From a virus, in the IMG/VR virus record IMGVR_UViG_3300025137_005412, positions 88,042-152,041 of that record: DNA of 64,000 nt; one strand, given 5' to 3'. This document shows, in pieces, positions 1 to 64,000 of the stretch. Both the position numbers and the translations under genes were made by a program. Within the stretch, counting starts at the first letter, position 1; each line of letters begins with the position of its first letter. The notes below the pieces were generated by a model that had not been told where the DNA came from, did not search any database, and saw only the letters and a list, made by a program, of their open reading frames with translations.

Positions 1-1
1 A

Positions 2-274
2 GCTGCAGAAAGAGATGCTGCACTTGAAACCGCTCAGTTAGAACAACAAAATAATGTTTCAGCCTATGATATGGGATCTGGAAGTGAAGCAGCTGAGTTA
101 GCGGATTTTGAAGCTCAAATGGCTGCATTAGGAATTAATAGCGAAGGTACAACAACAACAAATAATGCTGCAGCATTCACACAAAATATTGTCAATACAA
201 ATAATAATACTTCAGTTGCTTTGAAAACGAGACCTGGTTATACTATGGATTTTGGTAGTGCTTATAGCTACTAA
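2..274 (+). CDS. 3' end of a gene starting before the window; probable tape measure / gp29-like protein C-terminus
   Basis: Frame is open from nt 2 to the stop at 272-274. Ala/Asn/Thr-rich C-terminus (NIVNTNNNTSVA) resembles T4-like tape measure ends. Lies next to gp4/gp48. Confidence 0.45.
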   Translation, partial: AAERDAALETAQLEQQNNVSAYDMGSGSEAAELADFEAQMAALGINSEGTTTTNNAAAFTQNIVNTNNNTSVALKTRPGYTMDFGSAYSY

Positions 275-813
275 GATCTTCTTTTAGGTTTAGTATATTT
301 TCTTACTATTTTATTTCCAGCAGATTTAGACAATCTTTTTTCAGCAAGTAATAGACTCTTATCTACTTCCCAAGATAATATACCCATTCTTTGTAATTCT
401 ACTTCAGTCCAAATTTCAAATTTCAAACCATTCTTCATACAAGCATTATTGGCGTTCTTCCATTTCTCAGAATTGATTGCCCATCTCGCAGTCTCTTCAA
501 TCCATCTTTTAGACTTTCTTGTTGGAGATTCTGGTGGTACAGTTTCTTTCTTTGGCTTTACTTCTATTACTTTTGTAGTACCATCTCTGAATTTTATATA
601 GAAATCTGGATAATATCTGGCTCTCTTACCAGTCACGGGGTGTTGATATGGTATAGCAATCTCTTCACTTGCCCATTCCATTACATCAATGTTCTCATCA
701 CACCACTTCATGACGTTTCTTTCCCATAAAGATCTGTATAAAATCTTCTTAGGATCACCTGCATATTTTTGTGGATTATCTAGTGATGTAAATTTTCCTC
801 TGTATGTTGCCAT
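271..813 (-). CDS. gp4: Head completion protein (T4 gp4-like, TnsA-type nuclease fold)
   Basis: Motifs YRSLWE, WASEEIAIPY, RYYPDF, IEVKP and KW match gp4. Divergent from gp48/gp53. Confidence 0.9.
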   Translation of the reverse strand: MATYRGKFTSLDNPQKYAGDPKKILYRSLWERNVMKWCDENIDVMEWASEEIAIPYQHPVTGKRARYYPDFYIKFRDGTTKVIEVKPKKETVPPESPTRKSKRWIEETARWAINSEKWKNANNACMKNGLKFEIWTEVELQRMGILSWEVDKSLLLAEKRLSKSAGNKIVRKYTKPKRRS

Positions 814-851
814 AATAAATATCTATATTAGTAATTAATAGGATATTTATT
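814..851. promoter_or_regulatory. Face-to-face late-promoter motifs for gp48 (+, 814-821) and gp4 (-, 844-851)
   Basis: AATAAATA on each strand; the T4 late consensus is TATAAATA. Confidence 0.5.
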
Positions 852-856
852 TAAAA

Positions 857-1972
857 ATGCCAGAGAATTTTGTAAGCTTAAGATACCCAGAGAATCTCGG
901 TACATCATCATCACCTAACTACGTGACATTTTCACCAGTAGAAATTGATTATGGTACAGGAACAAATTATGGAAACCCAGTAGATCGTGGAAGTGGTGGT
1001 TTATTCGGTGGTGGATCAGGTGGAGGTCTTGACATAAATCTTGGTGGTGGTAATCCATTTAAACAAATTGCAAATCAAATTGGTGGTACATTAACAAGCC
1101 TAGCTGATGCAGCCTTAGATTCAATTGATGCTATTGGTAGTATTTTTGAAGCAGGTTCTTTATCAGCTAAAGCAAGTGCATTTGGTAAAATTGTAAATGG
1201 TAAAATTCGTATTGGAGATTTTATACTTTCATCTGGAATTAAAACAACTGCTCCACAATTAAACACTAAAGGTTCTATATCATTATATTTACCACAGTCA
1301 CTCACATCAAATACTTCAGCTAACTATGAGAATAAAGAATTAGGTGCAACAGGTGCAGCTGCACTCGAAGCAACCTCAGGAACTGATACACTTAACGCAT
1401 CAGAAGATGCACCAAAGTTGTTGGAGGCATTGTTAGGAGATACTATAAAAAGAACTGGTCAACTTGGAGATATATTAGCTATTAAAGAAGGTGCTATTGT
1501 AAATCCATATTCATACCAATTATTTGGTGGTGTGTCACATAGAACATTTTCATATCAATTTGATTTTGTACCAAAGAATGCCAAAGAAGCAAGAGAAGTA
1601 GCGAATATATGTGATATGTTTTTATTCTATATGCTTCCATCTAAAGGTATAGGCGATGCTGAAACTAAATTTTTTAGTCAAAATGAACTTAAAGATGGTG
1701 AAGCAGCAACTAAAGATAATATGGGAAGTGAGATAAAAGGAGATTTTGGTAGACATTTCCTAAAGATGCCATCAATGTGGGAAATCAATTACTTTAGAAA
1801 TGGTAATGAATTATCTCATGTACAAAAACCAAATAAATGTTTTATGGATACATGTAATATTACTTATGGTGGAGATTCTGGTAATCTTTTACATTCTGAT
1901 GGTTCACCAGTAAAAACTACAATTGAAATGTCATTCACAGAAGTTGAACCATTGGTAAGAGGTCGTCAGTAA
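857..1972 (+). CDS. gp48: Baseplate tail-tube cap (gp48-like)
   Basis: LRYP N-terminus, ISLYLP, NPY..QLF.GV..RTFSYQFDFVPKN..EA, C-terminal MSFTEVEPL. Confidence 0.85.
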   Translation: MPENFVSLRYPENLGTSSSPNYVTFSPVEIDYGTGTNYGNPVDRGSGGLFGGGSGGGLDINLGGGNPFKQIANQIGGTLTSLADAALDSIDAIGSIFEAGSLSAKASAFGKIVNGKIRIGDFILSSGIKTTAPQLNTKGSISLYLPQSLTSNTSANYENKELGATGAAALEATSGTDTLNASEDAPKLLEALLGDTIKRTGQLGDILAIKEGAIVNPYSYQLFGGVSHRTFSYQFDFVPKNAKEAREVANICDMFLFYMLPSKGIGDAETKFFSQNELKDGEAATKDNMGSEIKGDFGRHFLKMPSMWEINYFRNGNELSHVQKPNKCFMDTCNITYGGDSGNLLHSDGSPVKTTIEMSFTEVEPLVRGRQ

Positions 1973-2628
1973 TGTCTTATTTTAAAAACTTCCAAAGAAT
2001 AGTATACGAATTTCCTGATGATGTTAAGAGAGTAATTACAGACTTATCAATAAGACCAAAATTTAGAGATAATATTCTAGAGAATGTAAACAATTTTGAA
2101 TTTTATAATGTAAGAGATGGTGATACACCAGAGATCATTGCTTATGAACAATATGGTGATGTTGAATTACATTGGGCTATATTAATTGCAAATAATGTTA
2201 TGAGTATCTATAATGATTGGGTAAAAGATCAGAACCAATTTCAAGAGTTTCTTTTTCAAAAATATAAAACACAAAGTGATAGTGATGGAGTTGCAGTGAC
2301 TTTATCTAAGGTTGGAGTCACAGAGTACATACAATTTGTAGGTACTTCTTCAAATGACTTTTCAAGTTATGTCACAGGCACTAGTGTTAAAACAAGACCA
2401 CATCATTTTGAAGATACAAATAAAGTAGTTTACTCTTATGATAGTATTGTAAATAATGGTTCACTTAAAGATGCATTTGGAAATGGAATATCATATCCAA
2501 CAGTATCTCCAGTATCAATTGAAACTGTAGAAGATAGATTAAATGAAGAGAAAAGACAAATCATTATTCCATCAAGAGCAGTAATCGATAAATTGCGTAA
2601 AGAAATCAAAGAGTATATAAATGGCTAA
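1972..2628 (+). CDS. gp53: Baseplate wedge subunit (gp53-like, LysM-type)
   Basis: MSYFKNF, YNVRDGDTPEIIAYEQYGD..LHWAILIAN, NEEKRQI. TAATG overlap with gp48. Confidence 0.9.
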   Translation: MSYFKNFQRIVYEFPDDVKRVITDLSIRPKFRDNILENVNNFEFYNVRDGDTPEIIAYEQYGDVELHWAILIANNVMSIYNDWVKDQNQFQEFLFQKYKTQSDSDGVAVTLSKVGVTEYIQFVGTSSNDFSSYVTGTSVKTRPHHFEDTNKVVYSYDSIVNNGSLKDAFGNGISYPTVSPVSIETVEDRLNEEKRQIIIPSRAVIDKLRKEIKEYING

Positions 2629-3817
2629 CACAGGTAATTTCCCTGGAAAATGGGAACTAAAGAAATGCGAAGTAGCAAGAAGTGGATCTGGTCTAGAGAT
2701 CACATCGCTCGTTTCTGAATTCAATGTATATGCATCTATTATAGATCCAACAATTGTTGGTGAATTACTTATTATAGATGGACAAAATTTACTTTCAGGA
2801 ATGCCAGTTCAAGGAGGTGATATTATAAAACTAACTGTTGAAATAACTGGTGAAATAAGAGAATACAAATTACAGATTGCGCAAATAAAAAATATAAGTG
2901 ATCTTGAAACTCAAAGAATGTATGTATTTCAATGTGTTTCTATATTCTTCTTTGAAAGCTTTCATCAAAAGTTCTCTCAATCATTTAAAGGACCACTATC
3001 TGAAACAGCTTTAACTATATTTAAAAAATACACTGATGAAAAGTATGGAATATGGGAAGGTTCTAAGGGATCTGAAACAGTTATTATTCCTAATTGGAAT
3101 CCTATTAAAGCATTAACTTGGTTGGCTGCAAGATCTGAATCATTAGAACAAGCTGTAAGATTTAGATTCTTTCAAGATACTAAGGGTAAATTTAATTTTA
3201 TGCCAATCGAAAAGGCACTTACTAATTATAAAGATAATCCACCATTTGAATTTGTATATCGTGGAAATAAATCTGGTATTGGTTCAGCAACACAAACAGA
3301 TGAAGATTTTCATGCTATCAAAAATTTAAACTTCAATCCATCATCTTATGATTTAGGAAAAGCTTTGAGAGAAGGTTATTTAAAAGCAAGATCTTATGGC
3401 ATTAATATTACTAATAAGACACAAACAATAATTGACTATGATTACTTTGCAGAATTTGATTCAAAAGATTATCTGAATGATTTTCCAAGTTATTATAAAA
3501 AAGATTTTAATGTTGGTAAAATTAAGATGGATTTAATTACATCTTCTGGTAAGCAAAAAAGTATTTCAGATTTAAGAAGAACTACTGTGACCGATTATAA
3601 TCAGATGGTACAAATTACAATATTTGGTAATTCAGAAATTGATATTGGTCAAGTTGTAGATCTTGATATTCCAAATCCAGATCCAGCCAACAAGTCAGAT
3701 CAGGATAAATTATGGTCTGGTAAATATTATGTAATAGGAAAAAGAGATCTATATACTGGTGATAATTGTAATATGGTTCTTGATTGTGCAAAAGAAAGTA
3801 TGGGTATGCAGTTATGA
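2621..3817 (+). CDS. Baseplate hub protein (gp27-like)
   Basis: Lies between gp53 and gp5. IIPNWNP..A..WLA, FFQD..G..F and C-terminal GN..I..G..V.L.IP...SGKYYV are hub-like motifs. Confidence 0.7.
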   Translation: MANTGNFPGKWELKKCEVARSGSGLEITSLVSEFNVYASIIDPTIVGELLIIDGQNLLSGMPVQGGDIIKLTVEITGEIREYKLQIAQIKNISDLETQRMYVFQCVSIFFFESFHQKFSQSFKGPLSETALTIFKKYTDEKYGIWEGSKGSETVIIPNWNPIKALTWLAARSESLEQAVRFRFFQDTKGKFNFMPIEKALTNYKDNPPFEFVYRGNKSGIGSATQTDEDFHAIKNLNFNPSSYDLGKALREGYLKARSYGINITNKTQTIIDYDYFAEFDSKDYLNDFPSYYKKDFNVGKIKMDLITSSGKQKSISDLRRTTVTDYNQMVQITIFGNSEIDIGQVVDLDIPNPDPANKSDQDKLWSGKYYVIGKRDLYTGDNCNMVLDCAKESMGMQL

Positions 3818-5121
3818 TGTTAGATGGAAGAATGTATTGGTTTTCTGGTGTTGTTGAGGATAGAAATGATCCAGAAAGAATGGGTAGAGTTAAAGTAAGA
3901 ATTCACGGTGTTCATACTGATAATAAAGATTTAATACCTACAGAAGATTTACCTTGGTCACAAGTAATGATGCCTATAACATCTGCATCACTCGCGGGTG
4001 TAGGTACGTCTGCGACTGGAATTGTACCAGGTTCATGGGTAGTAGGTTATTTTATTGATGGAGCTGATATGCAAGAGAGTATTATTATGGGTACTCTACC
4101 ATCAAAACCATATATAAAAAATCCTGAGATTGGATTCTTTGATCCTAAAGGACAACATCCAACAAGATCAGATGGTGTAGATACACCTGACTCAGCTTTA
4201 ACAAGTAAGTTTAGTGAGCATCCATCATATGTCGAGAAGGTAGATAAAAGACAAACAAAAGTAGAGACTGCTACTCCACCATGGCTTCGAACCGTAACTA
4301 TAGATGAAGAAGATGATCCTAAGTTTACAAGACCTACATGGGATATGCCAGAAATACAAAGAGGTTTTGAACCATCTTATCCATTTAATAAAGTCACTGA
4401 AACAGAAAGAGGTCATGTATTTGAAGTAGATGATACTCAAGGAAATGAAAGAATTTCAATGTATCATAGAGGTGGTACTAACTTTGAAATTCAGGATAAT
4501 AGTGATATGACTTCAACTATTGTTGGTGATAATTATACAGTAGTGTTTGGTAATGATAAGATATATGTAAAAGGTAATGTAGATATTACAATCGATGGAG
4601 ATGTAAGAGAACTCATTAAAGGTAATTACCATTTAGAAGTTGAGAAAGATTATACTGTAAATGTAAAAGGATCACGTGAAACAGCAATTGGTGGTAATGA
4701 ATTATTAGAAGTTGGTCGAGCTTATTCATCAAATATAAATCTCGATTATACAACAAGAATTGGTGGTCATGAAATAAGAGTTGTAGATAAATCAAGAAAT
4801 ACAACTATTGGTGATTCAGAAGATTTAACAGTCACAACTAATATGAATGAGATTGTTTCTGGTAAGAGAGATATGTTTACAAAGGATGAACATACACAAG
4901 TGATTACAGACAAATTAAATATATCAGCACTAGGTGATATTACTGTAGGTACTAAAGCGAATCATGTAGAAACTATTAAGGGTACTAGAACAGAAGTTAT
5001 TGATGGTGCTGTAGGTGAAACCTATAAAGATGGACAAACAACAAATGTCACTGGCACAATAGATATAGATGCTACTGAAGATGTTGATATGGATACTGGA
5101 GGCAATATACTGTTAAACTAA
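3814..5121 (+). CDS. gp5: Baseplate hub / central spike (gp5-like, no lysozyme domain)
   Basis: OB-fold WFSGVVEDRNDPERMGRVKVR..DLPW, YPFNKVTETERGHVFEVDDT and C-terminal beta-helix repeats. Start moved to ATG 3814 (ATGA overlap with the upstream stop). Confidence 0.92.
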   Translation: MMLDGRMYWFSGVVEDRNDPERMGRVKVRIHGVHTDNKDLIPTEDLPWSQVMMPITSASLAGVGTSATGIVPGSWVVGYFIDGADMQESIIMGTLPSKPYIKNPEIGFFDPKGQHPTRSDGVDTPDSALTSKFSEHPSYVEKVDKRQTKVETATPPWLRTVTIDEEDDPKFTRPTWDMPEIQRGFEPSYPFNKVTETERGHVFEVDDTQGNERISMYHRGGTNFEIQDNSDMTSTIVGDNYTVVFGNDKIYVKGNVDITIDGDVRELIKGNYHLEVEKDYTVNVKGSRETAIGGNELLEVGRAYSSNINLDYTTRIGGHEIRVVDKSRNTTIGDSEDLTVTTNMNEIVSGKRDMFTKDEHTQVITDKLNISALGDITVGTKANHVETIKGTRTEVIDGAVGETYKDGQTTNVTGTIDIDATEDVDMDTGGNILLN

Positions 5122-5555
5122 TGAATGAACTTTTAAACTCAGAAATACTAAACATTTGGAATTTGCTCGGACCATGGGCTGCTATCATAGGTTCTATAAT
5201 AGTTGGTATGTGGATAAAGGATTGGTCTACAGGATTTGCAAAAGGTGCTAGATTCAGAATGAGTAAATCATTTAATGAAGGTGATAAGGTATTATTAGAA
5301 GGAAAGCCTGCACTTATTATAAAGATTGGATTTACTGAAACAGTATTTGGAATCTATAATGAAGATGGTTATACATGGAGATATGTGCAGAATGAAAGAA
5401 TACCATTTCTTAAATTAGAAAAAATTGTAGATAAAGATCTACATCAAGATACAGATGCAGAAAAAGCACAGAAGATAATTGACACAATACAAAATGTAGA
5501 GATCGCTAAGAATGCGAAAGAGATTGAGGCTATGAAGAATGGCAAAAAAAAATAA
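5121..5555 (+). CDS. Membrane protein with an MscS-like TM plus beta-domain segment
   Basis: One hydrophobic helix followed by FNEGDKVLLEG...IIKIG..TVF. Confidence 0.5.
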   Translation: MNELLNSEILNIWNLLGPWAAIIGSIIVGMWIKDWSTGFAKGARFRMSKSFNEGDKVLLEGKPALIIKIGFTETVFGIYNEDGYTWRYVQNERIPFLKLEKIVDKDLHQDTDAEKAQKIIDTIQNVEIAKNAKEIEAMKNGKKK

Positions 5556-6096
5556 ATTCCTCTCAAAATTAACAATGGCTTATATTAATATGCCTGAACC
5601 ACATGCGGTTTCTAAAGAAGCTGTTGAATATGTTGTATCAGAAATAGAAACAAGAAATAAGTTTTGGGATGCTTCAGTCGCTGCACATGATGAAGATCCT
5701 TCATTTGCTGTAAGAGAATATTGTAAAGAGAATGGTTTGGATTTTCCTAAAGAAGTTTATACCCTAGAAGATGAAGCAGTAGAAACTATTAAGTTCTTTA
5801 AAAGAAAGTTTGCACAAGATAGACCTTATGAAGCAGCAAGAAAATTAGGTATGCCAGAACTAGATAGATTACCTAGCAAAACAAATAAAACAAGATCATA
5901 TCCAAGTGGTCATTCAACACAGGGTTATCTGGCTGGATTATATGTAGCTCAAGAAAATCCTGAACATGCTGATAAAATAATGGCTGCAAGTTTAGAATGT
6001 GGAATTGGTAGAATAAAAGCTGGATTCCATTATTTAAATGATCATCATGGTGGTATTCATTTAGCTCAAGAAATATTTAGATTGATACAGAAATGA
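5539..6096 (+). CDS. PAP2 / acid phosphatase (vanadium haloperoxidase superfamily)
   Basis: Three PAP2 motifs: K..F...RP, SYPSGH, R...G.HY..D. Confidence 0.85.
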   Translation: MAKKNKFLSKLTMAYINMPEPHAVSKEAVEYVVSEIETRNKFWDASVAAHDEDPSFAVREYCKENGLDFPKEVYTLEDEAVETIKFFKRKFAQDRPYEAARKLGMPELDRLPSKTNKTRSYPSGHSTQGYLAGLYVAQENPEHADKIMAASLECGIGRIKAGFHYLNDHHGGIHLAQEIFRLIQK

Positions 6097-6698
6097 AAAG
6101 TTTTGCACAAATATTACAAGAAGAAGCTGGTAAAGGTTTAACTGTATTTGATATTGATGATACATTATTTAGAACTTCTGCTAAAGTAAAAGTTAAAAAT
6201 AAAAAAACAGGAGATGTAAAAGAACTTCCACCACATAAGTTTAATAAGTATAAGTTGAAGAAAGATGAAGAGTGGGATTTTGGTGAGTTTAAATCTGCAA
6301 AGATATTTCAGCAGACAGCTATGCCAATTGGTAGAATGGTAAAGAAAGCAAAAGCTATAATTAGAAATGCTACAAGAAGAGGTTCTAAAGTAATTATAAT
6401 TACAGCTCGATCTGATATGGATGATAGAGACTTATTTTTAGATACTTTCCGCGCGCACGGAATTGATATTGATAAGGTACATGTTGAGAGAGCTGGAAAT
6501 CTTGGTGGTAGTGCAGCTGCAGCTAAGAAAAAAATATTTCAAAAGTATCTGAGTTCAGGTGACTTTGAGAGAGTGCGATTTTTTGATGATGATAAAACTA
6601 ACTTGAAGAGCTTTTTGTCTCTTAAGAAAGAATATTCTGAAGTTGACTTTTCTGCCTTTCAAGTACAAAATAACGGCACAGTTAGGAGTGTTAAATAA
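6093..6698 (+). CDS. HAD-superfamily hydrolase/phosphatase
   Basis: Motif I FDIDDTL, motif II ITAR, Lys motif III, motif IV FFDDD..N. Confidence 0.85.
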   Translation: MKSFAQILQEEAGKGLTVFDIDDTLFRTSAKVKVKNKKTGDVKELPPHKFNKYKLKKDEEWDFGEFKSAKIFQQTAMPIGRMVKKAKAIIRNATRRGSKVIIITARSDMDDRDLFLDTFRAHGIDIDKVHVERAGNLGGSAAAAKKKIFQKYLSSGDFERVRFFDDDKTNLKSFLSLKKEYSEVDFSAFQVQNNGTVRSVK

Positions 6699-7099
6699 TG
6701 TACGAATATAGATGTAAAATATTAAGAGTAATTGATGGCGATACTGCGGATGTAGATATTGATTTAGGTTTTGGAGTGTGGATGCACAAAGAAAGAGTAA
6801 GATTCCATGGAATTGATACACCTGAATCTAGAACAAGAGACTTAGTAGAAAAGAAATATGGTCTTGCTGCGAAAGCTTTTGTTCAAAAGTATTTACCTAA
6901 AGGATCAGCACAAACTCTTGTGACTCAAAAAGATGGTACTGGTAAATTCGGTAGAATCTTAGGTAAATTTAAACTAGATGATGGGACTATGCTTGGAGAA
7001 CTTATGATTCAAGAAGGTCATGCTGTAGAGTATCATGGACAATCAAAAGAAGAGATTGCTGAGGCTCATATAAAAAATAGGGAGATAGTAAAGATATGA
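6698..7099 (+). CDS. Thermonuclease (SNase-like)
   Basis: RVIDGDT, RVRF.GIDTPES, GKFGRILG. Confidence 0.9.
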   Translation: MYEYRCKILRVIDGDTADVDIDLGFGVWMHKERVRFHGIDTPESRTRDLVEKKYGLAAKAFVQKYLPKGSAQTLVTQKDGTGKFGRILGKFKLDDGTMLGELMIQEGHAVEYHGQSKEEIAEAHIKNREIVKI

Positions 7100-7167
7100 C
7101 ATTTCTAATTATGATAGGTGTGACTATTATCATGTTATGGGTTATTAGTTCAGCAGCAGGTCTATAA
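7096..7167 (+). CDS. 23-aa single-TM miniprotein MTFLIMIGVTIIMLWVISSAAGL (not in ORF track)
   Basis: Translated by hand. ATGA overlap with the nuclease stop and TAATG overlap with the PAAR start; fills the gap exactly. Confidence 0.65.
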   Translation: MTFLIMIGVTIIMLWVISSAAGL

Positions 7168-7463
7168 TGCCAGGCGTAACTCGATTAGGTGATAAACATT
7201 CTGGACATGCAAGTCCAACACCAAATCCATTTCATCAAACCGCCTATGTTGGTGGTTCAGGTAATGTATTTGCTAATGCGAAAAATGTAATGAGAGCAAA
7301 TCAAGATTCTACATCATGTGGAGATCCGGCTGTGGCTGGTTCTAGTAAGGTATTTGTAAATACAAAACCAGTGCATAGAATTGGAGATGCAACTGGTGGT
7401 CATGGTAGTTGGGTACCAAACTCATCTGCTGAAGGTTCTGGAAACGTAATAGCAGGAGGATAA
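7167..7463 (+). CDS. PAAR spike-tip protein (gp5.4-like)
   Basis: MPGVTRLGD..SGH, GS.NVFAN, PVHRIGD..GGH, GS.NV.AG. Confidence 0.92.
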   Translation: MPGVTRLGDKHSGHASPTPNPFHQTAYVGGSGNVFANAKNVMRANQDSTSCGDPAVAGSSKVFVNTKPVHRIGDATGGHGSWVPNSSAEGSGNVIAGG

Positions 7464-7464
7464 T

Positions 7465-8670
7465 ATGGTTTTAAAATGTGGTACTAATGAAGCTTTAAAA
7501 GGTCTTACAGATAAGACTAAAGAAGTGGCTGATACGTTAAAGAATGCCGTGAACCTTGATGAGTTAGAAGCTTTCAAAGCAAAAGCTGAAGGTATAGCTG
7601 AAGATGTTAAAGGTAAATTAGTTTCTCAAATACCAAAACCTAAAAACTTACAAACTGAACTAGCAGCTTTAGGTAAATTAGGAGATGCAGTAAGTGTAGG
7701 ACTTGCTGTAGCTGCTATTGAAAAAGATTTTGGTAAAGGATTAGCTGCTGGTGTTTTAACTGGTGCATTAAAAAATATTGTTCCACCACTTTTACAAGGA
7801 GCGGCTGGAGTTATACAAGGTGCTGAAGATGCATTATCAGGTGCGTTAGCAGGTGCTGGAAAATCATTTGATGTATGCAAAAATGTTCCTAATCTTGAAA
7901 TAGATGATTCAGGTGAACCTGTAGAAAAAGCAAAAGTAGAAGCTAAAGCAGACGGCCCTGCTGAAACACCACCTAAAGTTGAACCAACAATAGTAGACTC
8001 TACAACAGAAGAATCTGTTGGTACAAGTAAATATACTAACAATGAATATGCTTCTGCTAATGCAGATCTAATTCTTGCACAAATAGATTTAAAAAAGAAA
8101 TTCAAGAATGACACAAAGAAAAGTAATCTTGGTTATAAGAAGACTTTGAATAAATTCAAGGGTTATTTAAAAAAGAATAAAAAGAAATTAGCTAAAGTGA
8201 CTAAAATTAGAGAAGCTGGTAAAAAGCATGCAACAAATGCTGATTTGTTTATTGCAGGTGAATGGCCAGAAGAAGTATGTCCATTTAGTCTATATAAAGA
8301 AGGTTATAAATTACAAGCAAATATGCTTTATGCAACCGCTTTACATGGTGAAATTGGTGATAATAATACCGCAATAGAAGGTGGACTAACTTATAAAGAG
8401 TATCACGGTTTTCATCCATTATTTGCATTCGATGACTGGACTGATAAGACAAAATACCCAAATCATTTTGTATATAAATGGTATCAAAATATTTATGATG
8501 AAAAGAAAAGAGATGAAAAAGGATATGGATTTGAATTAGCTGATAAGGCTATTGGTGATTTTTATTCAGAGCAATTTGATGAATTCTTAGCATTTTATGA
8601 CAGAGATGATATAAAAGGCTATATAGAAATAGTCACAGATTACAAGTATGCAGGTCGAACAAAAGAATAA
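7465..8670 (+). CDS. Hypothetical protein (helical N-terminus, Pro/Glu linker, basic/aromatic C-terminus)
   Basis: 401-aa ORF in the operon; no family recognised. Confidence 0.6.
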   Translation: MVLKCGTNEALKGLTDKTKEVADTLKNAVNLDELEAFKAKAEGIAEDVKGKLVSQIPKPKNLQTELAALGKLGDAVSVGLAVAAIEKDFGKGLAAGVLTGALKNIVPPLLQGAAGVIQGAEDALSGALAGAGKSFDVCKNVPNLEIDDSGEPVEKAKVEAKADGPAETPPKVEPTIVDSTTEESVGTSKYTNNEYASANADLILAQIDLKKKFKNDTKKSNLGYKKTLNKFKGYLKKNKKKLAKVTKIREAGKKHATNADLFIAGEWPEEVCPFSLYKEGYKLQANMLYATALHGEIGDNNTAIEGGLTYKEYHGFHPLFAFDDWTDKTKYPNHFVYKWYQNIYDEKKRDEKGYGFELADKAIGDFYSEQFDEFLAFYDRDDIKGYIEIVTDYKYAGRTKE

Positions 8671-8673
8671 ATA
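8666..8673 (+). promoter_or_regulatory. Putative late promoter for the holin-lysozyme block
   Basis: AATAAATA followed by GAGG SD and ATG 8691. Confidence 0.45.
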
Positions 8674-8690
8674 TATTGAGGTAAATTATT

Positions 8691-8876
8691 ATGTTTAATA
8701 TGATAAAGAAATGGTTCACAGCAGAACCGGTTTTAGTATTGAAAGTTCAACCATTAAGTGAGTTGAAAAAGATGTCTAAAAAAGAGCTAGAAGATTATGG
8801 TCGTACATTTGGTTATGAAGTCGATAGGCGTTTAACTAAAGATAAAATCATAAAAGAAGTTAAAAAACTTAAATAA
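8691..8876 (+). CDS. Small hypothetical protein, possible helix-extended-helix (Rho-N/SAP-like) domain
   Basis: GAGG SD upstream; L..MSK.EL....R..G...DRRLTK..II pattern. Confidence 0.55.
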   Translation: MFNMIKKWFTAEPVLVLKVQPLSELKKMSKKELEDYGRTFGYEVDRRLTKDKIIKEVKKLK

Positions 8877-8887
8877 GGAGTAATATT

Positions 8888-9337
8888 ATGTTGACACTTT
8901 TGTCTACACTAATGGGATTCGGAACTTCATTTGTTCCTAAGATCTTGGATTTCATGCAGGATCGTAAGGATAAATCACACGAACTTTCTGTGATGGCTAT
9001 GCAATTAGAAAGAGAAGAGAAACTCGCAAGTTATAAAGCTGATGCAATGATGCAAGCAGCTGAAGTACAAAGAGATTCTCAATTGCTAGTTCATGATACT
9101 GAAGTTGGTAAAGGTGCTTCACAATGGATTACGAATTTAAGATCTTCAGTAAGACCAGTAATTACATATTTGTTTTTTGCAATTTTCTTCTTCGTTGAAG
9201 GAGTTGCAGCTTATGTAGTATTGACTCAAGGTGGAGATATCCAAACTATTACAAATGCATTATGGTCAGAAGAGACACGTTCTATTTTTGCCGCTATCGT
9301 AGCATTTTGGTTTGGTTCCAGAGCAATTAAAAAATAA
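8888..9337 (+). CDS. Holin (3TM, GTA-holin-like)
   Basis: VRPVITY, hydrophobic helices, C-terminal FWFGSR. AAGGAG SD. Upstream of the lysozyme. Confidence 0.75.
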   Translation: MLTLLSTLMGFGTSFVPKILDFMQDRKDKSHELSVMAMQLEREEKLASYKADAMMQAAEVQRDSQLLVHDTEVGKGASQWITNLRSSVRPVITYLFFAIFFFVEGVAAYVVLTQGGDIQTITNALWSEETRSIFAAIVAFWFGSRAIKK

Positions 9338-9347
9338 GGAGTAAATT

Positions 9348-9554
9348 ATGAAAGATGCGAAAGCAGCAGAACTAAACATTCGCGATATTGCCGATTGTAT
9401 AAAGATTATAGATATATGCGCAAAACGAGGAGCATTCGATGGCATGGAAATGGAATCTGTGGGCAAAGTCAGAAACAGACTTGAAGTCTTCACCGAAGCA
9501 TACACACAAGCAAACCCAGAAAAAACAGATGAGCAACCCGACGAAGGTAAGTAA
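9348..9554 (+). CDS. Small hypothetical protein
   Basis: AAGGAG SD; L.I.DI....KIID.C.KRGAF.G.E pattern. Confidence 0.65.
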   Translation: MKDAKAAELNIRDIADCIKIIDICAKRGAFDGMEMESVGKVRNRLEVFTEAYTQANPEKTDEQPDEGK

Positions 9555-10011
9555 TAACTGTATTAAGATGATCAAACACCATGAAGGTGTTAGGCAACAA
9601 CCATATCAAGATCCAATTGGATTATGGACTGTTGGTGTAGGTCATTTGATTGGTGATGGTAAAAAACTTCCAAAGAAATGGAACAAGACATTTTCAATGG
9701 AAGAAGTAGATAACATTTTGAAAGAAGATCTTAATAGATTTGAAAAAGGTGTTAATACATTAATCCCTATTACTAAGCTTACACAAAATCAATTTGATGC
9801 TTTAGTATCATTCTCTTTTAATGTTGGTCTTGGTAATCTACAAGCATCTACTCTTAGAGCGAAACTAAATAGAGGTGAATATGAAGGTGCAGCTAATGAA
9901 TTTCCTAAATGGAGAAAAGCTGGTGGTAGAGTATTAGCTGGATTAGTTAGAAGAAGAGCTGATGAAAAGAATTTATTTATGGCTGATGTAATTCACTCTA
10001 TTGGTTATTAA
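9529..10011 (+). CDS. Endolysin, GH24 phage lysozyme
   Basis: IKHHEG...PYQD..G.WTVGVGH (E-D-T triad), QNQFDALVSFSFNVG, GLVRRRADE. Start taken as ATG 9529. Confidence 0.92.
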   Translation: MSNPTKVSNNCIKMIKHHEGVRQQPYQDPIGLWTVGVGHLIGDGKKLPKKWNKTFSMEEVDNILKEDLNRFEKGVNTLIPITKLTQNQFDALVSFSFNVGLGNLQASTLRAKLNRGEYEGAANEFPKWRKAGGRVLAGLVRRRADEKNLFMADVIHSIGY

Positions 10012-10313
10012 ACAGAGAAACTTTCACCACATCCACAAGACATAGAAGCATTAGGATTTTTAATTACAAGACTTGATCCTGCAAATTGTTCAACGTAATC
10101 TACTTCAGAACCAAAGATATGTAATTCAGCTATCTTATCTACAACTAATACATCTTCAATTAATACACCATCATCTTCAGTATTAGTAAAATCCCAGATA
10201 TATTCAAAACCAGCACAGCCACCACCTTTAATAGAAAGAAATGCATACTGTTTTTCTTGTGTAGTTAATTTTTCTTTAATATATTTTTTAGCTGATGGTG
10301 ATATACTAAGCAA
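10008..10313 (-). CDS. iscA: A-type Fe-S cluster carrier (HesB/IscA/ErpA family)
   Basis: GGGCAGFEY, GSEVDY, NPNA..SCGCGESF. Probable TTG start at 10313 overlapping the upstream stop (the track start at 10394 lies inside the neighbouring gene). Confidence 0.9.
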   Translation of the reverse strand: MLSISPSAKKYIKEKLTTQEKQYAFLSIKGGGCAGFEYIWDFTNTEDDGVLIEDVLVVDKIAELHIFGSEVDYVEQFAGSSLVIKNPNASMSCGCGESFSV

Positions 10314-10881
10314 AGGTTTTTCCTGTGAATTGAGCGGTACCACCAGTATTTTGTATTTCAAAAGTATTAAATGAAGATACGGTTGTACTACCAAGTGTGA
10401 AGTTAGCTGTTGTTAAATTTGTAAATGTAGACTTACCTGTAGAAGTAAGTGTAGAACCAGAGTTCATTGTTAAATTAGGTATAGTCACATTTGAGTTAAA
10501 TGTAATTGTTCCAGAAGACTTAACATTAAGTGTTCCTTCAACATCTACACTTCCTCTTAGATATGTTTTTCCAATTTGATTTGTTGTACCGTAGTTTGTC
10601 CATATATCATCAGAATCAGTACCATAATATATTGCTGTACCATTAAAACTATCTGAATCTGAACCAAGATAAATTCCACCTTGTTTTATATCAATAGTAG
10701 CGCCAGTAAATACTGCACTTCCAACAACACCAATATTACCATTGAATATGGTATCACCCGTGACTTCTAAGCCAGGCAATGTTATATTAGAAGGATTTTC
10801 AAAACCTGTTAGATTACCATTTTCATCAAATGATAAGGAGCTTATTATATCCGCGTGCTTTCTTGTTTTACTCTTAGCCAT
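10306..10881 (-). CDS. Putative short fibre / virion protein
   Basis: N-terminal MAKSKTR motif, beta-strand G/T/N-rich repeats, C-terminal EIQNTGGT motif, 2 DSD. Confidence 0.55.
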   Translation of the reverse strand: MAKSKTRKHADIISSLSFDENGNLTGFENPSNITLPGLEVTGDTIFNGNIGVVGSAVFTGATIDIKQGGIYLGSDSDSFNGTAIYYGTDSDDIWTNYGTTNQIGKTYLRGSVDVEGTLNVKSSGTITFNSNVTIPNLTMNSGSTLTSTGKSTFTNLTTANFTLGSTTVSSFNTFEIQNTGGTAQFTGKTFA

Positions 10882-10885
10882 ATAT

Positions 10886-10893
10886 TATTTATC
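10886..10893 (-). promoter_or_regulatory. Putative late promoter
   Basis: GATAAATA-atat-ATG(10881). Confidence 0.5.
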
Positions 10894-12031
10894 CATTCGG
10901 GTCAATAAACTTTACTGTTTGAACTGTAGAACCTCCTACATTTTGTACAGTAAGAATCATTTTAGTTGGTATAGAAACGTTTGTAGAACCTATGTTAAAT
11001 CCATCACTATCAACAGTCATTATATTATGACCACTGCCTGAATGGTTTGCTGTTAATGTACCATCAGAATCTCGTATATCAGATACAGTTAATTGAGGTT
11101 TATTTACTATTGTTCCACTAGAGTTATGTATTGGATTAAACTTAAATGTACCAGTTCCAGTTAATGTAGTATTTTTCATATTTACAAACGATTTACCTAA
11201 CTGATTTGATCCGAAAAAAGTATCTAATCTTTGTGAACCACCATTTGCACCCATACCAGAACTTCTTGAACCTGTATTACCTGAACTATTATATTCATAA
11301 ATAAAACCATTATCTGCGTCAGAGTCAGAACCTAAATATCCCCATATAACATCAGACGCTTTAAATAAAGTTCGACCTTGTAAGTCTAATGTACCGAAAC
11401 TTGTGAATACAGTATTCTCTGAATCGTATTGATTTCCTGCAGTTCTTGGATATCCAAATTGCAGAGGTGTATTTTCACCTGATACCCTAGCAATATTGAT
11501 TCTCTGAGTACCGTGTTTTCTACCAAATATAATTCCACTACGTTTAACAAATCTACTAATACCTCTACTCACTAATCCCTGATTGTTTTGACTTCCACCT
11601 ACTAATATAGAATCTGAATCTAATGGAAATTTTCTATGACGGTTTGTAAAGTCATCTAACTTATCGCCATTTATATCTTCACCAAGAAAGAAGTTTCCTT
11701 TAAAAGTTGTAAGTGAATTATCTGAATCACTACCAATGATTGCATCTTGAAATGGTCTTGCATCTGGCAAATTAGTGGATGAGAATCTATTAAAGTTATC
11801 TGAGTCTGGTCTATTATTAAGTGGGAATAATAAATTTCTTGATGTTCTTGTAAAATGAGTACGTATACTATCTGCACCTACTTCAAGTCTACCGAATTTT
11901 ATTGATGTATCATTACTATTACCAAATGAAATTGCATCAGAATCTTCTGATAAGATAAACTTACCACCTGGACTATTAGGATTTACTAAAGTATTTGCTA
12001 TAAGTCTTGTTTTTGATATTTTTTGTGACAT
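10889..12031 (-). CDS. Putative fibre / virion protein
   Basis: N-terminal SKTR motif, C-terminal TVQNVGGSTV motif, ~8 DS[D/E]. Confidence 0.55.
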   Translation of the reverse strand: MSQKISKTRLIANTLVNPNSPGGKFILSEDSDAISFGNSNDTSIKFGRLEVGADSIRTHFTRTSRNLLFPLNNRPDSDNFNRFSSTNLPDARPFQDAIIGSDSDNSLTTFKGNFFLGEDINGDKLDDFTNRHRKFPLDSDSILVGGSQNNQGLVSRGISRFVKRSGIIFGRKHGTQRINIARVSGENTPLQFGYPRTAGNQYDSENTVFTSFGTLDLQGRTLFKASDVIWGYLGSDSDADNGFIYEYNSSGNTGSRSSGMGANGGSQRLDTFFGSNQLGKSFVNMKNTTLTGTGTFKFNPIHNSSGTIVNKPQLTVSDIRDSDGTLTANHSGSGHNIMTVDSDGFNIGSTNVSIPTKMILTVQNVGGSTVQTVKFIDPNG

Positions 12032-12037
12032 AACATT

Positions 12038-12439
12038 TTAAAAATTAAAAATTCTAGGAATATCTTTTGTATTATCGTTTATATCACTAGGTCCTTCAAT
12101 TGCATTTCTTATTGCTCCTGAAGATGCACCACCACCTCTTACAAGACCATTGCCTGAAATTTTTAATTGCACATTTCCTGCATTATTTACTATACCACCA
12201 CCTGAACCAAAACCACCATTACCTATAATATTTCCATTACATATAACTTTTATATATGTTGCTTTAGTAAAATGTGGTAATGTTAATGCTGATATTCCAG
12301 GTAATGCTGTGAGGCTTACACCGTCTGGTACGTCAATAATTACTGATGTTGCTGAAGTTCTTTCAACTTCGTTAGGTTCTATTATGTGACCTACTTGATC
12401 TGTTGTGATTTTTTTATAGTATTGAGTGAGTACATGCAT
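12038..12439 (-). CDS. Gly-rich protein resembling a shortened gp38-type fibre adhesin
   Basis: NGNIIGNGGFGSGGG...GNGLVRGGG...NAI pattern. Start taken at MHVLTQ (12439), just after the upstream stop. Confidence 0.4.
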   Translation of the reverse strand: MHVLTQYYKKITTDQVGHIIEPNEVERTSATSVIIDVPDGVSLTALPGISALTLPHFTKATYIKVICNGNIIGNGGFGSGGGIVNNAGNVQLKISGNGLVRGGGASSGAIRNAIEGPSDINDNTKDIPRIFNF

Positions 12440-12440
12440 C

Positions 12441-12881
12441 TTAGCCTGCCGATGCTTCAGTGAAGAACCATTTACTACCGTCAAATGTTCCTGAAGCCAT
12501 CTTAGCAGAGTTGCTTAATGTTGTTCCTTTAGCTCCGGTTCCCCAATCAATTGTTAATGTACCATTTGAGACTATGGATAATTGTGAACCTGCAATCCAA
12601 CCAGAAGTAGGAACTGTGACTGTACCGACACCAGTGTGAATTACTGTTGTGACAAAACTTCCAGCAGTGACATTATCATTCGCTGTTAAATTTTGTACAC
12701 TTCCTAGAGATCCTGTCATTGCAATGCTATTAGCAGCTATATTACCTGAGCTTACATTTCCACTTACTGAAAGTGTGGTTGATGTAATACCTTGAGTTAT
12801 GATATTTGTTATATTAGCATTCGCATCTTGTTGTATAAGATTTGGTAATTCTGCGAATCTTCTAGTTTTTGATTTTGCCAT
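12441..12881 (-). CDS. Putative short fibre / virion protein
   Basis: MAKSKTRR N-terminus, beta-rich body, TFDGSKWF C-terminus. AGGAG SD. Confidence 0.55.
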   Translation of the reverse strand: MAKSKTRRFAELPNLIQQDANANITNIITQGITSTTLSVSGNVSSGNIAANSIAMTGSLGSVQNLTANDNVTAGSFVTTVIHTGVGTVTVPTSGWIAGSQLSIVSNGTLTIDWGTGAKGTTLSNSAKMASGTFDGSKWFFTEASAG

Positions 12882-12895
12882 AATTTCTCCTACTA

Positions 12896-12903
12896 TATTT
12901 ATT
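12896..12903 (-). promoter_or_regulatory. Putative late promoter
   Basis: AATAAATA-tagt-AGGAG-aaatt-ATG(12881). Confidence 0.5.
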
Positions 12904-15013
12904 ATCCAGACGATCGCTTAAACCAAACTTGTACATTCATTTGGATTGGATCTATTGGGTTAGCACTAGCATCCCATGTACGTACACGGATAGCTCTATT
13001 GTTTGGATTTGCAATGAGTGGTTTACCACCAAAGACATCGATTGTTGCTCCTGTTTCTGAATCAGCTCCAGGACCAGGTGCTACTGCATTTGCGCCTTGA
13101 GCATCAATTGATGAGAATATCGGTTGACCTTGTGGTGCACATGTTGATACTGCCATTGACATATAGAATCCATTAGTATCTGTAATTGGTACTACTTCAG
13201 AATCTAATAAGAAGAAGTAAATACCTTCAGCATGTCTTGAATATTTTAACTGATCTGAATCAAATCCGTATGTTGCTCTATCAATAATCTTATTAGGATT
13301 AGGACCATTATCTGAATCAAATGAAACTCTCATCCAAGCTGCTGTGACTGGTGTCTCTTTAATAGCATCTGCAAATTGATGTGTCCATTGACCACCAGAA
13401 TAAACTAATGATTCACCAATACTTGGTTGTTGACCATCGACTGCTTCATCAACATTTGATAATTGACCAAGAGAACTTACTCCAGTTGTTGGACCACTGA
13501 ATGAGTATACAGCTACAAAGTCATTAACACTGAGTTTAGTTGGGAATAATATATCATTACCATTTACTTGATATTCAAGAACTGGTGATTGTGATAGTAG
13601 TAAACCATTAAGGAATACTAATACGTTTTGTGGGTCATTTGATGCTCCTAATACTGGAGAACAATCTACTAATCCAGTAGTAAATCCTGGATGATTAGTA
13701 TTATTCACAGTAAATGTATGTTCTAAAGTATTAAATGATTCTGATGGTAATCTATTACCACCTAATTGGTTTGATACGTTTCTTATCCATACAGCAGATA
13801 ATTCATCTGAATCTTTCACATAGTTATCTGAATCAAATGCAATCATTCTTGATGCTTTGTAAGTGTTTACCTGATCAGAATCTGAATCAAAATAATAGAA
13901 GTCTCCTTGTTTCTGTGATATGTTTATACCATTCAAGAAGATTAAAGGATTACCACCGACTCTAGCAACAATCATATCAGAATCACTGTAGATATCTGAA
14001 TCAATCATTCTAAATGTTTGGTGATTTCCATTTGCACTTTGTGCGGTTGTACGAGATTTTCTAAATACAACAAAATCTGAATCTGCAAATTTAAAGTTCT
14101 TATAGAAGTGAGCTACTGATTCATCAATAGGTGATATAATAGAAACTTCATCATTTGCTTTTAAACTTCCATAGAATTGAATTGCATCAGATGGACCAGA
14201 AACTACTTGGTCAACATCTTTAGTTGTGACATTTGCAAGAATTCTATAATCAATAAATGCATACTTATCAGAATCAGAATCTCTTGTAGTTGTACCTGAA
14301 CCTGTAGGAGATCTACCATCTCCAAATGCATCTGAATCTACTGGCTGTAAATGACCATTAACAAATACTACAGCATTTGCATTTGAAATTACTTTTGAGA
14401 AACCAATCTTTGTATCTGAATCTGTAATTGATTGTGGTGAAACTGCAGCTGACTGAAAGTCAATAGTAAAGTTTCCTGTTTTATCTGGATCTTGTGGTTC
14501 ATACTTATTACCAGTCCATCTTAAATATTGACCAACAGTTGGACCTTTATCATTATTCATATCACTCATTAAACGAGTAGACATTTCAGCTTGTAGTTCT
14601 GCTAATTTAGGATTATAGTTTGAATTTGTTGGGTCTAGATTATTTCTACTTTTTGCTATTACAGCATCAACAACAGCATCCATAAGATCACTATCAAAGT
14701 GTTGACCTGATCTGAATTCAACGGTACCAGCGGTATTAAATGCTTCTTTTCTATCAGCATCTTTTTGTACTTTATTAAATACGAGTTTGTCTTTAATTGC
14801 TGTTGAATGTCTTGTTTCAATTGTAGGATTTGCTTGATCTGGATTTACAATGAATACATCACTATCTTTACCTGAGTTATAGTTTGCATTATCTCTCTTT
14901 ACTGATAACGTAGTAAATGTTTCAATTGTATTATCACTATCAATACGTGATTTAGTTCCGTCAACTACGAAACCAGCACCTAATTTTGATAAATCTCTTG
15001 TCTTAGTACCCAT
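12902..15013 (-). CDS. Putative tail fibre / baseplate-associated structural protein
   Basis: TKTR N-terminus, fibre motifs (PTVGQYLRWTGNKY; LGQLSNVD...GESLVYSGGQW), three [VI]F[VL]NG repeat domains, ~18 DS[D/E]. Confidence 0.6.
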   Translation of the reverse strand: MGTKTRDLSKLGAGFVVDGTKSRIDSDNTIETFTTLSVKRDNANYNSGKDSDVFIVNPDQANPTIETRHSTAIKDKLVFNKVQKDADRKEAFNTAGTVEFRSGQHFDSDLMDAVVDAVIAKSRNNLDPTNSNYNPKLAELQAEMSTRLMSDMNNDKGPTVGQYLRWTGNKYEPQDPDKTGNFTIDFQSAAVSPQSITDSDTKIGFSKVISNANAVVFVNGHLQPVDSDAFGDGRSPTGSGTTTRDSDSDKYAFIDYRILANVTTKDVDQVVSGPSDAIQFYGSLKANDEVSIISPIDESVAHFYKNFKFADSDFVVFRKSRTTAQSANGNHQTFRMIDSDIYSDSDMIVARVGGNPLIFLNGINISQKQGDFYYFDSDSDQVNTYKASRMIAFDSDNYVKDSDELSAVWIRNVSNQLGGNRLPSESFNTLEHTFTVNNTNHPGFTTGLVDCSPVLGASNDPQNVLVFLNGLLLSQSPVLEYQVNGNDILFPTKLSVNDFVAVYSFSGPTTGVSSLGQLSNVDEAVDGQQPSIGESLVYSGGQWTHQFADAIKETPVTAAWMRVSFDSDNGPNPNKIIDRATYGFDSDQLKYSRHAEGIYFFLLDSEVVPITDTNGFYMSMAVSTCAPQGQPIFSSIDAQGANAVAPGPGADSETGATIDVFGGKPLIANPNNRAIRVRTWDASANPIDPIQMNVQVWFKRSSG

Positions 15014-15017
15014 AGTT

Positions 15018-15025
15018 TATTTAAT
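15018..15025 (-). promoter_or_regulatory. Putative late promoter
   Basis: ATTAAATA-aact-ATG(15013). Confidence 0.45.
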
Positions 15026-15026
15026 C

Positions 15027-17372
15027 CTAATTTACCATTGTGTGATACTCAATAGTGATCACATCGGCTATCGCGGTGTTTACCGCAAAGTTAATAACAA
15101 TATTCGAACCTGAAACTGCTGATGAACTTATATCAACCGTATGGTTAACTAAAGCAGTACCTAATCTATTATAAGATTTAGAATTTAATTGTCTTACACC
15201 ATTGTGAAATACTTTAATGTTTTCTGCTAATGGTGTTGTGACTTTATTTGGTACTACAAATGTAAATGATGAGTATGAACCTTCAGAATCATTTACAATA
15301 TGTTCTTGTGTTATCATTCTAAATGAATTAGCAATATGTTTAGAGAATATTTGGTCTATATCACTATCATCTCTTATTACTTGAACAACTCCTCTTGCAG
15401 TTCTTCTCTGTAAGTCAGAGTCTGAATCAAATGTTTGAATATAATTCTTTTTAAGTGTTGCTTTTAAATTTGTACCAGAAACAAGATCATCTGAGTCTAA
15501 TCTTTGAACTCTATCTAAAATTAAATTATCAAATCTTACACGTAGGTCTGAATCTCTAGCCATAGAATCTGAATCAGAAGCAACTGCACTTTCAGATATT
15601 CTATTTAGTAAATGTGTGAATGTTCTTGATACAAGTTCTGAATCTGAATCCATCTTTAAGATTTCTTTTCTTGCTACACTTTGTATAAGATTGTTCTCAG
15701 AATCTTGATTTATTAATTGGTTTATAACTATATCTGAAAGTCTATCTTTAAGACTCGTGTCAGAGTCAATAGTTTTCATTACAATATCATTTACAATAAC
15801 TGATTTATCTGAATCAGTAAATGATCCAATAATTGCTCTTCTTACTTTCTCTAATTCTGAATCATTACCATTCTTATAACCATTATCTGAATCACCAGAT
15901 CCAAATACATATTCTCTTAATGGTCTCCATATTTTATGTCTGTGTAGTTTCTTATCACTGTCAGAAATATTAACACCATTTCCACCAAGATATCTTACAG
16001 AAGTTCTTTCTACAAACTTTTTATTAATATCAAAGAATTTTCTTGCAAATGATGGGTGATACATGTAGTAGTTTGTATGTGTTCTCTTACCACCGTTAGT
16101 TGCTCTACTTCTGTAATCAGAATCTTTTAATTCCATCATGCTGTCTGAATCTACAGCACCAAGTCTGAGTCCCATGAAACCCCAGAAGTTTGCATTTCTG
16201 GCAATTAGATCTGCAATATAATCTGAATCTTTTCTTACTTGAACAAGAACACCCGGTTGGGTTTTCTTATCATAACCTAATGAATATCCTTCAGAGTCTG
16301 AATCAGTTAATACTCCACGACCTTGTTGAGCATCAATTGTTCCTGAACCTGAGACACCTGCTAGATATTGAAACTCTGAATCACGTTTTAGGTGACTAAA
16401 ATCAAGGTAATCATAGAATAAGTTAAAATTACCAGTGTGTAATGGTTGTGATCTTCTTGTGACTGTTTGATATGTAGCACCTAATCTTGTTCCAAGTAAG
16501 TTAGCACCATAAGTTCTCGTATGACCAGCATTAGTAAAGTCTGAATCAAGTATAATACCTTCAACAACTATAGATGCGAGTTTTCTTCTAAGGTAATAAA
16601 GTCTATTTCTGTTTGTATCTGAATCAATTAAATTATTTGTATCTGAGTCATGCTTAAGAGCACCATAAGAGAGATCTCTGTTAAATGGTAATAATAGTCT
16701 TTCAGTATTGCTTGCTGAGTTTCGTAAACCTATAGAATTTTCTTCAAAGAAATCAAGAAATACTTCTAACATGTCTGTTGCAGCTGGTAAGTCTGAATCG
16801 TAATGTAATGGTAATTGTCTTGCAATAGCTTTATAGCCATCACTATCATTCTTGACAATATTCAATTCAGCTTGTAATCTTCTTAGTTCTACTTGATCAA
16901 ATTTTATGAAGTTTATAAAATATGCTTTTAGTAATGTTTTGAAACTTATAAATTTTGATGCTGAATCAGAGTCAGCCGCCATCAATACATGCGGAGCTCC
17001 TTTATAAGTGTTTCCTGCACCATCATCAAATGAAACAGGTATCTCATCTATGAAAGATCTAAGTTTTGACCATTCAGCTGAGTTAGGACCAGTGCCACTA
17101 TCAATAGCTGAAGTCTTACTCCAACCAGAAGGCTTGCCATAATATTCTACTAGGTGATCGCTATCTATGTTTTGGTATATTGTATTGATGACATCTGAGT
17201 CCATGGTTCGAGCGATTGAACGAACATAGTGTCTGAGATCATCAGAAACTCGTTTTGAATCGTGGGCCGTAACTCCACGTGAGTCATATATTTTTGAGAT
17301 TTTTGCCCAATCGGAACGTAATCCCGTTACGTCGGTCTGAAAGGGTCTTATCTCGGAATCATTCAATGCCAT
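15027..17372 (-). CDS. Large DSD-rich protein, probably virion structural
   Basis: 781 aa, ~30 DS[D/E], helical middle, C-terminal KVFHNGVRQ domain like those of the downstream gene. Confidence 0.55.
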   Translation of the reverse strand: MALNDSEIRPFQTDVTGLRSDWAKISKIYDSRGVTAHDSKRVSDDLRHYVRSIARTMDSDVINTIYQNIDSDHLVEYYGKPSGWSKTSAIDSGTGPNSAEWSKLRSFIDEIPVSFDDGAGNTYKGAPHVLMAADSDSASKFISFKTLLKAYFINFIKFDQVELRRLQAELNIVKNDSDGYKAIARQLPLHYDSDLPAATDMLEVFLDFFEENSIGLRNSASNTERLLLPFNRDLSYGALKHDSDTNNLIDSDTNRNRLYYLRRKLASIVVEGIILDSDFTNAGHTRTYGANLLGTRLGATYQTVTRRSQPLHTGNFNLFYDYLDFSHLKRDSEFQYLAGVSGSGTIDAQQGRGVLTDSDSEGYSLGYDKKTQPGVLVQVRKDSDYIADLIARNANFWGFMGLRLGAVDSDSMMELKDSDYRSRATNGGKRTHTNYYMYHPSFARKFFDINKKFVERTSVRYLGGNGVNISDSDKKLHRHKIWRPLREYVFGSGDSDNGYKNGNDSELEKVRRAIIGSFTDSDKSVIVNDIVMKTIDSDTSLKDRLSDIVINQLINQDSENNLIQSVARKEILKMDSDSELVSRTFTHLLNRISESAVASDSDSMARDSDLRVRFDNLILDRVQRLDSDDLVSGTNLKATLKKNYIQTFDSDSDLQRRTARGVVQVIRDDSDIDQIFSKHIANSFRMITQEHIVNDSEGSYSSFTFVVPNKVTTPLAENIKVFHNGVRQLNSKSYNRLGTALVNHTVDISSSAVSGSNIVINFAVNTAIADVITIEYHTMVN

Positions 17373-17400
17373 TGGTCACCAATTATAAAGTATACTTGAT

Positions 17401-17425
17401 TTATTTATTCTTTTGGAATAAATAA
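17401..17425. promoter_or_regulatory. Back-to-back divergent late promoters forming a 10-bp inverted repeat
   Basis: TTATTTATTC-ttttg-GAATAAATAA between the minus-strand fibre block and gp25. Confidence 0.6.
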
Positions 17426-17428
17426 TTC

Positions 17429-17836
17429 ATGGCAATACAACAGACATTTCAAAGAAAAAGCAAATATAAAGATTTCGATCTAAACTTCACAAAACACCCT
17501 CTTACAAATGATTTAGCTGTAAAAAAAGGTGTATCATCTATTAATCAATCTGTGAAGAGTTTAATTCAGACCGCTTTCTATGAGAGACCATTTCAACCGA
17601 CTCTTGGTTCACAAGCTAGAAGCCTTTTGTTTGAAAATGCTGATGCGATAGTTATACAGAACATGAGAACATTGATCAAAGAGACAATTACAAATCATGA
17701 ACCAAGAGTAGCAGTGCGAAGTATTGCTATTCAAGATATGACAGATTCAAATGCTTATGCTATTGAATTAAGATATGAGATGCTTGATATTAAAACAGAT
17801 GAGACACTCAATATAGTTCTCGAGAGACTGAGGTAA
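17429..17836 (+). CDS. gp25: Baseplate wedge subunit gp25
   Basis: YKDFDLNF..HP, ERPFQP.LGS, HEPRV. Confidence 0.92.
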   Translation: MAIQQTFQRKSKYKDFDLNFTKHPLTNDLAVKKGVSSINQSVKSLIQTAFYERPFQPTLGSQARSLLFENADAIVIQNMRTLIKETITNHEPRVAVRSIAIQDMTDSNAYAIELRYEMLDIKTDETLNIVLERLR

Positions 17837-17838
17837 AA

Positions 17839-19653
17839 ATGTCCGACAATAGACCAATTATAGCCAATCCTGATTTCAATGATATAAAACAGGATATCAT
17901 TACACATTTCAAAGCAGATTCTAATTTTGCTGACTATGATTTCAAAGGTTCAGCTATGAATACTATCATAGATATTCTAGCTTATAACACACACTATAAT
18001 AATCTTGCTGCAAACTATCTTGTAAATGAATCATTCTTAGATACAGCACTCATGAGAAATAATATCATTTCAATTTCTAAGATGTTGAACTATACACCAA
18101 GATCTAAAGCTGCAGCTAAAGCAAGTTTAACATTAAGAATTCCAAAAGTAAATGGTAATAACGTTTACACAATTCCAGCTGGAAGTTTATTTACCGCTTC
18201 TGATGGTTCAACAACATATAACTTCTACACATTAAGAAACTACAGTGTTCAATATGATGCAACTGATGCGAACGGTGTCACAAGAGATGTGATTATAGAA
18301 ATTTGTGAAGGTGATCAAATTACACAAAGATTTGCAGCTACAGCTGAACACACAAGTTTTCCTAAATTTGAATTAGGTAATAAAGGAATAGACACAAAAA
18401 CAATTAGTGTATCAGTAAATGGAGAGACTTGGACACCAGTCACAAACGATACACAAGGAACCACTGGAGTTTCAAACCTTAGTACAATATATTTTATTGA
18501 AGAAACAAGAAATTTACAACATAGTATTATGTTTGGTAATGGTGTATTAGGTAAGAAGCTAGAAGTTGGTGATGAAATATTAGCAACATACATCGTAACG
18601 AATGGTGCAGAAGCAAATGGAATTAATAATTTTTCAATTAAGATTTCTGGAAGATCTGATATAACAACAGTATTGACAGTGCCAGCTGATGGTGGTGGTG
18701 ATATAGAAACTATAAGAGAAATTAAAGACAACGCACCTAACTGGTTCCAAGCACAATTCAGAGCCGTAACAGAAAATGATTATAAAGCTATATTAAAAAA
18801 AGAGTATGCTGATATTCAAGCTTTGAATGTTTATGGTGGTGAAACTGTAGGTAAACCTGGTAAAGTTTTCTTTTCAATTAAACCAAAGTCTGGTGACAAA
18901 TTAACAGAACAAGCAAAACTTACAATCACTAGAGATATATTATCTAAATTTAATCTTGTGACTGTCACACCAACTGTTGTAGATCCACTTATAACAAGAA
19001 TTATTGTTAAAACAGTTTTACAATTTGACAACTCTAAGATTACTACAAGTTCTGAAGTTTTAGAATCTAAAGTATTAGCATTGTATAATGTATTGAACTC
19101 ATCTTACATTGGTGATTTTATGGAATCATTCTCAGTGTCAAGATTAATGGAAGAAATTTTAAAGCTAGATAATTCAATCACAGCTGTAAATCCTAGAATC
19201 AATTTAAGATTTAATGTAAATGCAAAGAATTCGCTTTTAGATAATTCATCATTCACATTTAATAATAGATTACATACTGAACCTTATGCTGGTGAAGCCT
19301 CTGTAGGTGGTGTATTAAATTCAACATTATTTAAAAGATCTGGAAGAACTAACTTCTCCAAATTTGTAGATGATGGTAAAGGAATATTAAGACTTGTTGA
19401 TGTAATTGAAGGTTCAAACATTATTGTTAACACATCAGCAGGAACAATAAATTATGAAACAGGTGAAGTTAATGTCACTGATTTTGATCCAGAAGATGGA
19501 ACAATTGGTTTTATCGTTATACCAGAATCTTTTGATGTTCAGGTACAAGGTAATTATCTTTTACAAATATCAACTGGAGATTCAACAGTAAGAGCGATTG
19601 ATAAGAATGATACAGCTTCACTCAACTTATTTAATGTATCGAGAGCAAGTTAA
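17839..19653 (+). CDS. gp6: Baseplate wedge subunit gp6
   Basis: DYDFKGS...DILAYNTHY, NESFLDTA, YTPRS, FGNGVLG, RAVTENDY, GTINYETG. Confidence 0.93.
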   Translation: MSDNRPIIANPDFNDIKQDIITHFKADSNFADYDFKGSAMNTIIDILAYNTHYNNLAANYLVNESFLDTALMRNNIISISKMLNYTPRSKAAAKASLTLRIPKVNGNNVYTIPAGSLFTASDGSTTYNFYTLRNYSVQYDATDANGVTRDVIIEICEGDQITQRFAATAEHTSFPKFELGNKGIDTKTISVSVNGETWTPVTNDTQGTTGVSNLSTIYFIEETRNLQHSIMFGNGVLGKKLEVGDEILATYIVTNGAEANGINNFSIKISGRSDITTVLTVPADGGGDIETIREIKDNAPNWFQAQFRAVTENDYKAILKKEYADIQALNVYGGETVGKPGKVFFSIKPKSGDKLTEQAKLTITRDILSKFNLVTVTPTVVDPLITRIIVKTVLQFDNSKITTSSEVLESKVLALYNVLNSSYIGDFMESFSVSRLMEEILKLDNSITAVNPRINLRFNVNAKNSLLDNSSFTFNNRLHTEPYAGEASVGGVLNSTLFKRSGRTNFSKFVDDGKGILRLVDVIEGSNIIVNTSAGTINYETGEVNVTDFDPEDGTIGFIVIPESFDVQVQGNYLLQISTGDSTVRAIDKNDTASLNLFNVSRAS

Positions 19654-22600
19654 TGGCCAAACATATACTGCCAATAGTCAAAACGCAGTTGCCGGAGTTC
19701 ATAAGATCTGAACATCCGCAATTTGAGCTGTTCATCAGTGCATATTACGAGTATCTAGAAAAACAAACTGATAGTGATTCAACATCAGCTTTAAATCTTT
19801 TTAAGTCTGCACCCAATGCGGGTGCAATAATAAACAATGCAGAAGAATATCGTGATGTACATACTACACTTAACGAGTTCAAAGAGTACTTTCAAAAACA
19901 ATTAACTCCATTTGTAATAACAGGAAACAAAGTCACAGATGGAATAGTATTCCAAAAAGCTAGAGATGTTTACTTATCTAAAGGTTCTCCAAATTCATTT
20001 AAGCTTTTATTTAGAATATTGTTTGGTCAAGAGATTGATCTCTTCGAACCTAAAAATCAAATTCTTATTGCTTCAGAATCATTGTATACATCATTTGCAC
20101 AGATAAAAGCTGAAGTAATACAAAATGAATCTAATCTTGGTGACTTTAATTATGAGCTTGCAACAATACGTTTAGACACTGACATAAATGATAGTGATGC
20201 ATCTAAGAATATACTCACTGTTCTTGATGGTACATTTACTGGTGTTACGAAAAACAATAGAACAGTACTTACATTATATCTTACAAAAAATCCAGATTCA
20301 GATATGAATGGATTACTTGTTCCAAGAAGAGAAGTACTTTTAAGAGATTCACAAGACCCCACAAAAGAAGTAAAAGTAAGATTATTAAATCACTTAGGAA
20401 ATGTAAGTGTCACAGACGGTGGTTCTGGATTTAGAATTGGTGATAAGTTCTTTGTAAGAGATACCACAACAACTATACCAGTTCAGGTGACGAAAGTTGC
20501 ATCAGGCGAAATTGATAGATTAATGATAAGATCAAGAGGTACTAACTACAGAGTTGGTGATACAATTGAATTTCTTGATACCGCCTCAGGTGCAGGTGCT
20601 TTAGCATTCATTACCGGTGTTGATCAACAAGGTACAGTCACACAAATAGATGGTACAAATGTAAGATTAGGTGAAGCAAATACTGGTTATCTTTCAGAAG
20701 AATTTGAACCTGTAGTAGTTCCTATTATTCAAAAAGGTCAATACACACATATTCCTGTACCATTTATAAGAACAAATACTGGTTCTGGTTTAGTAGTAAG
20801 TGGTCTATCATCTCAGGTTGGAAAGATATTAGAGGTATCTACTCCACAAACTGGATTCTTTGACTCAGATAGTTTTGGTATTCCAACACTTGAAAGTCCA
20901 TTAGGTATCAGAATTACAAATGAAGAATCAATTGATGTAGGTAATGTTATTGAGTTTCAACATTTTACACCAGATTCAGAAGGTGGTTCATTAAGACACG
21001 ATAGTGAAGTCTTTACAATTAATTTAACAATACAAGATTCTGATGGTATTACAAATGATAGTGATACATTATATTGGTCTGGTATAGAAGAACTTGGAAC
21101 AAACGTATTGTATGATAGCACTTCTGGTGGTTCTAATTATGCTCCTGGAAGTATGGCTGATTCAGATGATATAATTGTTTCAAGCAACTTTGACAAACAC
21201 CGATTTGATGGTAGAAGTAATGGTCTATTTAGTACTCAATGGGTTCAAGGTATAGTAGAACCTAAACTTTTAGGTGGCAATAGAACTAAAGATGCACGTC
21301 ATTATGTAAACTATTCATCTAACAGAAAGTATTTCTTTAGAAGTGGTTTAAAATTTAAGATTATAAGAATGCCTGTTGCATGGGATTCTGAAAATTACAA
21401 TTGGAAAATTAGACAAATAAAATATTATGACTCTGATGGAGATAGTGATTTTATAGAAAGATGGAAAGCAAATCCTGAATTTGATATTCAAGGAATTACA
21501 CCAACTTATTATTCTTGGGAATTAGGTCAACCAGGTCCTAATAAATGGGCTAGATGGGTAAGTGCTTGGGCAGCAATTGATGGTGGTCACTTAAATGAAT
21601 CAGATGGTAAGTTTACAACAACTGCAACCGAAGGAAATGCAGCATGGAAAAATATTCAACACCAAACTACAAGAGTTGCAGGTAAACCTGGACAAAGATA
21701 TGGATATCCAGTAAACAGATCAGATTCTGATGAATATCAATTAGGTCAATTTAGTAATAGTACAAATGCTATTGATTCAGTTGACATGCCACTAGATAAG
21801 TATAAGAATGCTGGTATGAGATTAGGCGATCCAGAAAGAACTACACATCCAGTAGATTCTGACAACGGTGGTGGTGGTACTAGTGGTATTAATATATGGT
21901 ACGATCATGCGGATAACGCTAGTGAAGCTGGTGATTTAATTAAGTTGCAAACAGAACCAGCATCAAGACATGCAGTACAAGCTTTTCCAATTAAGATCGA
22001 TGACCCAAGACTTTACAGATTAGATAAGTTTCATTTAGATCAATTAAAACAATCTGCAGTAAATGATTCTGAAAACACATTAACATATAGTACAGAGATT
22101 TTTGTATCTGCAGACTTATCAGATTCTGATGGTTCAGGTAAGGGAACATCAAAAACTATTGGTGAATTTGTTAGTACTGGATATGGTGGTGTAGTTGCTA
22201 CTAAATCAGCTGACGGTACAAGCTTTACAATTTCTAAGGCAGATAGCGAGCAGGTTTTATCTACATTGAACAAACCAATGAATTTCCCTAATGATAGTGA
22301 AATACTAGTTTTTGATAGATTACCTCACGCATTGTTAAGAGTTATTAAAGTAAACCCTTCTGACGGTACTAAACTATCACAAGAAACATTCCCAGTTTCA
22401 AATGCTATAGTTCAATATGAATCACCAATTTTGAAAACAGGTTTTCCTCTTACTTCAATAACAGAAAAAACATTTCTTAACGAATCAGGTTTTTTAAGTT
22501 CTATTTCTGGTGGTATATTAAGAGATAACTATACAGTATCAGAATTCTCATACATCATTCAAACAGAATTATCTATGAATAAATGGAGAGGACCAATCAA

Positions 22601-23900
22601 AGATACTTTACATCCTGCTGGAATGTATATGTTTGGTGAATTAAATGTTGATACGAGTGCTGAAATCAATACAGGAAATTCTGCATTGCCACACACAGAC
22701 ATTGGTACTGAAGCATCTTCACTTACATTTGATGCAGATGATGATTATTATAATGATAAGCAAACTGAAGGTATTGCTGTTTTTTCAGATAGTATTTCTT
22801 TTGCTTCAAATCCATTTAATGTTGTATCATTAACAAACGATGCATCAGGAACTTTCCTTACCGCAGATTATACTCAGAGAAATGTTGAATCATCAATACA
22901 ATCACAAAGAGGAAATGCTTTCTTTGATTATGAACCAGTTGGTCTCGTACATAAAGTATGGACAGTGTTTGACTCTGAAGGTCATTACAATCATGTAAGA
23001 GGAGCAATTGATTCAGACTCTGATTTGAAAGCTAAATTTGGAATGTACTTCACACCAAGACAAGGTGATGGTAAACTAATATTAGGTTCAGGCTTTGATT
23101 CAGATTTCTTTAAGAGAGATATTACAACACAAGTTCATGATAGTGAAATTACTCGTGACTCAAAAGTTAATAATGTAAAAACTCATTATGTGCCTAGTGA
23201 ATTTCATGGAGCCAAAAGATATGGTAATATAGAATTAATTGGTATATCACAAGTCAAATATGAAGATTTTGAGTTATTTAGAGTTTATGATTCAGAAATT
23301 CCAAAAGATATTTTTCAAAGATGGGATGCTGAAACTGCCGTAACATTTGAAAAAATTGATTACAGTAGAATCAAAGATAGTGATAAAGATGTTGATACGT
23401 TCAACACTCCATTAGAAAGAACAAGAGAAATAAGAATAAGTAAAGCTGTTGACTTTAACACAGCATTAAGACTTAATAAAGATTTGAACTTCACAGTAAA
23501 TGGAACAACTTACTATGACTTAGAAGCATTTGAACAAAAGTATCATAACTTCAATGCTTTAAGAGATTCTGAGTACAATGAAGGTTGGAGCATACCAGGA
23601 AAATTCACAGCATTAGGTAATATTAGACAGACTGCACCTGACTCAGAATATGATTCAGATATGATTGTAAGAGATGATCAAGCACGTAAGCGATTTGCTA
23701 TTGAAAAAGAAAGAGGATATTCAGATACTAAATCACCTCGAACAGCAAGAGCTTTTGGAAATTATTTAGGTGGATCTAATACTATAATCGTAAGACCTAC
23801 TTATCCTGCGGGTGCTGGAATAAATAATACAGCACAACTATTAGGAACAGTTTCTGACTCAGATTACAAAGAGAATCTAGAATTTAAGAGAAAAAATTAA
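19653..23900 (+). CDS. gp7: Baseplate wedge initiator (gp7-like), expanded
   Basis: QLPEFIR...F..AYYEYLE, YLSKGS..SFKLLFRILFG, FSYII...W...K..LHPAGM..FG. Lies between gp6 and gp8. ~29 DS[D/E]. Confidence 0.75.
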   Translation: MAKHILPIVKTQLPEFIRSEHPQFELFISAYYEYLEKQTDSDSTSALNLFKSAPNAGAIINNAEEYRDVHTTLNEFKEYFQKQLTPFVITGNKVTDGIVFQKARDVYLSKGSPNSFKLLFRILFGQEIDLFEPKNQILIASESLYTSFAQIKAEVIQNESNLGDFNYELATIRLDTDINDSDASKNILTVLDGTFTGVTKNNRTVLTLYLTKNPDSDMNGLLVPRREVLLRDSQDPTKEVKVRLLNHLGNVSVTDGGSGFRIGDKFFVRDTTTTIPVQVTKVASGEIDRLMIRSRGTNYRVGDTIEFLDTASGAGALAFITGVDQQGTVTQIDGTNVRLGEANTGYLSEEFEPVVVPIIQKGQYTHIPVPFIRTNTGSGLVVSGLSSQVGKILEVSTPQTGFFDSDSFGIPTLESPLGIRITNEESIDVGNVIEFQHFTPDSEGGSLRHDSEVFTINLTIQDSDGITNDSDTLYWSGIEELGTNVLYDSTSGGSNYAPGSMADSDDIIVSSNFDKHRFDGRSNGLFSTQWVQGIVEPKLLGGNRTKDARHYVNYSSNRKYFFRSGLKFKIIRMPVAWDSENYNWKIRQIKYYDSDGDSDFIERWKANPEFDIQGITPTYYSWELGQPGPNKWARWVSAWAAIDGGHLNESDGKFTTTATEGNAAWKNIQHQTTRVAGKPGQRYGYPVNRSDSDEYQLGQFSNSTNAIDSVDMPLDKYKNAGMRLGDPERTTHPVDSDNGGGGTSGINIWYDHADNASEAGDLIKLQTEPASRHAVQAFPIKIDDPRLYRLDKFHLDQLKQSAVNDSENTLTYSTEIFVSADLSDSDGSGKGTSKTIGEFVSTGYGGVVATKSADGTSFTISKADSEQVLSTLNKPMNFPNDSEILVFDRLPHALLRVIKVNPSDGTKLSQETFPVSNAIVQYESPILKTGFPLTSITEKTFLNESGFLSSISGGILRDNYTVSEFSYIIQTELSMNKWRGPIKDTLHPAGMYMFGELNVDTSAEINTGNSALPHTDIGTEASSLTFDADDDYYNDKQTEGIAVFSDSISFASNPFNVVSLTNDASGTFLTADYTQRNVESSIQSQRGNAFFDYEPVGLVHKVWTVFDSEGHYNHVRGAIDSDSDLKAKFGMYFTPRQGDGKLILGSGFDSDFFKRDITTQVHDSEITRDSKVNNVKTHYVPSEFHGAKRYGNIELIGISQVKYEDFELFRVYDSEIPKDIFQRWDAETAVTFEKIDYSRIKDSDKDVDTFNTPLERTREIRISKAVDFNTALRLNKDLNFTVNGTTYYDLEAFEQKYHNFNALRDSEYNEGWSIPGKFTALGNIRQTAPDSEYDSDMIVRDDQARKRFAIEKERGYSDTKSPRTARAFGNYLGGSNTIIVRPTYPAGAGINNTAQLLGTVSDSDYKENLEFKRKN

Positions 23901-25312
23901 TGGCAACTATAGGTAAAGTCACTAACGAATTAAAAACACTTTTAACTAAGTCAACACGTGATGAGATTCGTGATACAACGAATGATGACTCGTTTTATGC
24001 GTTTATTGCCTATACAGATTCCGAAGACTATCCCTTCAGTGACTCAGACGCTTCTGAGGCTGTAACGGACTCAGATCTAATAGGAATCTATAAGAATATG
24101 GTCACAATGCACCGAGTACTGCCTGGAGGTGTTTCTCGAGTGATTAAGAGAAAGAACTGGATAACTAATAGTAGTTATGTCGGTTGGAACTCAGATACTT
24201 CAAATGATAGTGACTATTATGTAATGTCTACAGAGATTGTGCAAGGTGTTCCAAGACAAAATGTTTATAAGTGTTTGAATGCTCCATCTAAAGTATCATC
24301 CACTGTAGCACCAACTGGTTCATCTTCATTACCATTTAAAACTTCTGATAATTATTGGTGGCAGTATATGTACACAATTACAAATTCAGATGCTATTTTA
24401 TTTATGACATCTGCATTTATGCCAATACCAGAAAGAGTTGATGTAGCTGAATCCGTTAACGTAACGGCAGGTACCGCAAGATATGACTTATTGCAAGTAC
24501 AAAATAATGCAATTAAAGGTAGTGTCTTTAATGTAAGAATAAAACATGGTCCTAATGAAAGACCAGACTCTGATAAATTAAGAGGATTTACAAACAAACT
24601 TGTTGTAAACATTAAAGGTAAAGATGGAGTAGGTAATACACCTACACAAACATTTAAAGCAACTGCAACTAGAGATAGTGAACAGTCAGCTGTATGGAAA
24701 TTTCAAGTACAACAATATGGTATAGGTTATACTGCACTTCCTTATGCTTGTGATTCTGAGAATGATTCAGAAATTAAATGTTTCAGATTAGATCTTGCTC
24801 CTGGACTTGGACATGGTGCTGATGCTGGTGATGAACTACAAGCGAGAGATGTTATGATGACTTCTCGTGTAATTCCACTAGATAATGGATTTTCAAAATT
24901 AGCAAGTGGTGAATTCAGTATGATTGGATTAATTAAGAATCCTATTGATACAGCTACAAATAGAATTGGAACACAAAATTATTATACAGTTGCTAAAAAA
25001 ATAACATGTGATAACGCTGCATTATTCAAAATCAATGATGTGTTCTATAAACAAGGTGATTCAGATACAGCTGGTAAAGTTGTTTCGATAGATAATAAAG
25101 ATGTTTTTTATATTAATGTTGGAAAATTAAGAAACAATTTTGCAGACAGTGATCAGATTATTTCCACTACTCACAATAATGTAATTCAGAAAGCTAAGTC
25201 AGCTGATGTTATCTTTAATAGTGGTCAATTCTTATCGGTTGATTATTTACCAACAGCATTAGAAAGATCACAAGATCAGATAGAATCATTGAATATTATC
25301 TTGAAATTGTAA
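23900..25312 (+). CDS. gp8: Baseplate wedge subunit gp8
   Basis: VIKRKNW, VYKCLN, DNYWWQYMYTI, FMPIP, GHGAD...EL, GLIKNP, RSQDQIE. Confidence 0.85.
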   Translation: MATIGKVTNELKTLLTKSTRDEIRDTTNDDSFYAFIAYTDSEDYPFSDSDASEAVTDSDLIGIYKNMVTMHRVLPGGVSRVIKRKNWITNSSYVGWNSDTSNDSDYYVMSTEIVQGVPRQNVYKCLNAPSKVSSTVAPTGSSSLPFKTSDNYWWQYMYTITNSDAILFMTSAFMPIPERVDVAESVNVTAGTARYDLLQVQNNAIKGSVFNVRIKHGPNERPDSDKLRGFTNKLVVNIKGKDGVGNTPTQTFKATATRDSEQSAVWKFQVQQYGIGYTALPYACDSENDSEIKCFRLDLAPGLGHGADAGDELQARDVMMTSRVIPLDNGFSKLASGEFSMIGLIKNPIDTATNRIGTQNYYTVAKKITCDNAALFKINDVFYKQGDSDTAGKVVSIDNKDVFYINVGKLRNNFADSDQIISTTHNNVIQKAKSADVIFNSGQFLSVDYLPTALERSQDQIESLNIILKL

Positions 25313-25318
25313 TAAATA
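25311..25318 (+). promoter_or_regulatory. Putative late promoter
   Basis: AATAAATA upstream of the VrlC-like gene. Confidence 0.5.
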
Positions 25319-25340
25319 AAAAGAGAGAGATTTACTATAT

Positions 25341-28300
25341 ATGTCAACAATTAACTTAAATGTATCGCCGTATTTTGACGATTTTGATGAGAAGAAGGAT
25401 TACCTTCGTGTCTTATTTAGACCTGGTTTTGCGGTACAGGCAAGAGAGTTAACACAACTACAGACTATAGCACAAAAGCAAGTTTCAAGACAAGGAAATC
25501 ATATATTTAAAGATGGTTCTCGAGTCACTGAAGGTAATGTAAATATAAACTTCAATACACACAACATGAACCTTATATCAGGTTCTGGTAATATTAATTT
25601 CCCATTAAGTGGTGCTCTCACAGGTTCAGTTGAAGCTACACTAGATAATTTTTCTGAAACAATAATTTCTAACCAGGACAACACTGTAAAAGCTAGAGTT
25701 TTAAAAACTCCTACTGGTTCTGTACTAGCAAATAAAACAGGTAATATTTACTTCACATATATAACAAGTAAAAAATTCACAGATTCAGATCAAGGATACA
25801 TATACGCAAGAGCTGAAGATAATCCAGAACTTACTGTCACATACGTAAATGTCTTTTCAAAAGTATCAGAAGCTACAATGGCAACTATACTTTCAGGTAT
25901 TTACTATATAGATGGTTTCTTTGCAAGAATACAAGAACAAAATATCGTTGTATCATCTACAACTCAAAAGCCAACAGCAGCTATAGGTTTCTCAATTACA
26001 TCAAAAGATATATCTGCAAATGATGATGCATCACTCTTTGATAATGCACGTGGTTCTACAAACGAAGGTGCACCAGGTGCGAATAGATTACAAAACCTAA
26101 TTAGTGTATTAATAAAGAGTACATTAGATCAAGGTTCTGATCCAACATTCTACAAGCAAGTAGAGATTAAAGATGGTGTAATTTTAGGAGATACTGAAAA
26201 GACTCCTACTGGATCAAGAGTGACTCCAAATCCTATGTACAATGGTCTTGGCGATACAATGGCAAGAAGAAGAAAAGAAGAATCAGGTTCTTATGCAGTT
26301 AATAAATTCATTCCAAAAATTCAACAACAATCTTATGAAGATTCAGATAAGTTTGCAGTTTCATTCAGCAAAGGTCTAGCTTATATTAATGGATATAGAC
26401 AAGAAACATTTGCAGATGAATTAATATATTTAGATCGTAATACAGAAGCTAAAAAAGAAACAAACCACAAAATTCCTATTCTAGGAGCACCATACGTAGA
26501 AGTAAGAAATGTAAACAGTGGTACAATGTCTGGTATGTTAACTGCTGATGCTAATGGTATTGGTGCATTCACTAACAAACTAGCGCTAAAAGATTCTGAT
26601 GGAAATACTATTGGATTTGCTAGATCATATGGTTATCAAGCAACTAACGGTGAAACTAATGGTAGAGTATATCTTACTGATGTTAAGATGTTCCAACATG
26701 TAAGATTTGGACCATCTGGTACATATGATTCAGACACAAGTCATTTTTGGAGAAACTCCTTAATTGCTGGTGAACAAGTCACTGCAACTTTAAATGGTAA
26801 AGTTCAGACTGGTGATGTTGTAAAATTGTATGCACAACACAAGAACGATTCTGACTGGACAGATATAAACTTCTCACCTAATGGTCTAAACAGACTTGGT
26901 GGTGTATCATCTTATAAGACTACTGGTGTACTACTCACAAATTCAAATGCACAATTTCAAAAAGGTGCAAAGATTGAAGGTTCTATTGATAGAACTGTGG
27001 TATTATCTCCAAGAATTGAAAATGCACGTCAATTTAAGTTTGCAGAAGTAAGAGAAGTAAGAGGTTCAACAAACGATTCTGAAGGTGTATCATTCAAGGC
27101 ATTTACTGATTGGACACCTGGTGAAGGTGCTAAAATGAAAAATGTTTCAGGTGCATTATTTGGTGGTACCGGAAAAACATTTAAAACACTACGTTCTGGT
27201 ACAGTTCCATTTGATAATGACTTTGATGTTCTTTATAAAGCACCACCTACAATTTCTTCAACAGACGGTGGATTAGCAGTCACACCAGACTTTTCAGATT
27301 CTCAATGGTCAACACACTTTAGAAATGGTGACTATAAGAAAACGAGAATTGATGATGCTGTAGAGATTACAAAAGAATTAAAATATGGTGTTTTAAAAAT
27401 AAGAAATACATCAGATATTACAAGATCGTCTTCAGTGAATTCCTCTTGGTCAGCACTAGATAGAAAGATTAACTTATTCTATCCAGACATTTACAGAGTT
27501 TATAAGATTGTTCATGGTTCTACGAACAATTCATTTGGTACATCAACTACAGAACCTAACGCAAGCTTTGATAGAATTAAAGTAAACATTTCTGGTGGTG
27601 CAACTATACCACAAGGTTCACTAATAATTGGTAAAACTTCCAAGACACGTGCTAGAGTAGCACTTTCAAATACAATTGCAACTGGACAGACTACATTATC
27701 AGGTTCAACTGGTTATCATATCTCAATGTCAGGTACTGGTGCTCAAGATTTACTTGAAGTGTGCTTTGAAAAAGGTCAAGCTTTCACTGCAGGTGAACAG
27801 TTAAAAATAAAAGTTCCTGCTAAAGAAGATGCTATATCTTCAGAAATTACATTTACAGAAGTAAACACAAAAAAACCAGGTTCAGATATTACAGCTAACT
27901 ATTTACTTGATGATGGACAAAGAGTTGATTCATATCATATTGGTTCTGTTATCAGAAAAACTGGTGTACCAGCACCAGCTAATGGTGATATTTTAATATT
28001 CTATTCATACTTTGATGCTAATCCATTTCAATCATTCTATTATGGTGTAGATTCATATTCAGGTGATGGTTTCTATGATGTAGACCCAAGATATTATGGT
28101 AAACCAACTGAAATTAAAGAATATGAAGCATACACTGGTCTTAATTTAAGAAATGTTATTGACTTTAGATTTAGACAAAGATTAATAAGTGGTTATGCAA
28201 CAACTAACAACCCACTATCATTTTTATATAGAGAGTTTGAAAACACTGGTGTTCATGTTATTCCAGATGGTCAATTCTCTACAGATGCAGAATTCTTTAC

Positions 28301-31300
28301 TGGACAAAATATATCTTTCATACTTAATAATAAAGGTAGGATTAAAACAGTTCCAGGTGTAGCAGATGTCAAATCTCCAAAAGACCCAGATATTCAAGCA
28401 GGCGGAATGGTTCTTGCAACAATCTCAGTTCCACCAGCAGTAAGATACCCAGATAAAGAAATAGTAATATTCAGTGACCAACAACGTGGATATACAATGC
28501 GTGATATTGGAAAACTTGAAAAACGTATTAGAAATTTAGAAACATCAGTAAGCCTGTCTCTCTTAGAGAGTAAAGCTTTACAAGACAATATTGGTACAAG
28601 AGTAAAATCTGGATTTATTGTAGATGACTTCTCATCAGCTATTAACACTCCAGCTGATATAACAAATACACAGTTTAGATCTTCTATTGATGTTTCAAGA
28701 AACGTATTAAGACCACCATCTGTAGAAACAAATGTACAACTTCAAAGAGTAAGTGATGGTAATCGTATTGATCCATTCTTCTTAGCACAAAACACTGGAT
28801 TTATCTTAAAATCCTACACACAAGAACAGATGCTTGAACAAACATTTGCTTCAAGCTTAGTCAGAATTAATCCATTTGCAACTTGGGTTTATTCAGGTCA
28901 AATAGAATTAAATCCAACCCAAGATTTCTGGAGAGATCCAACTTGGAATGTTGTAGAAAATTTCTTTGTAGATAGAACTTCTTTTGGTGGTGGTTTATCA
29001 ACTGTTTCACAATCAGTATTCGATAATTTAGTACCAGTCACAAGAGATATTCCTAACACTAACTTTAACACAGTAGAAACAAACTGGACTGGAACCGTGA
29101 CTTCTACTACAACTGATGACTTTGGTAATCCAATGCTAGGTTGGTGGTGGTGGAATCAGGGTGGTACAACTACAACAACTACAGAAACACAAGTAGGTAC
29201 TGAAACTACTAGCAACTTTATTGCACAAGAAGAAGAGTTTACAAGTTCTTCAGACTTTAATGTAAGAGAAGTAAGAGAAAAAGATGACGCTTGGATAAGA
29301 TCGCAAACATTAGAATTCGAAGGTCAAGGATTTAGACCAGACACAGATCTTAAAGCTATATTTGATGGTCAAGATGTTTCAAGTACATGTTCACAAACAG
29401 ATTTCTTACCATTAGAAACTACAACTGCAAGAACTTATGCAGTTCAAGGTAATTTAAAAACAGATGGTAAAGGACAAATACGTGGAAGATTTATAATACC
29501 ATCACAAACATTCAAGACTGGAACTAAAGGTTTTATACTTTCTGACAAAGATGGTTCAAAAACAACTGAAGGTACAGTGTTCTTTACATCTAGAGGATTC
29601 TTTGAAGTTGGAGATTTAACAAACTTTAGAGCAACTAGAGATGCTGGTAATAGATTAATATCATCACAAACATCTAACGTAACTGGTGAATCAACCGTTA
29701 CTACTAACACAGTATGGAATCCATTTATTTGGCCAATATTCAACTTAAATATAGGTGGTGGTGATCCTATTGCACAGCTATTTACTTTACCACTTGATCC
29801 TGGATCAGATCCAAACAATTTTAACCCAGTTAGAAATGAAGCAAGATCAACTGGTTCATTCATAACATCAGTAGATATATTCTTAGGTTTCATAGATACA
29901 AGAGCTAACAATGATCACGTAATTTGTGAGATTAGAAGTAGTGATAATGGTTATCCTGGTAGAGAAATACTAGGTAGAGCAAGAGTTGATGTGACAAAGG
30001 CAAATGAGAATATAAGTAAACCAACAGTAGCTACAAACTTTAGATTTACAAATCCAGTTTACTTACAAGAAGAAACAGAATATGCAATTGTTCTACTAAC
30101 ACCATCAGATACTACATCAGCTTGGACAGCATTACAAGGAGAAGAAGATGTTATTACTGGTGGAAAGATAACTTCTCAACCAAATGTTGGTGGATACTTT
30201 GGATCATTCTTTAAATCGCAAAATGGTTCTACATGGACAGCCGAACAAAATAGAGATCTAACATTCAAAGCTTACCGAGCTAAGTTTGATCTTGGTGAAT
30301 CTGCAATAACAATGAGAGATAAAGCAAACTTCTATGGCCAACCAATTGGTCAAGCAGCTCAGGGATTAGCAGTAGAAACATTTAACAATTCATACTATAT
30401 TAAAATCCATCATCCAAATCACGGAATGTATGGTCCTGATGATACACACAGTGTAAGAATTCTTGGTGTTGCTGGTAATGGAAATATTAGTAATGCTGCA
30501 GATTCAGACTTAGTAAGATTTAGAGGAGAATCTGCATTGAATGGTTTACCAGTATCACTTATTAATAATGTAAGTAGTTTAGGAAATCTAACAACTACTT
30601 CCACAACTGCAAAACATAAAGTAAAATTTGCTACTCAAGATACATACATAATCGATATGAGTGAAGCTGATTCAGATACTTCAGCAGTAGCTTCATCACC
30701 AACAACTGGTGGATGGCACAAACAAGTTAAGAGTGGTAGAGGTGGTGGAGTACAAGTAGTTGCAACTGCAAACGTGCAGTATGATTCTATTAGAACTAAT
30801 ACACAAGCAATTAATTTTGATGAAACCTCAGTGAAACAAGAAGTTAAGACAACTACTGGTGCAAACTTAATATTAAGATCAGCATCAAACCAATTTGGTT
30901 ATAATACTGATTCAATATATTATAAATCACCACTTGTAAAAGATACAGCTGCAGTAAATCTTCCTATGGATAAACTCACAGACTTTGATCATCCAAGAAT
31001 TATCTTAGGTTCTATGAATAAATCATCATCTGCAGACTTTGAACAAATTCTTTATTTAAACACAGCAAATGAATACCTATCACCAGTTATTAGATTAGAT
31101 GCTGCAAGTCAAATGTTTGTACTTAAAAATAACTATGGTAAATACATTGATGATTCAGAATTAGCTGGTTTTATTGATTCAGATTTAGCAGCATCATCAA
31201 ATACTACTAAGCAAAAACAATATGCTTCTTACAAAGCTGGTTTATCAAGTTTTGATGAAACTGCAGCATATATAACAAAAGATATTACACTCTTAGAACC

Positions 31301-31613
31301 AGCAACCCAGATACGAGTATTATTTGATGCTGATATGGATCCAGGTGCTGAGCTTGTAGTTAAGTATAAAGCTAGAGTTGTAGGTGATAATACTCAATTT
31401 GAAGAATTAGAATGGCAAACATTCCCTAGAAATCAAGTAGTAAATGAAACAAACTTTGGTAAGTTCACATCAGATATTGATTTTGATCAATACTCATTAA
31501 CGCAAGATGTTGGATTTGAATTTGAGTCATTTAAAATTAAAATTGAAATGAATTCTGAGAACTCTTCCTTCATCAGTCAAGTAAGAGATTTAAGAATTAT
31601 TGCAGTAGTATAA
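25341..31613 (+). CDS. Giant virion structural protein (VrlC / DUF4815-like)
   Basis: NLNVSPYFDDFD...VLFRPG.AVQARELTQLQT, APGANR, YTMRDIGKLEKRI.NLE, KSGFIVDDF, DPIAQ.F, FKSQNGSTWT, DLRIIA. Confidence 0.85.
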   Translation: MSTINLNVSPYFDDFDEKKDYLRVLFRPGFAVQARELTQLQTIAQKQVSRQGNHIFKDGSRVTEGNVNINFNTHNMNLISGSGNINFPLSGALTGSVEATLDNFSETIISNQDNTVKARVLKTPTGSVLANKTGNIYFTYITSKKFTDSDQGYIYARAEDNPELTVTYVNVFSKVSEATMATILSGIYYIDGFFARIQEQNIVVSSTTQKPTAAIGFSITSKDISANDDASLFDNARGSTNEGAPGANRLQNLISVLIKSTLDQGSDPTFYKQVEIKDGVILGDTEKTPTGSRVTPNPMYNGLGDTMARRRKEESGSYAVNKFIPKIQQQSYEDSDKFAVSFSKGLAYINGYRQETFADELIYLDRNTEAKKETNHKIPILGAPYVEVRNVNSGTMSGMLTADANGIGAFTNKLALKDSDGNTIGFARSYGYQATNGETNGRVYLTDVKMFQHVRFGPSGTYDSDTSHFWRNSLIAGEQVTATLNGKVQTGDVVKLYAQHKNDSDWTDINFSPNGLNRLGGVSSYKTTGVLLTNSNAQFQKGAKIEGSIDRTVVLSPRIENARQFKFAEVREVRGSTNDSEGVSFKAFTDWTPGEGAKMKNVSGALFGGTGKTFKTLRSGTVPFDNDFDVLYKAPPTISSTDGGLAVTPDFSDSQWSTHFRNGDYKKTRIDDAVEITKELKYGVLKIRNTSDITRSSSVNSSWSALDRKINLFYPDIYRVYKIVHGSTNNSFGTSTTEPNASFDRIKVNISGGATIPQGSLIIGKTSKTRARVALSNTIATGQTTLSGSTGYHISMSGTGAQDLLEVCFEKGQAFTAGEQLKIKVPAKEDAISSEITFTEVNTKKPGSDITANYLLDDGQRVDSYHIGSVIRKTGVPAPANGDILIFYSYFDANPFQSFYYGVDSYSGDGFYDVDPRYYGKPTEIKEYEAYTGLNLRNVIDFRFRQRLISGYATTNNPLSFLYREFENTGVHVIPDGQFSTDAEFFTGQNISFILNNKGRIKTVPGVADVKSPKDPDIQAGGMVLATISVPPAVRYPDKEIVIFSDQQRGYTMRDIGKLEKRIRNLETSVSLSLLESKALQDNIGTRVKSGFIVDDFSSAINTPADITNTQFRSSIDVSRNVLRPPSVETNVQLQRVSDGNRIDPFFLAQNTGFILKSYTQEQMLEQTFASSLVRINPFATWVYSGQIELNPTQDFWRDPTWNVVENFFVDRTSFGGGLSTVSQSVFDNLVPVTRDIPNTNFNTVETNWTGTVTSTTTDDFGNPMLGWWWWNQGGTTTTTTETQVGTETTSNFIAQEEEFTSSSDFNVREVREKDDAWIRSQTLEFEGQGFRPDTDLKAIFDGQDVSSTCSQTDFLPLETTTARTYAVQGNLKTDGKGQIRGRFIIPSQTFKTGTKGFILSDKDGSKTTEGTVFFTSRGFFEVGDLTNFRATRDAGNRLISSQTSNVTGESTVTTNTVWNPFIWPIFNLNIGGGDPIAQLFTLPLDPGSDPNNFNPVRNEARSTGSFITSVDIFLGFIDTRANNDHVICEIRSSDNGYPGREILGRARVDVTKANENISKPTVATNFRFTNPVYLQEETEYAIVLLTPSDTTSAWTALQGEEDVITGGKITSQPNVGGYFGSFFKSQNGSTWTAEQNRDLTFKAYRAKFDLGESAITMRDKANFYGQPIGQAAQGLAVETFNNSYYIKIHHPNHGMYGPDDTHSVRILGVAGNGNISNAADSDLVRFRGESALNGLPVSLINNVSSLGNLTTTSTTAKHKVKFATQDTYIIDMSEADSDTSAVASSPTTGGWHKQVKSGRGGGVQVVATANVQYDSIRTNTQAINFDETSVKQEVKTTTGANLILRSASNQFGYNTDSIYYKSPLVKDTAAVNLPMDKLTDFDHPRIILGSMNKSSSADFEQILYLNTANEYLSPVIRLDAASQMFVLKNNYGKYIDDSELAGFIDSDLAASSNTTKQKQYASYKAGLSSFDETAAYITKDITLLEPATQIRVLFDADMDPGAELVVKYKARVVGDNTQFEELEWQTFPRNQVVNETNFGKFTSDIDFDQYSLTQDVGFEFESFKIKIEMNSENSSFISQVRDLRIIAVV

Positions 31614-31792
31614 TGCATAAACGTGATTTAAAAAGAGATCCTAAGAATGGTGCTCTATTAAATACTAATAGACAAGATGTTATTGAGTACAAAAAGAAAA
31701 TTGCTGAAGAACATGAAAATGAAAAAAGATTAACAACACTAGAAAAAAAGATGGATAAAATTATAAACATATTGGAGAAGCTTGATGGCTAA
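31613..31792 (+). CDS. 59-aa coiled-coil protein MHKRDLKRDPKNGALLN... (not in ORF track)
   Basis: Translated by hand. TAATG-coupled to the VrlC-like gene and overlaps the next start. Confidence 0.7.
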   Translation: MHKRDLKRDPKNGALLNTNRQDVIEYKKKIAEEHENEKRLTTLEKKMDKIINILEKLDG

Positions 31793-32627
31793 TTTAAGAG
31801 ATATACTAGTACCAAATTTTGGATTTCAGGATTCTGATACTGAAGTAGGTATTGCTCCAGTTAATATAGATTCAGGTACTTTACCATTTAATGATGCTAG
31901 CAGAATTGTAAAAAACAATGTTAGAATTAATATTGGTTCTTCACCTAATTCAAACACAGGTGATCCATTAAGAACAGCATTTATTAAAATTGGAAACTTT
32001 ATGGAAGCAGTTTATCGAGCTGACTCTGATAAAGACTTACGTGTTAAAAGATTTGAAACACCAGTAGGTGACTCTGACTTTAGAATTTTAGGTGTCAAGA
32101 GTTGTGATGATTTAAGATGGGATTCTGATGGTGTACATACAAATTTAGGAAATGCAAACACAGGATTTGATAGTGATACATTTGCTGGTCTAAAACCTGG
32201 TGATACATTACTCCTTACAGATCAAATATCTCCTAGAAGTAGACAGTCATTTGTTGACAGATATGCAAGATCTAATCCACACGGTCGTATTGATATTAAT
32301 ACAGTAAGACTAAAAAATAATGAATACAGTGTAAACGCACCAGCATTCTTAAAAGTAGGCGCTGATGGTTTATTAAAAGTACAAACTGAGTTTGCCTTAG
32401 ATCAAGTTGGTCTTGATTTTGATGGTGCATTAGAAAGATTAAGTGCAGGTACTCAAAAAAGTAAACTAAGCTCAGCAGATCAAAAAAAATTATATCAAGA
32501 CTTTAATGATGTTCAAGGTTTAACATCCTCATCTTTCAGAATCAGTGCTAGTAATATAGAAGATGGCTTTGCTGAATTAGTAGCCAGACAAGTAAGGATT
32601 GGATACGATGCAGGATTCTATGGATAA
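31785..32627 (+). CDS. Virion protein with a gp9/gp10-type trimerisation motif
   Basis: INIGSSPNSNTGDPLRTAFIKI..F motif, 5 DSD. ATG at 31785. Confidence 0.6.
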   Translation: MANLRDILVPNFGFQDSDTEVGIAPVNIDSGTLPFNDASRIVKNNVRINIGSSPNSNTGDPLRTAFIKIGNFMEAVYRADSDKDLRVKRFETPVGDSDFRILGVKSCDDLRWDSDGVHTNLGNANTGFDSDTFAGLKPGDTLLLTDQISPRSRQSFVDRYARSNPHGRIDINTVRLKNNEYSVNAPAFLKVGADGLLKVQTEFALDQVGLDFDGALERLSAGTQKSKLSSADQKKLYQDFNDVQGLTSSSFRISASNIEDGFAELVARQVRIGYDAGFYG

Positions 32628-32636
32628 TGAGCACAG

Positions 32637-33737
32637 ATGTCAACAGTAAGAAACAACTTTGCAGGATTCACAATCGCACCAACCGGATTTGGTGGAGATT
32701 CAGATAACGATTCCGATTTCGGTGAAAATCTAAACCGATCAATACAAGCAATCAATAAATCTTATGCCATTAAATCAGGCGTACAAAACACATTCATCGA
32801 TGGATACATAAATCAATTTGGTGCTTCATCACGTTTCTCTACAAATGAACAGAGAACAATGCAGAACCTTATTAGAGAATCAATTAATGTTAATGGTATA
32901 ACAATACGTTATATGCCAAGAGCATCTGATTATACTGATAATGTTTGGAATGAAAGACCTGAATCTCACTTTGATTCTGGTTATCAAATAGATATGCTTC
33001 TCGTAGCTTCTGCTGGATTTGAAGGTGAAGGAGATACTATGACTCTTTATGGTATGGAGTTCAGAGAAGAAGTTATAATGTCTGTTGCAATTAATAATTT
33101 TACACAAAAAGATTCTGATTATAGAACAGTACTTAAACAAAGACTTACTGATTCAGATGGTTTTGCTACAGGAGGTGAATCTGCTTCTAATGATTCTGAT
33201 TCTGATCAATATCAAAAATTACTTTCAAAATTTGCAAGAACAAGACCACTTGAAGGTGATCTTATTGTAATACCATTTGGTAGATCTGCACAAAACAAAA
33301 GTCAGTATGTACCAAAAGTCTTTGAAATTACTCGTGTGACCACATATCATGATGGTGCTTTCTTTCAATTAGGAAATAACTATCAATATAAGATACACGC
33401 TAAACTATTCGAATTATCTGGAGAAGACTTGTACTTCAATCCAACTGCTATTACATATAGTAATACAGGTTCAGCTACAAGTACTACAGACGAAATAGTC
33501 ACGCAAGCGGCAACAGGAATTACATTTACTGATTCAGAAACTAAAGCTATTGACATAACTGATAGTGATTTAATTACTGACTCTTGGGCTTCTAATACTG
33601 AAATTGAACAAAGAGCAGAAAGTCAAGAAGTCTATGATAATAATGGTGTAGTAAGAGAAACACCGAAAACAATAACAGATGACTATACAGCGAGAGCTTT
33701 TGGTCAACCAGGAATAAGGAATTTGGATAATATCTAA
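32637..33737 (+). CDS. gp14: Neck protein gp14
   Basis: EQ..MQNLIRESI...G....YMPR, GFEGEGD....GME, RPLEGDLI..P, FEIT.V, FFQLG..Y. Confidence 0.85.
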   Translation: MSTVRNNFAGFTIAPTGFGGDSDNDSDFGENLNRSIQAINKSYAIKSGVQNTFIDGYINQFGASSRFSTNEQRTMQNLIRESINVNGITIRYMPRASDYTDNVWNERPESHFDSGYQIDMLLVASAGFEGEGDTMTLYGMEFREEVIMSVAINNFTQKDSDYRTVLKQRLTDSDGFATGGESASNDSDSDQYQKLLSKFARTRPLEGDLIVIPFGRSAQNKSQYVPKVFEITRVTTYHDGAFFQLGNNYQYKIHAKLFELSGEDLYFNPTAITYSNTGSATSTTDEIVTQAATGITFTDSETKAIDITDSDLITDSWASNTEIEQRAESQEVYDNNGVVRETPKTITDDYTARAFGQPGIRNLDNI

Positions 33738-34603
33738 TGTTAGGAACTCACTTTTATCACGAAACTGTTAAGACTGCAACTGCGGTCTTCGGTAGTTTAT
33801 TCAACAACATCGTTATCAAAAGACGTGATGGTAAACTATTACCTGTTCCTATTTCTTATGGTCCAAGACAAAAATGGTTGGAAGCTCAAAAAGGTTTAAG
33901 ACCAACTGAAGAGATGTTTGAAAAACTATTACCAAGAATGTCTTATGAGTTTGTTGCAATGGTTTATGATTCAAATAGAAAATTAAACAACAAACCAAAT
34001 GTATTTAGATCTCCAGATAGTTTAGCTTATCCAAGACAAAAGGCTAATATGCCTACACCATACACTTTATCATATACATTACATATTGAAACAAAGACAT
34101 TGAATGATGGATGGCAAATTATAGAACAGATTGTACCATTCTTTAACCCAGCTTATACTGTCAAAGTAAGACATTTTCCTGCTGATGCAGATACTAATAC
34201 ACCAACACCTACAAATGCATTTGACATGCCGTTCCAACTTACATCAGTCACATGGACAGATGATTGGACAGGAGATATTAATACAAGAAGAACCGTAGAA
34301 TGGACACTAGAATTTGAAACAAAAACTTGGTTCCATGGACCGATTGCAGCAACAAAAGTAATCTTAGATTCAAGAGCAATAGTTGCTACTCCTGGAAATG
34401 CAACAGATTCTGATAGACAAGATCTTAACCTATTAAGAAGAAGTGATAGTGATCTTATGGGAGCTGATGTAGGTTATGCTGTGCTTCAGAAAAATGACTC
34501 TGAAGGTATATATGACAGTGACTCGAAAGTTAGTCCAAGTATTACAAACTTAACAGACTCTGATGGATTAAGAGTATTATTAGTACGAGATTTCAACCTC
34601 TAA
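33737..34603 (+). CDS. gp15: Tail sheath stabiliser / tail terminator gp15
   Basis: MLGTHFYHE....FGSLFNNI, VPISYGP.QKW, LPRMSYE, QIIEQIVPFF.P, WTLEF. Confidence 0.92.
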   Translation: MLGTHFYHETVKTATAVFGSLFNNIVIKRRDGKLLPVPISYGPRQKWLEAQKGLRPTEEMFEKLLPRMSYEFVAMVYDSNRKLNNKPNVFRSPDSLAYPRQKANMPTPYTLSYTLHIETKTLNDGWQIIEQIVPFFNPAYTVKVRHFPADADTNTPTPTNAFDMPFQLTSVTWTDDWTGDINTRRTVEWTLEFETKTWFHGPIAATKVILDSRAIVATPGNATDSDRQDLNLLRRSDSDLMGADVGYAVLQKNDSEGIYDSDSKVSPSITNLTDSDGLRVLLVRDFNL

Positions 34604-34606
34604 TGG

Positions 34607-34614
34607 AATAAATA
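34607..34614 (+). promoter_or_regulatory. Putative late promoter
   Basis: AATAAATA-aatc-ATG(34619). Confidence 0.55.
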
Positions 34615-34618
34615 AATC

Positions 34619-36043
34619 ATGGCCACAAAAGATTTAATCAACTTAGGTATATCACCCGACTCAGGAACAGGAGACTCGGCAAGAAAAGGTGGAGCAAAGA
34701 TAAATGATTTGCTTTCAGATGTTTATAGTAAATTCGGTGACAATCCGATTGGTCAAGATATAGACAAACCTTTCTATGGTTATCGTAGAAGATTTGGTGA
34801 GTTTGAATATAGAGTTGGTGAATTACATCCTGCGGGAAAATACCTCAACATCTCTTTTAGAACTGTAAACGCCAATAGAGATTCAGATTACACAACTGGT
34901 TTTAAATTACTAGATCAAACAAGAGGTTGGAGAATCGATGCTGATTCAGATAATGATGGTATTCCAGATTTATATTTAGATTCAGAATTTTATTTTGCAT
35001 CAAGAGGAGAAACTATCGATGTTGATGTTTCTGGTGTAGATGTAAATAGAACTGCTCACGTAGTATTACCTATTGCACAAGCTGGTGATGTAATTAAAAT
35101 AAGAGAATCAAGAGGTTCTTTCTCAAATGGTAGGTCAATGTCAATATGGACAACACCATTTAGATTCAAAGATTCAGATCAAAGAGCTGAATGGAAAAAC
35201 AATTCAAATAACGTTGTAGCACCACAAAATAAACACACATTTGTAAGAGACATTGATGGTACATTTCAAAATGCATCAGCATTTAGTATTCCATTTGATT
35301 CAGAAGGTGCAGTATTTTCTCAACGTTCATTAGGTTATGGTGTAAGTTATGCTGGTGAACTTGGTTCATACGGTATTAAGTCTTCTATTGAACTAAATTC
35401 AAATCATTCTATATATGAGTTTACATATTCTGGCCATGATATTGGTTGGGTATTTGTAAGACATAATATAAGAGCATCAGCAAGAGATTCAGATAATTTA
35501 AAAATCTATACAGATATATTTGATTCAGATGATTGGCATCAAACAACTGCTAATTTCACAATTGGCGGTGTCACAGAAGTTCCATCTGGTAGATATATGC
35601 TACCAATAACAAGATATTCGTTTGCTGATACAACATTTAGTAGAGAGTTTGAAAGTTTACAATCTGTAATGGATGTTAAGATCTATAAAGCTGTAATGCA
35701 AGATGGAAACAAAACTACTATAAATAATGAAGTACTAGAATTTATTAGATCACAACTTTATAACTCAATTGATTCTGAAATGGGTGCAAGTAATACTGAT
35801 TCTGATAAAGTTTCAAGATTTAAAACGGTATGGGGTACTCAAGGTGCAGACTCAGATAGCGCACAACCTGGTTCCTATACAAATACAAATAGCTATGGTG
35901 CTGATGGTTATACTGGATTCAATGATGTTGATAAGATGTTTATTCCAGTTGATGTCACAACAGTTATGGATAATGAAGGAAATGCAATTGTATTTTCACA
36001 AACAAAATTTAAAGGACAAGCAAAGATTATAACTTTAGGATAA
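34619..36043 (+). CDS. Baseplate-fibre connector (gp9/gp10-like)
   Basis: INLGISPDSGTGDSARKGGAKIN and DVSG...VVLP.AQAGDVIKI motifs, ~10 DS[D/E]. Confidence 0.65.
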   Translation: MATKDLINLGISPDSGTGDSARKGGAKINDLLSDVYSKFGDNPIGQDIDKPFYGYRRRFGEFEYRVGELHPAGKYLNISFRTVNANRDSDYTTGFKLLDQTRGWRIDADSDNDGIPDLYLDSEFYFASRGETIDVDVSGVDVNRTAHVVLPIAQAGDVIKIRESRGSFSNGRSMSIWTTPFRFKDSDQRAEWKNNSNNVVAPQNKHTFVRDIDGTFQNASAFSIPFDSEGAVFSQRSLGYGVSYAGELGSYGIKSSIELNSNHSIYEFTYSGHDIGWVFVRHNIRASARDSDNLKIYTDIFDSDDWHQTTANFTIGGVTEVPSGRYMLPITRYSFADTTFSREFESLQSVMDVKIYKAVMQDGNKTTINNEVLEFIRSQLYNSIDSEMGASNTDSDKVSRFKTVWGTQGADSDSAQPGSYTNTNSYGADGYTGFNDVDKMFIPVDVTTVMDNEGNAIVFSQTKFKGQAKIITLG

Positions 36044-36046
36044 TAA

Positions 36047-38215
36047 ATGACTATTAATTTTAATAACGGCAGACCAACATATCAACACAGAAGATCTTTA
36101 TCAACAGGATTGAATGCTGAAGGTCAACCAACCACAGATCAGATAGAACAAGGTGAGATAGCCATTAACCTTTCTACAAGAAAGATTTATACAAAACGTC
36201 CTACTGTTTCTCGTGACTCTGATGGTAAATCAGATGTTTTAGAAGTAGGTAAAATATTAAGAAGTGGTGTTAAATATCGTCTTCCAGGATTTCAACCATT
36301 TGGTCAACAGATTCAAAATGGTGGTCAAATTAAAGTTATTTCAAGAAGAATTTTAGATTCAGATCAAGCTGGTTTATCAGTTAAAATTAAAATTAGACAA
36401 CATGGATTTTTAGATTCTGATGAAGCACTAAACTATACAAGAGATTCAGATGCTTATGCTATAACCATGACAGATTCTGATGGTACAAATACATTAGCAT
36501 CATCAGCTGCAAACAGAGATGGTACTATTACTAATGGTGATGGTAAAGCTTATATGATTCGTCATATACCAGTTTTCAAAGCTTTTTGTGATAGAGCTCA
36601 ATCAGATAAGTTAAAGTTATTGCTTCATGATTCTGATGGTACCGCAGATTCTGATGGTACTCCTGTTAATGCAGTTTCTGGTTCTAAATTTGGTGGTGGT
36701 ATTGTAGAAGTATCTTTCAATATTGATTCAGATTTAAGTTCAACAGAAATAGCAACAAGAATTTCAAGTGCTGTAAATAGTTCATCAGCACTAGCCGCAA
36801 TGGATGCTAAGATTAAAGCTGAAGTTGATAGAACAAGTCCAGATATTGTATACATTTATGGTGGTGATAAAAAAATTACAGTAGAAGCTTCTGATAAATT
36901 TACTAAGACTATTGATAATTCAATCACACCATTATTTAAGTTTGTACCACAAGATTCAGATACTAATTTCTTAAAGAGAGATTCAGAGAATGATTCAGAC
37001 TTTGCAAAAAGAGTTGAAGTCACATTCTTCTACTTAGATGAAACAAAACCAAGAATTGCCGCTACTGGTGAGATCATGGATACTTCTACATTCGGTATTG
37101 ATACTATTTCAAACTCACCTATCTTTGCAAGAAATTCTCTTATTCTAAAGAATGTGGTCGGTAATATTGGAACTGTTGATTCAGATCAAACAGCTCCTGG
37201 TCAAGTAAATGCTACAGAAAATAATAGATTCAAATTAAGACCAGCTGCATTTACCGGTGTTGATGAGATTATTGCACTTAATGCGGTTGCAGTTGTAAGT
37301 GCTACACCACCTGCATTTGATATTACTAACGGTTCATTATGGTTAGAAGATAATAGTAATAAAACACCAAGATTTGATGCTGTTGATTCAGAAACCCATC
37401 ACATGGAAGTTGTATTCAACAGAAGAGGCACATTCACAGGTAATCCAGATTCAGAATTCTCAGTTCCTTACGGTGCATTAGTAAATCAAACAGCTGCCGA
37501 TTCAGATGATAAAGTATTAAACATTAATGTTGGAGATTCAGAAGCTGGTGTTGCAAGAAAAATTGTAAACTTATTAAATGATTCTGATTATAAAACAAGA
37601 GCAGGTAGAAAAGGAACAGCAATTCAAAGAAACTCTATGGGTTCAGGTCTCATGGGTAGATATGATTCAGATTCAGATGGTTCTCCTAGAGGAACAGGCT
37701 ATAAGTTCATATCAGTAATGTATGATTCAGAGCATGACTCTGATCTATTTGGTAAGAGAATTTATCTACCAACAAATGATGATTCAGATGGTAGAAATAT
37801 TGTAGTAAGAACTGGCACAGATACCGATCAACATTTTGATGGTCTTGTTATTGAGATAATCAATAAACAAACAGAGACTGGTAGAACATTTGCAGGTTTC
37901 AGAGCCGCAGAGATTTACTTCTTAGATGCAACATTAATTGATGATCCTACAGCACAAACTAAAGCATTGGATTTATCATCTGCAGAAAGAACAGATAAAA
38001 ATATTGTTAAACACTCAGTAAAACCAGGTATGAGTAATACCGATTCAGATGGATCATATAGATATGCTGAGTGGAGAACTATTAGTTCAACATCAGTACT
38101 TTCACCTCAAGCACTATCACTTAGTATTGCTGGTCAAAGTTTCTCAAGTACACAATCATTAATTGTACAAGATGTGAATGGATTAACGGTTCTTTCTGGT
38201 CAACTATTAGTATAA
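36047..38215 (+). CDS. Putative tail fibre protein
   Basis: N-terminal P...I.QGEIAINL..RKIYTK fibre-attachment motif, C-terminal LIVQDVNG, ~23 DS[D/E]. Confidence 0.6.
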   Translation: MTINFNNGRPTYQHRRSLSTGLNAEGQPTTDQIEQGEIAINLSTRKIYTKRPTVSRDSDGKSDVLEVGKILRSGVKYRLPGFQPFGQQIQNGGQIKVISRRILDSDQAGLSVKIKIRQHGFLDSDEALNYTRDSDAYAITMTDSDGTNTLASSAANRDGTITNGDGKAYMIRHIPVFKAFCDRAQSDKLKLLLHDSDGTADSDGTPVNAVSGSKFGGGIVEVSFNIDSDLSSTEIATRISSAVNSSSALAAMDAKIKAEVDRTSPDIVYIYGGDKKITVEASDKFTKTIDNSITPLFKFVPQDSDTNFLKRDSENDSDFAKRVEVTFFYLDETKPRIAATGEIMDTSTFGIDTISNSPIFARNSLILKNVVGNIGTVDSDQTAPGQVNATENNRFKLRPAAFTGVDEIIALNAVAVVSATPPAFDITNGSLWLEDNSNKTPRFDAVDSETHHMEVVFNRRGTFTGNPDSEFSVPYGALVNQTAADSDDKVLNINVGDSEAGVARKIVNLLNDSDYKTRAGRKGTAIQRNSMGSGLMGRYDSDSDGSPRGTGYKFISVMYDSEHDSDLFGKRIYLPTNDDSDGRNIVVRTGTDTDQHFDGLVIEIINKQTETGRTFAGFRAAEIYFLDATLIDDPTAQTKALDLSSAERTDKNIVKHSVKPGMSNTDSDGSYRYAEWRTISSTSVLSPQALSLSIAGQSFSSTQSLIVQDVNGLTVLSGQLLV

Positions 38216-38223
38216 GGTAAATT

Positions 38224-39204
38224 ATGGCAAGACCACTAAAGATTAACGGAACTTCTGGTTTAAAGCAAATGACCGATGGCGAGTTGGATCGTATACAATA
38301 TAATCTCAGAATACGTTATGCAAGTTTTTTAAGGTATTGGCATACTAGTTCAGGTGTTAACGCAGCTGGCGGACAAACAACTTCAGGTAATGGTCCAGGA
38401 GGAGCATTGAATGTTGGTTCAGTTTCTGGTTGGACTTCAATCGGTTCTGCAACAGATACTATATCTACTCAACAAACTGCAACTAATCCAAGAAATAACT
38501 CTGGTGGTGATGATTATCCAGCTTCTCCAGGTATTGGTTCAAGTACAGTCACAACTTATGCTTACTATCAGAATAGAGCTGCTACAAATTTAGGTACTAG
38601 TTTTTCAGGTAATGATCAATATTCATATTTAAAATTCATATCACCAGCAACTTTAAGAACAGCATCAAATTATGCAACTGATTTCTTTGATGAAATTATT
38701 ACTCAATGTATAACTGATATGGGTACTGGTGATGAAGTAGGATCATATAGAGTTAGTACATCTGCACCTTCAAGTGGTGGTGCTGGTACTTGGGTAGATT
38801 GTGGAACATTCCATAGTGATACTACATACTCAGCTGGTACAACAACACATAAATTGTGGTTAAAGACTGCATTAGATTCTGTTCCAGGTTCTGATGTAAA
38901 ACCAGTTATGTGGAGTGGAAGTGCTATAAAAGAAGTTGCTTCTATTACAGAAACAGGTTCATGGCAAGCAACAAGTTTTATGGATCAAAGTTTAGTGCCT
39001 GCTTTAATTACAAGACTTTCATCACAAAATTTACAATATTCTGTAGGTACTACAGCATCTAATTCTAGAGGAAGTTTTACAGATACAAGACAAACAGGTT
39101 CAACAGACGCAAGTTCATTTAGTGATCCAACATATACAATAGTTTCAACACCATCTGGTTCTGCTTCTACACAAACTACTAACTTCTTGAATTTAGCTTA
39201 CTAA
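38224..39204 (+). CDS. Ser/Thr/Gly-rich hypothetical protein, probable distal fibre / receptor-binding protein
   Basis: Composition and position directly after the fibre gene. Confidence 0.45.
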   Translation: MARPLKINGTSGLKQMTDGELDRIQYNLRIRYASFLRYWHTSSGVNAAGGQTTSGNGPGGALNVGSVSGWTSIGSATDTISTQQTATNPRNNSGGDDYPASPGIGSSTVTTYAYYQNRAATNLGTSFSGNDQYSYLKFISPATLRTASNYATDFFDEIITQCITDMGTGDEVGSYRVSTSAPSSGGAGTWVDCGTFHSDTTYSAGTTTHKLWLKTALDSVPGSDVKPVMWSGSAIKEVASITETGSWQATSFMDQSLVPALITRLSSQNLQYSVGTTASNSRGSFTDTRQTGSTDASSFSDPTYTIVSTPSGSASTQTTNFLNLAY

Positions 39205-39208
39205 CGGA

Positions 39209-39216
39209 AATAAATA
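39209..39216 (+). promoter_or_regulatory. Putative late promoter
   Basis: AATAAATA-atat-ATG(39221). Confidence 0.55.
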
Positions 39217-39220
39217 ATAT

Positions 39221-39994
39221 ATGAATGATTCTGATAACATTATAGAACAAGAATATCCTGAAGATTTTAAATCTGGCGATATTAAAACGTTTGATCGTGA
39301 AGGTACAGAAGTACCTAGAGAAGATATGAAGATTAAACGTGGAGGAGTTCTACAAAATCAAGGTCAAAGACCAGAAGAAATTGATGGTAGTCTTACTGTT
39401 AAAAATGTTCAATGGCTTGATGAAGAAAGAACTGCTGTAAGAGTATCTTTCTTTGATTCAGAAGGTTGGGGAAGAGTAGAAAATCATGCTGCTAACACAA
39501 ATGGTTCAGGTACTTTCTTCTCTAAAGTATTACAACAATACACTATTGACGATATTGATAAAGATACATCAGACTTCTGGAAAGCAGAACAAGATGTTGC
39601 TGAAGAATTACAACAATTCAGAGAATGGAAATCAGCTGGTGGTTTACTAAATACCCACATTGATGAAGATGAACTTCGTATGGAAATTGAAAATGAAGTT
39701 AGAGGTCAAATAGAATTAGAAAATCCTATTGCTCCAGAACCTGAAATTGTAGAAAAAATTGTTGAGAAAGTTGAAGAAATACCAGTTGAAGTTCCTACTA
39801 TATCAGTAGAACATATGGCTAAGAACTATTCTCAAGAAGACTTATTTAGAATGAAAATTGAAGTCTTTGATATCCCTGCTGTAAGAGCTGCTAGCAAAGA
39901 TATTAAATCACGAATCCGTAAAGCTGCTACCCCTGTTGAGTTGTTCTCCATAATTCATGAAGCGAATGTGTCTTTTGAAAATGAACAAGCTTAA
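39221..39994 (+). CDS. Acidic hypothetical protein (possible fibre assembly factor)
   Basis: 257 aa, EKIVEKVEEIPVEVP linker, late-promoter motif upstream. Confidence 0.5.
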   Translation: MNDSDNIIEQEYPEDFKSGDIKTFDREGTEVPREDMKIKRGGVLQNQGQRPEEIDGSLTVKNVQWLDEERTAVRVSFFDSEGWGRVENHAANTNGSGTFFSKVLQQYTIDDIDKDTSDFWKAEQDVAEELQQFREWKSAGGLLNTHIDEDELRMEIENEVRGQIELENPIAPEPEIVEKIVEKVEEIPVEVPTISVEHMAKNYSQEDLFRMKIEVFDIPAVRAASKDIKSRIRKAATPVELFSIIHEANVSFENEQA

Positions 39995-40595
39995 CATCTG
40001 AATTAAATCTATTCTCTTTATTATCATAAAAGTATTCACCAGGATAAGCGTCATTACAATCGTTTAACCATGTAGTTCCTGGATTTAAAATCATTTTACC
40101 AAACCAGGACGATGGAACATATAATAATTCTAGCCTTTCTTTTACTGAATCCTCAACAAAGTACTGTTCTCCATTTATGGGACCATGTGTTATGCCGGCT
40201 CCAATGTAGTGGTTCATCCAGTACTCCGGATCAGAACACAATTTCTTGTAAATATACTTACAGTCTTTGGGATAATACTTGTAAAATGCCCCATTCAGAG
40301 AATAGTCAGTATGAAGAGTATCTTTCCACCAAGCATTTAGACCCAGAAATTGACCTTTTTGAATTGGATATTCAATAAGTTCCATATAGTTATTCATTAA
40401 TAATATATCAATATCAATCACAACAACAGGATCATCAACAGGCCAATCCATAAATGAAATTTTATTCCACTGAAGTTTAAATCTTGAATCTGATTTTCTT
40501 ATAAATGTGATATTAGGTATCTTTGATTTAAGATACTCTTCGTATTCTGGTCCATACTTATCACCTATTCTTACTGCCAGTACTCTTGTACCCAT
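39927..40595 (-). CDS. Glycosyltransferase (GT-A fold, GT8-like)
   Basis: G.KYG..Y, WNK, DxD motif IDIDI, NG, GEQ, KLVHF. Confidence 0.7.
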   Translation of the reverse strand: MGTRVLAVRIGDKYGPEYEEYLKSKIPNITFIRKSDSRFKLQWNKISFMDWPVDDPVVVIDIDILLMNNYMELIEYPIQKGQFLGLNAWWKDTLHTDYSLNGAFYKYYPKDCKYIYKKLCSDPEYWMNHYIGAGITHGPINGEQYFVEDSVKERLELLYVPSSWFGKMILNPGTTWLNDCNDAYPGEYFYDNKENRFNSDVKLVHFQKTHSLHELWRTTQQG

Positions 40596-41353
40596 TCGAA
40601 ATTCTCCGCTGCTTGATGTAGTTCTTGTTGAAAGTGTTTGTTTTTACCATATTCATCTGTATTGAATACACATACTATCTTATCAGATCTATGTCTGTGC
40701 ATTCCAATATCATGTGGCCACTCACAACCACGATTAAATGAATAATAATACTTAGGTGGTACATGATCAAAGTGATCATAATGTTTTCCTGTAATCCAAT
40801 TATCTGAACCACCTGTGTAAATAAAGTAAATTTTTTCTGCGTGTTTTTTTAAATCTTTCCATAATGTTTTGCCTTGGTCATCATTCCAAATCATCATACC
40901 ACCATTACATCTAGCACCATAATTCTTTTTCCAAAATGGTTTCTTTTCATCATCCATATTATGCCACCAAGAACGACCAATCATTGGTTTATCTTTATGT
41001 AATTTTATTATAGGAATTAAACTATTTTGTATTACAACATCTAAATCAAAGAACATTTTTTGACCTTTAATTCCCCATCCATTTGGTTTCCAATAATTTA
41101 GTTTAGGTCTATCCCATAATCTAGGTAAACCTGTAATGAATTCTTTTGATGCGAACATTTCATCTGGTGTTGAGTTTGGTAGGTCAGTAAGAAAAGGTAG
41201 ATGAACTATATTACTATCCATTCCATGTGTGTCATCAGTCTGACAATAAAATGTAAATTCAGCAGGTAAGTTTCTTTTTACCATATTGTATAGTCTATTG
41301 ACATAATCAATACTATATTTAGTTCCCCATCTTACACAATTTACGTGAATCAT
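40571..41353 (-). CDS. Glycosyltransferase (GT-A fold)
   Basis: CVRWGTKYS..YVN.LY.MV.RNL...F.C.TDD, FFDLDVVI, NGGMM.W, YSF, IVCVF. Confidence 0.8.
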   Translation of the reverse strand: MIHVNCVRWGTKYSIDYVNRLYNMVKRNLPAEFTFYCQTDDTHGMDSNIVHLPFLTDLPNSTPDEMFASKEFITGLPRLWDRPKLNYWKPNGWGIKGQKMFFDLDVVIQNSLIPIIKLHKDKPMIGRSWWHNMDDEKKPFWKKNYGARCNGGMMIWNDDQGKTLWKDLKKHAEKIYFIYTGGSDNWITGKHYDHFDHVPPKYYYSFNRGCEWPHDIGMHRHRSDKIVCVFNTDEYGKNKHFQQELHQAAENFEWVQEYWQ

Positions 41354-41997
41354 TTGTATCCTAAAACCATGAATCTTTTATGATAATCATCATAATCATG
41401 GAATTGCCTTTCACCTTTATATACTACTTCTTTAAAATTACATTGTTCAACAAAATCATCTAATGTGTCTACACAATTTATATGTGATGGGTCTTTTGTA
41501 AAGTTTGTTGATTGAAATACACATAGACCTTTAGGTTTAAACTCATCAGTCATAGGATACATGTGTTCACAACTTGTATTAATCCATATATCAGCTTTAA
41601 CTCTAGATAACTTTTTCATTTCCCAGTTTATATCTACATAATGTTTTATAACATTTTTCTTACCATGTAATTTAATGGCAATATCCAATGCTTCTTCATC
41701 AAAATCAACTAAGTGTATTTGATCATTAGGCCAGAAAAATTTAATGATTAATGGAACTGTAAGTGTACCATACCAAGAACCCATTATCCACCATTGAGTA
41801 TTTGCATCGATATCAGCATATACCTTAAGCACATCCATCATCCATGTCTTTGCAATAAATTGATTACGAGAATATGACTTTGCAAAGTCTTCTACACGAT
41901 GTGGATAGTGATGAAGTATATCCTGCATCTGACGACTCCATTCCCATACAGGAAATGGAAATCTTTCCATAATTTCTGTTTGTTCCATCATCGCCAT
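41350..41997 (-). CDS. Class I SAM-dependent methyltransferase-like protein
   Basis: IMGSWYG (motif I), VDFD (motif II), INTSCEHM, QSTN, RFMVLG. Confidence 0.7.
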   Translation of the reverse strand: MAMMEQTEIMERFPFPVWEWSRQMQDILHHYPHRVEDFAKSYSRNQFIAKTWMMDVLKVYADIDANTQWWIMGSWYGTLTVPLIIKFFWPNDQIHLVDFDEEALDIAIKLHGKKNVIKHYVDINWEMKKLSRVKADIWINTSCEHMYPMTDEFKPKGLCVFQSTNFTKDPSHINCVDTLDDFVEQCNFKEVVYKGERQFHDYDDYHKRFMVLGYK

Positions 41998-42671
41998 AGT
42001 TTTTTTATCCAGGGTTCATCAATTTTATCTTGTTTAATAGTATTATAATCAAATAGAATTATACTTGAATTCTCTCTATATTCTTGTTTACATGTCCAAT
42101 ATGAGTAAGTATGTGTCTGATCCAGTGCATAAGTATTAATATCTTTTTTGTGTCTACTTTCAAGCCAGTTATCGATACCTTTATATAGAAACATAATCTT
42201 CTCTCTATTATTTATGAAATCTTCCCATATAAAATGTTTTTTTGTGTACTTATTCCAACACATAATAGATGAGTTTACAGAACAGAATTTATAGTTATCA
42301 CCAATAGTCCATTTCTTTTGCTGATCTAGATCAATCCAGTTTGTGTGTAGTATATTCATAAAATATCTTGGTTGATATAAGAATGTTATGTCATGTTGAA
42401 TTATTATATCGAGATCAAGAAAGATTCCAGATTCAATTGGAAACTTCTCATCAAACATTAACATTTTCCACCACCACTTATCTAACGGTAATTTTGGTAA
42501 TGGTATTATATCAATATTAGGTGAGATACCTGATGGATTCTCCGTCATACAATGTAGTTTATATGGAGCAGATACATTTCTAGATAACATGCTATCTAGC
42601 TTGTTTACAAATTCTGATGTATATTTAGTACCTGATTTAAGGCACACAAAGTCTATTTTCGCTGGCAACAT
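41988..42671 (-). CDS. Glycosyltransferase (GT-A fold)
   Basis: CLKSGTKY, WWWKM..F, FLDLDIII, NSSIM.W, G.DNW, YSY. Confidence 0.8.
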   Translation of the reverse strand: MLPAKIDFVCLKSGTKYTSEFVNKLDSMLSRNVSAPYKLHCMTENPSGISPNIDIIPLPKLPLDKWWWKMLMFDEKFPIESGIFLDLDIIIQHDITFLYQPRYFMNILHTNWIDLDQQKKWTIGDNYKFCSVNSSIMCWNKYTKKHFIWEDFINNREKIMFLYKGIDNWLESRHKKDINTYALDQTHTYSYWTCKQEYRENSSIILFDYNTIKQDKIDEPWIKKLWR

Positions 42672-42688
42672 ATTATAACCTTATACTC

Positions 42689-42728
42689 TATTTATACGGC
42701 TTCTTAACTCGTAAAAACGATATAAATA
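42689..42728. promoter_or_regulatory. Divergent perfect late promoters: - strand 42689-42696 (GT/MTase operon) and + strand 42721-42728
   Basis: TATAAATA on both strands within a 61-nt intergenic region. Confidence 0.7.
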
Positions 42729-42732
42729 ATAC

Positions 42733-43152
42733 ATGTATGCAGTAAAGACTATATTATCAGTCCCTACAGATGAAACAGTGACCGAAGCAGAATTTGGTTT
42801 ATTCGTCTATTCCCATATGACAAGAGATGAACTCTCTGCTCTCTTAGAGTCACAAGGTCCATTCGTTGAAGATAACGAAATGTTATTCTTTATTAGATTA
42901 TTAGATGAAAAGAATAAGAGTCCTGGTGAGTTTACGATGAACACATTTAGAGTCATGAAAGATGAGGACTCAGCTAATAGAATGTTAGCAATAATTGATC
43001 CTATACTTGCTGGTATACCATCTAGTGGTGGTGGTACAGTAGAACATATTGTATCAGAAATTACTTATGATGAGTTTGTAGAATTGCAAGCAAAAGTAGG
43101 TACTAAGTACTACTTCCCCGGTCTTGCGGATGAGTTGGAGAAATACGAGTAG
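42733..43152 (+). CDS. Acidic hypothetical protein
   Basis: 139 aa; perfect TATAAATA 4 nt upstream of the ATG. Confidence 0.6.
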   Translation: MYAVKTILSVPTDETVTEAEFGLFVYSHMTRDELSALLESQGPFVEDNEMLFFIRLLDEKNKSPGEFTMNTFRVMKDEDSANRMLAIIDPILAGIPSSGGGTVEHIVSEITYDEFVELQAKVGTKYYFPGLADELEKYE

Positions 43153-43870
43153 GATCTTCAAATAAAGTTTTACCTTCTTTAATCCATTTCACACCATTAT
43201 TAAAAGCTCCAGCCTTAATTTTAACAGCATTAAAATCATTCTTCTTTATTGGAAAGTCTGTATATCCATTTTCATCATATATAGAACATAAGAAATGCCA
43301 TCTATCTTTTTTAGATTCATTTACTATCTTGTGCATTAGATTTACTCTCATAACATATACAGAACCATCAGCAGGTAAATATACTTCATCAACAATCTTA
43401 TCATCCTCATAGATTCTATGTTTACATTTTTCATTTGTGATTAAAGGTACATGTAATCTACAAGCATATTCACCTTTCAAAGAGTCTGTATGAGTTGTGC
43501 TTTTGCCATCTGCTTTTAGTACTGTGTATCTTGCACGTCTTGGGTTCAGACCAAGATCTACAAGTTTATCTACAAGTTTTTCTGTTTCACCTACACAAAG
43601 TTTAGTTTTCTTGTCATAGTTATATTCAAAATTGATACCTTTATCAACTGCCTTTTGAAAGTCAATCTTACCATCAACCCAAACTTGTTTACCAGACATC
43701 ATACCACCAGTAAATTCTCCAGTATCTGTTAATAGACCAAAACCACCAAACATAGGACCATAACCATGATTATCATAAGTTGCCTTATTCATAGCCTTAA
43801 CGACTTCTAGTTGCTTGCAGATTTTATCTACATCAACTGTAAAATCTAATTTTTGTAGCCACTTATCCAA
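43103..43870 (-). CDS. Aspartyl/asparaginyl beta-hydroxylase-like Fe(II)/2OG dioxygenase
   Basis: RAR...HTD...RLHVPLITN...DGSVY...H...N....R.HF. Confidence 0.8.
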   Translation of the reverse strand: MDKWLQKLDFTVDVDKICKQLEVVKAMNKATYDNHGYGPMFGGFGLLTDTGEFTGGMMSGKQVWVDGKIDFQKAVDKGINFEYNYDKKTKLCVGETEKLVDKLVDLGLNPRRARYTVLKADGKSTTHTDSLKGEYACRLHVPLITNEKCKHRIYEDDKIVDEVYLPADGSVYVMRVNLMHKIVNESKKDRWHFLCSIYDENGYTDFPIKKNDFNAVKIKAGAFNNGVKWIKEGKTLFEDPTRISPTHPQDRGSST

Positions 43871-44603
43871 TTGTATATGTTCCTAAATCTGATTTTAATT
43901 TTGCGTTTACAACTAAATGAGTTCTATTCAATTTAGATGAGAAGTTATAGAATGAATGAAACTTATGACCAGTATTGCAAAGATATAAACTACCGTCAGC
44001 TTTCAAATAATAAGGCTGATCTAAAAAATACATGATAGACCATTGATGTGATACTATTGGTAAATGTATCCTCAATGATTTAGGTTCATCTACATGCTCT
44101 AGACAAAAATGTCTTGGATATGTTTTTAATAATCTTGCTCTATATAAATGTAAATCTGGAAATTGCTCTTGACACAAATCAAAGAATGGTTGAAACATCT
44201 TACCGGCTTCGTTTAGTTTACTTCTATCGTATTGCCAACTATCAAAGTGTTCAGTACCTACTTTAAGATAGTCTTTATAATTAATATCTTTATAATTACC
44301 TAGATCTTTTGAACCCGAAGCTTGATTTACACCATCAGAATATGGATTATCTTCATCAAAATATTGTAAAGCAAGACCTTCATATGTGTCTTGATTATCT
44401 TTTTTGTAGAAAGTAAATTTAGATTCAACTTCTTTTAAAATTTCTTTATACATTTTAATGTCAAGGCTGGCCTTGATCTTGATAATATCAAAATTTCTAG
44501 TTGTTTCTAATAATTCTTTAGCGGTATTGAAATCGCCTTTTTCCATAAGTTCCCTATTGAGTTGTAGGTTTGCCAGGTAGTTGTTGTTTATTAAACATTC
44601 CAA
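43863..44603 (-). CDS. Aspartyl/asparaginyl beta-hydroxylase-like Fe(II)/2OG dioxygenase
   Basis: RARLL...HVD...RIHLPI...DGSLY.CNT...HSFYN....RTHLV. True start may be a little downstream. Confidence 0.8.
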   Translation of the reverse strand: MECLINNNYLANLQLNRELMEKGDFNTAKELLETTRNFDIIKIKASLDIKMYKEILKEVESKFTFYKKDNQDTYEGLALQYFDEDNPYSDGVNQASGSKDLGNYKDINYKDYLKVGTEHFDSWQYDRSKLNEAGKMFQPFFDLCQEQFPDLHLYRARLLKTYPRHFCLEHVDEPKSLRIHLPIVSHQWSIMYFLDQPYYLKADGSLYLCNTGHKFHSFYNFSSKLNRTHLVVNAKLKSDLGTYTIG

Positions 44604-45288
44604 CTACTATCTCATCTATATTTATGTAATCTGGTAAGGTCATTATGAATTCAGCAATGATAGGCAAATCTTCTCTACCGATTGGAAAGAAAGAATGAAA
44701 TGGTATCTTTCCTCTGTGGTAGTTTTCTTTTAAGTAGTAATCTAAATCTGCTTCTTCTACATGACCTTGATTTATCTTTATTCTTCTTGCTAAGTCAGCA
44801 TCAACCATCTCTGTCTTTACAATACCAGGAACTAAATTTACTACATGAACCGGTCTATTTTTCGACATATTAACATTGTTTGCAAACTCATAGAATGCTT
44901 TCTTACTAGAATAGTAATAAGATCTTTCTCTTGACATATCTTGCCAGCCGTACATTCTGATTCCATAACTAACTACATTAAAGATATGAGTATATGGCAA
45001 CATCTTATCATAGAATCCTTCAAATATATGACCTGCTGCAATAGTATTAAGTTGATATGTATCTTCAAAGTTATCTCTAAAACCACCTGCATTATTAATA
45101 ACTACATTAGGTTGGTGTTTCGCAATCAAGTCATACCTAAAATCTTTGTCAGTGATATCTCCTGGATCTGTAATCCATTCTTTCTCAGTTCTTGCAGTTG
45201 TTATAAGATCATACTTATCTTTATAATGATCAACAAATGATTTTCCTATTCCGGAAGATGCACCTGTTATTAACATTTTCTTAGCCAT
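44554..45288 (-). CDS. Short-chain dehydrogenase/reductase
   Basis: TGASSGIG, INNAG, YxxxK (YYSSK), PGIVKT. Confidence 0.9.
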   Translation of the reverse strand: MAKKMLITGASSGIGKSFVDHYKDKYDLITTARTEKEWITDPGDITDKDFRYDLIAKHQPNVVINNAGGFRDNFEDTYQLNTIAAGHIFEGFYDKMLPYTHIFNVVSYGIRMYGWQDMSRERSYYYSSKKAFYEFANNVNMSKNRPVHVVNLVPGIVKTEMVDADLARRIKINQGHVEEADLDYYLKENYHRGKIPFHSFFPIGREDLPIIAEFIMTLPDYINIDEIVVGMFNKQQLPGKPTTQ

Positions 45289-46256
45289 TATTTACCCTCT
45301 AGTTGTTTCATTAAATCATTGTACTCAATTTTTACTTCTTGTGAGTAGTCTTTATATTCTTCCATTAAAACTGGTCTTAGTTGTTTATCCATTTTACCTA
45401 AATTTTCAAATCCATCATATTTTTTCTTTTGAGAAATACCTGGAAAATACTTATTGTATATCTCTGTCTTTGTACTTGTATTAGATAACTTTCCAAATCT
45501 TTCATTATTTACTAACTTCACTGTAGTACTTTCAGATAAAAATGAATGCATAATTTCTGGTGTGTATTGAAAAAATCCAGGTATGCTTTGAATTTTTTGT
45601 CTTACAGCAAATCTATACCAACTATTAATCTTTTCTCTCTCATAGAAATACCATGGTGCTGGTTCAAAATCATCTTTATCATTTCTTCTTATATCACCAT
45701 CAACTAAATCATAATATTGTTTTACATTACCGTGAGCTAAATAGCATTCACCCATACCCATAACAGGTATGCCATCAGAGAGTCTTTCCATTAATAACAT
45801 GTGTGGTAAAATTCTAGGTGTAATTGATTTAGAAATATTTGCGTACTTCAAACCTTCTTCATGTAGCCACTGCATTATTGGTACTTCATGCAAACAATAC
45901 TCTAAATTGTTATTTTCGCAGAATATAATAGCATGTGCTATATCATGTATATTAAGATTAGGATCATATGTCATGATATTAATATTGACTTTAATGTTTT
46001 GATCTATAAAAGATCTTACCATTATTTCTGATTCAGAACCACCACTATACATAAGTTCAATTGATGTACCCATCATATATGCATAATCATTTATTTTTTG
46101 AGCTACATCATAACATTCGGATTTAAAATCCATTGGTGTACGAGATACTTTACCAAATTCAACAGTGTATCTATCTTGAGGTTTCACTCTTTCAGTAAAC
46201 CATCTCTTATTATAGCCCCACTTAAAGTGGTTGTTATGTGTGAACTGGTGTTCCAT
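45288..46256 (-). CDS. PP-loop (adenine nucleotide alpha-hydrolase, asparagine-synthase-like) enzyme
   Basis: LMYSGGSES PP-loop variant; C-terminal K..Y......KKYDGFE. Confidence 0.6.
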   Translation of the reverse strand: MEHQFTHNNHFKWGYNKRWFTERVKPQDRYTVEFGKVSRTPMDFKSECYDVAQKINDYAYMMGTSIELMYSGGSESEIMVRSFIDQNIKVNINIMTYDPNLNIHDIAHAIIFCENNNLEYCLHEVPIMQWLHEEGLKYANISKSITPRILPHMLLMERLSDGIPVMGMGECYLAHGNVKQYYDLVDGDIRRNDKDDFEPAPWYFYEREKINSWYRFAVRQKIQSIPGFFQYTPEIMHSFLSESTTVKLVNNERFGKLSNTSTKTEIYNKYFPGISQKKKYDGFENLGKMDKQLRPVLMEEYKDYSQEVKIEYNDLMKQLEGK

Positions 46257-47196
46257 AATAGGTATTATACCCTTTTATAATAGGTTTATTTGTGTTTCTC
46301 TTACTCACGTCTATAGAAACAGTGTCTTCATTCATACTAAAGAATCCATTTGTTTTATGTTGCATCTCTAACATTTCATTTCTACAGAATTTTTCATAAA
46401 ACTTATGACGTAATATGTTATGTTTAACATACTCGGTTTTATTTTCTGGTTGCAATGTAAAATCTTTCATACGATCTTCTTCTGGCATCCAGCTTTCGTT
46501 CTTTAAATTAAAGTATTCAGTTGTATTTGATTTTATTTTCTTTATATCATCAAATTCAATAAAGTCTACATTAAGTGATGATAGTTCGTATATCAGATAA
46601 TATGATCTTATATAGAAAGACAGATACCATTCAATACTTCTACCTTCTATTTCTGGAGGAACAAGAGAAAGCTTTGACAATCCCATTCCTTCAGGTACAT
46701 CATGCCACGTATGAGGATCATCAAACTTTTCATCTTTATAAAAATGATATTTGTTTTTAAATATACTCCATGCAAAACTAAATGCACCATCAATAAAATT
46801 CTTTCTCCAAGTCATTTTAATATCATTATCAAATAACTTCTCTAGAAAATATGGATATTTTGATAAATGAAATAAATGATTGAGATTAATCTTCATAAGA
46901 GATTTATCAAATCTAAAATTAAATTTCTCTATAACAAATTTGATATATTCTGTAAGATAACCGTTGTTTTCCATGTATATACCTGCAATTAAGTTTTCAA
47001 AATCTTTAGTATCATGTTGCTTTGCAGATTTTAATCTAGGAGGATTATCCCAGTGATAGTCTCTTACTTTCGAATGAGGCCAAATAAACTCATGCATAAA
47101 ACCTATCTGTTCACCATTTAATACTCTTTCTCTATATCTTTGTTGCATATAGAACGTAGAACCACTGCGTGGCAATGATAAGATAACTTCACTCAT
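46234..47196 (-). CDS. Sulfotransferase-like protein
   Basis: N-terminal 5'-PSB loop LPRSGST, HE.F, 3'-PB R.N......S. Confidence 0.6.
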   Translation of the reverse strand: MSEVILSLPRSGSTFYMQQRYRERVLNGEQIGFMHEFIWPHSKVRDYHWDNPPRLKSAKQHDTKDFENLIAGIYMENNGYLTEYIKFVIEKFNFRFDKSLMKINLNHLFHLSKYPYFLEKLFDNDIKMTWRKNFIDGAFSFAWSIFKNKYHFYKDEKFDDPHTWHDVPEGMGLSKLSLVPPEIEGRSIEWYLSFYIRSYYLIYELSSLNVDFIEFDDIKKIKSNTTEYFNLKNESWMPEEDRMKDFTLQPENKTEYVKHNILRHKFYEKFCRNEMLEMQHKTNGFFSMNEDTVSIDVSKRNTNKPIIKGYNTYYGTPVHT

Positions 47197-48239
47197 ATTG
47201 TTGTAAAACTTGCACCAAACATTTCAGGTCTAAATAGCGGCTTTCCTTTTTTCTTTTTAGTTTCATCAATGTAAAGTTTAGTACCATCTTCACTAAGGTT
47301 TAGTAAGCCTTTAGATTCTGCACAGACTTCTTTCATTCTCTTCACAGCTTTTACTTTTAGCTTATCTACGTGTTTAATATGTTCTTCTACAAATTGATTT
47401 TTGTTTTCAAATCTCTTAGGATTTCTCATCCAGTATGGATCTGGAATATACTTTTTAAATTCATAATCACCCTTTACAAGGTTATAAAACTCTTCTTCAT
47501 TGTTTTCAATATGAGATATCTCTTTCATTTCTAAAATATTAAAGTCTACTTCATCAGTAAACAAATGATATATTTCACCATAAGATTGATCGATAGTCAT
47601 CTTTGCAAGAAATGGATTTGCCCACACTTGTTTTACTTTCATACCACCGTGAACCCAAGTACTGGTATCTTCTAGCTCTTCATCATTATAAAAATGAAAC
47701 TTATCGTGTAATGCACCCCATACAAATGAAGTGTATGCCTTAAGCCAATCTTCTCGATATAAGAAAATCCAATTATAAGAATCTAAGATATTCATACCGC
47801 ATTTCTTATCAGCAATATAACCTGTCACTAAATCCATAGGAAATGCTTTCATATGAAGATTATCAAGATCATATTCTTTTAACTTATTTACTCTTTCAGC
47901 TATAATCTCTAAAGCCATATCAGCTTCTTCACCCTTATCATATGCATCTGTGCTACCAGGAAAGCCATAAGATTTTCTAAAAAAGTATCCAGCCCAAGCA
48001 TCTTTATCGTTATAGTTCTTAATTCTCGGTAGCTCGTCCCAGTAGAATTCATATATACCGTTTCTGATTCTAAAGAATTCATCTAGAAATCCAATCGGTT
48101 GTGTTGGATTATTAATTACTGCTTGACGATATATTTGTCTACTTAAAAATGTAGTACCACATCTACCCATACCAGAAATTGCTACAGGCTTGTTTGTTTT
48201 ATTGAGTGCTAATACGTCGTTAGTTGTCTTGATTTTCAA
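47193..48239 (-). CDS. Sulfotransferase-like protein (paralogue of the neighbour)
   Basis: MGRCGTT loop, EFF, FLYREDW....TS. Shares IGF..EF, W+.LPR+K and K+HFY.DE..+D..TW segments with 46234-47196. Confidence 0.6.
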   Translation of the reverse strand: MKIKTTNDVLALNKTNKPVAISGMGRCGTTFLSRQIYRQAVINNPTQPIGFLDEFFRIRNGIYEFYWDELPRIKNYNDKDAWAGYFFRKSYGFPGSTDAYDKGEEADMALEIIAERVNKLKEYDLDNLHMKAFPMDLVTGYIADKKCGMNILDSYNWIFLYREDWLKAYTSFVWGALHDKFHFYNDEELEDTSTWVHGGMKVKQVWANPFLAKMTIDQSYGEIYHLFTDEVDFNILEMKEISHIENNEEEFYNLVKGDYEFKKYIPDPYWMRNPKRFENKNQFVEEHIKHVDKLKVKAVKRMKEVCAESKGLLNLSEDGTKLYIDETKKKKGKPLFRPEMFGASFTTI

Positions 48240-48834
48240 GCCAATCTCCTATGTAAGTATAATTTTTAATGACCATATTTGCTGGCCATTTTCTATTTCC
48301 TGTAAGAAGCTTAAATCCAGTCCATTTAGTTTCAGTATTCTTATCTACAAATTCTTCAATACCAATAACCCATTTACCATCACCTGCATTATTAAGTAAT
48401 TTTCTTTTAGCTTTTTGAATTATTGATTTATTAGTAAGTGCATCCAATGAGGTTTCTACATCTGAGAATGCAAATCCCTGTTTAATACCGTTATCTAACA
48501 TCCAAGAAAAATGTTTTCTCCAGATATCTTCTGTGATAGGCATGATTCGTATACCTAAATTTTCTTTTGATACATGAATTGTAGTTGTACATCTTGGCAT
48601 GAGCTTCCATTTGTATACTCCACATATACATAATAGCTCATCTTTATCTACATATCCCCATAAGAAATATGGTTCATTAGGATCAAAGTACTTATCAATA
48701 TACTCATCACTCCATATATCCTCAAAATCTATGGAGTCTTTATCAATACCGCTGTGTGTTTTTCTTAATGATAAAAGTCTCTTTACTTGATCTTTCCATT
48801 TATCATCTAAAATCTTAACTTTTTCCAAACTCAT
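48220..48834 (-). CDS. GNAT-fold acyltransferase-like protein
   Basis: LWGYVDKDELL.I.G...W..MP pattern; resembles the adjacent gene. Confidence 0.4.
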   Translation of the reverse strand: MSLEKVKILDDKWKDQVKRLLSLRKTHSGIDKDSIDFEDIWSDEYIDKYFDPNEPYFLWGYVDKDELLCICGVYKWKLMPRCTTTIHVSKENLGIRIMPITEDIWRKHFSWMLDNGIKQGFAFSDVETSLDALTNKSIIQKAKRKLLNNAGDGKWVIGIEEFVDKNTETKWTGFKLLTGNRKWPANMVIKNYTYIGDWLENQDN

Positions 48835-49498
48835 TATCTTTTTCCTGTAAAGGTTTATATTCTACTTTCAGATATTCTTTAAATCTTTCATGTTGTATAT
48901 GAGGTTTGATCTTAGCAGACTTTATTGCTAGATCAGTTGGATGGGTACGATAACCCATTATAACTTTTTCGTAATCAAATTTTGGCTCTTCACCAGCAGG
49001 AATTACATTCTCTATAAACACATTATATCTTTTGAAAGTGCTACTATAATTATACCAAAATTGCTCTCTTCTATTCCAACCTTTTGTACTTGTGACCCAG
49101 TAGAATTGTGTATATCCATATTGCTCAGCATCTAGTACTGCCAAATCAAGCAGTTCAGAAGTCATTTTGGCAGCCTCTCGGTAGCTTTTTAGACTCGGAC
49201 ATGTTATCATATTGCCAACATACCAAGATGGCATCCTCGATGTCGAGAAGCGTTGTGTCAGTATAACCATAAGCTCATTATTAGAGAAATAACCAAAGGC
49301 TCTACCTTTATTAACTTCATTAGGTAAACCATTGACCCATTTGAAATTCATATGTTCTTCAAGGAACAAGTTATATTGCTCATCTACATTTTCATTAGTT
49401 CTAGCTTGTATTGGATTTTTAGACAGTTGAATGTATCTACGCATCATAAGATCGTAGATTTGATCCTTGTCAAGTGTTGTAAGTTCTCGCATAGTCAT
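48815..49498 (-). CDS. GNAT-fold acyltransferase-like protein
   Basis: MRELT..D, AFGYF.N.EL, MPSWY, LLDLAV..AE..GY..FY. Confidence 0.45.
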
Positions 49499-49508
49499 TG
49501 TATATAGA

Positions 49509-49516
49509 TATTTATA
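49509..49516 (-). promoter_or_regulatory. Perfect late promoter for the GNAT-sulfotransferase-SDR-hydroxylase operon
   Basis: TATAAATA on the - strand, 10 nt before ATG 49498. Confidence 0.65.
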
Positions 49517-49764
49517 TGCCTTATGTAGTTGATAATAGATGTATTGGATGCAAGCACCTCACATGTGTAGACGTATGTCCTGTGGACTGCTTCTTTGAAG
49601 GTGATGATATGTTAGTAATCGATCCTGAAATATGTATTGATTGTGGAATTTGTGTACCTGAATGCCCAGAAGATGCTATAATAGATGCTACTGAATCTGA
49701 AGAATGGGCAAAATTCAATGCAGAGAAGTCACTGATATGGCCAAACATCACACCAAAGAAATAA
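49516..49764 (+). CDS. fdxA: Ferredoxin (FdxA-like dicluster type)
   Basis: MPYVV...[18 protein letters not shown]...[18 protein letters not shown] and W..FN....WPNIT tail. Start taken at ATG 49516. Confidence 0.9.
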
Positions 49765-49767
49765 ATA
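49760..49767 (+). promoter_or_regulatory. Putative late promoter for the desaturase
   Basis: AATAAATA-atat-ATG(49772). Confidence 0.5.
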
Positions 49768-49771
49768 ATAT

Positions 49772-50572
49772 ATGCTAGAATTATTCAAAACATTTACACG
49801 CCCAAGATCTGAATGGTTTCCATATCAGCACATTCTATTACTCGCAGGGACAATATACGCATTAACTTTACCAGTTGCTACTGGATGGTACATCGCAGCA
49901 GGATTAATGTGGTTCACTATTATTGCCCTCGGAATAAATTTTACGTACCACAGATTACTTTCTCATAGATCTTTTAAGACCTATAAGATAGTAGAGTATG
50001 CTTTTTCCTTACTTGGCATACTCGCAAACACAGGCTCGCCACTAGCGTGGGTAATGATGCATAGACAACATCACCATTATACGGACAAGGGTTATGATCC
50101 ACATAGTCCTCACGAACATGGATTTAAAATCCTATTTTCGTTCTATGATGATAAATTGTTTAGAGATAAACCAAGTGCCGCTTTAATGTATGGTCGTCAT
50201 ATGATTAGAGATAAAGTACAGGTTGTTTTTCACGATTATTATCATTTAATTATATTGTCCTACTATGCGCTACTAGCGACTTTTGGCGGCCTACACGCAC
50301 TCTTATTTCTAGGTATTGTTCCTGGATTTTTATCAGTGTTCAGTACAAACATGAGTAATTACTGGAACCACATGAGTGGTTATAGAACTTATGATACTGG
50401 AGAAGATAGTAAGAATACACCATGGATGTTGCCAATAGCATTTGGTGAGAACTGGCATAATAACCATCATCATAGACCAGGTAATGCATATCCTGGTGAA
50501 AAATGGTGGGAGGTAGATCCAGTCAAACCATTTATCATGATGTTGAGGACAGATGAAAACAAAACTCAATAA
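49772..50572 (+). CDS. Membrane fatty-acid (delta-9-type) desaturase
   Basis: Three His boxes HRLLSH, HRQHH, HNNHH; DPHSP; GENWHNNHH; WWEVDP; TM helices. Confidence 0.92.
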   Translation: MLELFKTFTRPRSEWFPYQHILLLAGTIYALTLPVATGWYIAAGLMWFTIIALGINFTYHRLLSHRSFKTYKIVEYAFSLLGILANTGSPLAWVMMHRQHHHYTDKGYDPHSPHEHGFKILFSFYDDKLFRDKPSAALMYGRHMIRDKVQVVFHDYYHLIILSYYALLATFGGLHALLFLGIVPGFLSVFSTNMSNYWNHMSGYRTYDTGEDSKNTPWMLPIAFGENWHNNHHHRPGNAYPGEKWWEVDPVKPFIMMLRTDENKTQ

Positions 50573-51569
50573 AAACTTTAATGAATTTCTAGATGAGGCT
50601 TCAAAACCTAAATGGTTGAAAAATGATTTAGGTAAAATGAGAAAGCGTGGTCGTATCTCTGTTCTTGTAGATAAAATCAAGAATGGTGAAGAGATACTTA
50701 CAACAAAAGGTTTAGTTGTACTAGATAAAAAAATTGAAGTTAATGGTGTAGAACATGATGTAAAATCCATGCAACAAACACTCGAAGATCCTAAATCTAC
50801 AAATACAAAAGTTAAATTTTTTGTTAAGGGTAAAGCAATAAGTATTGATGATACCTTTAAGACACCGGAATTTGGTGGTAGAGGTGCTGGCTCTGGAGAG
50901 GCGGCAGAAGATGCATATCTCACAAGTTTTAGAAACCATTTACTACAAACAATTGAATCTGAAGGTGCACCATATATTACTATTATTATAAAAGGTAGAC
51001 AAGAAAAAGTCACTGACATAATTAAGACACCTCCATATCGTGGTGATAGAAATCCAAAATCAGACTTTTCATTAATTGGTTTAGATGGTTCTACTCAAGT
51101 AGGTTTTATATCTCATAAAGCTGGTTCTGGACCAAAAGATTTTCAACAGTATGGTGGAATATCAAAAGACAAACAACTAGCTACTAATTCAAAAGTACAA
51201 GACTTTGCACAAGCAGTAAAAGATGCTAGACCAGATGGATTAGTATCAGGAGATAAATTAACAAGAAAAGTTAAGGATCCTAAAGTAAAACAACTTACTT
51301 TATATGGTCCAGAAGCTGGTAAGAAACCATCACCATATAATGTAGATGAGTTTCATCAAGGTCAGATGACTTTAAAAGGTGCAAGAGGCGTGTATAAAAT
51401 TATATCTACACATAAAGTTGTAAGACCTAAAGTTCCTAAAGGTGGTTATGAACCTACGTATGTTGCAAGATATAATAAACGTACACAATCTGTAGGTGAT
51501 ATTAAAATTGATAATGCTAGATTAGGTGTTTTTGCTAAAGATCAGTATACAAATACTACTAAAGTTTAA
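50553..51569 (+). CDS. Basic hypothetical protein, possible PD-(D/E)xK nuclease fold
   Basis: E...PKSDF......FISHK...FQQYGG pattern; FNEFLDEA near the N-terminus. Confidence 0.45.
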   Translation: MKTKLNKNFNEFLDEASKPKWLKNDLGKMRKRGRISVLVDKIKNGEEILTTKGLVVLDKKIEVNGVEHDVKSMQQTLEDPKSTNTKVKFFVKGKAISIDDTFKTPEFGGRGAGSGEAAEDAYLTSFRNHLLQTIESEGAPYITIIIKGRQEKVTDIIKTPPYRGDRNPKSDFSLIGLDGSTQVGFISHKAGSGPKDFQQYGGISKDKQLATNSKVQDFAQAVKDARPDGLVSGDKLTRKVKDPKVKQLTLYGPEAGKKPSPYNVDEFHQGQMTLKGARGVYKIISTHKVVRPKVPKGGYEPTYVARYNKRTQSVGDIKIDNARLGVFAKDQYTNTTKV

Positions 51570-52306
51570 TAGATTGCATGTTCAAAATCTAAGAACTTCT
51601 TATACTCAGATTCTAATTTTCCAAATATTCTTAATTGTATTCTTTTTGTTCCCGTTTCGGTAGTACAATGTGGATGTGAATCATCAAAGTGCCATACTTT
51701 CCATTTAGATTCATCAATCAATTTTTCACCTGTGTCTGTTTCAACATATAGATTAGCACCACCTGATAATATATTTAGTGTTATAGAACCATTACCATCA
51801 GCATAATATTTTTGATTCATTTTCTTTCCAGAATCTGCATGTATTACACCAATTGATGGTGGTGTTTGTATAATACATCTTACAGTAGTCACATATTCAA
51901 ATGGTAGCATTTCAATAATACTTTTTGTATATGGAATTTGCATATCATCTCTCCATACCCATGGATGTTGATGTTCTACCCATAACGGTATTGTTCTGTG
52001 ATAATCCCAACTTTCATATTTAGATCTTTCATCTCGATATGTAAGATTTGTCATCCAAAAAGTATCCATACCTTTCTTAATAGATCTGTGTGTATCATTA
52101 GAATCTTCATAATGTATTACATCTTTTGTTTTACTAAACTTTTCATCTTCAAATGACATAACACCTTTCCATTTAGATTGACCATCTTCAAATGTAGTTG
52201 TAGCTAATACACTGTGTTTATCAATGTTATTTGCAATAAGTTCTTCGGCAATCTGATGTTGACTAAAATTTATTTGGTTTTTAAGAGGAGCGAATACTGG
52301 AATCAT
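51566..52306 (-). CDS. Fe(II)/2OG dioxygenase (Asp beta-hydroxylase-like)
   Basis: VR......HAD...FDDSHPH......RIQL. Confidence 0.7.
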   Translation of the reverse strand: MIPVFAPLKNQINFSQHQIAEELIANNIDKHSVLATTTFEDGQSKWKGVMSFEDEKFSKTKDVIHYEDSNDTHRSIKKGMDTFWMTNLTYRDERSKYESWDYHRTIPLWVEHQHPWVWRDDMQIPYTKSIIEMLPFEYVTTVRCIIQTPPSIGVIHADSGKKMNQKYYADGNGSITLNILSGGANLYVETDTGEKLIDESKWKVWHFDDSHPHCTTETGTKRIQLRIFGKLESEYKKFLDFEHAIY

Positions 52307-52860
52307 AATTTTTTTATTGCAACATATTGTGATGTACCTTTTACTAACATTGCGCCAGGCATAAATTTAAGGTTCATATAAGTTTTAGAATTTTTCATAC
52401 CGAATGCTGTTGCTTTACCATCACTTATTCTTTTAAGAAACTTATATAACCATTCATTATAATCATTAAACGTAAACCAAGCCGCAGTACATTTTTGTTT
52501 TTTAGCATATTTGAATTGTAATGGAAATAAATGATTACCATGTACATATTTAGTTCTATATTCAGGTACTGTCCAACATCTACAACCACAAACCATTACT
52601 TTATTATTTAGTTTATAACAAGCTGAAACACCAATAAGTTCATCCTTTTTATATGCTAGAAATATTTGCTCATATTCTTTTGACTTGAATAACTTATAGA
52701 ATAATGTCTCTGGTTTAGATTTCCAATTTGTCACAGACATATTTACTGAAGGTGGTAATCCTTCTTTCTCAGCTTCTTGACAAAACTCAATTAACTCTAA
52801 TAATACATCAGGTGGTATCTTGTCTGGACTATATTTAGCCAGGTATAAGTTCTTTATCAT
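52303..52860 (-). CDS. GNAT acetyltransferase-like protein
   Basis: ELIGVSA, RCWTVPEYRT, AWFTFN.YN. Confidence 0.6.
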   Translation of the reverse strand: MIKNLYLAKYSPDKIPPDVLLELIEFCQEAEKEGLPPSVNMSVTNWKSKPETLFYKLFKSKEYEQIFLAYKKDELIGVSACYKLNNKVMVCGCRCWTVPEYRTKYVHGNHLFPLQFKYAKKQKCTAAWFTFNDYNEWLYKFLKRISDGKATAFGMKNSKTYMNLKFMPGAMLVKGTSQYVAIKKL

Positions 52861-53416
52861 CGTGCCATTTTCTCAATGTGCTCCATGGATGATATACTGC
52901 TATCTGACAAGCGAATCTTTCTTTATCACCATTCTCTACAGAATGTGTATGTCCTTTAGTATTCATCATTGAAGCATGATTGTGTTTATATTCTAATAAT
53001 TTTTTACCATCTTTCCAAAACAGTGTTGGTGCAGCATCATCCGTTAATGGTATATGTATTGCACCTTGTCTGTTTGAGTCCTTGTGTTTACCTATCTTTA
53101 AATTAATAGGAAATTTAGAGAAAATTACTGGTGAGTACTCAGGAGAGTTTAATAACACTCTAATATTTCCATTCAATTGATTAATTATACTCTTAACAGG
53201 CTCTAATTTTTTGTAATCTATATGGCTTTTTCTATAATAACCTGCAAAGCTCGAGAATAATTTATCAAAAGGAAATGTCATGACCGATGTAGCAGCATTT
53301 ATATCATGAGATGGTAGAGACCATTCACCATATTGAGGATCATTCATTATCTCCAATAAGCCTTCTTTATCAATTACCAAATCTGGAAGTGGTATTACAA
53401 TATCTAATTCGTCCAA
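52835..53416 (-). CDS. Fe(II)/2OG dioxygenase
   Basis: HKD..R.GAIHIPL...APTLF...NT...HSVEN...ERF..Q. Confidence 0.75.
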   Translation of the reverse strand: MDELDIVIPLPDLVIDKEGLLEIMNDPQYGEWSLPSHDINAATSVMTFPFDKLFSSFAGYYRKSHIDYKKLEPVKSIINQLNGNIRVLLNSPEYSPVIFSKFPINLKIGKHKDSNRQGAIHIPLTDDAAPTLFWKDGKKLLEYKHNHASMMNTKGHTHSVENGDKERFACQIAVYHPWSTLRKWHDDKELIPG

Positions 53417-54030
53417 AATGTACCGTCCTTGACCATATCTACTACTTTATTATATGGTTCATATAAGCTAAATTGTAAACAATACCTATCTGGTTGATCT
53501 GTATTATCTACACCATGAACCTCTAAAATATTTAATATAGCTGGACAGCTGTGAACGTGAGCATACTTTGGTTGGGTGTCTTTTCTATCTTCGAAGAATA
53601 GTGTTGGTGCAGCATCAAAGTCAAGTGGAAAATGAATTGCACATTTACGATTTATATCTTTATGAGGTCTTAAATTAAAACCTGCTGGAATCTTTACAAA
53701 AGCACAATTGTGAGGTTCAATAGGTAAATTAATTCTATCTTTTAAACTCTTTATATAGGGATCATCTAAAAACTCAGGGCATTTCATTTCATAATAACCT
53801 TCAAGACCAGGAAATATAGGTTTTCCATTAATCATTCCCAACATTTTCATCATTGGGTCTTCAATTTCTTTTTGTTTTGATGGATATAAATCTTCTTTAG
53901 ATTCTAATTTACGAGCGAATGGTGTCCACATTTCAAAGCTTGCGGGCATATTATTCATACATTCTTTCAGAGTATTTTGATCATAATCAAACTCTTGTAT
54001 ACTATAACAGAACTCTTCTACATTCCTCAT
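53404..54030 (-). CDS. Fe(II)/2OG dioxygenase (paralogue of the neighbour)
   Basis: PHKD..RKCAIHFPL..DAAPTLF...N...VHGVDN....RY.LQ. Start taken at ATG 54030 (TATAAGTA 4 nt upstream). Confidence 0.75.
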   Translation of the reverse strand: MRNVEEFCYSIQEFDYDQNTLKECMNNMPASFEMWTPFARKLESKEDLYPSKQKEIEDPMMKMLGMINGKPIFPGLEGYYEMKCPEFLDDPYIKSLKDRINLPIEPHNCAFVKIPAGFNLRPHKDINRKCAIHFPLDFDAAPTLFFEDRKDTQPKYAHVHSCPAILNILEVHGVDNTDQPDRYCLQFSLYEPYNKVVDMVKDGTFWTN

Positions 54031-54034
54031 ACTA

Positions 54035-54060
54035 TACTTATACCTGATTTTGAATAAATA
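54035..54060. promoter_or_regulatory. Divergent late promoters: TATAAGTA (-, 54035-54042, dioxygenase operon) and AATAAATA (+, 54053-54060, gp16)
   Basis: Each lies exactly 4 nt from its ATG. Confidence 0.6.
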
Positions 54061-54064
54061 ATAC

Positions 54065-54433
54065 ATGACTGAAGAAAAGAAATTAGAAAATGAATTAGTT
54101 GAAACTAAAGATAGCGTTGCTAAATTAGTAAAACATCGATCAGATGACTATGAATACGCCAGGGAAGTCCTATACGCAGCTAGCGAGAGACTTCAAGACG
54201 TACTTGATAGTGCCGTTCAACTCGCGCAGGAGTCAGAGCACCCGCGAGCCATTGAAGTAGCATCTAATACAGCACAAACTTTAGGTAATATTGCAGGCCA
54301 ACTTATGGATCACCACATTCGTACAGAAAAAATTAATAAAGGTGCATCACAAAATGAGAAGTCTGTGACTAATAATAATCTCAATGTAAAAGTAAATACA
54401 AAAGATTTATTAGAACTCCTAGGGAAAGAGTAA
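54065..54433 (+). CDS. gp16: Terminase small subunit gp16
   Basis: DYEYAR, A.ESEHPRAIEVA, NNNL....T.DL. Directly before gp17. Confidence 0.9.
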   Translation: MTEEKKLENELVETKDSVAKLVKHRSDDYEYAREVLYAASERLQDVLDSAVQLAQESEHPRAIEVASNTAQTLGNIAGQLMDHHIRTEKINKGASQNEKSVTNNNLNVKVNTKDLLELLGKE

Positions 54434-56278
54434 ATGAGTCACATTGCTCAAAAGGAGTACGACTCCAAAATTCACAGTGGGTGGAAACGTTTCGGTGATT
54501 TCTATTTTCAGAACAAAAAAGCTCTACTAAATTATCTTGCTAGTAAAAGAGTATCTAAAAACTCACCAACAACAGAAACTCATCCTCAATTATTTGTAAA
54601 TCAACAAGGTGTTAGTCACTATATTGGTAATCCTAATATTAAGTCTGGTTTCCAAGATTTAGAATACACAAAAGAAGAATTAAAAGAATATAAGAAGTGT
54701 ATGGATAATCCTGTTTACTTTGCAGAGACATACATGAAAATTATGTCAGTTGACTTTGGTGAAATACCATTCACACTATATGACTTTCAACGAGACATGA
54801 TTAAAAGCTTTAGAGATAACAGATTTAATATTGCTAAACTACCAAGACAGTGTGGTAAATCTACAACTAGTGTTGCTTTTATACTTTGGTTCTTATTGTT
54901 TAATCCTGGTAAAACTGTAGGTATACTAGCAAACAAAGGTGAATTAGCTCAAGAAATTCTAGGTAGGCTACAATTAGCTTATGAGAACTTACCATATTGG
55001 TTGCAACAAGGTGTGCTAACCTGGAATAAAAGATCTATATCCCTTGAAAATGGTAGTAAAGTAGTTGCTACATCTTCATCAGCTTCTGCTGCTCGAGGAA
55101 TGTCATTCTCTTTATTATTCCTAGATGAGTTTGCATTCGTACCACCAAATGATGCTGAAGATTTCTTTAGATCTGTTTACCCTACAATTTCTTCAGGTAC
55201 AGATACAAAAATGATTGTAGTATCTACACCAAAAGGTATGAACCATTTCTATAAGATGTGGACAGAAGCAACATCAAAGAGATCAAAATTTGTGCCTACC
55301 GAGATAAACTGGTGGGATGTTCCTGGTAGGAATGAAGATTGGAAAGAGGAACAAATAGCAAATACTTCTGAAGATCAATTCAGACAAGAGTTTGAATGCC
55401 AATTTATTGGTTCAAGTAATACTCTTATATCGCCTACAAAATTACAGACCATGAGTTATATCGATCCTATTAAAACAATGGAAGGTATAGACTATCATGA
55501 GGAACCTAAACCTGGACATAAATATATGCTCGTGTGTGATACTGCACGAGGAATCAGATTAGATTATTCAGCATTTGTTATATTTGATATAACTGCTTTA
55601 CCTTATAAAGTAGTAGCTAAATTTAGATCAAATGAAATATCACCAATGATTTTACCACAATTCTTATCAAATGTAGGTAAATACTATAATGAGTCTTTCA
55701 TACTTGTAGAAGCAAATGATTTAGGTGGTCAGATATTAAATGGTCTACACCATGAATTAGAATATGAAAATCTATTAAAATCTGTATCAAAAGGACGATC
55801 AGGTAATCAATTAGGTTCTGGACCAAACTCTAAATTAGGTGTCACAACATCACATGCAGTAAAAACTAATGGTTGCTCTAATATAAAGAGTCTTATTGAG
55901 GGTGATAAAGTAGTTGTAGAAGACTATGACATATATGTAGAACTTACAACTTTTGTTAGAAAAGGTGAGAATACTCAGGTATTTGCAGCAGAACCAGGAA
56001 CAAATGATGATCTTGTTATGTGTATGGTTCTATTTGGATGGGCTACCGGTTGTGATCATTGGAAAGAATTAACCGAATTAGATGCTTCGAAAATGATGTA
56101 CAGAGATAAAATTGCTGAAGAAGGTGATGAAATGCCTGTTGGATGGTTATCAGAGAATGATACATATAACCCACAAGTAGATAATTCAGGTGATTTATGG
56201 TCACCAGTTAATACCGAGGAAGGTGAAAAACCTGATTGGTACGATAGAGTATATCAGAACTTTGACAGAGATTTTTAA
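54434..56278 (+). CDS. gp17: Terminase large subunit gp17
   Basis: YIGNPNIK, Walker A PRQCGKST, Walker B LFLDEFAF, STPKG.NHFY, FRQEFEC, DYSAF, DDLVM. Confidence 0.97.
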   Translation: MSHIAQKEYDSKIHSGWKRFGDFYFQNKKALLNYLASKRVSKNSPTTETHPQLFVNQQGVSHYIGNPNIKSGFQDLEYTKEELKEYKKCMDNPVYFAETYMKIMSVDFGEIPFTLYDFQRDMIKSFRDNRFNIAKLPRQCGKSTTSVAFILWFLLFNPGKTVGILANKGELAQEILGRLQLAYENLPYWLQQGVLTWNKRSISLENGSKVVATSSSASAARGMSFSLLFLDEFAFVPPNDAEDFFRSVYPTISSGTDTKMIVVSTPKGMNHFYKMWTEATSKRSKFVPTEINWWDVPGRNEDWKEEQIANTSEDQFRQEFECQFIGSSNTLISPTKLQTMSYIDPIKTMEGIDYHEEPKPGHKYMLVCDTARGIRLDYSAFVIFDITALPYKVVAKFRSNEISPMILPQFLSNVGKYYNESFILVEANDLGGQILNGLHHELEYENLLKSVSKGRSGNQLGSGPNSKLGVTTSHAVKTNGCSNIKSLIEGDKVVVEDYDIYVELTTFVRKGENTQVFAAEPGTNDDLVMCMVLFGWATGCDHWKELTELDASKMMYRDKIAEEGDEMPVGWLSENDTYNPQVDNSGDLWSPVNTEEGEKPDWYDRVYQNFDRDF

Positions 56279-56308
56279 GTTCAGCAAATAATAAATAAGA
56301 TATAATAT

Positions 56309-56330
56309 TCAAGGATAGAAGCATCCTTGA
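56309..56330 (+). terminator. Stem-loop between gp17 and gp18
   Basis: TCAAGGAT-agaagc-ATCCTTGA, 8-bp stem. No clear U-tract, so it may be a processing/stability hairpin. Confidence 0.35.
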
Positions 56331-56343
56331 TAAGATTGAATAA

Positions 56344-56351
56344 TATAAATA
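56344..56351 (+). promoter_or_regulatory. Late promoter for gp18
   Basis: Perfect TATAAATA, then AAGGAG SD. A second AATAAATA lies at 56290-56297. Confidence 0.7.
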
Positions 56352-56383
56352 TAACATAAAAGAATTCTTAAGGAGTCACATAC

Positions 56384-58177
56384 ATGGCATTTCTAGTAAG
56401 CCCAGGAGTACAGGTCAAAGAAACAGACCTTACAAATATTATACCGGCAGTTGCAACGTCAATTGGTGGTTTTGCAGGTCGATTCGAATGGGGACCAGTT
56501 AATGAAGTCACCCTAGTTTCATCAGAACAAAATCTAATTAATAACTTTGGATACCCACGTAAAGGTACCAATGCAGGATACGTGAGAGACGATTGGTTCT
56601 CTGCTGCTAACTTCTTAGGTTATGCTAATGCAATAAAAATAGTAAGAGCCACAGCAACTGGTGCTCTTAACGCAAGCATGGGTGATTCAGACAATGGTGT
56701 CGATTCAGATGCTAATATTCAAAACGAAACAGATTTCTCATCAGACATATCAGGATTAACTTCAACAGTTTATGCTAGATTCCCTGGTGCTTTAGGTAAT
56801 TCAATTGGAGTAGCTATTGTAGATAGTGCTCTTGATTCAGATACCTTCCAAACTAAAAAATTATTTGGTTCAGTTAAACTAAAAGATTACTTTGATGCAA
56901 AACCTGGAACATCTCCATGGGCTGCTACTTATGACTCTGATTTAAGAGACGAAGTTCACGTAATGGTTTATACTTTAAATGACTTACCAACTGGTACAAC
57001 TCACGAAGTACTAGAAACATATCCTTTCCTATCAAAAGCTGCAAACAGTAAAGATGGAAACAATGCTAATAACTACTTTGTTAATAAGATTAACGAAGCT
57101 TCTGAATGGGTTTACTTTGTAAATAACTTTGGAACAACTGCTACTGGTGCTGGAGGTGCTTCATACGCTCCTGGTGCAACAATAACAAGTGTTGCTAGAG
57201 GATCATTTGCTACATTGAAAAGAACATTTGACTCAGATTTACCATCTGATACTTCTGGAACTCCAGTATATCAAGCACATCTAAAAAATGGTAATGATGG
57301 TTCAGCGGTAAGTGATGCATCATTAATGTCTGCTTATGACAAATTATTAGATGCTGAAACAGAAGATGTAAACTTATTAATTACTGGAGAGCATTCTTCA
57401 ACTGTAGGTAAATATGTAATGGCTGGTGCTAAAGAAAGAAAAGATGCTATGGCATTCATGTCACCATCAGAAACAGTATCAACTACTAATCCTACAGCAA
57501 ACAAAGTTAAAAATTACTTCTCAGATTGGAATTCAAACTCATACGGAGTATTTGATTCTGGTTGGAAACGTCAATATGATAGATATAATGACGAATTCTT
57601 TAATATGCCTTTAAATCCAGACACTGCTGGTGTGACTGCAAGAGCAGAATTCACCAACGATGCATGGTTCTCACCTGCTGGATTAAACAGAGGATTCTTA
57701 AGAGATGTAGTAAAATTACACTTCAATCCAAGTCAAGCCGAAAGAGATGAGCTTTACAAATCAAGAATAAACCCAGTAGTGACTTTCAAAGGTCAAGGTA
57801 CTTTATTATTTGGTGATAAAACAGCATTATCTAAACCTTCAGCATTTGATAGAATCAATGTAAGAAGATTATTCATTGTCTTAGAAAAAGCAATTGCAAC
57901 AGCTGCTAAATTCCAACTGTTTGAATTTAATGATGACTTTACAAGAGCAAACTTTGTTGCTGCAGTAGAGCCTTTCCTTGCAGATGTAAAATCACGAAGA
58001 GGTATGACAGACTTTAAAGTTGTCTGTGATGCATCAAACAATACACCAGCGGTCATTGATGGAAACAGATTTGTAGCTGATGTATATGTCAAACCAAACA
58101 GATCAATAAACTTCATTACTCTTAACTTTGTAGCAGTACGAAGCGGAGTATCTTTTGAAGAGGTAGCAGGAGCATAA
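56384..58177 (+). CDS. gp18: Tail sheath protein gp18
   Basis: SPGVQVKETDLT, WGP, WFSPAGLNRG, GDKT..SAFDRINVRRLF, KPNRSINFI.LNF. Confidence 0.97.
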   Translation: MAFLVSPGVQVKETDLTNIIPAVATSIGGFAGRFEWGPVNEVTLVSSEQNLINNFGYPRKGTNAGYVRDDWFSAANFLGYANAIKIVRATATGALNASMGDSDNGVDSDANIQNETDFSSDISGLTSTVYARFPGALGNSIGVAIVDSALDSDTFQTKKLFGSVKLKDYFDAKPGTSPWAATYDSDLRDEVHVMVYTLNDLPTGTTHEVLETYPFLSKAANSKDGNNANNYFVNKINEASEWVYFVNNFGTTATGAGGASYAPGATITSVARGSFATLKRTFDSDLPSDTSGTPVYQAHLKNGNDGSAVSDASLMSAYDKLLDAETEDVNLLITGEHSSTVGKYVMAGAKERKDAMAFMSPSETVSTTNPTANKVKNYFSDWNSNSYGVFDSGWKRQYDRYNDEFFNMPLNPDTAGVTARAEFTNDAWFSPAGLNRGFLRDVVKLHFNPSQAERDELYKSRINPVVTFKGQGTLLFGDKTALSKPSAFDRINVRRLFIVLEKAIATAAKFQLFEFNDDFTRANFVAAVEPFLADVKSRRGMTDFKVVCDASNNTPAVIDGNRFVADVYVKPNRSINFITLNFVAVRSGVSFEEVAGA

Positions 58178-58181
58178 GAAT

Positions 58182-58748
58182 ATGGCAAGAATAGATGATT
58201 TTAAAGCAGCTTTAATTGGAGGTGGTGCTAGAGCCAACCAATTTAGAGTACTTCCACAATTTCCAGATGGTGTCACTAATACTGATTCAACTGGATTAGG
58301 TTTAGTACAACTAGGTTCCTTCATGATTAAAACTGCACAATTACCTGGATCTGAATTAACAGAGATTATGGTTCCTTACCGTGGTAGAGAATTATATGTT
58401 CCAGGTGACAGAAAATTCCAACCTTGGACTATTACAGTTATCAATGATAACAATTTTGCAATTAGAAATGCAATGGAATCTTGGAGTAATAATATTAATA
58501 CGCATGTCGGTAATACTTCTGCAGGCGGAATTGATGCTACTGATTTTAGTTCTTACGTACAAGATTGGACTGTGGAACAAATCGGAAAAGATGGTAAAGT
58601 AAGTAAATCAATAACATTGAGAGGTTGTTTCCCAACAACTATCGATGCAATTGATGTAAGCTTTGACACTGCCGATACGATATCAGAATTCACAGCAACT
58701 ATCAGATATCAATTCTGGACTTCGAACACTACCGACAACGTCGGTTAA
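58182..58748 (+). CDS. gp19: Tail tube protein gp19
   Basis: GGARANQF, LPGS, YRGR...PGDR.F.PW.ITV.ND, FP, EF.AT..Y. Confidence 0.95.
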   Translation: MARIDDFKAALIGGGARANQFRVLPQFPDGVTNTDSTGLGLVQLGSFMIKTAQLPGSELTEIMVPYRGRELYVPGDRKFQPWTITVINDNNFAIRNAMESWSNNINTHVGNTSAGGIDATDFSSYVQDWTVEQIGKDGKVSKSITLRGCFPTTIDAIDVSFDTADTISEFTATIRYQFWTSNTTDNVG

Positions 58749-58762
58749 GAAATAATTGCGTT

Positions 58763-58785
58763 GGTATTGGTATAATACTAATACC
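58763..58785 (+). terminator. Stem-loop between gp19 and gp20
   Basis: GGTATTGGT...ACTAATACC imperfect hairpin with one G-U pair. Confidence 0.3.
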
Positions 58786-58820
58786 CATTATAATAATGAA
58801 AACAAAGTGTTAGGAGCAGC

Positions 58821-60350
58821 ATGGCTGAGAGAAAAGAAGATTTATTTGGCTTTGAATTAGTATCACCAGAAAAATCACCCAAATTACCAAGCCCAGTACC
58901 GCAACCGTTAGATGACGGAACAGAATTACCTGTTGGAGGCAGAATCGGCTATACTTACGAGCAAGACGATAAAGCTAGAACAGAACATGCACTTATTTCC
59001 ACTTATAGAGAGATTAGCTTTTATCCAGAAGCAGATGCTGCTATTGATGATATAGTAAATGAAGCTTTTGTTGTTGAACATGAAAAAGCTCCAGTATCTA
59101 TTAGATTAGATAATCTTAATATGGATGATAGAATAAAAGAATCCATAAGAACACATTTCTCAAAAGCATTAGAACTACTTAACTTTCAAAAGAAATCTTA
59201 TGACATATTCAGAAACTGGTATGTTGATGGTAGATTATTCTATCAAATAATAATTGATCCAAAAAATGCTAAAGATGGTATACAAGAATTAAGACCAGTA
59301 GATGCTGTTAAGATGAAGAGAGTAATAAAGCCTGTTTATTCTAAAAATATAAAAACTGGTATGCCATTCCTTGAAGAAGTTGATGAGCATTTTGAATTCT
59401 CACCTGATGGTGATATGGGTGCAGCAGTTAAATTATCTAAAGACTCAATAGTATTCTGTCCATCTGGAATGGTAGATAGAAACAAAGGAATGATTATAGG
59501 TTATTTAGATAAGGCAATAAAAGCTTTCAATAACTTACGTTCTATGGAAGATAGTCTTATTGTATACAGAATTGCTAGAGCACCTGAAAGAAGAATATTC
59601 TATGTAGATGTTGGTAATTTACCGAAGATTAAAGCTGAACAATATCTTAGAGATATGCAAAATAGATTTAGAAATAAGATTGATTATGATCCGGTGACTG
59701 GTCATATTAGAGATTCAAGAAAATTCATGTCAATCTTAGAAGATTTCTGGCTACCAAGAAGAGATGGTAAAGCTACAGAAATTACTACACTTCCAGGTGG
59801 TCAAAACCTTGGTGATCTTGAAGATGTACAATACTTTAAAAACAAATTATATGAAGCATTAAACGTACCATTAACAAGAATAAATGGTGCTGATGCTTCT
59901 TTCCAAATTGGTAGAGCTTCAGATATTTCAAGAGATGAATTGAAATTTGGTAAGTTTGTTGCAAGATTAAAGAAACAATTTGGTGAACTATTCAATGAGA
60001 TCTTAAGAGTTCAATTATCTTTGGCTGGTGTTTGTACCGCTAAAGAGTTTGATGACATGAGAACTCATATTACTTATGACTTTATTGAAGATACACACTT
60101 TAAAGAATTGAAAGATGTAGAACTACTAACAGACAGAATGAATCTATTAAGAGATGCTACTGAATATGTTGGTAAATATTTCTCAATTGAATACGTGCGA
60201 AAAGTTATTCTAGCCCAATCAGAAGATGATATTTCTAGAATTGACCGTGAGATTATGAGTGAGATCGATAATGATCAAATAAATACTGAAGATGACCAAA
60301 TGGACATGTACGAATCACGGGATATAAAAAATGGCACTACCAAAGAGTAA
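58821..60350 (+). CDS. gp20: Portal protein gp20
   Basis: AIDDIVNEA, WYVDGR, YRIARAPERRIFYVDVGNLPK.KAEQY, EDFWLPRR, LPGGQNLG. Confidence 0.97.
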   Translation: MAERKEDLFGFELVSPEKSPKLPSPVPQPLDDGTELPVGGRIGYTYEQDDKARTEHALISTYREISFYPEADAAIDDIVNEAFVVEHEKAPVSIRLDNLNMDDRIKESIRTHFSKALELLNFQKKSYDIFRNWYVDGRLFYQIIIDPKNAKDGIQELRPVDAVKMKRVIKPVYSKNIKTGMPFLEEVDEHFEFSPDGDMGAAVKLSKDSIVFCPSGMVDRNKGMIIGYLDKAIKAFNNLRSMEDSLIVYRIARAPERRIFYVDVGNLPKIKAEQYLRDMQNRFRNKIDYDPVTGHIRDSRKFMSILEDFWLPRRDGKATEITTLPGGQNLGDLEDVQYFKNKLYEALNVPLTRINGADASFQIGRASDISRDELKFGKFVARLKKQFGELFNEILRVQLSLAGVCTAKEFDDMRTHITYDFIEDTHFKELKDVELLTDRMNLLRDATEYVGKYFSIEYVRKVILAQSEDDISRIDREIMSEIDNDQINTEDDQMDMYESRDIKNGTTKE

Positions 60351-61323
60351 ACAAACACTTGCAGATTATATGCTACGTAAATGCGGAGCTCCCGTAGTTA
60401 ATGTAGAAGTATCTGACGTACAGTTAGAAGATTGTATTGATGATGCTGTTAAGATGTATCAAGAATATCATTACGATGGAAGTGAAAGAGCTTATCGAGT
60501 AATTGAAGTTAATGCTAGAGTAATTAAAGAAAATTACAGAAGACATCAAGATATTACTGCACCACCATTTAGTCATGATTCTGAATATAAAGTAGGTGCA
60601 AGAGTATTCCATAATCCAAGTAAAGGAACAGATTCAGATTCAGGCTTTTTAATATACATTAAAACAGATAGTGATTTAGCAGTAGATTCTGATAGTAAAG
60701 CATTTAGAAAGAACTATACTAAAGAAGCATTATATTTAAGAGATTCAGTTGCCTTAATGGAAGGTGGTCAATTAGGTGTAAGAATTCCAGAAAATATTCT
60801 ACAGATTACAAGAGTACATAAAGTTGATAGTTTTGCTCAATCAGGCATGTATAACTATGAGTATCAATATTTCCTTAATAACTTTGATGCTTTTTATGGT
60901 AATGCTGCTGGTTCTGGAATTACAGGTTATTTCATTCAAAAACAATATGTAGAACATATAGATCACATGTTAAACACTGCACCAGCAATAAGATATAGTA
61001 AAGCCAAAAATAGATTATGGTTAGATATTGACTGGAAAAGACCGAAAAAAGGTCAGTTTTTCTTAGTTGAATGTTATGAAGCTACTGATCCTGAAATATA
61101 CGGTGATGTATATGGTGATATATGGATTAAGAAATACTCAACTGCAACATTAAAAATGCAATGGGGTACTAACCTGAAGAAATATGAGAATACAGAACTT
61201 CCAGGTGGAGTACAATTGAATGGTCAAGCACTGTATGATGAAGGTAAAGCTGAAAAAGATGAGCTTGAAGAAGAACTAAAGAACAATCTCCAGTTGGAGA
61301 TGGATGCTATAATTAGAGGTTAA
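60331..61323 (+). CDS. gp13: Neck protein gp13
   Basis: L..Y.LR..GAPVVNVEV...Q..DCIDDA...Y.EYHYDG, W.KKY..A..K.QWG.NL.KY....LPGGV.LNG. Confidence 0.9.
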   Translation: MALPKSKQTLADYMLRKCGAPVVNVEVSDVQLEDCIDDAVKMYQEYHYDGSERAYRVIEVNARVIKENYRRHQDITAPPFSHDSEYKVGARVFHNPSKGTDSDSGFLIYIKTDSDLAVDSDSKAFRKNYTKEALYLRDSVALMEGGQLGVRIPENILQITRVHKVDSFAQSGMYNYEYQYFLNNFDAFYGNAAGSGITGYFIQKQYVEHIDHMLNTAPAIRYSKAKNRLWLDIDWKRPKKGQFFLVECYEATDPEIYGDVYGDIWIKKYSTATLKMQWGTNLKKYENTELPGGVQLNGQALYDEGKAEKDELEEELKNNLQLEMDAIIRG

Positions 61324-61328
61324 AGGAG

Positions 61329-61336
61329 TATAAATA
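61329..61336 (+). promoter_or_regulatory. Late promoter
   Basis: TATAAATA-aatt-ATG(61341). Confidence 0.65.
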
Positions 61337-61340
61337 AATT

Positions 61341-61505
61341 ATGGATATGAACGATAAAGATAAATTCGTTTCTGATGCGAAAGCTGCTTTAGATAAAAAA
61401 GCATTTGAAAAATTAGGTGATATGAAAGCAAGTATCGCTAAAGATTTTATTATGCCTGAAGTATTAGAACAAGAAGTAGAAACAAAAGAAGATGAGCCAA
61501 AATAA
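61341..61505 (+). CDS. 54-aa prohead core protein (gp67-like; not in ORF track)
   Basis: Translated by hand (MDMNDKDKFVSDAKAALDKKAFEKL...EDEPK). TATAAATA and GGAG upstream; lies before gp68-like and gp21. Confidence 0.6.
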   Translation: MDMNDKDKFVSDAKAALDKKAFEKLGDMKASIAKDFIMPEVLEQEVETKEDEPK

Positions 61506-62262
61506 TTTACCAGATTGGATGGAACAAAAACGTGAGGAATATAGACGTTCCTACAAAGAGCTAGTTCGCAACAACTCGTTTGTTCAATCTGATTCAATCA
61601 TTGACGAAGAAACACTTACTCAAATTAAAGATGAAGTAGTAGTAGAAGACTACATGGAAACTGTAGAATTCGATGATGAGATTAATTTAGATGAAGCTGA
61701 ATCTCTTTCAAAAGGTACAGATTTAAACGATACAGCATGTGATTGTGAAGATGATGATCATGACTGTGAATGTCCTGAAATGTATTATGACTTTATTCCA
61801 GATGAGTTTGGTCAGTTGATGGATATTGAAATGGAAATTGATGATCAGATTGATCATGTAGATGATGGTGTTAAGAACTACTTAGCACTTAAAGATGCAA
61901 TGTTCTCAGATACTTTCGATGTTATGGATGCTGATTTACCAGAAGCGGTAGAGAATGACGATCCAATGGAACATGGAATTACTACATTTGATGAAGCACA
62001 GCCTGGTAGAGCAAGAGTTATATTCAGAAGATCAAAAGGTAGAATAGTTAAAAGAAAAAGATGTAAGGCTGGAACAAGATTACAAGGTAATAGATGTGTA
62101 CCACAGACTGGTACAAGAAAATCAGCATTACGAAGAACAGGTATTAAATTAAAAAGAGCGATGAGAGCTCGAGGAGCAGGTAAAAAGAAACTAGCTTCTC
62201 TAAAAAGAAAGATTACTAAAAAGCGAGTGGCTGGCAGAGCTAGAACATACGCAGGAACATAA
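61492..62262 (+). CDS. Prohead core protein (gp68-like) with a long acidic N-terminus
   Basis: Highly basic C-terminus (RRSKGRIVKRKRC...RKITKKR) and synteny. Confidence 0.55.
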   Translation: MSQNNLPDWMEQKREEYRRSYKELVRNNSFVQSDSIIDEETLTQIKDEVVVEDYMETVEFDDEINLDEAESLSKGTDLNDTACDCEDDDHDCECPEMYYDFIPDEFGQLMDIEMEIDDQIDHVDDGVKNYLALKDAMFSDTFDVMDADLPEAVENDDPMEHGITTFDEAQPGRARVIFRRSKGRIVKRKRCKAGTRLQGNRCVPQTGTRKSALRRTGIKLKRAMRARGAGKKKLASLKRKITKKRVAGRARTYAGT

Positions 62263-62264
62263 GG

Positions 62265-62272
62265 AATAAATA
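62265..62272 (+). promoter_or_regulatory. Putative late promoter
   Basis: AATAAATA-agac-ATG(62277). Confidence 0.55.
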
Positions 62273-62276
62273 AGAC

Positions 62277-62657
62277 ATGGCAAATAAAGTTGTATCAAAA
62301 TCAGTTGGAATTCAAGGTTCATCACAAGGAAATAGAGTAGTATATCATATAGATACTGCAGCAACTCTTGATTCAGATGCTTTTACATTCACATATCAAG
62401 TCAAAAATATTTACGCACCAAACCAATCACCTGCATCTGATTCAGATGAAAAAAATATCAATCATTATATGAGACCTATTAAAATAGAGTCAATTACTAA
62501 TATGGGTGCTAATGCTATTACAATTGACGGTAAAGCTTATGCTACTGGTAAATGGGATTTAAACATGACTGGTGGTACTTCAATAGAACAAGCTAAAGGA
62601 AATGTAGTTATTTCTGGAACAGCTCCTAACGCCATCGTAGTATTCAGAGGTCAATAA
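62277..62657 (+). CDS. Small virion-associated hypothetical protein
   Basis: Beta-rich, 2 DSD, late-promoter motif upstream, TAATG-coupled to gp21. Confidence 0.55.
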   Translation: MANKVVSKSVGIQGSSQGNRVVYHIDTAATLDSDAFTFTYQVKNIYAPNQSPASDSDEKNINHYMRPIKIESITNMGANAITIDGKAYATGKWDLNMTGGTSIEQAKGNVVISGTAPNAIVVFRGQ

Positions 62658-63307
62658 TGAAGTTAATTAAAGAAGATATAAGCTTTAATGATGTCACTGT
62701 AATTACCGAAGGTAAAGAGCAGAAGAAAAAATATATTCAAGGCCCATTTCTACAAGCACAAAAAGAAAATAGAAACGGAAGAATTTATCCTCAATACGTG
62801 ATGGATAAAGCTGTAGAAGAATACAGCAAAAACTATATCGCTCAGAATAGAGCTCTCGGAGAGTTGAACCATCCTGCAGAGCCAGTAGTTAATCCTGAAA
62901 GAGCAGCTATCATGACTAAATCATTAGTTAAAGATGGTTATTACTACCAAGGTAAAGCACAAGTTTTAAGCACACCTATGGGTAAAATTGTTGAAAATTT
63001 ACTCGATGATGGTGTTAAAATTGGTGTTTCATCTAGAGGTTTAGGCTCTCTCAAAATGACTCGAGAGGGATATAATGAGGTTCAAGAAGATTTCGTACTA
63101 ACCACTGCTGCTGATGTAGTATTTGATCCATCTGCTCAAGAAGCCTTCGTTGAAGGTGTATATGAGTCAGCTGATTGGATATTTGAGTCAGGAGTTTGGC
63201 AAAGAGTAGACTTGGAAAAAGCTCGAAAAGAGCTGATGGAAACGACTGCTCGCGAATTAAATAATACTAAATTAAAACTATTTAAAAGGTTCTTGGAGAA
63301 TCAATAA
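62657..63307 (+). CDS. gp21: Prohead protease gp21
   Basis: MKLIKE, NRNGRIYP, ALGELNHP, TPMGKI, GVSSRGLGS, ADVV.DPSA. Confidence 0.96.
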   Translation: MKLIKEDISFNDVTVITEGKEQKKKYIQGPFLQAQKENRNGRIYPQYVMDKAVEEYSKNYIAQNRALGELNHPAEPVVNPERAAIMTKSLVKDGYYYQGKAQVLSTPMGKIVENLLDDGVKIGVSSRGLGSLKMTREGYNEVQEDFVLTTAADVVFDPSAQEAFVEGVYESADWIFESGVWQRVDLEKARKELMETTARELNNTKLKLFKRFLENQ

Positions 63308-63309
63308 AA

Positions 63310-63317
63310 AATAAATA
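63310..63317 (+). promoter_or_regulatory. Putative late promoter for the scaffold gene
   Basis: AATAAATA, then GGAG, then ATG 63342. Confidence 0.5.
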
Positions 63318-63341
63318 AATTATAATTGGAGCTAAAGCAAC

Positions 63342-64000
63342 ATGTCAGATACAGAAAACAAAAAAGGTCTTATAGAGGTCATTGAAAACTTGATGGAGAA
63401 AAACCTTCAAGAGAAAGATATGGCTGTAAAAGATACTATCAAAAACCCTCAAGACGATTCTAAAAAAGAAGAAGTTAAAGAAGAGGGACAAGACACTAAA
63501 ATAGAAAAAGGTGTTAATGATAAAGAATTACCTGATGCAGAGAAAGAAACACTTGCTAATAAACAAGCTGCTGCTCCAACAGCTGAGCCTGATAAAGAAG
63601 TTTCTGGTGCTGAAGACATGAAAGATTCTGGTGGTGAAAAAGGAACTGGCGGAGGTAGTGAAACTGCTGAAGTAGAAGCTGATAAACCTTCACACGATCA
63701 AGAATCAGATCCTATTGAAACTCCAATGAAAGACGAATCTGATCCTAAGAAAAAAGTTTCTGAAACTAAAGATGAGCCTAAAGAAATGGCAAAGATAATG
63801 GCTGATAAAGAACAAGAAGAAACTAAAGATGAAGATGAAGTCAAGGAGACTAAAGAAAAAGACGAAGAATTAAAAGGTGACCAAAAGAAACTTGATAAAG
63901 ATGGTGATGGTGATATTGGTGCCGATGATTTAGCTAAAGTAAGAGCAGCAAAAGAAGATGTTTCTGAAACTAAAGAAGAAGAAGAAACTAAAGAAGAAGA
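63342..64000 (+). CDS. Prohead scaffold (gp22-like), N-terminal part, runs off the window (not in ORF track)
   Basis: GGAG and ATG at 63342; Glu/Lys/Asp-rich frame apparently open to the window end; follows gp21. Confidence 0.7.
   Translation, partial: MSDTENKKGLIEVIENLMEKNLQEKDMAVKDTIKNPQDDSKKEEVKEEGQDTKIEKGVNDKELPDAEKETLANKQAAAPTAEPDKEVSGAEDMKDSGGEKGTGGGSETAEVEADKPSHDQESDPIETPMKDESDPKKKVSETKDEPKEMAKIMADKEQEETKDEDEVKETKEKDEELKGDQKKLDKDGDGDIGADDLAKVRAAKEDVSETKEEEETKEE

Follow-up and report, generated by a model that had tools for sequence, protein, structure and literature searches.

A dispersed D-S-[D/E] tripeptide on the outer tail proteins of a marine T4-like phage as a candidate serine O-glycosylation sequon

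Tagged and untagged proteins of the tail locus

We analyzed a 64,000-nucleotide stretch of DNA (hereafter the window) from an uncultured marine T4-like phage and counted the tripeptide D-S-[D/E] in its predicted proteins. On the minus strand, 191-aa and 380-aa fibre-associated proteins (10306..12031) carry 2 and 8 motifs, a gp38-like adhesin (148 aa) and a 146-aa protein (12038..12881) carry 0, a 703-aa fibre protein (12902..15013) carries 18 where 0.9 are expected, and a 781-aa fibre/baseplate-associated protein (15027..17372), which matched no Pfam or PHROG family, carries 30 against an expected 1.2. The plus strand then encodes the inner baseplate proteins gp25 and gp6 (17429..19653), which have 0 motifs and serve as an internal control, followed by the baseplate wedge proteins gp7-like (1415 aa, 29 motifs) and gp8 (470 aa, 10 motifs) at 19653..25312. 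Next to these is a DUF4815 (VrlC-like) protein of 2090 aa (25341..31613), with all 10 of its motifs confined to residues 148-579 and 1721-1946. Still on the plus strand are a 281-aa protein, the gp14 neck protein and the gp15 tail terminator (31782..34603; 5, 8 and 5 motifs, those of gp15 all in a C-terminal extension at residues 224-274), a gp9/10-like protein (474 aa, 10 motifs) and a 722-aa fibre protein (23 motifs) at 34619..38215, and a 326-aa Ser/Thr/Gly-rich distal fibre protein (38224..39204) with 0. Beyond two minus-strand operons described below, the plus strand resumes with the gp18 sheath (56384..58177, 5 motifs), the gp19 tube and gp20 portal (58182..60350), which are buried parts with 0 motifs, and the gp13 neck protein (4), a 256-aa protein (0) and a 126-aa protein (2) at 60331..62657. 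These numbers reproduce exactly the per-protein hand counts of an earlier note on this DNA.

The window encodes at least 16 tagged tail proteins, and the set consists of outer tail parts, namely gp7, gp8, the gp9/10-like and DUF4815 proteins, outer sheath domains, neck and fibres. We found no motif in the portal, tube, gp6, gp25, scaffold or distal fibre-tip proteins, and a single, non-conserved site in the major capsid protein. The earlier note's term "virion-wide" therefore has to be given up for a tag on the outer tail only. The gp38-like adhesin and the 146-aa protein are likely the receptor-binding tip, left without the tag. An equal frequency in non-virion proteins, which the note had named as grounds for refutation, was not what we observed: these proteins are depleted in the motif (8 against 19.7 expected once two DS-rich proteins encoded away from the tail module are set aside, on which the figure depends). 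Such a deficit would follow if stray sites carried a cost in the presence of an active writer. The two DS-rich proteins lie at genome positions 36231-36881 and 41968-42933 and have no known virion role.

Excess, strictness and conservation of the tripeptide

The open reading frames of the window contain 173 D-S-[D/E] tripeptides where composition-preserving shuffles give 15.3 (per-protein z up to 26), so the enrichment of about 170 copies first counted by hand survives shuffling. Across the 18 carrier proteins, DSD occurs 141 times (6.5 expected) and DSE 40 times (3.2 expected), a 12-22-fold excess; the rate expected in the carriers, about 1 per 1040 aa, agrees with the one per 700-1000 aa estimated before. 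DSD is the sole outlier of all tripeptides in the 152-kb assembly (147 vs 17.8), with KEY as runner-up at 30 vs 11.

At the nucleotide level, the pattern is found 181 times in frame 0, 1 and 0 times in the two remaining sense frames and 3 times on the antisense strand. Twenty-four distinct 9-mers encode it, with Ser codon use at background and AGY Ser codons at 14% of sites. Since the motif is in frame only and comes in many codon versions, selection acts at the protein level, as the earlier note had argued. Its description of the motif as dispersed among unrelated proteins also holds: we found neither tandem repeats in the carriers nor homology between them, and apart from 8 overlapping DSDSD the sites are isolated triplets. 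An artefact of composition, DNA-level signal, tandem repeats or duplicated domains has next to no chance of explaining the excess, since, although GAYTCN necessarily contains GANTC as a matter of sequence logic, the shuffles, frame counts, AGY codons, repeat and homology checks and the position of the motif on the coding strand of carrier genes on both strands refute it.

The motif is strict: it opens with Asp, has Ser in the middle and closes with an acid. Near-variants are scarce in the carriers (observed/expected: ESD 1/3.2, DTD 3/5.5, DSN 1/5.2, DSS 1/7.2, DGD 1/5.3, DDD 1/6.0). Other third-residue and Thr variants give DSA 4/4.8, DSL 1/4.8, DST 2/6.1 and DTE 2/2.8; DSV, DSI and DAD are not enriched, DND is depleted like DGD and DDD, and ESE has a count of 0. 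The flanks of the 181 sites are constrained as well: Pro never directly follows the motif (0/181) and Arg does so once, acids are under-represented at -1 and -3 (0.2-0.4x), and Asp shows no enrichment two residues downstream of the motif and a depletion three residues downstream (0.27x). Both the rarity of ESD and DTD and the enzyme-like specificity claimed at first reading are borne out by these counts. We also searched the present genome for an excess of DGY or [ST]GS tripeptides and found none. Separately, [ST]GS is modestly over-represented (2.5-3.5x) in five outgroup loci, L027 and L028 included.

The trait is lineage-wide. The orthologue comparison proposed in the note showed the tag kept in 43 gp8 relatives at 29-100% identity, with 2-10 sites each where 0.4 would be expected; relatives whose identity is 27% or lower have 0-1 sites. 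IMG/VR loci within the lineage are 9-17x enriched, in contrast to 76 other T4-like baseplate loci, which hold 218 D-S-[D/E] vs 257 expected and show no enrichment. Retention of gp8 sites is 3-4x that of background tripeptides, and sites that are lost are replaced, leaving a count of about 7-10 in most relatives. Judged from these comparisons of sequence, the tag is a lineage trait kept by selection.

Mapping the motif onto predicted structures placed 8 of the 10 gp8 sites in loops; of the other two, one begins a helix and the other a strand (AF2 model, pLDDT 87). In the gp18 sheath, 5/5 sites fall in residues 101-283, an insertion between domain III-N (29-88) and a subtilisin-like domain (312-481). 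Secondary structure and domain logic suggest that the sites occupy surface-exposed loops and outer sheath domains.

Candidate enzymes and possible chemistries of the tag

Two operons on the minus strand, both adjoining fibre genes, are each preceded by an exact T4 late promoter, as is the sheath gene. The first (39927..42696; promoter TATAAATA at 42689-42696, 17 nt before the ATG) has the order GT-A / GT-A / methyltransferase-like / GT-A and forms a candidate writer and tailoring set; the methyltransferase assignment is probable. The second (43103..49516; promoter TATAAATA at 49509-49516) encodes a PF05118 Asp/Asn beta-hydroxylase (43103-43870, E 3e-8), an SDR (44554-45288), two Stf0-like sulfotransferase paralogues with a PSB-loop-like N-terminus (46234-48239), a 246-aa HxD protein and three unknowns of 227, 204 and 322 aa. 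The glycosyltransferase (GT) family (alignment A2) has an invariant DxD, and one member (w41988) has a predicted GT-A fold (AF2 pLDDT 87) with Foldseek matches at E 1e-8 to UGGT, LARGE1, LgtC, alpha3GalT and GlyE. The GT complement comprises four paralogues and a GT8-like gene, and GDP-sugar pathway genes lie elsewhere in the genome (GDP-mannose 4,6-dehydratase, DegT aminotransferase).

The GT family and the methyltransferase-like gene lie beside fibre genes in 5/5 in-lineage genomes with the region sequenced, and are missing from six outgroup records that lack the motif, as judged by profile search in five and by tblastn in G008. GT homologues of 45-58% identity also sit beside the fibre genes of L101, L102, L123 and L152, where large structural proteins lack D-S-[D/E]; the GT cassette is thus insufficient for the tag. 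Our search for a lineage-exclusive candidate writer family returned none, and we identified no priming enzyme known to be specific for Ser in peptides. Nor did we find an SdgB-type GT-B (GT1/GT4; PF00534) in the 152-kb assembly, or any GT in the 10 kb beyond the window end, read from sister contig L009.

The best explanation, which we hold tentatively though with a fair prospect of being right, is that D-S-[D/E] may be a Ser O-glycosylation sequon, giving the phage a tail-specific sugar coat made by its own enzymes. The earlier proposal of a recognition site for post-translational modification stands in so far as specificity, loop placement, lineage conservation, late-operon glycan enzymes and the SdgB precedent favor it, and falls short in that an SdgB-type GT-B and a lineage-exclusive writer were not found. 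The motif would be a discrete three-residue acceptor tag, selected in exposed loops of every outward-facing tail part. Soluble phage enzymes in the cytoplasm would read it late in infection on folded or folding tail proteins, and one of them would O-glycosylate the central Ser. The small GT-A enzymes encoded beside the fibre genes might then extend the sugar, with tailoring by the methyltransferase, sulfotransferases and oxygenases and with phage nucleotide-sugar genes feeding glycan synthesis. The outcome would be a glycan coat on the tail only, with receptor-binding tips, inner tail parts and head bare. Alternatively, the island GTs could act on DNA or on the host envelope.

It is also possible, if somewhat unlikely, that the tag works unmodified, as a small patch for cation binding or hydration, or by docking a decoration protein, assembly factor or host surface component. 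Seawater is rich in Ca2+ and Mg2+, and either ion can be chelated by acidic side chains that lie two positions apart; restriction to the tail exterior suits contact with the host envelope, and the failure to find a lineage-exclusive writer gene fits as well. However, the central Ser would face away from a D-x-D chelate, and yet it is strict: DAD, DGD, DND, DTD and DDD show either no enrichment or a deficit. This strictness and the absence of a DxDxDG context weaken the metal-binding patch of the earlier note while leaving it a rival. Avoidance of acids at -1 and -3 makes the sites isolated triplets rather than acidic patches, their turnover at a maintained count is unusual for structural metal sites, and depletion in non-virion proteins also speaks against this account.

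We consider it unlikely that Asp rather than Ser is modified, with PF05118-type 2OG/Fe(II) oxygenases, perhaps together with TauD paralogues, beta-hydroxylating the Asp to yield hydroxy-Asp/Ser/carboxylate triads that could bind metal (Fe3+ or Ca2+). The genome holds a second PF05118 gene (genome 29186-29977; match 29273-29653, 62.8 bits) besides the late-operon copy, as well as two TauD genes; the island of a distant in-lineage contig has PF05118, TauD and 2OG-FeII_Oxy_5 genes; several island proteins show HxD...H-like motifs by sequence reading only; and position 1 is strictly Asp (ESD 1, ESE 0). Yet the presence of PF05118 does not track the motif, being found in 2/5 motif-free outgroup genomes and weakly in L101 and L102, but not on the in-lineage fragment G001. 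Moreover, the family also acts on lipids (LpxO), the AspH consensus, EGF-like CX[D/N]X4[Y/F]XC, is absent, and the strict Ser goes unexplained, with DT[DE], DAD, DGD and DND showing no enrichment.

A small anionic group on the Ser, added by sulfation through the Stf0-like enzymes or phosphorylation by an unrecognised kinase, seems quite improbable. Two paralogous sulfotransferases in a late operon favor it, and protein sulfation and acidophilic kinases typically go with an acidic context. Known Stf0-type enzymes, however, sulfate sugars rather than proteins, and we detected no sulfotransferase homologue in the sequenced parts of distant in-lineage contigs; as for phosphorylation, the genome has no Pkinase match, and the CK2 rule S-x-x-[DE] is at odds with the lack of acid enrichment at S+3. 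A long shot is that oxygenase-made hydroxy-Asp/Ser/carboxylate triads load the tail exterior with Fe(III) or another scarce cation. Several late oxygenases, the strict Asp at position 1 and the tail-only tag are compatible with such a siderophore-like tag, and nothing supports it specifically. If true, the tail would mimic a marine hydroxy-Asp siderophore, which would give the "Ferrojan horse" idea a concrete molecular form.

Comparison with known systems

Several established acidic motifs differ from the phage tag. Ca2+-binding DxDxDG loops (Asp at 1, 3 and 5, Gly at 6) have a pattern that it does not match, CK2-type acidophilic Ser kinase sites would call for a kinase gene and an acid at S+3, where the phage has neither a Pkinase match nor acid enrichment at that position, and AspH-type beta-hydroxylation has its PF05118 enzyme in the phage, but one that does not follow the motif across phages. 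Ser O-glycosylation has nearer parallels. The Bacteroidetes O-glycosylation sequon D-(S/T)-(A/I/L/V/M/T) likewise has three residues, Asp and then a hydroxyl residue. It accepts Thr at position 2, unlike the phage tag, whose third residue is acidic (DSA, DSL, DST, DSV and DSI are not enriched), and that system is periplasmic, whereas phage tails assemble in the cytoplasm.

Mycobacteriophage virions are reportedly glycosylated by phage-encoded glycosyltransferases, with capsid and tail-tube subunits said to be modified near their C-termini (Freeman et al. 2023, Cell Host Microbe). As in our phage, GT genes lie there beside structural genes; O-linked virion glycans are made in the cytoplasm there, as we propose for the tail of our phage. 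Here, in a marine T4-like myovirus, the head is spared and a strict tripeptide extends over at least 16 tail proteins; we know of no three-residue sequon described for mycobacteriophage virion glycosylation.

The staphylococcal SdgA/SdgB system differs in its targets, cell-wall adhesins with long tandem SD repeats as opposed to folded tail proteins with dispersed triplets, and in its enzyme, SdgB being GT-B/GT4 where the phage enzymes are small GT-A proteins with no GT4 found; the phage tag also accepts Glu at position 3. As a precedent, already invoked by the earlier note, it holds, since SdgB GlcNAcylates the bare synthetic tripeptide DSD (PMC8561734). Glycosylation of the Ser there takes place in the cytoplasm, by an enzyme that recognises Asp-Ser-Asp alone, and the putative acceptor on the phage tail is also D-S-D.

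Strength and spread of the Asp-Ser-acid signal

We translated 62 ORFs of the window and counted the tripeptide DS[D/E] (Asp-Ser-Asp/Glu, the tag) against composition-preserving shuffles. The tag occurred 173 times versus 15.3 expected, and z-scores for single proteins reached 26; the enrichment reported in an earlier note thus withstands shuffling, and its per-protein hand counts all proved exact on recount. Genome-wide, DSD was the sole outlier among all tripeptides (147 versus 17.8). Within the 18 carrier proteins, DSD numbered 141 against 6.5 expected and DSE 40 against 3.2, an acid following Asp-Ser in 181 of 221 dipeptides. ESD, ESE, NSD, DTD, DSN, DSS, DST, DGD and DDD were at or below expectation, in agreement with the rarity of ESD and DTD noted earlier. 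The claims of varied codons and of selection at the protein level also held, since the tag is encoded by 24 different nucleotide sequences and is in effect confined to frame 0 (181 occurrences, with 1 and 0 in the other sense frames and 3 antisense). Its Ser codons match background proportions, including 14% AGY. A DNA-level cause (GANTC within GAY-TCN) is ruled out by the use of AGY codons and the near-absence from other frames and the antisense strand, and tandem repeats or duplicated domains by the lack of any tandem repeat and of homology among the carriers. Codon variety, frame restriction, absence of repeats and unrelated carriers therefore place selection on the protein. Around the tag, acids are avoided at −1 and −3 (0.2–0.4x); at the following residue Pro is absent (0/181), Arg almost never occurs and Gly is favoured 1.9x. 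Spacing is aperiodic, and neither a DxDxDG nor an S-x-x-acid pattern surrounds the tag. Judged by its sequence context, the tag reads as an isolated triplet with flanking rules, like enzyme substrates.

The window forms the right-hand 64 kb of a virus record of 152,041 bp (33.7% GC). The record is a T4-like myovirus, with genes for TerL, sheath, tube, portal, gp13, gp14, gp15, gp6, gp7-like, gp8, gp9/10-like, gp25 and a giant DUF4815 protein. Its scaffold gene (T4_CASP) is interrupted by the assembly end (window 63342–64000; L009:10686–14106), and sister contigs of 164–165 kb hold the missing ~13 kb, including the gp23 major capsid gene, PhoH, UvsY and UvsW. Megablast for close cultured relatives returned nothing, and none of 185,579 prokaryote genomes yielded an in-lineage relative. 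The nearest cultured relatives are cyanomyoviruses, with just 53–54% identity in TerL and about 24% in gp8 (tblastn maxima 54% and 26%); the lineage is therefore uncultured.

The tag is a trait of this lineage. Among 120 gp8 homologues drawn from 5.8 billion proteins, the 43 at 29–100% identity carry 2–10 sites each where about 0.4 are expected, and those at 27% identity or less carry 0–1. Eight in-lineage IMG/VR loci are enriched 9–17-fold, one of them distant (gp8 39%; 89 versus 6.8), and 76 other T4-like baseplate loci total 218 sites versus 257 expected. A second distant member (TerL 67%, gp8 36%) shows a like pattern, with 24 sites in a partial 571-aa protein. All ten gp8 sites are retained at 78% identity (background tripeptide identity 0.52), 6–9 of ten at about 56% (0.22) and about three of ten at about 37% (0.08). 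The gp8 total stays at about 7–10 in most relatives because new sites arise, and such conservation with turnover is the pattern expected if site number is under selection.

Outside the virion, the genome's proteins hold 8 sites versus 19.7 expected (P about 0.003) with two DS-rich proteins set aside, and 18 versus 20 with both kept in. Depletion of the tag there is suggestive, not conclusive. The two DS-rich proteins lie outside the tail module, at genome positions 36231–36881 (216 aa; L005:16231–16881) and 41968–42933 (321 aa; L006:1968–2933), and have five tags each and no family match; they may be virion or decoration proteins so far unrecognised. A paralogue of the second, at 41060–41968, has zero tags.

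In motif-free T4-like relatives (the outgroup), the top tripeptides include no dispersed, sequon-like tag and come instead from periodic fibre repeats (ANT/ANA heptads, (Y[ST]Gx)n). The excess of ANT, ANA and YAN in many outgroup fibre proteins (L101, L091, L087) was rejected as a dispersed tag owing to its periodicity of 7, 14 or 21 residues; these repeats are coiled-coil-like fibre shafts. In two motif-free phages (L123:15255–16541 and L152:13115–14257) with the glycosyltransferase cassette described below, the distal fibre protein adjoining the cassette ends in tandem (Y-[S/T]-G-x)n, with 24 and 11 copies, respectively, at a spacing of 4; the L123 protein is homologous to that at window 38224–39204. 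Another T4-like lineage (L058 and L059; IMG/VR 3300021373_003004 and 3300021335_000030) has an excess of Asp-Ser plus a small residue in several structural proteins (DSA 14 versus 1.7; DSD, DSS, DSG and DSN also in excess), and a 181-aa protein at L102:10979–11524 has 11 Asp-Ser versus 2.1 expected. These may represent a related tag that differs at its third residue. Two outgroup marine baseplate loci (L027 and L028) show a modest excess of [S/T]-G-S (22 versus 8.0 and 26 versus 10.3). In the present genome neither [S/T]GS nor DGY is in excess.

Placement of the tag in the particle

The carriers comprise gp7-like, gp8, gp9/10-like and DUF4815 proteins, four or five fibre proteins, neck proteins gp13 and gp14, a C-terminal extension of gp15, and the sheath. 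The sheath carries five sites, every one within residues 101–283, an insertion between the N-terminal piece of domain III (29–88) and the subtilisin-like domain (312–481). The counterpart of this insertion in T4 gp18 is established to form the protruding outer domains. In a confident AF2 model of gp8 (pLDDT 87), loops hold eight of the ten sites, and the remaining two sit where a helix and a strand begin; four lie within the three most flexible loops. Compared with outgroup gp8, two of the ten are in lineage-specific insertions and the others replace polar or Gly-rich loop residues. Zero sites were found in gp6, gp25, tube, portal, protease, scaffold, the gp38-like adhesin and the Ser-rich distal fibre protein. 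The tag had been proposed as virion-wide, which is not borne out: the head is spared, the capsid protein having one poorly kept site, retained only in relatives of at least 84% identity and missing from capsid proteins at 71–81%. The tag marks the tail exterior, leaving head and receptor-binding tips unmarked.

The signal is real, strong and lineage-wide, and it bears the hallmarks of a sequon for modification at the surface of the phage tail. Its strictness for Ser over Thr, Ala, Gly or Asn, its flanking rules, apparent exposure and site turnover, and its avoidance elsewhere point to a sequon read by an enzyme in preference to a structural or metal motif. An unmodified motif for cation binding or docking is unlikely.

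Candidate writer and tailoring genes

The fibre genes and TerL are separated by a 14-kb island of genes without family assignment, whose proteins gave almost no matches to Pfam, NCBIfam, PHROGs or PDB sequences. In w41988 (ORFs are named by window start), a hydrophobic-D-x-D is invariant in an alignment of 21 relatives, and its AF2 model (pLDDT 87) matches retaining GT-A glycosyltransferases (E 1e-8), namely the UGGT catalytic domain, LARGE1, LgtC, alpha-1,3-GalT and GlyE. Its paralogues are w39927, w40571 and genome 6295–6996, and a GT8-like gene lies at genome 5634–6302. By its sequence, w41350 resembles a class I SAM methyltransferase. The rest of the island includes an SDR, a ferredoxin, a desaturase-family protein and weak GNAT-like proteins. 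At genome 1–11270 (L004), one co-directional block encodes a GDP-mannose 4,6-dehydratase, a DegT aminotransferase, the GT8-like and a w41988-type GT-A enzyme, an SDR, a FabF-like ketosynthase and two TauD dioxygenases. The dehydratase and aminotransferase would make a perosamine-type pathway, and the block suggests an N-acylated amino-deoxy sugar.

Each of the two island operons has an exact T4 late promoter (TATAAATA) upstream of its first ATG, at 17 and 10 nt, respectively, and the sheath gene is likewise preceded by one. With 6 exact copies in the window versus 11 expected, the sequence is rarer than chance; five of the six are intergenic and four precede a start codon by no more than 40 nt. 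A variant late promoter must serve most structural operons. Because this glycan-building and tailoring toolkit, placed behind late promoters, adjoins the fibres, we tentatively take Ser O-glycosylation as the best single mechanism.

Hydroxylation of the Asp could draw on w43103, a PF05118 Asp/Asn beta-hydroxylase of which another part of the genome holds a second copy; PF05118 occurs as well in two of five motif-free outgroups, and we consider this reading quite improbable. In a distant in-lineage member (L210/L211; ENA contig k141_645859), the island between fibres and TerL encodes radical SAM/SPASM, B12-binding radical SAM, PF05118, TauD and 2OG-FeII_Oxy_5 proteins, more protein- or peptide-modifying enzyme types than the window's island. 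Sulfation or phosphorylation of the Ser is very unlikely, the former having candidates in w46234 and w47193 (window 46234–48239, minus strand), paralogous Stf0-like sulfotransferases of 320 and 348 aa (26% identical) with an N-terminal PRSGST/GRCGTT loop and Stf0-type sulfotransferases as language-model neighbours, and the search for a protein kinase having found none. A search for a GT-B/GT4 enzyme likewise gave no match. To our knowledge, T4-like phages rarely encode sulfotransferases in a late operon.

Returning to glycosylation, the GT-A family of w41988 and the methyltransferase-like gene adjoin fibre genes in all five in-lineage genomes with that region sequenced; six motif-free outgroup records, 27–90% complete, lack them (five by profile search, G008 by tblastn). 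IMG/VR holds more than 470 relatives of the family, and cassettes at 45–58% identity adjoin fibre genes of phages with zero DS[D/E] in large structural proteins. Since cassette and PF05118 both occur in motif-free phages, the gene pattern is necessary at best, not sufficient, and a lineage-exclusive writer gene is rejected on the same ground. A comparison of all the genome's proteins against two distant contigs of the lineage and four near-complete outgroup genomes left, as non-structural proteins shared in the lineage and missing from the outgroup, the GT-A paralogues, w41350, TauD, the w43103 hydroxylase and the unknown families g43612, g44539, g85839 and w53404; contig G001 shares in addition three small genes adjoining lysozyme. 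One of these families may include a variant with specificity for the triplet, or that specificity may belong to a protein not yet recognised.

Significance and comparison with known systems

In literature searches, no description of a comparable tag turned up for T4-like or marine phages. Should DS[D/E] prove to be a sequon, this phage would be the first of the T4-like kind, and its lineage the first abundant marine one, shown to coat the tail via a simple three-residue code, and modified sites would be predictable from sequence alone. Small glycosyltransferase, methyltransferase, sulfotransferase and oxygenase genes beside marine myovirus tail-fibre genes have so far been taken as host-metabolism or LPS genes; a sequon would give many of them a function. 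It would also bear on phage decay, adsorption to non-host particles, recognition by hosts and grazers, and how marine virus structural proteomics should be searched. A strict tripeptide acceptor with its enzyme would, if true, be a useful tool for site-specific protein glycosylation.

A glycosyltransferase able to read bare DSD is known in SdgB (PMC8561734). The phage is not a member of that system, because it has no GT-B enzyme and its tags form no tandem repeats. Nor does it belong to the Bacteroidetes D-(S/T)-(aliphatic) system, from which it differs in position 3 and in cell compartment.

Follow-up and report, generated by a model that had tools for sequence, protein, structure and literature searches.

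A three-residue motif, Asp-Ser-Asp/Glu (DS[D/E]), is about twenty-fold in excess on the outward-facing proteins of the tail, baseplate, neck and fibres in an uncultured marine T4-like myovirus and its clade. Eighteen ORFs, representing 18 unrelated protein families, carry 181 copies, where composition predicts 9.6. We consider the chances about even that DS[D/E] serves as a sequon at which serine receives a late, phage-encoded modification, most probably O-glycosylation, a reading drawn from residue preferences, gene content and comparison of relatives.

Genomic context

The window analysed here is a 64-kb stretch of a 152-kb viral contig (G000), which is about 85% complete; gene coordinates are window positions unless prefixed G000. 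Genes were named according to PHROG matches and BLAST against annotated HTVC008M genes. PHROG matches revealed a T4-like (Kyanoviridae-related) myovirus morphogenesis module, with syntenic gp25-gp6-gp7-gp8 and gp13/14/15 genes, and the window order TerS-TerL-gp18-gp19-gp20-gp21-gp22 is likewise syntenic with T4-like phages. Sheath identity to the Pelagibacter phages HTVC008M and Mosig is 47-48%, and the sheath model can be structurally aligned with T4 gp18 over 473 residues (Z 31.9). A 20-kb piece of the region, compared by megablast with 50,697 phage records, gave zero matches. Cultured members of the clade are absent from this collection, where the top sheath match is 48% identical. In the literature, we found no description of DSD or D-S-D/E as a tag or a sequon of phage virions.

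Enrichment and residue rules of the motif

When tripeptides were scanned without bias in the 15 rich ORFs (9214 aa), DSD was found 131 times versus 5.9 expected (z=52) and DSE 38 times versus 3.0 expected (z=20). Near-miss tripeptides are not enriched (DTD, n=3; ESD, n=1), and DT[D/E] shows no excess (5 versus 8.3 expected). D or E comes next in 169 of 207 DS dipeptides (82%), and Ser is the middle residue in 131 of 166 DxD tripeptides, with Thr, Asn, Gly and Ala almost never found there. Position -1 thus accepts Asp and not Glu, position +1 takes either, and Ser is not replaced by Thr. We found no wider sequence context flanking the motif in G000. Overlapping DSDS[D/E] pairs number only 12 in the window, the motifs being otherwise isolated. 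The demand for Ser rather than Thr, and for Asp rather than Glu at -1, suggests enzyme-like specificity.

The excess might in principle stem from composition or mutation bias, or from repeats or a signal in the DNA, a possibility to which we attach practically negligible weight. Asp and Ser content is indeed raised in the rich proteins, but the expectation of 9.6 derived from composition falls far below the 181 copies observed. Ser codons within the motif (TCA, TCT, AGT, TCC and AGC) match the same-ORF background (chi-square p=0.07), and the 27-nt contexts are distinct in 181 of 181 cases. The motif thus draws on every Ser codon family and no context recurs, so selection acts at the protein level. 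Moreover, neighbouring genes of the same operons lack the motif altogether, and sites are kept across orthologues of 55-93% identity. The tripeptide scan, the conservation of sheath sites and the codon and context data together rule out such an artefact; the enrichment is not a DNA feature. The absence of a regional mutation bias, argued earlier by the sequence-only reading from switches within single operons, is borne out by the codon and context figures.

The motif could also be an intrinsic surface element that acts without any modification, its two carboxylates, on either side of a small polar residue, binding Ca2+, Mg2+ or Fe3+ or acidifying the tail surface. The particle would thereby be stabilised or stick less non-specifically in seawater. 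DxD is a classic arrangement of divalent-cation ligands, and the motif is located on the surface. However, metal binding explains neither the Ser at the middle position nor the exclusion of Glu before Ser together with its acceptance after it. We regard this explanation as unlikely; further observations bearing on it are given below.

Distribution of the motif in the particle

A series of motif-rich genes lies on the plus strand. It starts with the gp7-like peripheral wedge protein (19653..23900; 1415 aa), which has 29 motifs versus 1.44 expected, and continues with the gp8-like wedge protein (23900..25312; 470 aa, phrog_438; 10 motifs), a VrlC-like structural protein (25341..31613; 2090 aa, phrog_358; 10), a 281-aa ORF (31782..32627; 5), the gp14-like neck protein, or head closure Hc2 (32637..33737; phrog_460; 8), the gp15-like tail sheath stabiliser (33737..34603; 5), a protein with a gp9/gp10-like N-terminal domain (34619..36043; PF07880; 10) and a putative fibre protein (36047..38215; 722 aa; 23 versus 0.96 expected). 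The same strand encodes the gp18 tail sheath (56384..58177; 5 motifs), the gp13-like neck/head-tail adaptor (60331..61323; phrog_211; 4) and, between the gp13 and gp21 genes, a clade-specific 126-aa ORF (62277..62657; 2 versus 0.05 expected). The sequence-only reading gave the coordinates 17429-60350. The motif-rich set reaches beyond them, to a minus-strand group at 10306-17372 and to two ORFs upstream of the window. The former consists of an ORF without a family match (10306..10881; 191 aa; 2 motifs), a putative fibre or virion protein, also without one (10889..12031; 380 aa; 8 versus 0.32 expected), and two putative fibre proteins (12902..15013, 703 aa, 18 versus 0.86 expected; 15027..17372, 781 aa, 30 versus 1.19 expected), the second sharing 28% identity with a fibre paralogue in contig G002. 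The upstream ORFs (G000 36231-36881 and G000 41968-42933) have 5 motifs each and are surrounded by RNase H, superoxide dismutase and DUF genes, with no glycan genes among them.

Motifs are absent from the gp25-like (17429-17836, plus strand; 135 aa) and gp6-like (17839-19653, plus strand; 604 aa) inner baseplate wedge proteins, which form a phrog_261/phrog_219 block, from the gp48-like protein (857-1972), a 398-aa tail protein (2621-3817), TerS, the large terminase TerL (54434..56278, plus strand), the tail tube gp19 (58182-58748, plus strand), the portal gp20 (58821-60350, plus strand) and gp21 (62657-63307). The gp53-like (1972-2628) and gp5-like (3784-5121) proteins have one motif each. None is present in any ORF of the island at 39927-54066 or in a conserved Ser-rich protein of 326 aa encoded where the fibre genes meet the island (38224-39204). 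The zero counts listed by the sequence-only reading (gp6, gp25, gp48, the gp27-like hub, gp19, gp20, terminase, gp21 and island enzymes), its single copies in gp5 and gp53 and its many copies in gp7, gp8, gp18 and gp13 were all reproduced on recount.

T4 structures provide the inner versus peripheral or neck placement of the tail proteins (PMC3004832). The peripheral/neck set (gp7, gp8, gp9/10-like, gp13, gp14-like, gp15 and gp18) has 71 motifs in 3940 aa, compared with 2 in 3693 aa of the core, hub, tube and portal set (gp25, gp6, gp53, gp48, gp5, gp19, gp20 and others; binomial p=3e-18). As judged by alignment and modelling, the split is also found within single proteins, the sheath being the example. 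All five sheath motifs (positions 101-285) fall within residues 99-306, the outer insertion domains, bounded on either side by the segments aligned with T4 gp18 residues 3-93 and 346-655. By alignment, this stretch is equivalent to gp18 domains I and II, which in T4 are exposed to solution (PMC3004832). In the AF2 model, all five motifs are in coil or at a helix N-cap, and two of them (pLDDT <50) are in loops predicted to be disordered, unlike metal sites. In the VrlC-like protein, all ten motifs are in residues 148-579 and 1721-1946, with none in the 1141-aa core (p=4e-4); in the gp15-like protein, all five are at residues 224-274, past the conserved 1-210 block.

The head behaves differently from the tail. 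The major capsid protein is the most exposed head protein, and it has 0, 0 and 1 motifs in the clade members G001, G015 and G003, respectively. Therefore, the rule concerns the tail, neck and fibre exterior rather than exposure as such. The earlier proposal that the motif follows position in the particle stands for the tail and not for the capsid, and exposure as a general rule is contradicted.

Absence of the motif does mark inner virion parts, as had been suggested, but it is also the default in all non-virion proteins. In the non-rich ORFs, DS[D/E] falls short of expectation, with 8 copies in G000 where 21.8 are expected (P=6.5e-4) and 4 in G001 where 10.0 are expected. For comparison, the counts outside the clade are 18 versus 26.4 expected in HTVC008M and 87 versus 96 in non-clade loci. 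Non-virion proteins avoid the motif, and metal binding leaves this avoidance unexplained.

Clade restriction and conservation

The motif trait is found in all relatives whose sheath identity is at least 55%, and across different proteins. With sheath identity of 47% or less, the trait is absent in about 58 contigs, and it is also absent in HTVC008M and Mosig. In these comparisons, the trait is specific to one clade and not general to T4-like particles. Metal binding does not account for its absence in sister phages of the same waters. Four of the five sheath sites are kept through the clade, down to 55% identity; non-clade sheaths have G/S/T loops at the corresponding sites. At the 64% identity tier, 37 of 60 motif sites are conserved, compared with 20-44% identity for other tripeptides, and motif counts are maintained despite positional turnover. 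Conservation at these levels indicates that the motif is kept by purifying selection.

Because the lineage restriction extends across different proteins, a trans-acting, lineage-specific cause is needed. Such a partner might be a non-enzymatic reader docking onto the motif (a phage decoration or cement protein, a chaperone of assembly or some component of the host surface touched by the tail), and the conserved Ser-rich 326-aa protein at the island boundary would speak for this option. However, a context-free epitope of three residues is very short for protein-protein recognition, and hundreds of sites per particle, spread over more than 15 proteins and subject to positional turnover, fit a coat better. 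The 326-aa protein is also present in G010, a contig with weak enrichment only. We therefore find docking quite improbable.

Candidate modifying enzymes

Late-promoter operons of glycosyltransferase-like and other enzyme genes adjoin the fibre genes. Positioned between the fibre and terminase genes, on the minus strand, are a four-gene cassette of small glycosyltransferase-like proteins (39927..42671) and an enzyme operon (43103..49498). The cassette comprises a predicted GT-A enzyme with a GT-A fold and an invariant DxD (39927-40595), a paralogue (40571-41353), a third gene (41350-41997) and a gene with a glycosyltransferase match (41988-42671; phrog_1962). The enzyme operon includes an Asp/Asn beta-hydroxylase-family cupin (43103-43870; PF05118, E=3e-8) and an SDR (44554-45288). 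A perfect T4 late promoter, TATAAATA, is found 18 nt upstream of the first cassette gene (42689-42696), 11 nt upstream of the enzyme operon (49509-49516) and before the sheath gene (56344-56351). Further products of G000 are a GDP-mannose 4,6-dehydratase, a DegT aminotransferase, a GT8-like protein (G000 5634-6302) and a member of the DAHP_synth_1 family, to which the Kdo-8-phosphate synthase KdsA belongs.

The GT-A gene is the best-conserved gene of the island (53% identity between G000 and G001) and has 698 metagenomic homologues; the metagenome contigs carrying it have no structural genes within reach. Together with the cassette, it is also present in the T4-like contigs G006, G007 and G010 (24-51% identity; 44-51% for the GT-A homologues), where sheaths have 0-1 motifs. 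G006 and G007 show no motif enrichment, and G010 only a weak one. The GT-A protein was tested as the writer, but it and its cassette are thus shared with phages that lack the motif and are no predictor of it.

Several genes are restricted to the clade: the GT-B-like paralogues and the genes for the GT8-like, DAHP_synth_1/KdsA-family and PF05118 proteins. They co-occur with the motif within one lineage only and thus do not provide independent evidence. The PF05118 protein is present in G000, G001, G003, G004 and G005 and was not found in HTVC008M, G006, G007 and G010. The GT-B-like paralogues (G000 105-2693) are candidate glycosyltransferases that have no Pfam match above the cut-off and whose profile has no sequence relative in PDB. 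In the Atlas feature search, clusters neighbouring them are named 'capsule polysaccharide biosynthesis', so a capsule/Kdo-type identity is a lead only. Their assignment as KpsC/KpsS-type Kdo transferases was rejected, as PF05159 (Capsule_synth) is unmatched in the genome at E<=0.1. Relatives of these paralogues, found with a single protein as query, fall within the same clade in cases with structural genes in reach (G015), so their co-occurrence with the motif is not independent. PF00534 (GT4, Glycos_transf_1) has no match at E<=0.1 in the 152-kb contig (about 85% complete), a search in which the positive control was matched in 14 of 14 genomes. Pkinase, CotH kinase, GT4 and KdsB-type (PF02348) proteins were likewise not found in G000. 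That the writer is not pinned down among the candidate genes is a point in favour of the intrinsic surface element considered above.

The sequon arguments for O-glycosylation hold equally for a non-sugar modification, such as Asp beta-hydroxylation, or a phosphate or phosphodiester on Ser. The PF05118 cupin might produce a metal-chelating hydroxy-Asp, and its restriction to the clade is in keeping with such a role; alternatively, glycerol phosphate might be attached to Ser, and a cytidylyltransferase-like gene adjoins one of the motif-rich ORFs upstream of the window. However, PF05118 also covers lipid and sugar hydroxylases, so that a protein substrate is not implied, and the strict need for Ser fits better if Ser itself is modified. 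The neighbourhood of the cytidylyltransferase-like gene otherwise consists of replication and miscellaneous genes, and the missing Pkinase and CotH kinase also weigh against phosphorylation. Overall, a non-sugar modification seems distinctly unlikely.

Proposed role of the motif

Returning to O-glycosylation of a sequon, we infer the adduct, its sugar nature and the existence of a writer from the pattern described above. The tag would have arisen in one marine T4-like myovirus clade and then been kept by selection on the solvent-facing sheath, peripheral baseplate, neck and fibres. A phage enzyme, made late and in the cytoplasm alongside the structural proteins, would recognise the tripeptide in exposed loops and modify the Ser hydroxyl, most probably by O-glycosylation. 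Other phage glycosyltransferases may lengthen the glycan, giving a dense coat on the tail exterior. Two further considerations oppose this scheme. The sugar genes of the phage could have another function, in DNA hypermodification or in altering the host surface, and the motif-poor, exposed capsid protein is not predicted by a simple model in which everything exposed is coated. The full proposal, that this widespread marine clade coats its tail, baseplate, neck and fibre exterior with a phage-made glycan or other serine adduct at a strict cytoplasmic O-sequon, is tentative, its chances being in our view somewhat short of even.

Modified serines would mean that an abundant group of ocean phages has tails that are not bare protein but bear hundreds of identical adducts per particle. 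Adsorption, host range, protease resistance, stickiness and decay in seawater would be affected, as would the way in which the many 'auxiliary' sugar genes of marine phages are interpreted. It would be a case of sequon-directed O-modification outside Bacteroidota, encoded by a virus. A cytoplasmic three-residue sequon, if real, would be a tool for site-specific protein glycoengineering, and the motif-over-chance signature offers a simple computational route to further such systems in viromes.

Comparison with known systems

The acceptor of the staphylococcal SdgA/SdgB enzymes, which O-GlcNAcylate serine-aspartate repeats, is Ser within a minimal Asp-Ser-Asp, and their modification, according to a 2013 paper, reportedly protects surface proteins. 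G000 shares this tripeptide (DSD 131, DSE 38), its modification being only predicted. The cytoplasmic Sdg enzymes are of the GT-B/GT4 type, whereas G000 has no PF00534 match. Their substrates have long tandem SD repeats, whereas the G000 motifs are isolated tripeptides in loops of folded proteins. SdgB O-GlcNAcylates even a bare DSD peptide (PMC8561734).

The tail, baseplate and neck proteins of tailed phages assemble in the cytoplasm. This separates G000 from the general O-glycosylation of Bacteroidota, in which exported proteins are the targets and glycans are transferred to them en bloc in the periplasm. The two are alike in having a three-residue sequon with D but not E before the hydroxy residue. 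In the Bacteroidota sequon, D-(S/T)-(A/I/L/V/M/T), Asp is obligatory at -1 and Glu is not tolerated, and motif excess over chance in the target protein class is the signature of the system (PMC12871550). The Bacteroidota sequon has a hydrophobic +1 residue and accepts Thr, whereas in G000 the +1 residue is D/E and Thr is excluded, so the motif does not conform to it.

Mycobacteriophages, whose virions are glycosylated by enzymes of the phage itself (Freeman et al. 2023, Cell Host Microbe), offer the third comparison. G000 resembles them in having glycosyltransferase genes in or beside the structural module and in a predicted cytoplasmic modification before or during assembly. In mycobacteriophages, capsid and tail-tube subunits are reportedly the glycosylated proteins. 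In contrast, the capsid (in clade relatives) and the tube are motif-poor here, and it is the sheath exterior, the baseplate, the neck and the fibres that are motif-rich. G000 further differs in its strict tripeptide and in representing a T4-like myovirus of marine Gram-negative hosts, one known from sequence alone.

The source contig and its phage

The source contig (G000) is a linear IMG/VR viral contig of 152,041 bp, about 85% complete, and the window is its final 64 kb (GC near 33%). The window holds a T4-like myovirus morphogenesis module with PHROG matches to gp25, gp6, gp7-, gp8-, gp14-, gp15- and gp9/10-like proteins, TerS, TerL, sheath, tube, portal, gp13 and gp21. Among cultured phages, the closest are the Pelagibacter phages HTVC008M and Mosig and the Methylophilales phage Melnitz, with sheath identity of only 46-48%. 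Megablast with 20 kb from the window returned no match among 50,697 phage records.

Residue rules of the motif

All per-protein counts of DS[D/E] (Asp-Ser-Asp/Glu) given in the sequence-only reading were reproduced on recount. The window contains 171 motifs spread over 16 ORFs, and the entire contig 181 in 18 ORFs (9.6 expected from composition). The motif-laden ('rich') ORFs reach past the region initially noticed, to four minus-strand ORFs at 10306-17372 (2, 8, 18 and 30 motifs) and to two ORFs upstream of the window (G000 36231-36881 and 41968-42933), each with five motifs and without a family match. The neighbourhood of the latter two includes RNase H, cytidylyltransferase-like, superoxide dismutase, DUF6433 and DUF6267 genes; a 302-aa ORF directly upstream of the second (G000 41060-41968) has no motifs.

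An unbiased count of every tripeptide in the rich ORFs places DSD first (131 versus 5.9 expected, z=52) and DSE third (38 versus 3.0, z=20); that such figures are an artefact is hardly conceivable. DTD (3), ESD (1), DSN, DAD and DGD are not enriched in these ORFs, in which D or E follows 82% of DS dipeptides. An unmodified metal-binding or acidic surface element seems unlikely. Serine codon usage inside the motif matches that elsewhere in these genes (chi-square p=0.07), the 27-nt contexts are all different (181/181), and positions -6 to +6 reveal no residue preference outside the tripeptide across the contig. The signal is therefore at the protein level and consists of the bare tripeptide.

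Position of the motif in the particle

In T4, gp7-gp11 lie at the baseplate periphery and gp6, gp25 and gp53 lie around the hub, beneath the sheath; domains I and II of gp18 (residues 88-345) are solution-exposed, and domains III and IV form the conserved sheath core, domain IV being the sheath interior (PMC3004832). It had been proposed that the motif separates outward-facing from inner proteins. For the tail this holds well: peripheral and neck homologues in the window carry 71 motifs in 3940 aa, versus 2 in 3693 aa of core, hub, tube and portal homologues (p=3e-18).

The same partition is seen within single proteins. Two blocks of the sheath, residues 4-98 and 307-596, align to T4 gp18 3-93 and 346-655, and all five sheath motifs (101, 107, 151, 184 and 283) fall inside the unaligned insertion that separates these blocks (p=0.005). 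In the AF2 model of the sheath (pLDDT 76; Z 31.9 against T4 gp18 over 473 residues) all five occupy coil or a helix N-cap, and for two the loop concerned has pLDDT below 50. The five gp15 motifs all lie outside the conserved 1-210 block, and a 2090-aa protein has a 1141-residue core free of motifs. That the motif is a docking site is a reading we regard as improbable.

The major capsid protein gene is absent from the source contig; in three motif-bearing relatives its product has 0 (G001), 0 (G015) and 1 (G003) motifs. Exposure by itself is therefore not the rule; the tag marks the outside of tail, neck and fibres and spares the head. Between gp13 and the prohead protease, a 126-aa clade-specific ORF (62277-62657, plus strand) carries two motifs; should its product belong to the inside of the head, the tail-exterior rule would not hold for it.

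Clade restriction and selection

Relatives were sampled as 80 IMG/VR loci found by sheath protein. The motif is enriched in every locus with a sheath at least 55% identical (hereafter, the clade) and enrichment is absent from every locus at 47% or below. Orthologous proteins of HTVC008M (138 of 147 kb examined) and Mosig also lack enrichment. Fibre proteins of the deepest clade members (G001, G002 and G015; sheath identity 55-60%) cannot be aligned with those of the window but are equally dense in motifs (19 in 620 aa, 17 in 591 aa, 17 in 432 aa). Thus the motif was gained many times in unrelated proteins of a single lineage, a pattern that requires a lineage-specific, trans-acting agent.

In these deepest members the motif recurs at regular places in repeated modules of paralogous fibre proteins, such as LDSDxxxFQxKI and DRDSDTIxIQxL (G002, L094/L095, 19976-21751 and neighbours; G001 28526-37984), and in G002 at least eight motif-rich ORFs of 550-730 aa stand in a row. 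Outside the clade, T4-like G010 (IMGVR_UViG_3300031519_000039; sheath 39-42% identical, one motif) encodes a 1095-aa protein (26051-29338) with 8 motifs versus 1.1 expected, some of them within a recurring SLDSER context, as well as a gp15 homologue (32977-33771) with 3 versus 0.16, which may represent weak or independent use of the tag.

Across clade sheaths, four of five sites persist over the whole range from 93% to 55% identity, with varying flanks and exchange of D and E at +1; at these columns, sheaths outside the clade have Gly/Ser/Thr loops. Seven proteins were matched to the 64%-identity tier: 37 of their 60 sites persist as DS[D/E], compared with 20-44% identity for other tripeptides, and gains balance losses, so that the count per protein stays similar. 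The other 173 ORFs of the contig hold 8 motifs versus 21.8 expected (Poisson P=6.5e-4) and the remaining ORFs of G001 4 versus 10.0; HTVC008M (18 versus 26.4) and non-clade loci (87 versus 96) are near expectation. Taken together, site conservation and this deficit indicate that the motif is favoured on some proteins and, more tentatively, that it is avoided on the remainder.

The enzyme island and candidate machinery

The fibre genes are separated from terminase by a 14-kb island whose genes lack the motif, and other clade members have enzyme genes at the same position. The first operon of the island, on the minus strand at 39927-42671, codes for small glycosyltransferase-like proteins. The 39927-40595 product has a confidently predicted GT-A fold (pLDDT 88.5) with an invariant DxD and resembles GT24/GT8 enzymes (UGGT catalytic domain, LgtC, GlyE); 41988-42671 matches a phage glycosyltransferase family. 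Metagenome-contig homologues of the island glycosyltransferase are found among radical-SAM, 2OG-oxygenase, DegT and carbamoyltransferase genes. Among the products of the second operon (43103-49498) are an SDR and a PF05118 Asp/Asn hydroxylase-family cupin. A non-sugar modification of the motif, hydroxy-Asp included, is quite unlikely. Elsewhere the contig encodes a GDP-mannose 4,6-dehydratase, a DegT aminotransferase, a GT8-like protein, three GT-B-like paralogues and a DAHP_synth_1 family protein (the family of Kdo-8-phosphate synthase KdsA).

The perfect T4 late promoter box (TATAAATA) is scarce, with 15 copies in the genome and 6 in the window versus 11.3 expected by chance. Five of these six are intergenic: 42689-42696(-), 42721-42728(+), 49509-49516(-), 56344-56351(+) and 61329-61336(+). 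Four lie 5-33 nt upstream of gene starts, namely those of both island operons (11-18 nt), the gene at 42733 and the sheath gene (33 nt). The island is therefore probably expressed alongside the structural proteins.

The GT-A cassette is not confined to the clade and does not predict the motif: homologues also occur in T4-like contigs with no enrichment (G006, G007) or at most weak enrichment (G010). Clade-restricted in our sample are the GT-B-like paralogues, the GT8-like gene, the DAHP_synth_1/KdsA-family gene, the PF05118 cupin and a 128-aa protein; as they co-occur with the motif inside one lineage only, this association is not independent evidence. A search of the contig found no kinase, GT4 or PF05159 genes.

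Inside the island, a gene for a 2x[4Fe-4S] ferredoxin stands immediately ahead of one from the fatty-acid-desaturase family (49498-50572, plus strand); this and a second desaturase-like paralogue (G000 85839-86630) are clade-restricted in the sample. A 326-aa protein (38224-39204, plus strand; 14.7% Ser, no DS[D/E], no family match) is kept at the fibre/island boundary in clade members (30-43% identity) and G010 (42%). A family of 380-500-aa proteins is expanded to three to seven copies inside relatives' enzyme islands (G001 5426-13220; G010 7528-17652; G000 47631-49148).

Interpretation and comparison with known systems

DS[D/E] would be a sequon recognised by an enzyme in the cytoplasm. Strict residue rules, lack of context and location in loops are the expected signature of such a sequon, as are conservation with turnover, clade restriction, avoidance elsewhere and adjoining late glycosyltransferase genes. 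On these sequence patterns, the chances that the motif serine is covalently modified, mostly by glycosylation, are about even.

By analogy, each element of sequon reading has a precedent in SdgB, the Bacteroidota O-sequon or mycobacteriophages. Mycobacteriophage virions are reportedly glycosylated by the phages' own transferases, although different proteins are marked here. SdgB glycosylates a bare DSD peptide (PMC8561734); the putative acceptor is alike, but no GT4 enzyme was found in the contig and the motifs do not form tandem repeats. The Bacteroidota O-sequon requires Asp, and does not tolerate Glu, ahead of the hydroxy residue (PMC12871550), which is the preference seen before serine here, whereas the +1 residue differs and the targets would be cytoplasmic.

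Follow-up and report, generated by a model that had tools for sequence, protein, structure and literature searches.

An enzyme island with late-type promoters in the virion module of a marine T4-like phage: virion decoration or host envelope remodelling?

In a stretch of phage DNA of 64,000 nucleotides (the window), an island of enzyme genes lies between gp15 and fibre-like genes on one side and gp16 on the other, which raises the question of whether its products modify the virion or some other compound of the infected cell. The source is an uncultured marine T4-like, pelagimyophage-like phage that probably infects SAR11 bacteria, and the same genome encodes a homologue of the curli protein CsgF, a pelagimyophage hallmark. 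An earlier note had counted about 20 genes between the fibre genes and gp16 and regarded them as candidate writers of a modification on the DS[D/E] motif of virion proteins. The count was confirmed: the island (39927 to 54066) contains 20 tightly packed ORFs, g01 to g20, with nearly no spacers. The minus-strand genes form three runs (g04 to g01, g13 to g06 and g20 to g17), within which ORFs overlap by 1 to 50 nt, and the plus-strand genes g05, g14, g15 and g16 sit among them. The island consists of two separable, independently conserved cassettes, A (g01 to g04) and B (g05 to g20).

The g15-g18 position of cyanomyoviruses is a known, hypervariable site of metabolic cargo (PMC2984593), and typical cargo of the pelagimyophage host-recognition cluster is glycosyltransferases, GT8 being commonest, and an Asp/Asn beta-hydroxylase (PMC7029224). 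The island resembles both in carrying non-structural auxiliary genes within a virion module beside tail-fibre genes. However, its core of AsnB-type synthetase, GNAT protein and sulfotransferase is not described in PMC2984593 or PMC7029224, and, unlike the cyanomyovirus hypervariable region, its g05 to g20 gene order is kept in relatives sharing 71-91% TerL identity, so that synteny extends down to about 71%.

Late-type promoters of the island

Candidate late-type promoters were located at the following positions:

42689 to 42696, minus strand: TATAAATA, g04-g01 operon, in the intergenic spacer 17 nt upstream of the g04 ATG
42721 to 42728, plus strand: TATAAATA, g05, position-locked (N4-ATG)
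49509 to 49516, minus strand: TATAAATA, g13-g06 operon, 10 nt upstream of the g13 ATG
49760 to 49767, plus strand: AATAAATA, g15, position-locked (N4-ATG)
54035 to 54042, minus strand: TATAAGTA variant, g20-g17 operon, N4-ATG spacing to the ATG at 54030

The minus-strand motifs that the earlier note had placed at 42689, 49509 and 54035 were all present. In this genome TATAAATA occurs 6 times versus 12.2 expected, with 5 of the 6 copies upstream of gene starts, and NATAAATA-N4-ATG occurs 17 times versus 2.4 expected; late motifs are rare in the replication half. Orthologous operon heads keep late motifs although the flanking sequence diverges: the motif was retained upstream of g05 orthologues in the relatives L027, L011 and L008, at the g13 head in all 6 relatives checked, in the N4-ATG arrangement at the g15 head likewise in 6 of 6, and as TATAAGTA-N4-ATG at the head of the orthologous g20 operon in L005, L006 and L022. 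The TATAAGTA motif falls within the longest g20 ORF and matches the alternative start at 54030. These results indicate that the motifs are genuine, not a product of chance, and kept in relatives; late-type promoters drive every island unit except the ferredoxin gene g14.

Adjacency to fibre-like genes and late promoters agree with virion decoration, in which the enzymes would modify Ser or Asp of DS[D/E] on tail, fibre and neck proteins during assembly, by glycosylation, hydroxylation, acylation or sulfation. However, a late motif also precedes the CsgF homologue and the DesC-type desaturase gene g15; a late promoter is therefore no proof of action on the virion, and the step from one to the other in the earlier note was unsupported.

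Enzyme families of the two cassettes

Cassette A comprises four genes:

g01, 39927 to 40595, minus strand: putative GT8-like glycosyltransferase-family protein at the end of the g04 operon, with profile-profile homology to g02 and g04
g02, 40571 to 41353, minus strand: putative GT8-like glycosyltransferase-family protein, g04 paralogue (hhalign 99.5-100%)
g03, 41350 to 41997, minus strand: putative class-I methyltransferase-fold protein (weak profile matches, conserved motifs)
g04, 41988 to 42671, minus strand: putative GT8-like glycosyltransferase-family protein, first in the operon (phrog_1962)

Profile-profile comparison of deep alignments linked g01 to g02 (97.6%) and to g04 (95.6%), and the mutual homology of the three proteins was 95-100%. 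g04 matched the glycosyltransferase family phrog_1962 (3e-9) and, by tblastn, an annotated glycosyltransferase of Pelagibacter phage Mosig, whereas g01, which has relatives on at least 155 viral contigs, gave no match in a Pfam search. DxD is invariant in g02, whose only PDB profile matches were to glycogenin, a GT8 enzyme (E 0.8). The phrog_1962 match, the invariant DxD and the GT8 signals weakly suggest that g01, g02 and g04 are glycosyltransferases. In g03 the motifs ILGSWYGT and DIIINTSCEHM are conserved; weak profile matches to spermidine synthases (E 0.035) and PF01564 in one homologue hint at a methyltransferase fold.

Cassette B comprises the remaining genes:

g05, 42733 to 43152, plus strand: acidic 139-aa protein, conserved in 4 relatives (42-82% identity)
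g06, 43103 to 43870, minus strand: Asp/Asn beta-hydroxylase (LpxO/OlsC) family Fe(II)/2OG dioxygenase (Pfam PF05118)
g07, 43863 to 44603, minus strand: dioxygenase, g06 paralogue (hhalign 96%), HVDEP...H triad
g08, 44554 to 45288, minus strand: short-chain dehydrogenase/reductase (Pfam adh_short, 42.3 bits, cut-off 26.6)
g09, 45288 to 46256, minus strand: stand-alone AsnB-type PP-loop amide synthetase (SGGxDS motif, modelled fold)
g10, 46234 to 47196, minus strand: putative sulfotransferase-like protein (hhalign 99% to g11)
g11, 47193 to 48239, minus strand: putative Stf0/Sulfotransfer_3-like sulfotransferase (Atlas neighbours PF09037/PF13469)
g12, 48220 to 48834, minus strand: GNAT-fold protein, g13 paralogue (hhalign 96%)
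g13, 48815 to 49498, minus strand: GNAT-fold protein, first of the g13-g06 operon (AF2 pLDDT 85 and Foldseek)
g14, 49498 to 49764, plus strand: FdxA-type ferredoxin, likely start 49516
g15, 49772 to 50572, plus strand: Delta-9 (DesC/SCD-type) membrane fatty-acid desaturase (Pfam FA_desaturase)
g16, 50553 to 51569, plus strand: basic 338-aa protein (phrog_13937, 1.7e-40)
g17, 51566 to 52306, minus strand: Asp/Asn hydroxylase-like dioxygenase (nearest named Atlas cluster PF05118)
g18, 52303 to 52860, minus strand: probable GNAT-like protein (Pfam Acetyltransf_1, below cut-off)
g19, 52835 to 53416, minus strand: cupin/dioxygenase-like protein (hhalign 99% to g20)
g20, 53404 to 54066, minus strand: cupin/dioxygenase-like protein, g19 paralogue, true start probably 54030

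The enzyme labels given earlier (glycosyltransferase, dioxygenase, SDR, PP-loop, ferredoxin, desaturase and others) were nearly all upheld by profile and fold tests. The HxD...H triad is kept in all five dioxygenases (g06, g07, g17, g19 and g20). g06 scored 33.9 bits against Asp_Arg_Hydrox (PF05118; cut-off 22.6) and has orthologues in distant carriers of the module (E 1e-44 to 1e-53). g17 is linked to the PF05118 Atlas cluster (score 0.96, 203 features in common) and has the invariant IHADSG...WHFDD..PHC; g19 has the triad HKD...H.v.N and a weak CDO_I cupin match, and the link of g20 to g06 is weak (hhalign 49%). g14 matched NCBIfam FdxA_Protbact (1.9e-31, the alignment beginning at residue 7) and Fer4 Pfam families; tblastn found no g14 in relatives, where about 40 nt separate the heads of g13 and g15. 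g15 scored 46.1 bits against FA_desaturase (cut-off 29.7) and 5e-21 against the NCBIfam DesA family, under that family's cut-off, and contains the His boxes HRLLSH, HRQHHH and HNNHHH and two hydrophobic blocks; membrane segments were predicted for g15 only, and the other 19 island proteins appear soluble. g08 also matched the FabG-like phrog_3142 and has an N-terminal TGASSGIG motif.

Among the three proteins called GNAT-like, the label held for g13, whose model matched GNAT acetyltransferases in Foldseek (E 1e-7, target TM-score 0.6-0.75), and for its homologue g12; the match of g18, conserved in 8 relatives, was weak (E 0.0066, 17.1 bits, cut-off 20.7). The search of Pfam with g10 and g11 gave no match, and their paralogy and the Atlas neighbour clusters of g11 (score 0.96, 188 features in common) indirectly suggest Stf0-like sulfotransferases. 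R26-x-G28 in the 5'-PSB-like loop of g11 is invariant, as are R162 and S171; no separate g10 orthologue was found in relatives, g10 being an extra g11 paralogue particular to this phage. g16 has homologues in cyanophages and in Sinorhizobium and Stenotrophomonas T4-like phages and was not found in L008, L011 or L027; whether it is part of the pathway is uncertain.

The g09 model (AF2, pLDDT 93) gave Z scores of 15.6 to AsnB, 15.1 to beta-lactam synthetase and 13.3 to carbapenam synthetase, versus 9.9 or less to LarE and NadE. With AsnB, these synthetases and TsnB9 (PDB 1ct9, 1mbz, 1q19, 7ylz; Z 11-15.6 over about 250 residues at 7-12% identity) it shares the PP-loop synthetase fold and SGGxDS. 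Unlike AsnB-class enzymes, g09 (322 residues) has no Cys glutaminase domain at its N-terminus, and GNAT-fold proteins are often its neighbours or fusion partners. Fusion proteins join its homologues to GNAT domains or, at a length of about 535 aa, to a C-terminal g13-like domain (hhalign 95-96%), which indicates that the g09 and GNAT core genes are functionally linked.

Some g09 homologues have weak QueC or MnmA Pfam matches, Foldseek matches include TilS and MnmA, and a T4 AGT-like DNA glucosyltransferase is encoded elsewhere in the genome, as would suit hypermodification of phage DNA or host tRNA by a TilS/QueC/MnmA-type PP-loop enzyme, dioxygenases and glycosyltransferases. However, the Z score of 15.6 to the AsnB class compares with 9 or less to tRNA/QueC enzymes, the dioxygenases are of the AspH/LpxO type and not of the TET/JBP or AlkB families, DNA-modification genes would be atypically late, and the membrane desaturase is unaccounted for; we give nucleic-acid modification the smallest chance of the readings considered. 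The beta-lactam synthetase, carbapenam synthetase and TsnB9 relatives of g09 are natural-product enzymes. The island might therefore make a secondary metabolite that is diffusible, or else a modified peptide of the lipopeptide or RiPP-like kind: the AsnB-like and GNAT proteins would form amide bonds on a scaffold, either an amino acid or a peptide, that is afterwards hydroxylated, sulfated and glycosylated. Acidic, conserved g05, with its own late promoter, could serve as scaffold or substrate, and bacterial versions of the cluster include B12-radical SAM and HTTM proteins. This synthesis is nevertheless unlikely: g05 matched no recognisable family, a search for a precursor peptide, NRPS, PKS or exporter found none, and the desaturase and LpxO-family hydroxylases indicate acyl chains.

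Distribution of the DS[D/E] motif and of the island genes

DS[D/E] occurs 189 times in this genome versus 31 expected, and DSD (147 versus 16.3) is the top tripeptide of the proteome. The enrichment is limited to structural proteins, selection acting at the protein level, and every contig with both structural genes and close island orthologues (g01 identity at least 59%) is motif-rich, as virion decoration predicts. A precedent is offered by mycobacteriophages, whose glycosyltransferase genes likewise lie near structural genes and whose virions carry demonstrated capsid and tail-protein glycans (Freeman et al. 2023, PMC10527164, cited in PMC12801897); here such decoration would be hypothetical, and, unlike that case, cassette A is widespread in phages without a candidate DS[D/E] sequon.

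The complete genome of Mosig EXVC030M shares 7 of the 20 island gene families (homologues of g01, g02/g04, g03, g06/g07, g15 and g18), its glycosyltransferase/sulfotransferase cluster adjoining nrdB and RuvC, but shows no DS[D/E] enrichment (18 versus 25.5 expected). In 71 of the 80 viral loci with a g01 relative the DS[D/E] ratio was about 2 or less; 63 of these 71 passed the g01 HMM, and most add g02 and/or g03 homologues. The PP-loop, GNAT, AspH, desaturase, SDR and sulfotransferase set recurs in the distant phage contig L083 and in genomes of Bdellovibrionota, predatory bacteria that make no virions; enrichment was found neither in the distant module carriers L083, L086 and L088 nor in the Bdellovibrionota loci with the cassette B core. 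Conversely, g09 was not found on the fragments examined (31 kb and 69.5 kb) of the motif-rich relatives G001 (14.7x) and G002 (6.4x). Motif and island thus vary largely independently across phages, the outcome that the earlier note had named as refuting its reading, and the proposal that the enzymes write on DS[D/E] was not supported. With a conserved integral-membrane desaturase that has no evident job on soluble virion proteins, virion decoration is very improbable. Since the enzyme sets occur without the motif, the island is more likely directed at the envelope or lipids.

Possible lipid substrates and envelope remodelling

Remodelling of host LPS or lipids, which the earlier note had listed as its alternative, fits the evidence better than writing on DS[D/E]; overall, the interpretation in that note was partly supported. 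Like the cyanophage desaturases termed vFAD, which experimentally desaturate C16 host membrane lipids, g15 is a DesC-type enzyme with three His boxes in a marine T4-like phage (PMC5776448); in this phage it adjoins the ferredoxin gene g14. Unlike vFAD, treated as a single auxiliary gene (PMC5776448), g15 is fixed in a multi-enzyme cassette and its late promoter is position-locked; this phage probably infects SAR11 and not a cyanobacterium. LpxO, OlsC and OlsD are characterised bacterial hydroxylase relatives that target lipid acyl chains (PMC12971839). The island and the OlsB/OlsC/OlsD/LpxO/cerilipin systems have a common logic, an amide-linked acyl or amino lipid hydroxylated 2OG-dependently by LpxO-family enzymes, and share with cerilipin-forming taurine transfer to ornithine lipid, whose enzyme is not assigned, an ATP-dependent amidation of a head-group carboxylate (PMC12971839). 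However, no OlsB, OlsA or OlsF orthologues were detected in the island, its hydroxylases lack membrane segments, and g06 matched the LpxO equivalog model at E 0.045 only; the resemblance is functional and not one of membership.

Several observations weigh against a lipid substrate. The island yielded no recognisable acyl carrier protein, acyl-CoA ligase or lipid-anchoring acyltransferase, 19 of its 20 proteins lack predicted membrane segments, and the glycosyltransferase, methyltransferase and sulfotransferase labels are weak or indirect. Peptides and small molecules also serve as substrates of AsnB-fold enzymes, the eukaryotic AspH enzymes are protein hydroxylases, and position in the structural module and late promoters are equally expected of a virion-directed system.

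The desaturase features of g15, the lipid action of LpxO, OlsC and OlsD, the g09 fusions and the recurrence of the gene set outside virion-makers nevertheless favour the lipid reading, to which we tentatively give a little less than an even chance: a late auxiliary region that would remodel a fatty or envelope compound of the infected cell. At its core, g09 would activate a carboxylate with ATP for amide formation, partnered by g12, g13 and g18 as GNAT-fold acyl or amino transferases. Around this core, ferredoxin g14 may feed the desaturase g15, alongside the FabG-like reductase g08, the five LpxO/OlsC-family hydroxylases and the two Stf0-like sulfotransferases, and cassette A may add three GT8-like sugar transferases and a methyltransferase-fold protein. 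The likeliest substrate would be a membrane-bound fatty-acyl compound, for example an amino-lipid, a glycolipid or a molecule resembling lipid A. Late in infection it would be amidated, desaturated and hydroxylated, and perhaps also sulfated or glycosylated. Such envelope remodelling may serve, for example, to exclude other phages or to stabilise the membrane before lysis.

Genome setting and late promoters of the island

The window makes up the final 64 kb of an IMG/VR contig of 152 kb (85% complete). The contig belongs to a T4-like marine myovirus of 33% G+C, whose large terminase is about 53% identical to cyanomyovirus terminases and 51% identical to that of the cultured Pelagibacter phage Mosig. 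A homologue of CsgF (curli type VIII secretion) is encoded outside the window at 70415-70930 of the whole record, hereafter genome coordinates (L093:10415-10930 in locus coordinates), with a late-type promoter in front; the neighbouring 474-aa gene at genome 68418 likewise has a late-type promoter, and the two correspond to the operon that marks pelagimyophages. As CsgF is a pelagimyophage hallmark (Zaragoza-Solas et al., PMC7029224), the host of the phage is probably SAR11. A 442-aa protein encoded on the minus strand at genome 65337-66665 (L093:5337-6665) matches Pfam AGT (T4 DNA alpha-glucosyltransferase) at 7e-29, which suggests that this SAR11-type phage carries glucosylated hydroxymethyl-cytosine in its DNA. 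Elsewhere, the genome encodes a 630-aa protein in which a CHASE2 sensor domain is fused to an adenylate/guanylate cyclase domain (genome 74834-76726; L093:14834-16726) and, in the replication/early half, a 505-aa radical SAM protein (genome 47631-49148; L092:7631-9148).

The island consists of 20 ORFs (g01-g20) that fill window positions 39927-54066. They form three minus-strand runs (g04 to g01, g13 to g06 and g20 to g17) with overlapping reading frames, separated by the plus-strand genes g05, g14, g15 and g16; g01-g04 are referred to as cassette A and g05-g20 as cassette B. PHROG matches place gp15 and fibre genes on one side of the island and gp16 on the other. The corresponding g15-g18 region of cyanomyoviruses takes in 4-14 metabolic genes (PMC2984593).

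Virion and packaging genes on both sides of the island (window coordinates; PHROG matches)
32637-33737: neck protein (Hc2)
33737-34603: tail-sheath stabiliser gp15
34619-39994: fibre or baseplate-like genes
54065: gp16, after the island
54434: gp17, after the island
56384: sheath, after the island
60331: Ad2 adaptor, after the island

Late promoters of T4 type were defined by (T/N)ATAAATA lying close upstream of late genes, being enriched and being conserved. The results showed that TATAAATA is depleted overall (6 copies compared with 12.2 expected), with five of the six copies upstream of gene starts. The position-locked form NATAAATA-N4-ATG occurs 17 times in the genome compared with 2.4 expected, and with a spacing of N3-5, 13 of 18 matches to NATAAATA lie exactly at ORF starts. 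This form, whose motif is the late promoter of cyanomyoviruses (PMC2984593), precedes g05, g15, gp16, gp18 and fibre or baseplate genes, and a variant, TATAAGTA, stands in the same N4-ATG arrangement in front of an alternative g20 start at 54030.

Sites of NATAAATA-N4-ATG
Window: 10881 (minus strand), 17429, 34619, 39221, 42733, 49772, 54065, 62277
Genome: 22381, 68418, 70415, 83546

All three late-promoter motifs that an earlier note had assigned to the minus-strand runs were found in place. Few genes of the replication half carry the late motif (1-68 kb; 5 of 103 genes); the counts are 15 of 66 genes elsewhere and, for the island, 6 of 21. The heads of the g13, g15, g05 and g19 units keep it in relatives while the surrounding spacer diverges. 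Sigma-70-type promoters were rejected for the island, as they are not enriched (84 found, 92.6 expected). Taken together, the enrichment, conservation and regional bias of the motif and the lack of sigma-70 enrichment make predicted late-type transcription of the island well supported. The position lock further implies that many late mRNAs would have a very short 5′ leader or none. Because the same late motif heads both the CsgF gene and the desaturase gene g15, late timing alone does not mean action on the virion.

Enzyme families encoded by the island

Single-sequence Pfam searches recognised only 5 of the 20 island proteins, namely g06 (Asp_Arg_Hydrox), g08 (SDR), g14 (ferredoxin), g15 (FA_desaturase) and, weakly, g18 (GNAT); the other 15 had no Pfam assignment even at E up to 10. 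Alignments and predicted models bore out most of the other enzyme labels that the earlier note had given from sequence, those of g01-g04 and g18 coming out weaker. PDB sequence-profile searches with shallow alignments of g09, g10/g11, g13 and g17 gave no match.

The PP-loop of g09 reads SGGSES, the consensus of its homologues is LFSGGxDSEV, and S71, G72 and G73 are invariant among 59 homologues. The predicted model (pLDDT 93) was nearest to asparagine synthetase B, beta-lactam synthetase, carbapenam synthetase and TsnB9 (Z 15.6-11), with a VIA Z of 15.6 to AsnB 1ct9 (rmsd 3.4, 251 aligned) and 15.1 to 1mbz, and LarE, NadE, TilS and QueC-type enzymes were well below (Z 9.9 or less). On this model, g09 is predicted to be a PP-loop ATP pyrophosphatase with an AsnB-type synthetase domain fold. 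The protein (322 aa) starts MEHQF, and the N-terminal Cys of class-II glutaminases at position 2 is absent; with this Cys and the glutaminase domain missing, orthology to AsnB was ruled out, indicating that g09 is a relative of the AsnB synthetase domain only. A tblastn search of cultured phages with g09 gave no match.

The predicted model of g13 (pLDDT 85) has a GNAT fold (Foldseek E 1e-7) and matches AAC(6′)-Ii, RimI and SpeG with target TM-scores of 0.6-0.75. Its paralogue is g12 (hhalign 96%), and g18 falls below the cut-off for Pfam GNAT (E 0.0066) and showed no hhalign link to g12 or g13 with shallow alignments. Homologues of g09 occur fused to GNAT or g13-like domains, which ties g09 and the GNAT proteins together functionally. 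The island GNAT-fold proteins could be non-acetylating transferases.

Among the five dioxygenases, g06 scores 33.9 bits for Asp_Arg_Hydrox (PF05118; cut-off 22.6), and g07, g17, g19 and g20 fall short of the gathering score. Comparison by hhalign linked g07 to g06 (96%), g20 weakly to g06 (49%) and g19 to g20 as paralogues (99%); g17 was not linked to the others with shallow alignments, and its nearest named neighbour in the protein-language-model Atlas is Asp_Arg_Hydrox (0.96). All five carry an HxD...H triad in the family alignments (HtD, HVDEP, IHADSG, kHKD, each with a downstream conserved His). The identity of g06 as LpxO proper was rejected, since it scores 12.8 bits against the lipid A hydroxylase equivalog NF033391 (cut-off 500) and lacks the hydrophobic segment that would serve as a membrane anchor. 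No match to g06 was found in cultured phages by tblastn.

The SDR g08 scores 42.3 bits for adh_short (cut-off 26.6) and carries ITGASSGIG at residues 7-15. The score of g15 for FA_desaturase (46.1 bits, cut-off 29.7), its His boxes HRLLSH, HRQHHH and HNNHHH and its hydrophobic blocks at residues 21-59 and 159-194 identify it as a predicted Delta-9 acyl-lipid/acyl-CoA (DesC-type) desaturase. The FdxA-type ferredoxin gene g14 (ORF 49498-49764; likely start at 49516 from the FdxA alignment) has no late motif of its own and is inserted between the back-to-back late promoters of g13 and g15, which lie about 40 nt apart in relatives.

The paralogues g10 and g11 have no Pfam or PDB sequence match; their Atlas neighbours are the Stf0/Sulfotransfer_3 families (0.96), and the family invariants R26-x-G28, R162 and S171 are compatible with 5′-PSB and 3′-PB motifs. 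On these data, g10 and g11 are candidate Stf0-like sulfotransferases. Stf0, which gave the nearest clusters their name, sulfates trehalose during the formation of sulfolipids.

In cassette A, g01, g02 and g04 form one family with an invariant DxD; the hhalign link of g01 to g02/g04 was absent with shallow alignments and present with deeper ones. The match of g04 to phrog_1962 (glycosyltransferase) has an E value of 3e-9. The sole PDB matches of the family were to glycogenin (weak, E 0.8), PF01501 was matched by 1 of 33 members (weak, E 0.01), further PDB sequence-profile searches gave no match, and g04 homologues carry no precomputed Pfam labels. The label of candidate GT-A, GT8-like glycosyltransferases for g01, g02 and g04, resting on phrog_1962 and the GT8 signals, is a weak one. 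Also weak is that of g03 as a methyltransferase-fold candidate, its alignment showing a glycine-rich ILGSWYGT, an acidic D-x-D and DIIINTSCEHM, with a weak profile match to spermidine synthase (E 0.035).

The remaining plus-strand gene g16 (50553-51569) encodes a basic 338-aa protein (phrog_13937) with homologues in Synechococcus phages S-PRM1 and S-CAM9, Sinorhizobium phiM12-type phages and Stenotrophomonas DLP_6. Some close relatives lack g16, which suggests that it may move between genomes or have no part in the pathway.

Distribution of the cassettes and of the DS[D/E] motif

Cassette B is syntenic upstream of gp16/gp17 in nine related contigs (TerL identity 71-91%), ruling out a hypervariable, recently acquired block; relative to these contigs, g10 and the ferredoxin gene g14 are additions in this phage. 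The distant phage contig L083 encodes a PP-loop/g13-like fusion, a GNAT protein, a desaturase, an SDR, five Asp_Arg_Hydrox proteins and a Sulfotransfer_3 protein that the g10 and g11 HMMs did not match, and three other phage contigs (L084, L086 and L088) encode subsets of the cassette-B core set, which centres on g09 and the GNAT-fold proteins. Cellular g09 homologues come almost all from Bdellovibrionota MAGs (L095-L111, L082), where they adjoin homologues of g06, g07, g08, g15, g17 and g18 and cluster with B12-radical SAM, HTTM and GNAT genes. One of these contigs, L098 (3.3 kb), resembles the phage genes so closely that it may be a mis-binned phage contig. From cassette A, g01, mostly with g02 and/or g03, was found in at least 155 viral stretches. 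In Mosig, two methyltransferase, two glycosyltransferase and one sulfotransferase genes cluster at 124832-130666 (L163), adjoining nrdB, RuvC and glutaredoxin genes, a nucleotide-metabolism neighbourhood. A megablast search of cultured phages with the island gave no match.

Glycosyltransferases, Asp/Asn hydroxylases, 2OG oxygenase arrays and desaturases are known to be carried in this region by marine T4-like phages (PMC3037559, PMC7029224, PMC2984593, PMC5776448). No description of a fixed cassette around an AsnB-type synthetase and GNAT-fold proteins was found in the literature, and a search that paired Bdellovibrio with these enzyme families brought up nothing of relevance.

The tripeptide motif DS[D/E] occurs 189 times compared with 31 expected, and DSD is the most over-represented tripeptide (147 compared with 16.3, 9-fold). 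The copies are concentrated in structural proteins (window 10306-38215, 56384-58177 and 60331-61323), with none in island enzymes, and show no flanking consensus. A DNA-level cause of the DSD bias was ruled out, because Ser codon use within the motif is ordinary, following genome-wide usage, and because the motif is specific to frame and protein class.

The earlier note had proposed that the island enzymes modify DS[D/E], and co-occurrence of the two was checked across genomes. The results showed that DS[D/E] enrichment characterises the clade of phages whose TerL is at least about 64% identical to that of this phage, and that Mosig and cyanophage-like loci do not have it. The complete genome of Mosig encodes homologues of g01, g02/g04, g03, g06/g07, g15 and g18 and has 18 copies of the motif compared with 25.5 expected. 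The ratio is about 2 or less in 71 of 80 viral loci with a g01 relative, and no enrichment was seen in L083, L086 or L088, nor in bacterial loci with the cassette-B core. Conversely, two motif-rich related phages, both represented by fragments, lack the core: G001 (31 kb; 14.7-fold enriched) contains no island family, and G002 (69.5 kb; 6.4-fold) contains the glycosyltransferase cassette and one g06-like, one g07-like and one g15-like gene and no PP-loop core. Enzymes without the motif and the motif without the core show that the two vary independently, which argues against the proposal by the earlier note's own standard, in a comparison where distant homologues may differ in specificity. The motif, as the strongest tripeptide bias in the proteome, is thereby set apart from the island and needs its own explanation. 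Moreover, the presence of the core in Bdellovibrionota indicates that it does not need virion proteins. That the island decorates the virion is improbable, and that it modifies nucleic acids is highly improbable.

A possible late pathway on acyl compounds

Our preferred but tentative reading, to which we give somewhat less than an even chance, is that the island is a late-acting pathway that would modify a membrane-bound acyl compound in the infected cell. Among the island proteins, a demonstrated counterpart in phages exists only for the DesC-type desaturase, and it works on lipids of the host (PMC5776448). LpxO, OlsC and OlsD, the bacterial relatives of the island hydroxylases that have been characterised, hydroxylate lipid acyl chains, and biochemical work has established an ATP-dependent amidation of amino-lipid head groups to which no enzyme is assigned (PMC12971839). 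Against the lipid reading, the island yielded neither a carrier protein nor a lipid-anchoring acyltransferase, and all but one of its 20 proteins look soluble. That the island makes a natural product of peptide or small-molecule type is unlikely in our estimate. Within the lipid reading, a more specific version, which we regard as doubtful, has cassette B producing lipids of an undescribed class, amide-linked, hydroxylated and sulfated; both aquatic phages and predatory Bdellovibrionota would use it to rebuild the envelope of the consumed cell.

SAR11 bacteria and the phages that infect them rank among the ocean's most abundant biological entities. With the 152-kb contig (85% complete) taken as representative, this strongly conserved pathway of 16-20 genes with predicted late expression would take up about one tenth of the phage genome, and a pathway this large should count for the fitness of the phage. 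If lipids of the host membrane or envelope are indeed rewritten, the dealings of infected cells with other phages, grazers and nutrient stress would be altered. A module common to phages and predatory Bdellovibrionota points to a common, unstudied biochemical tool against Gram-negative cells.
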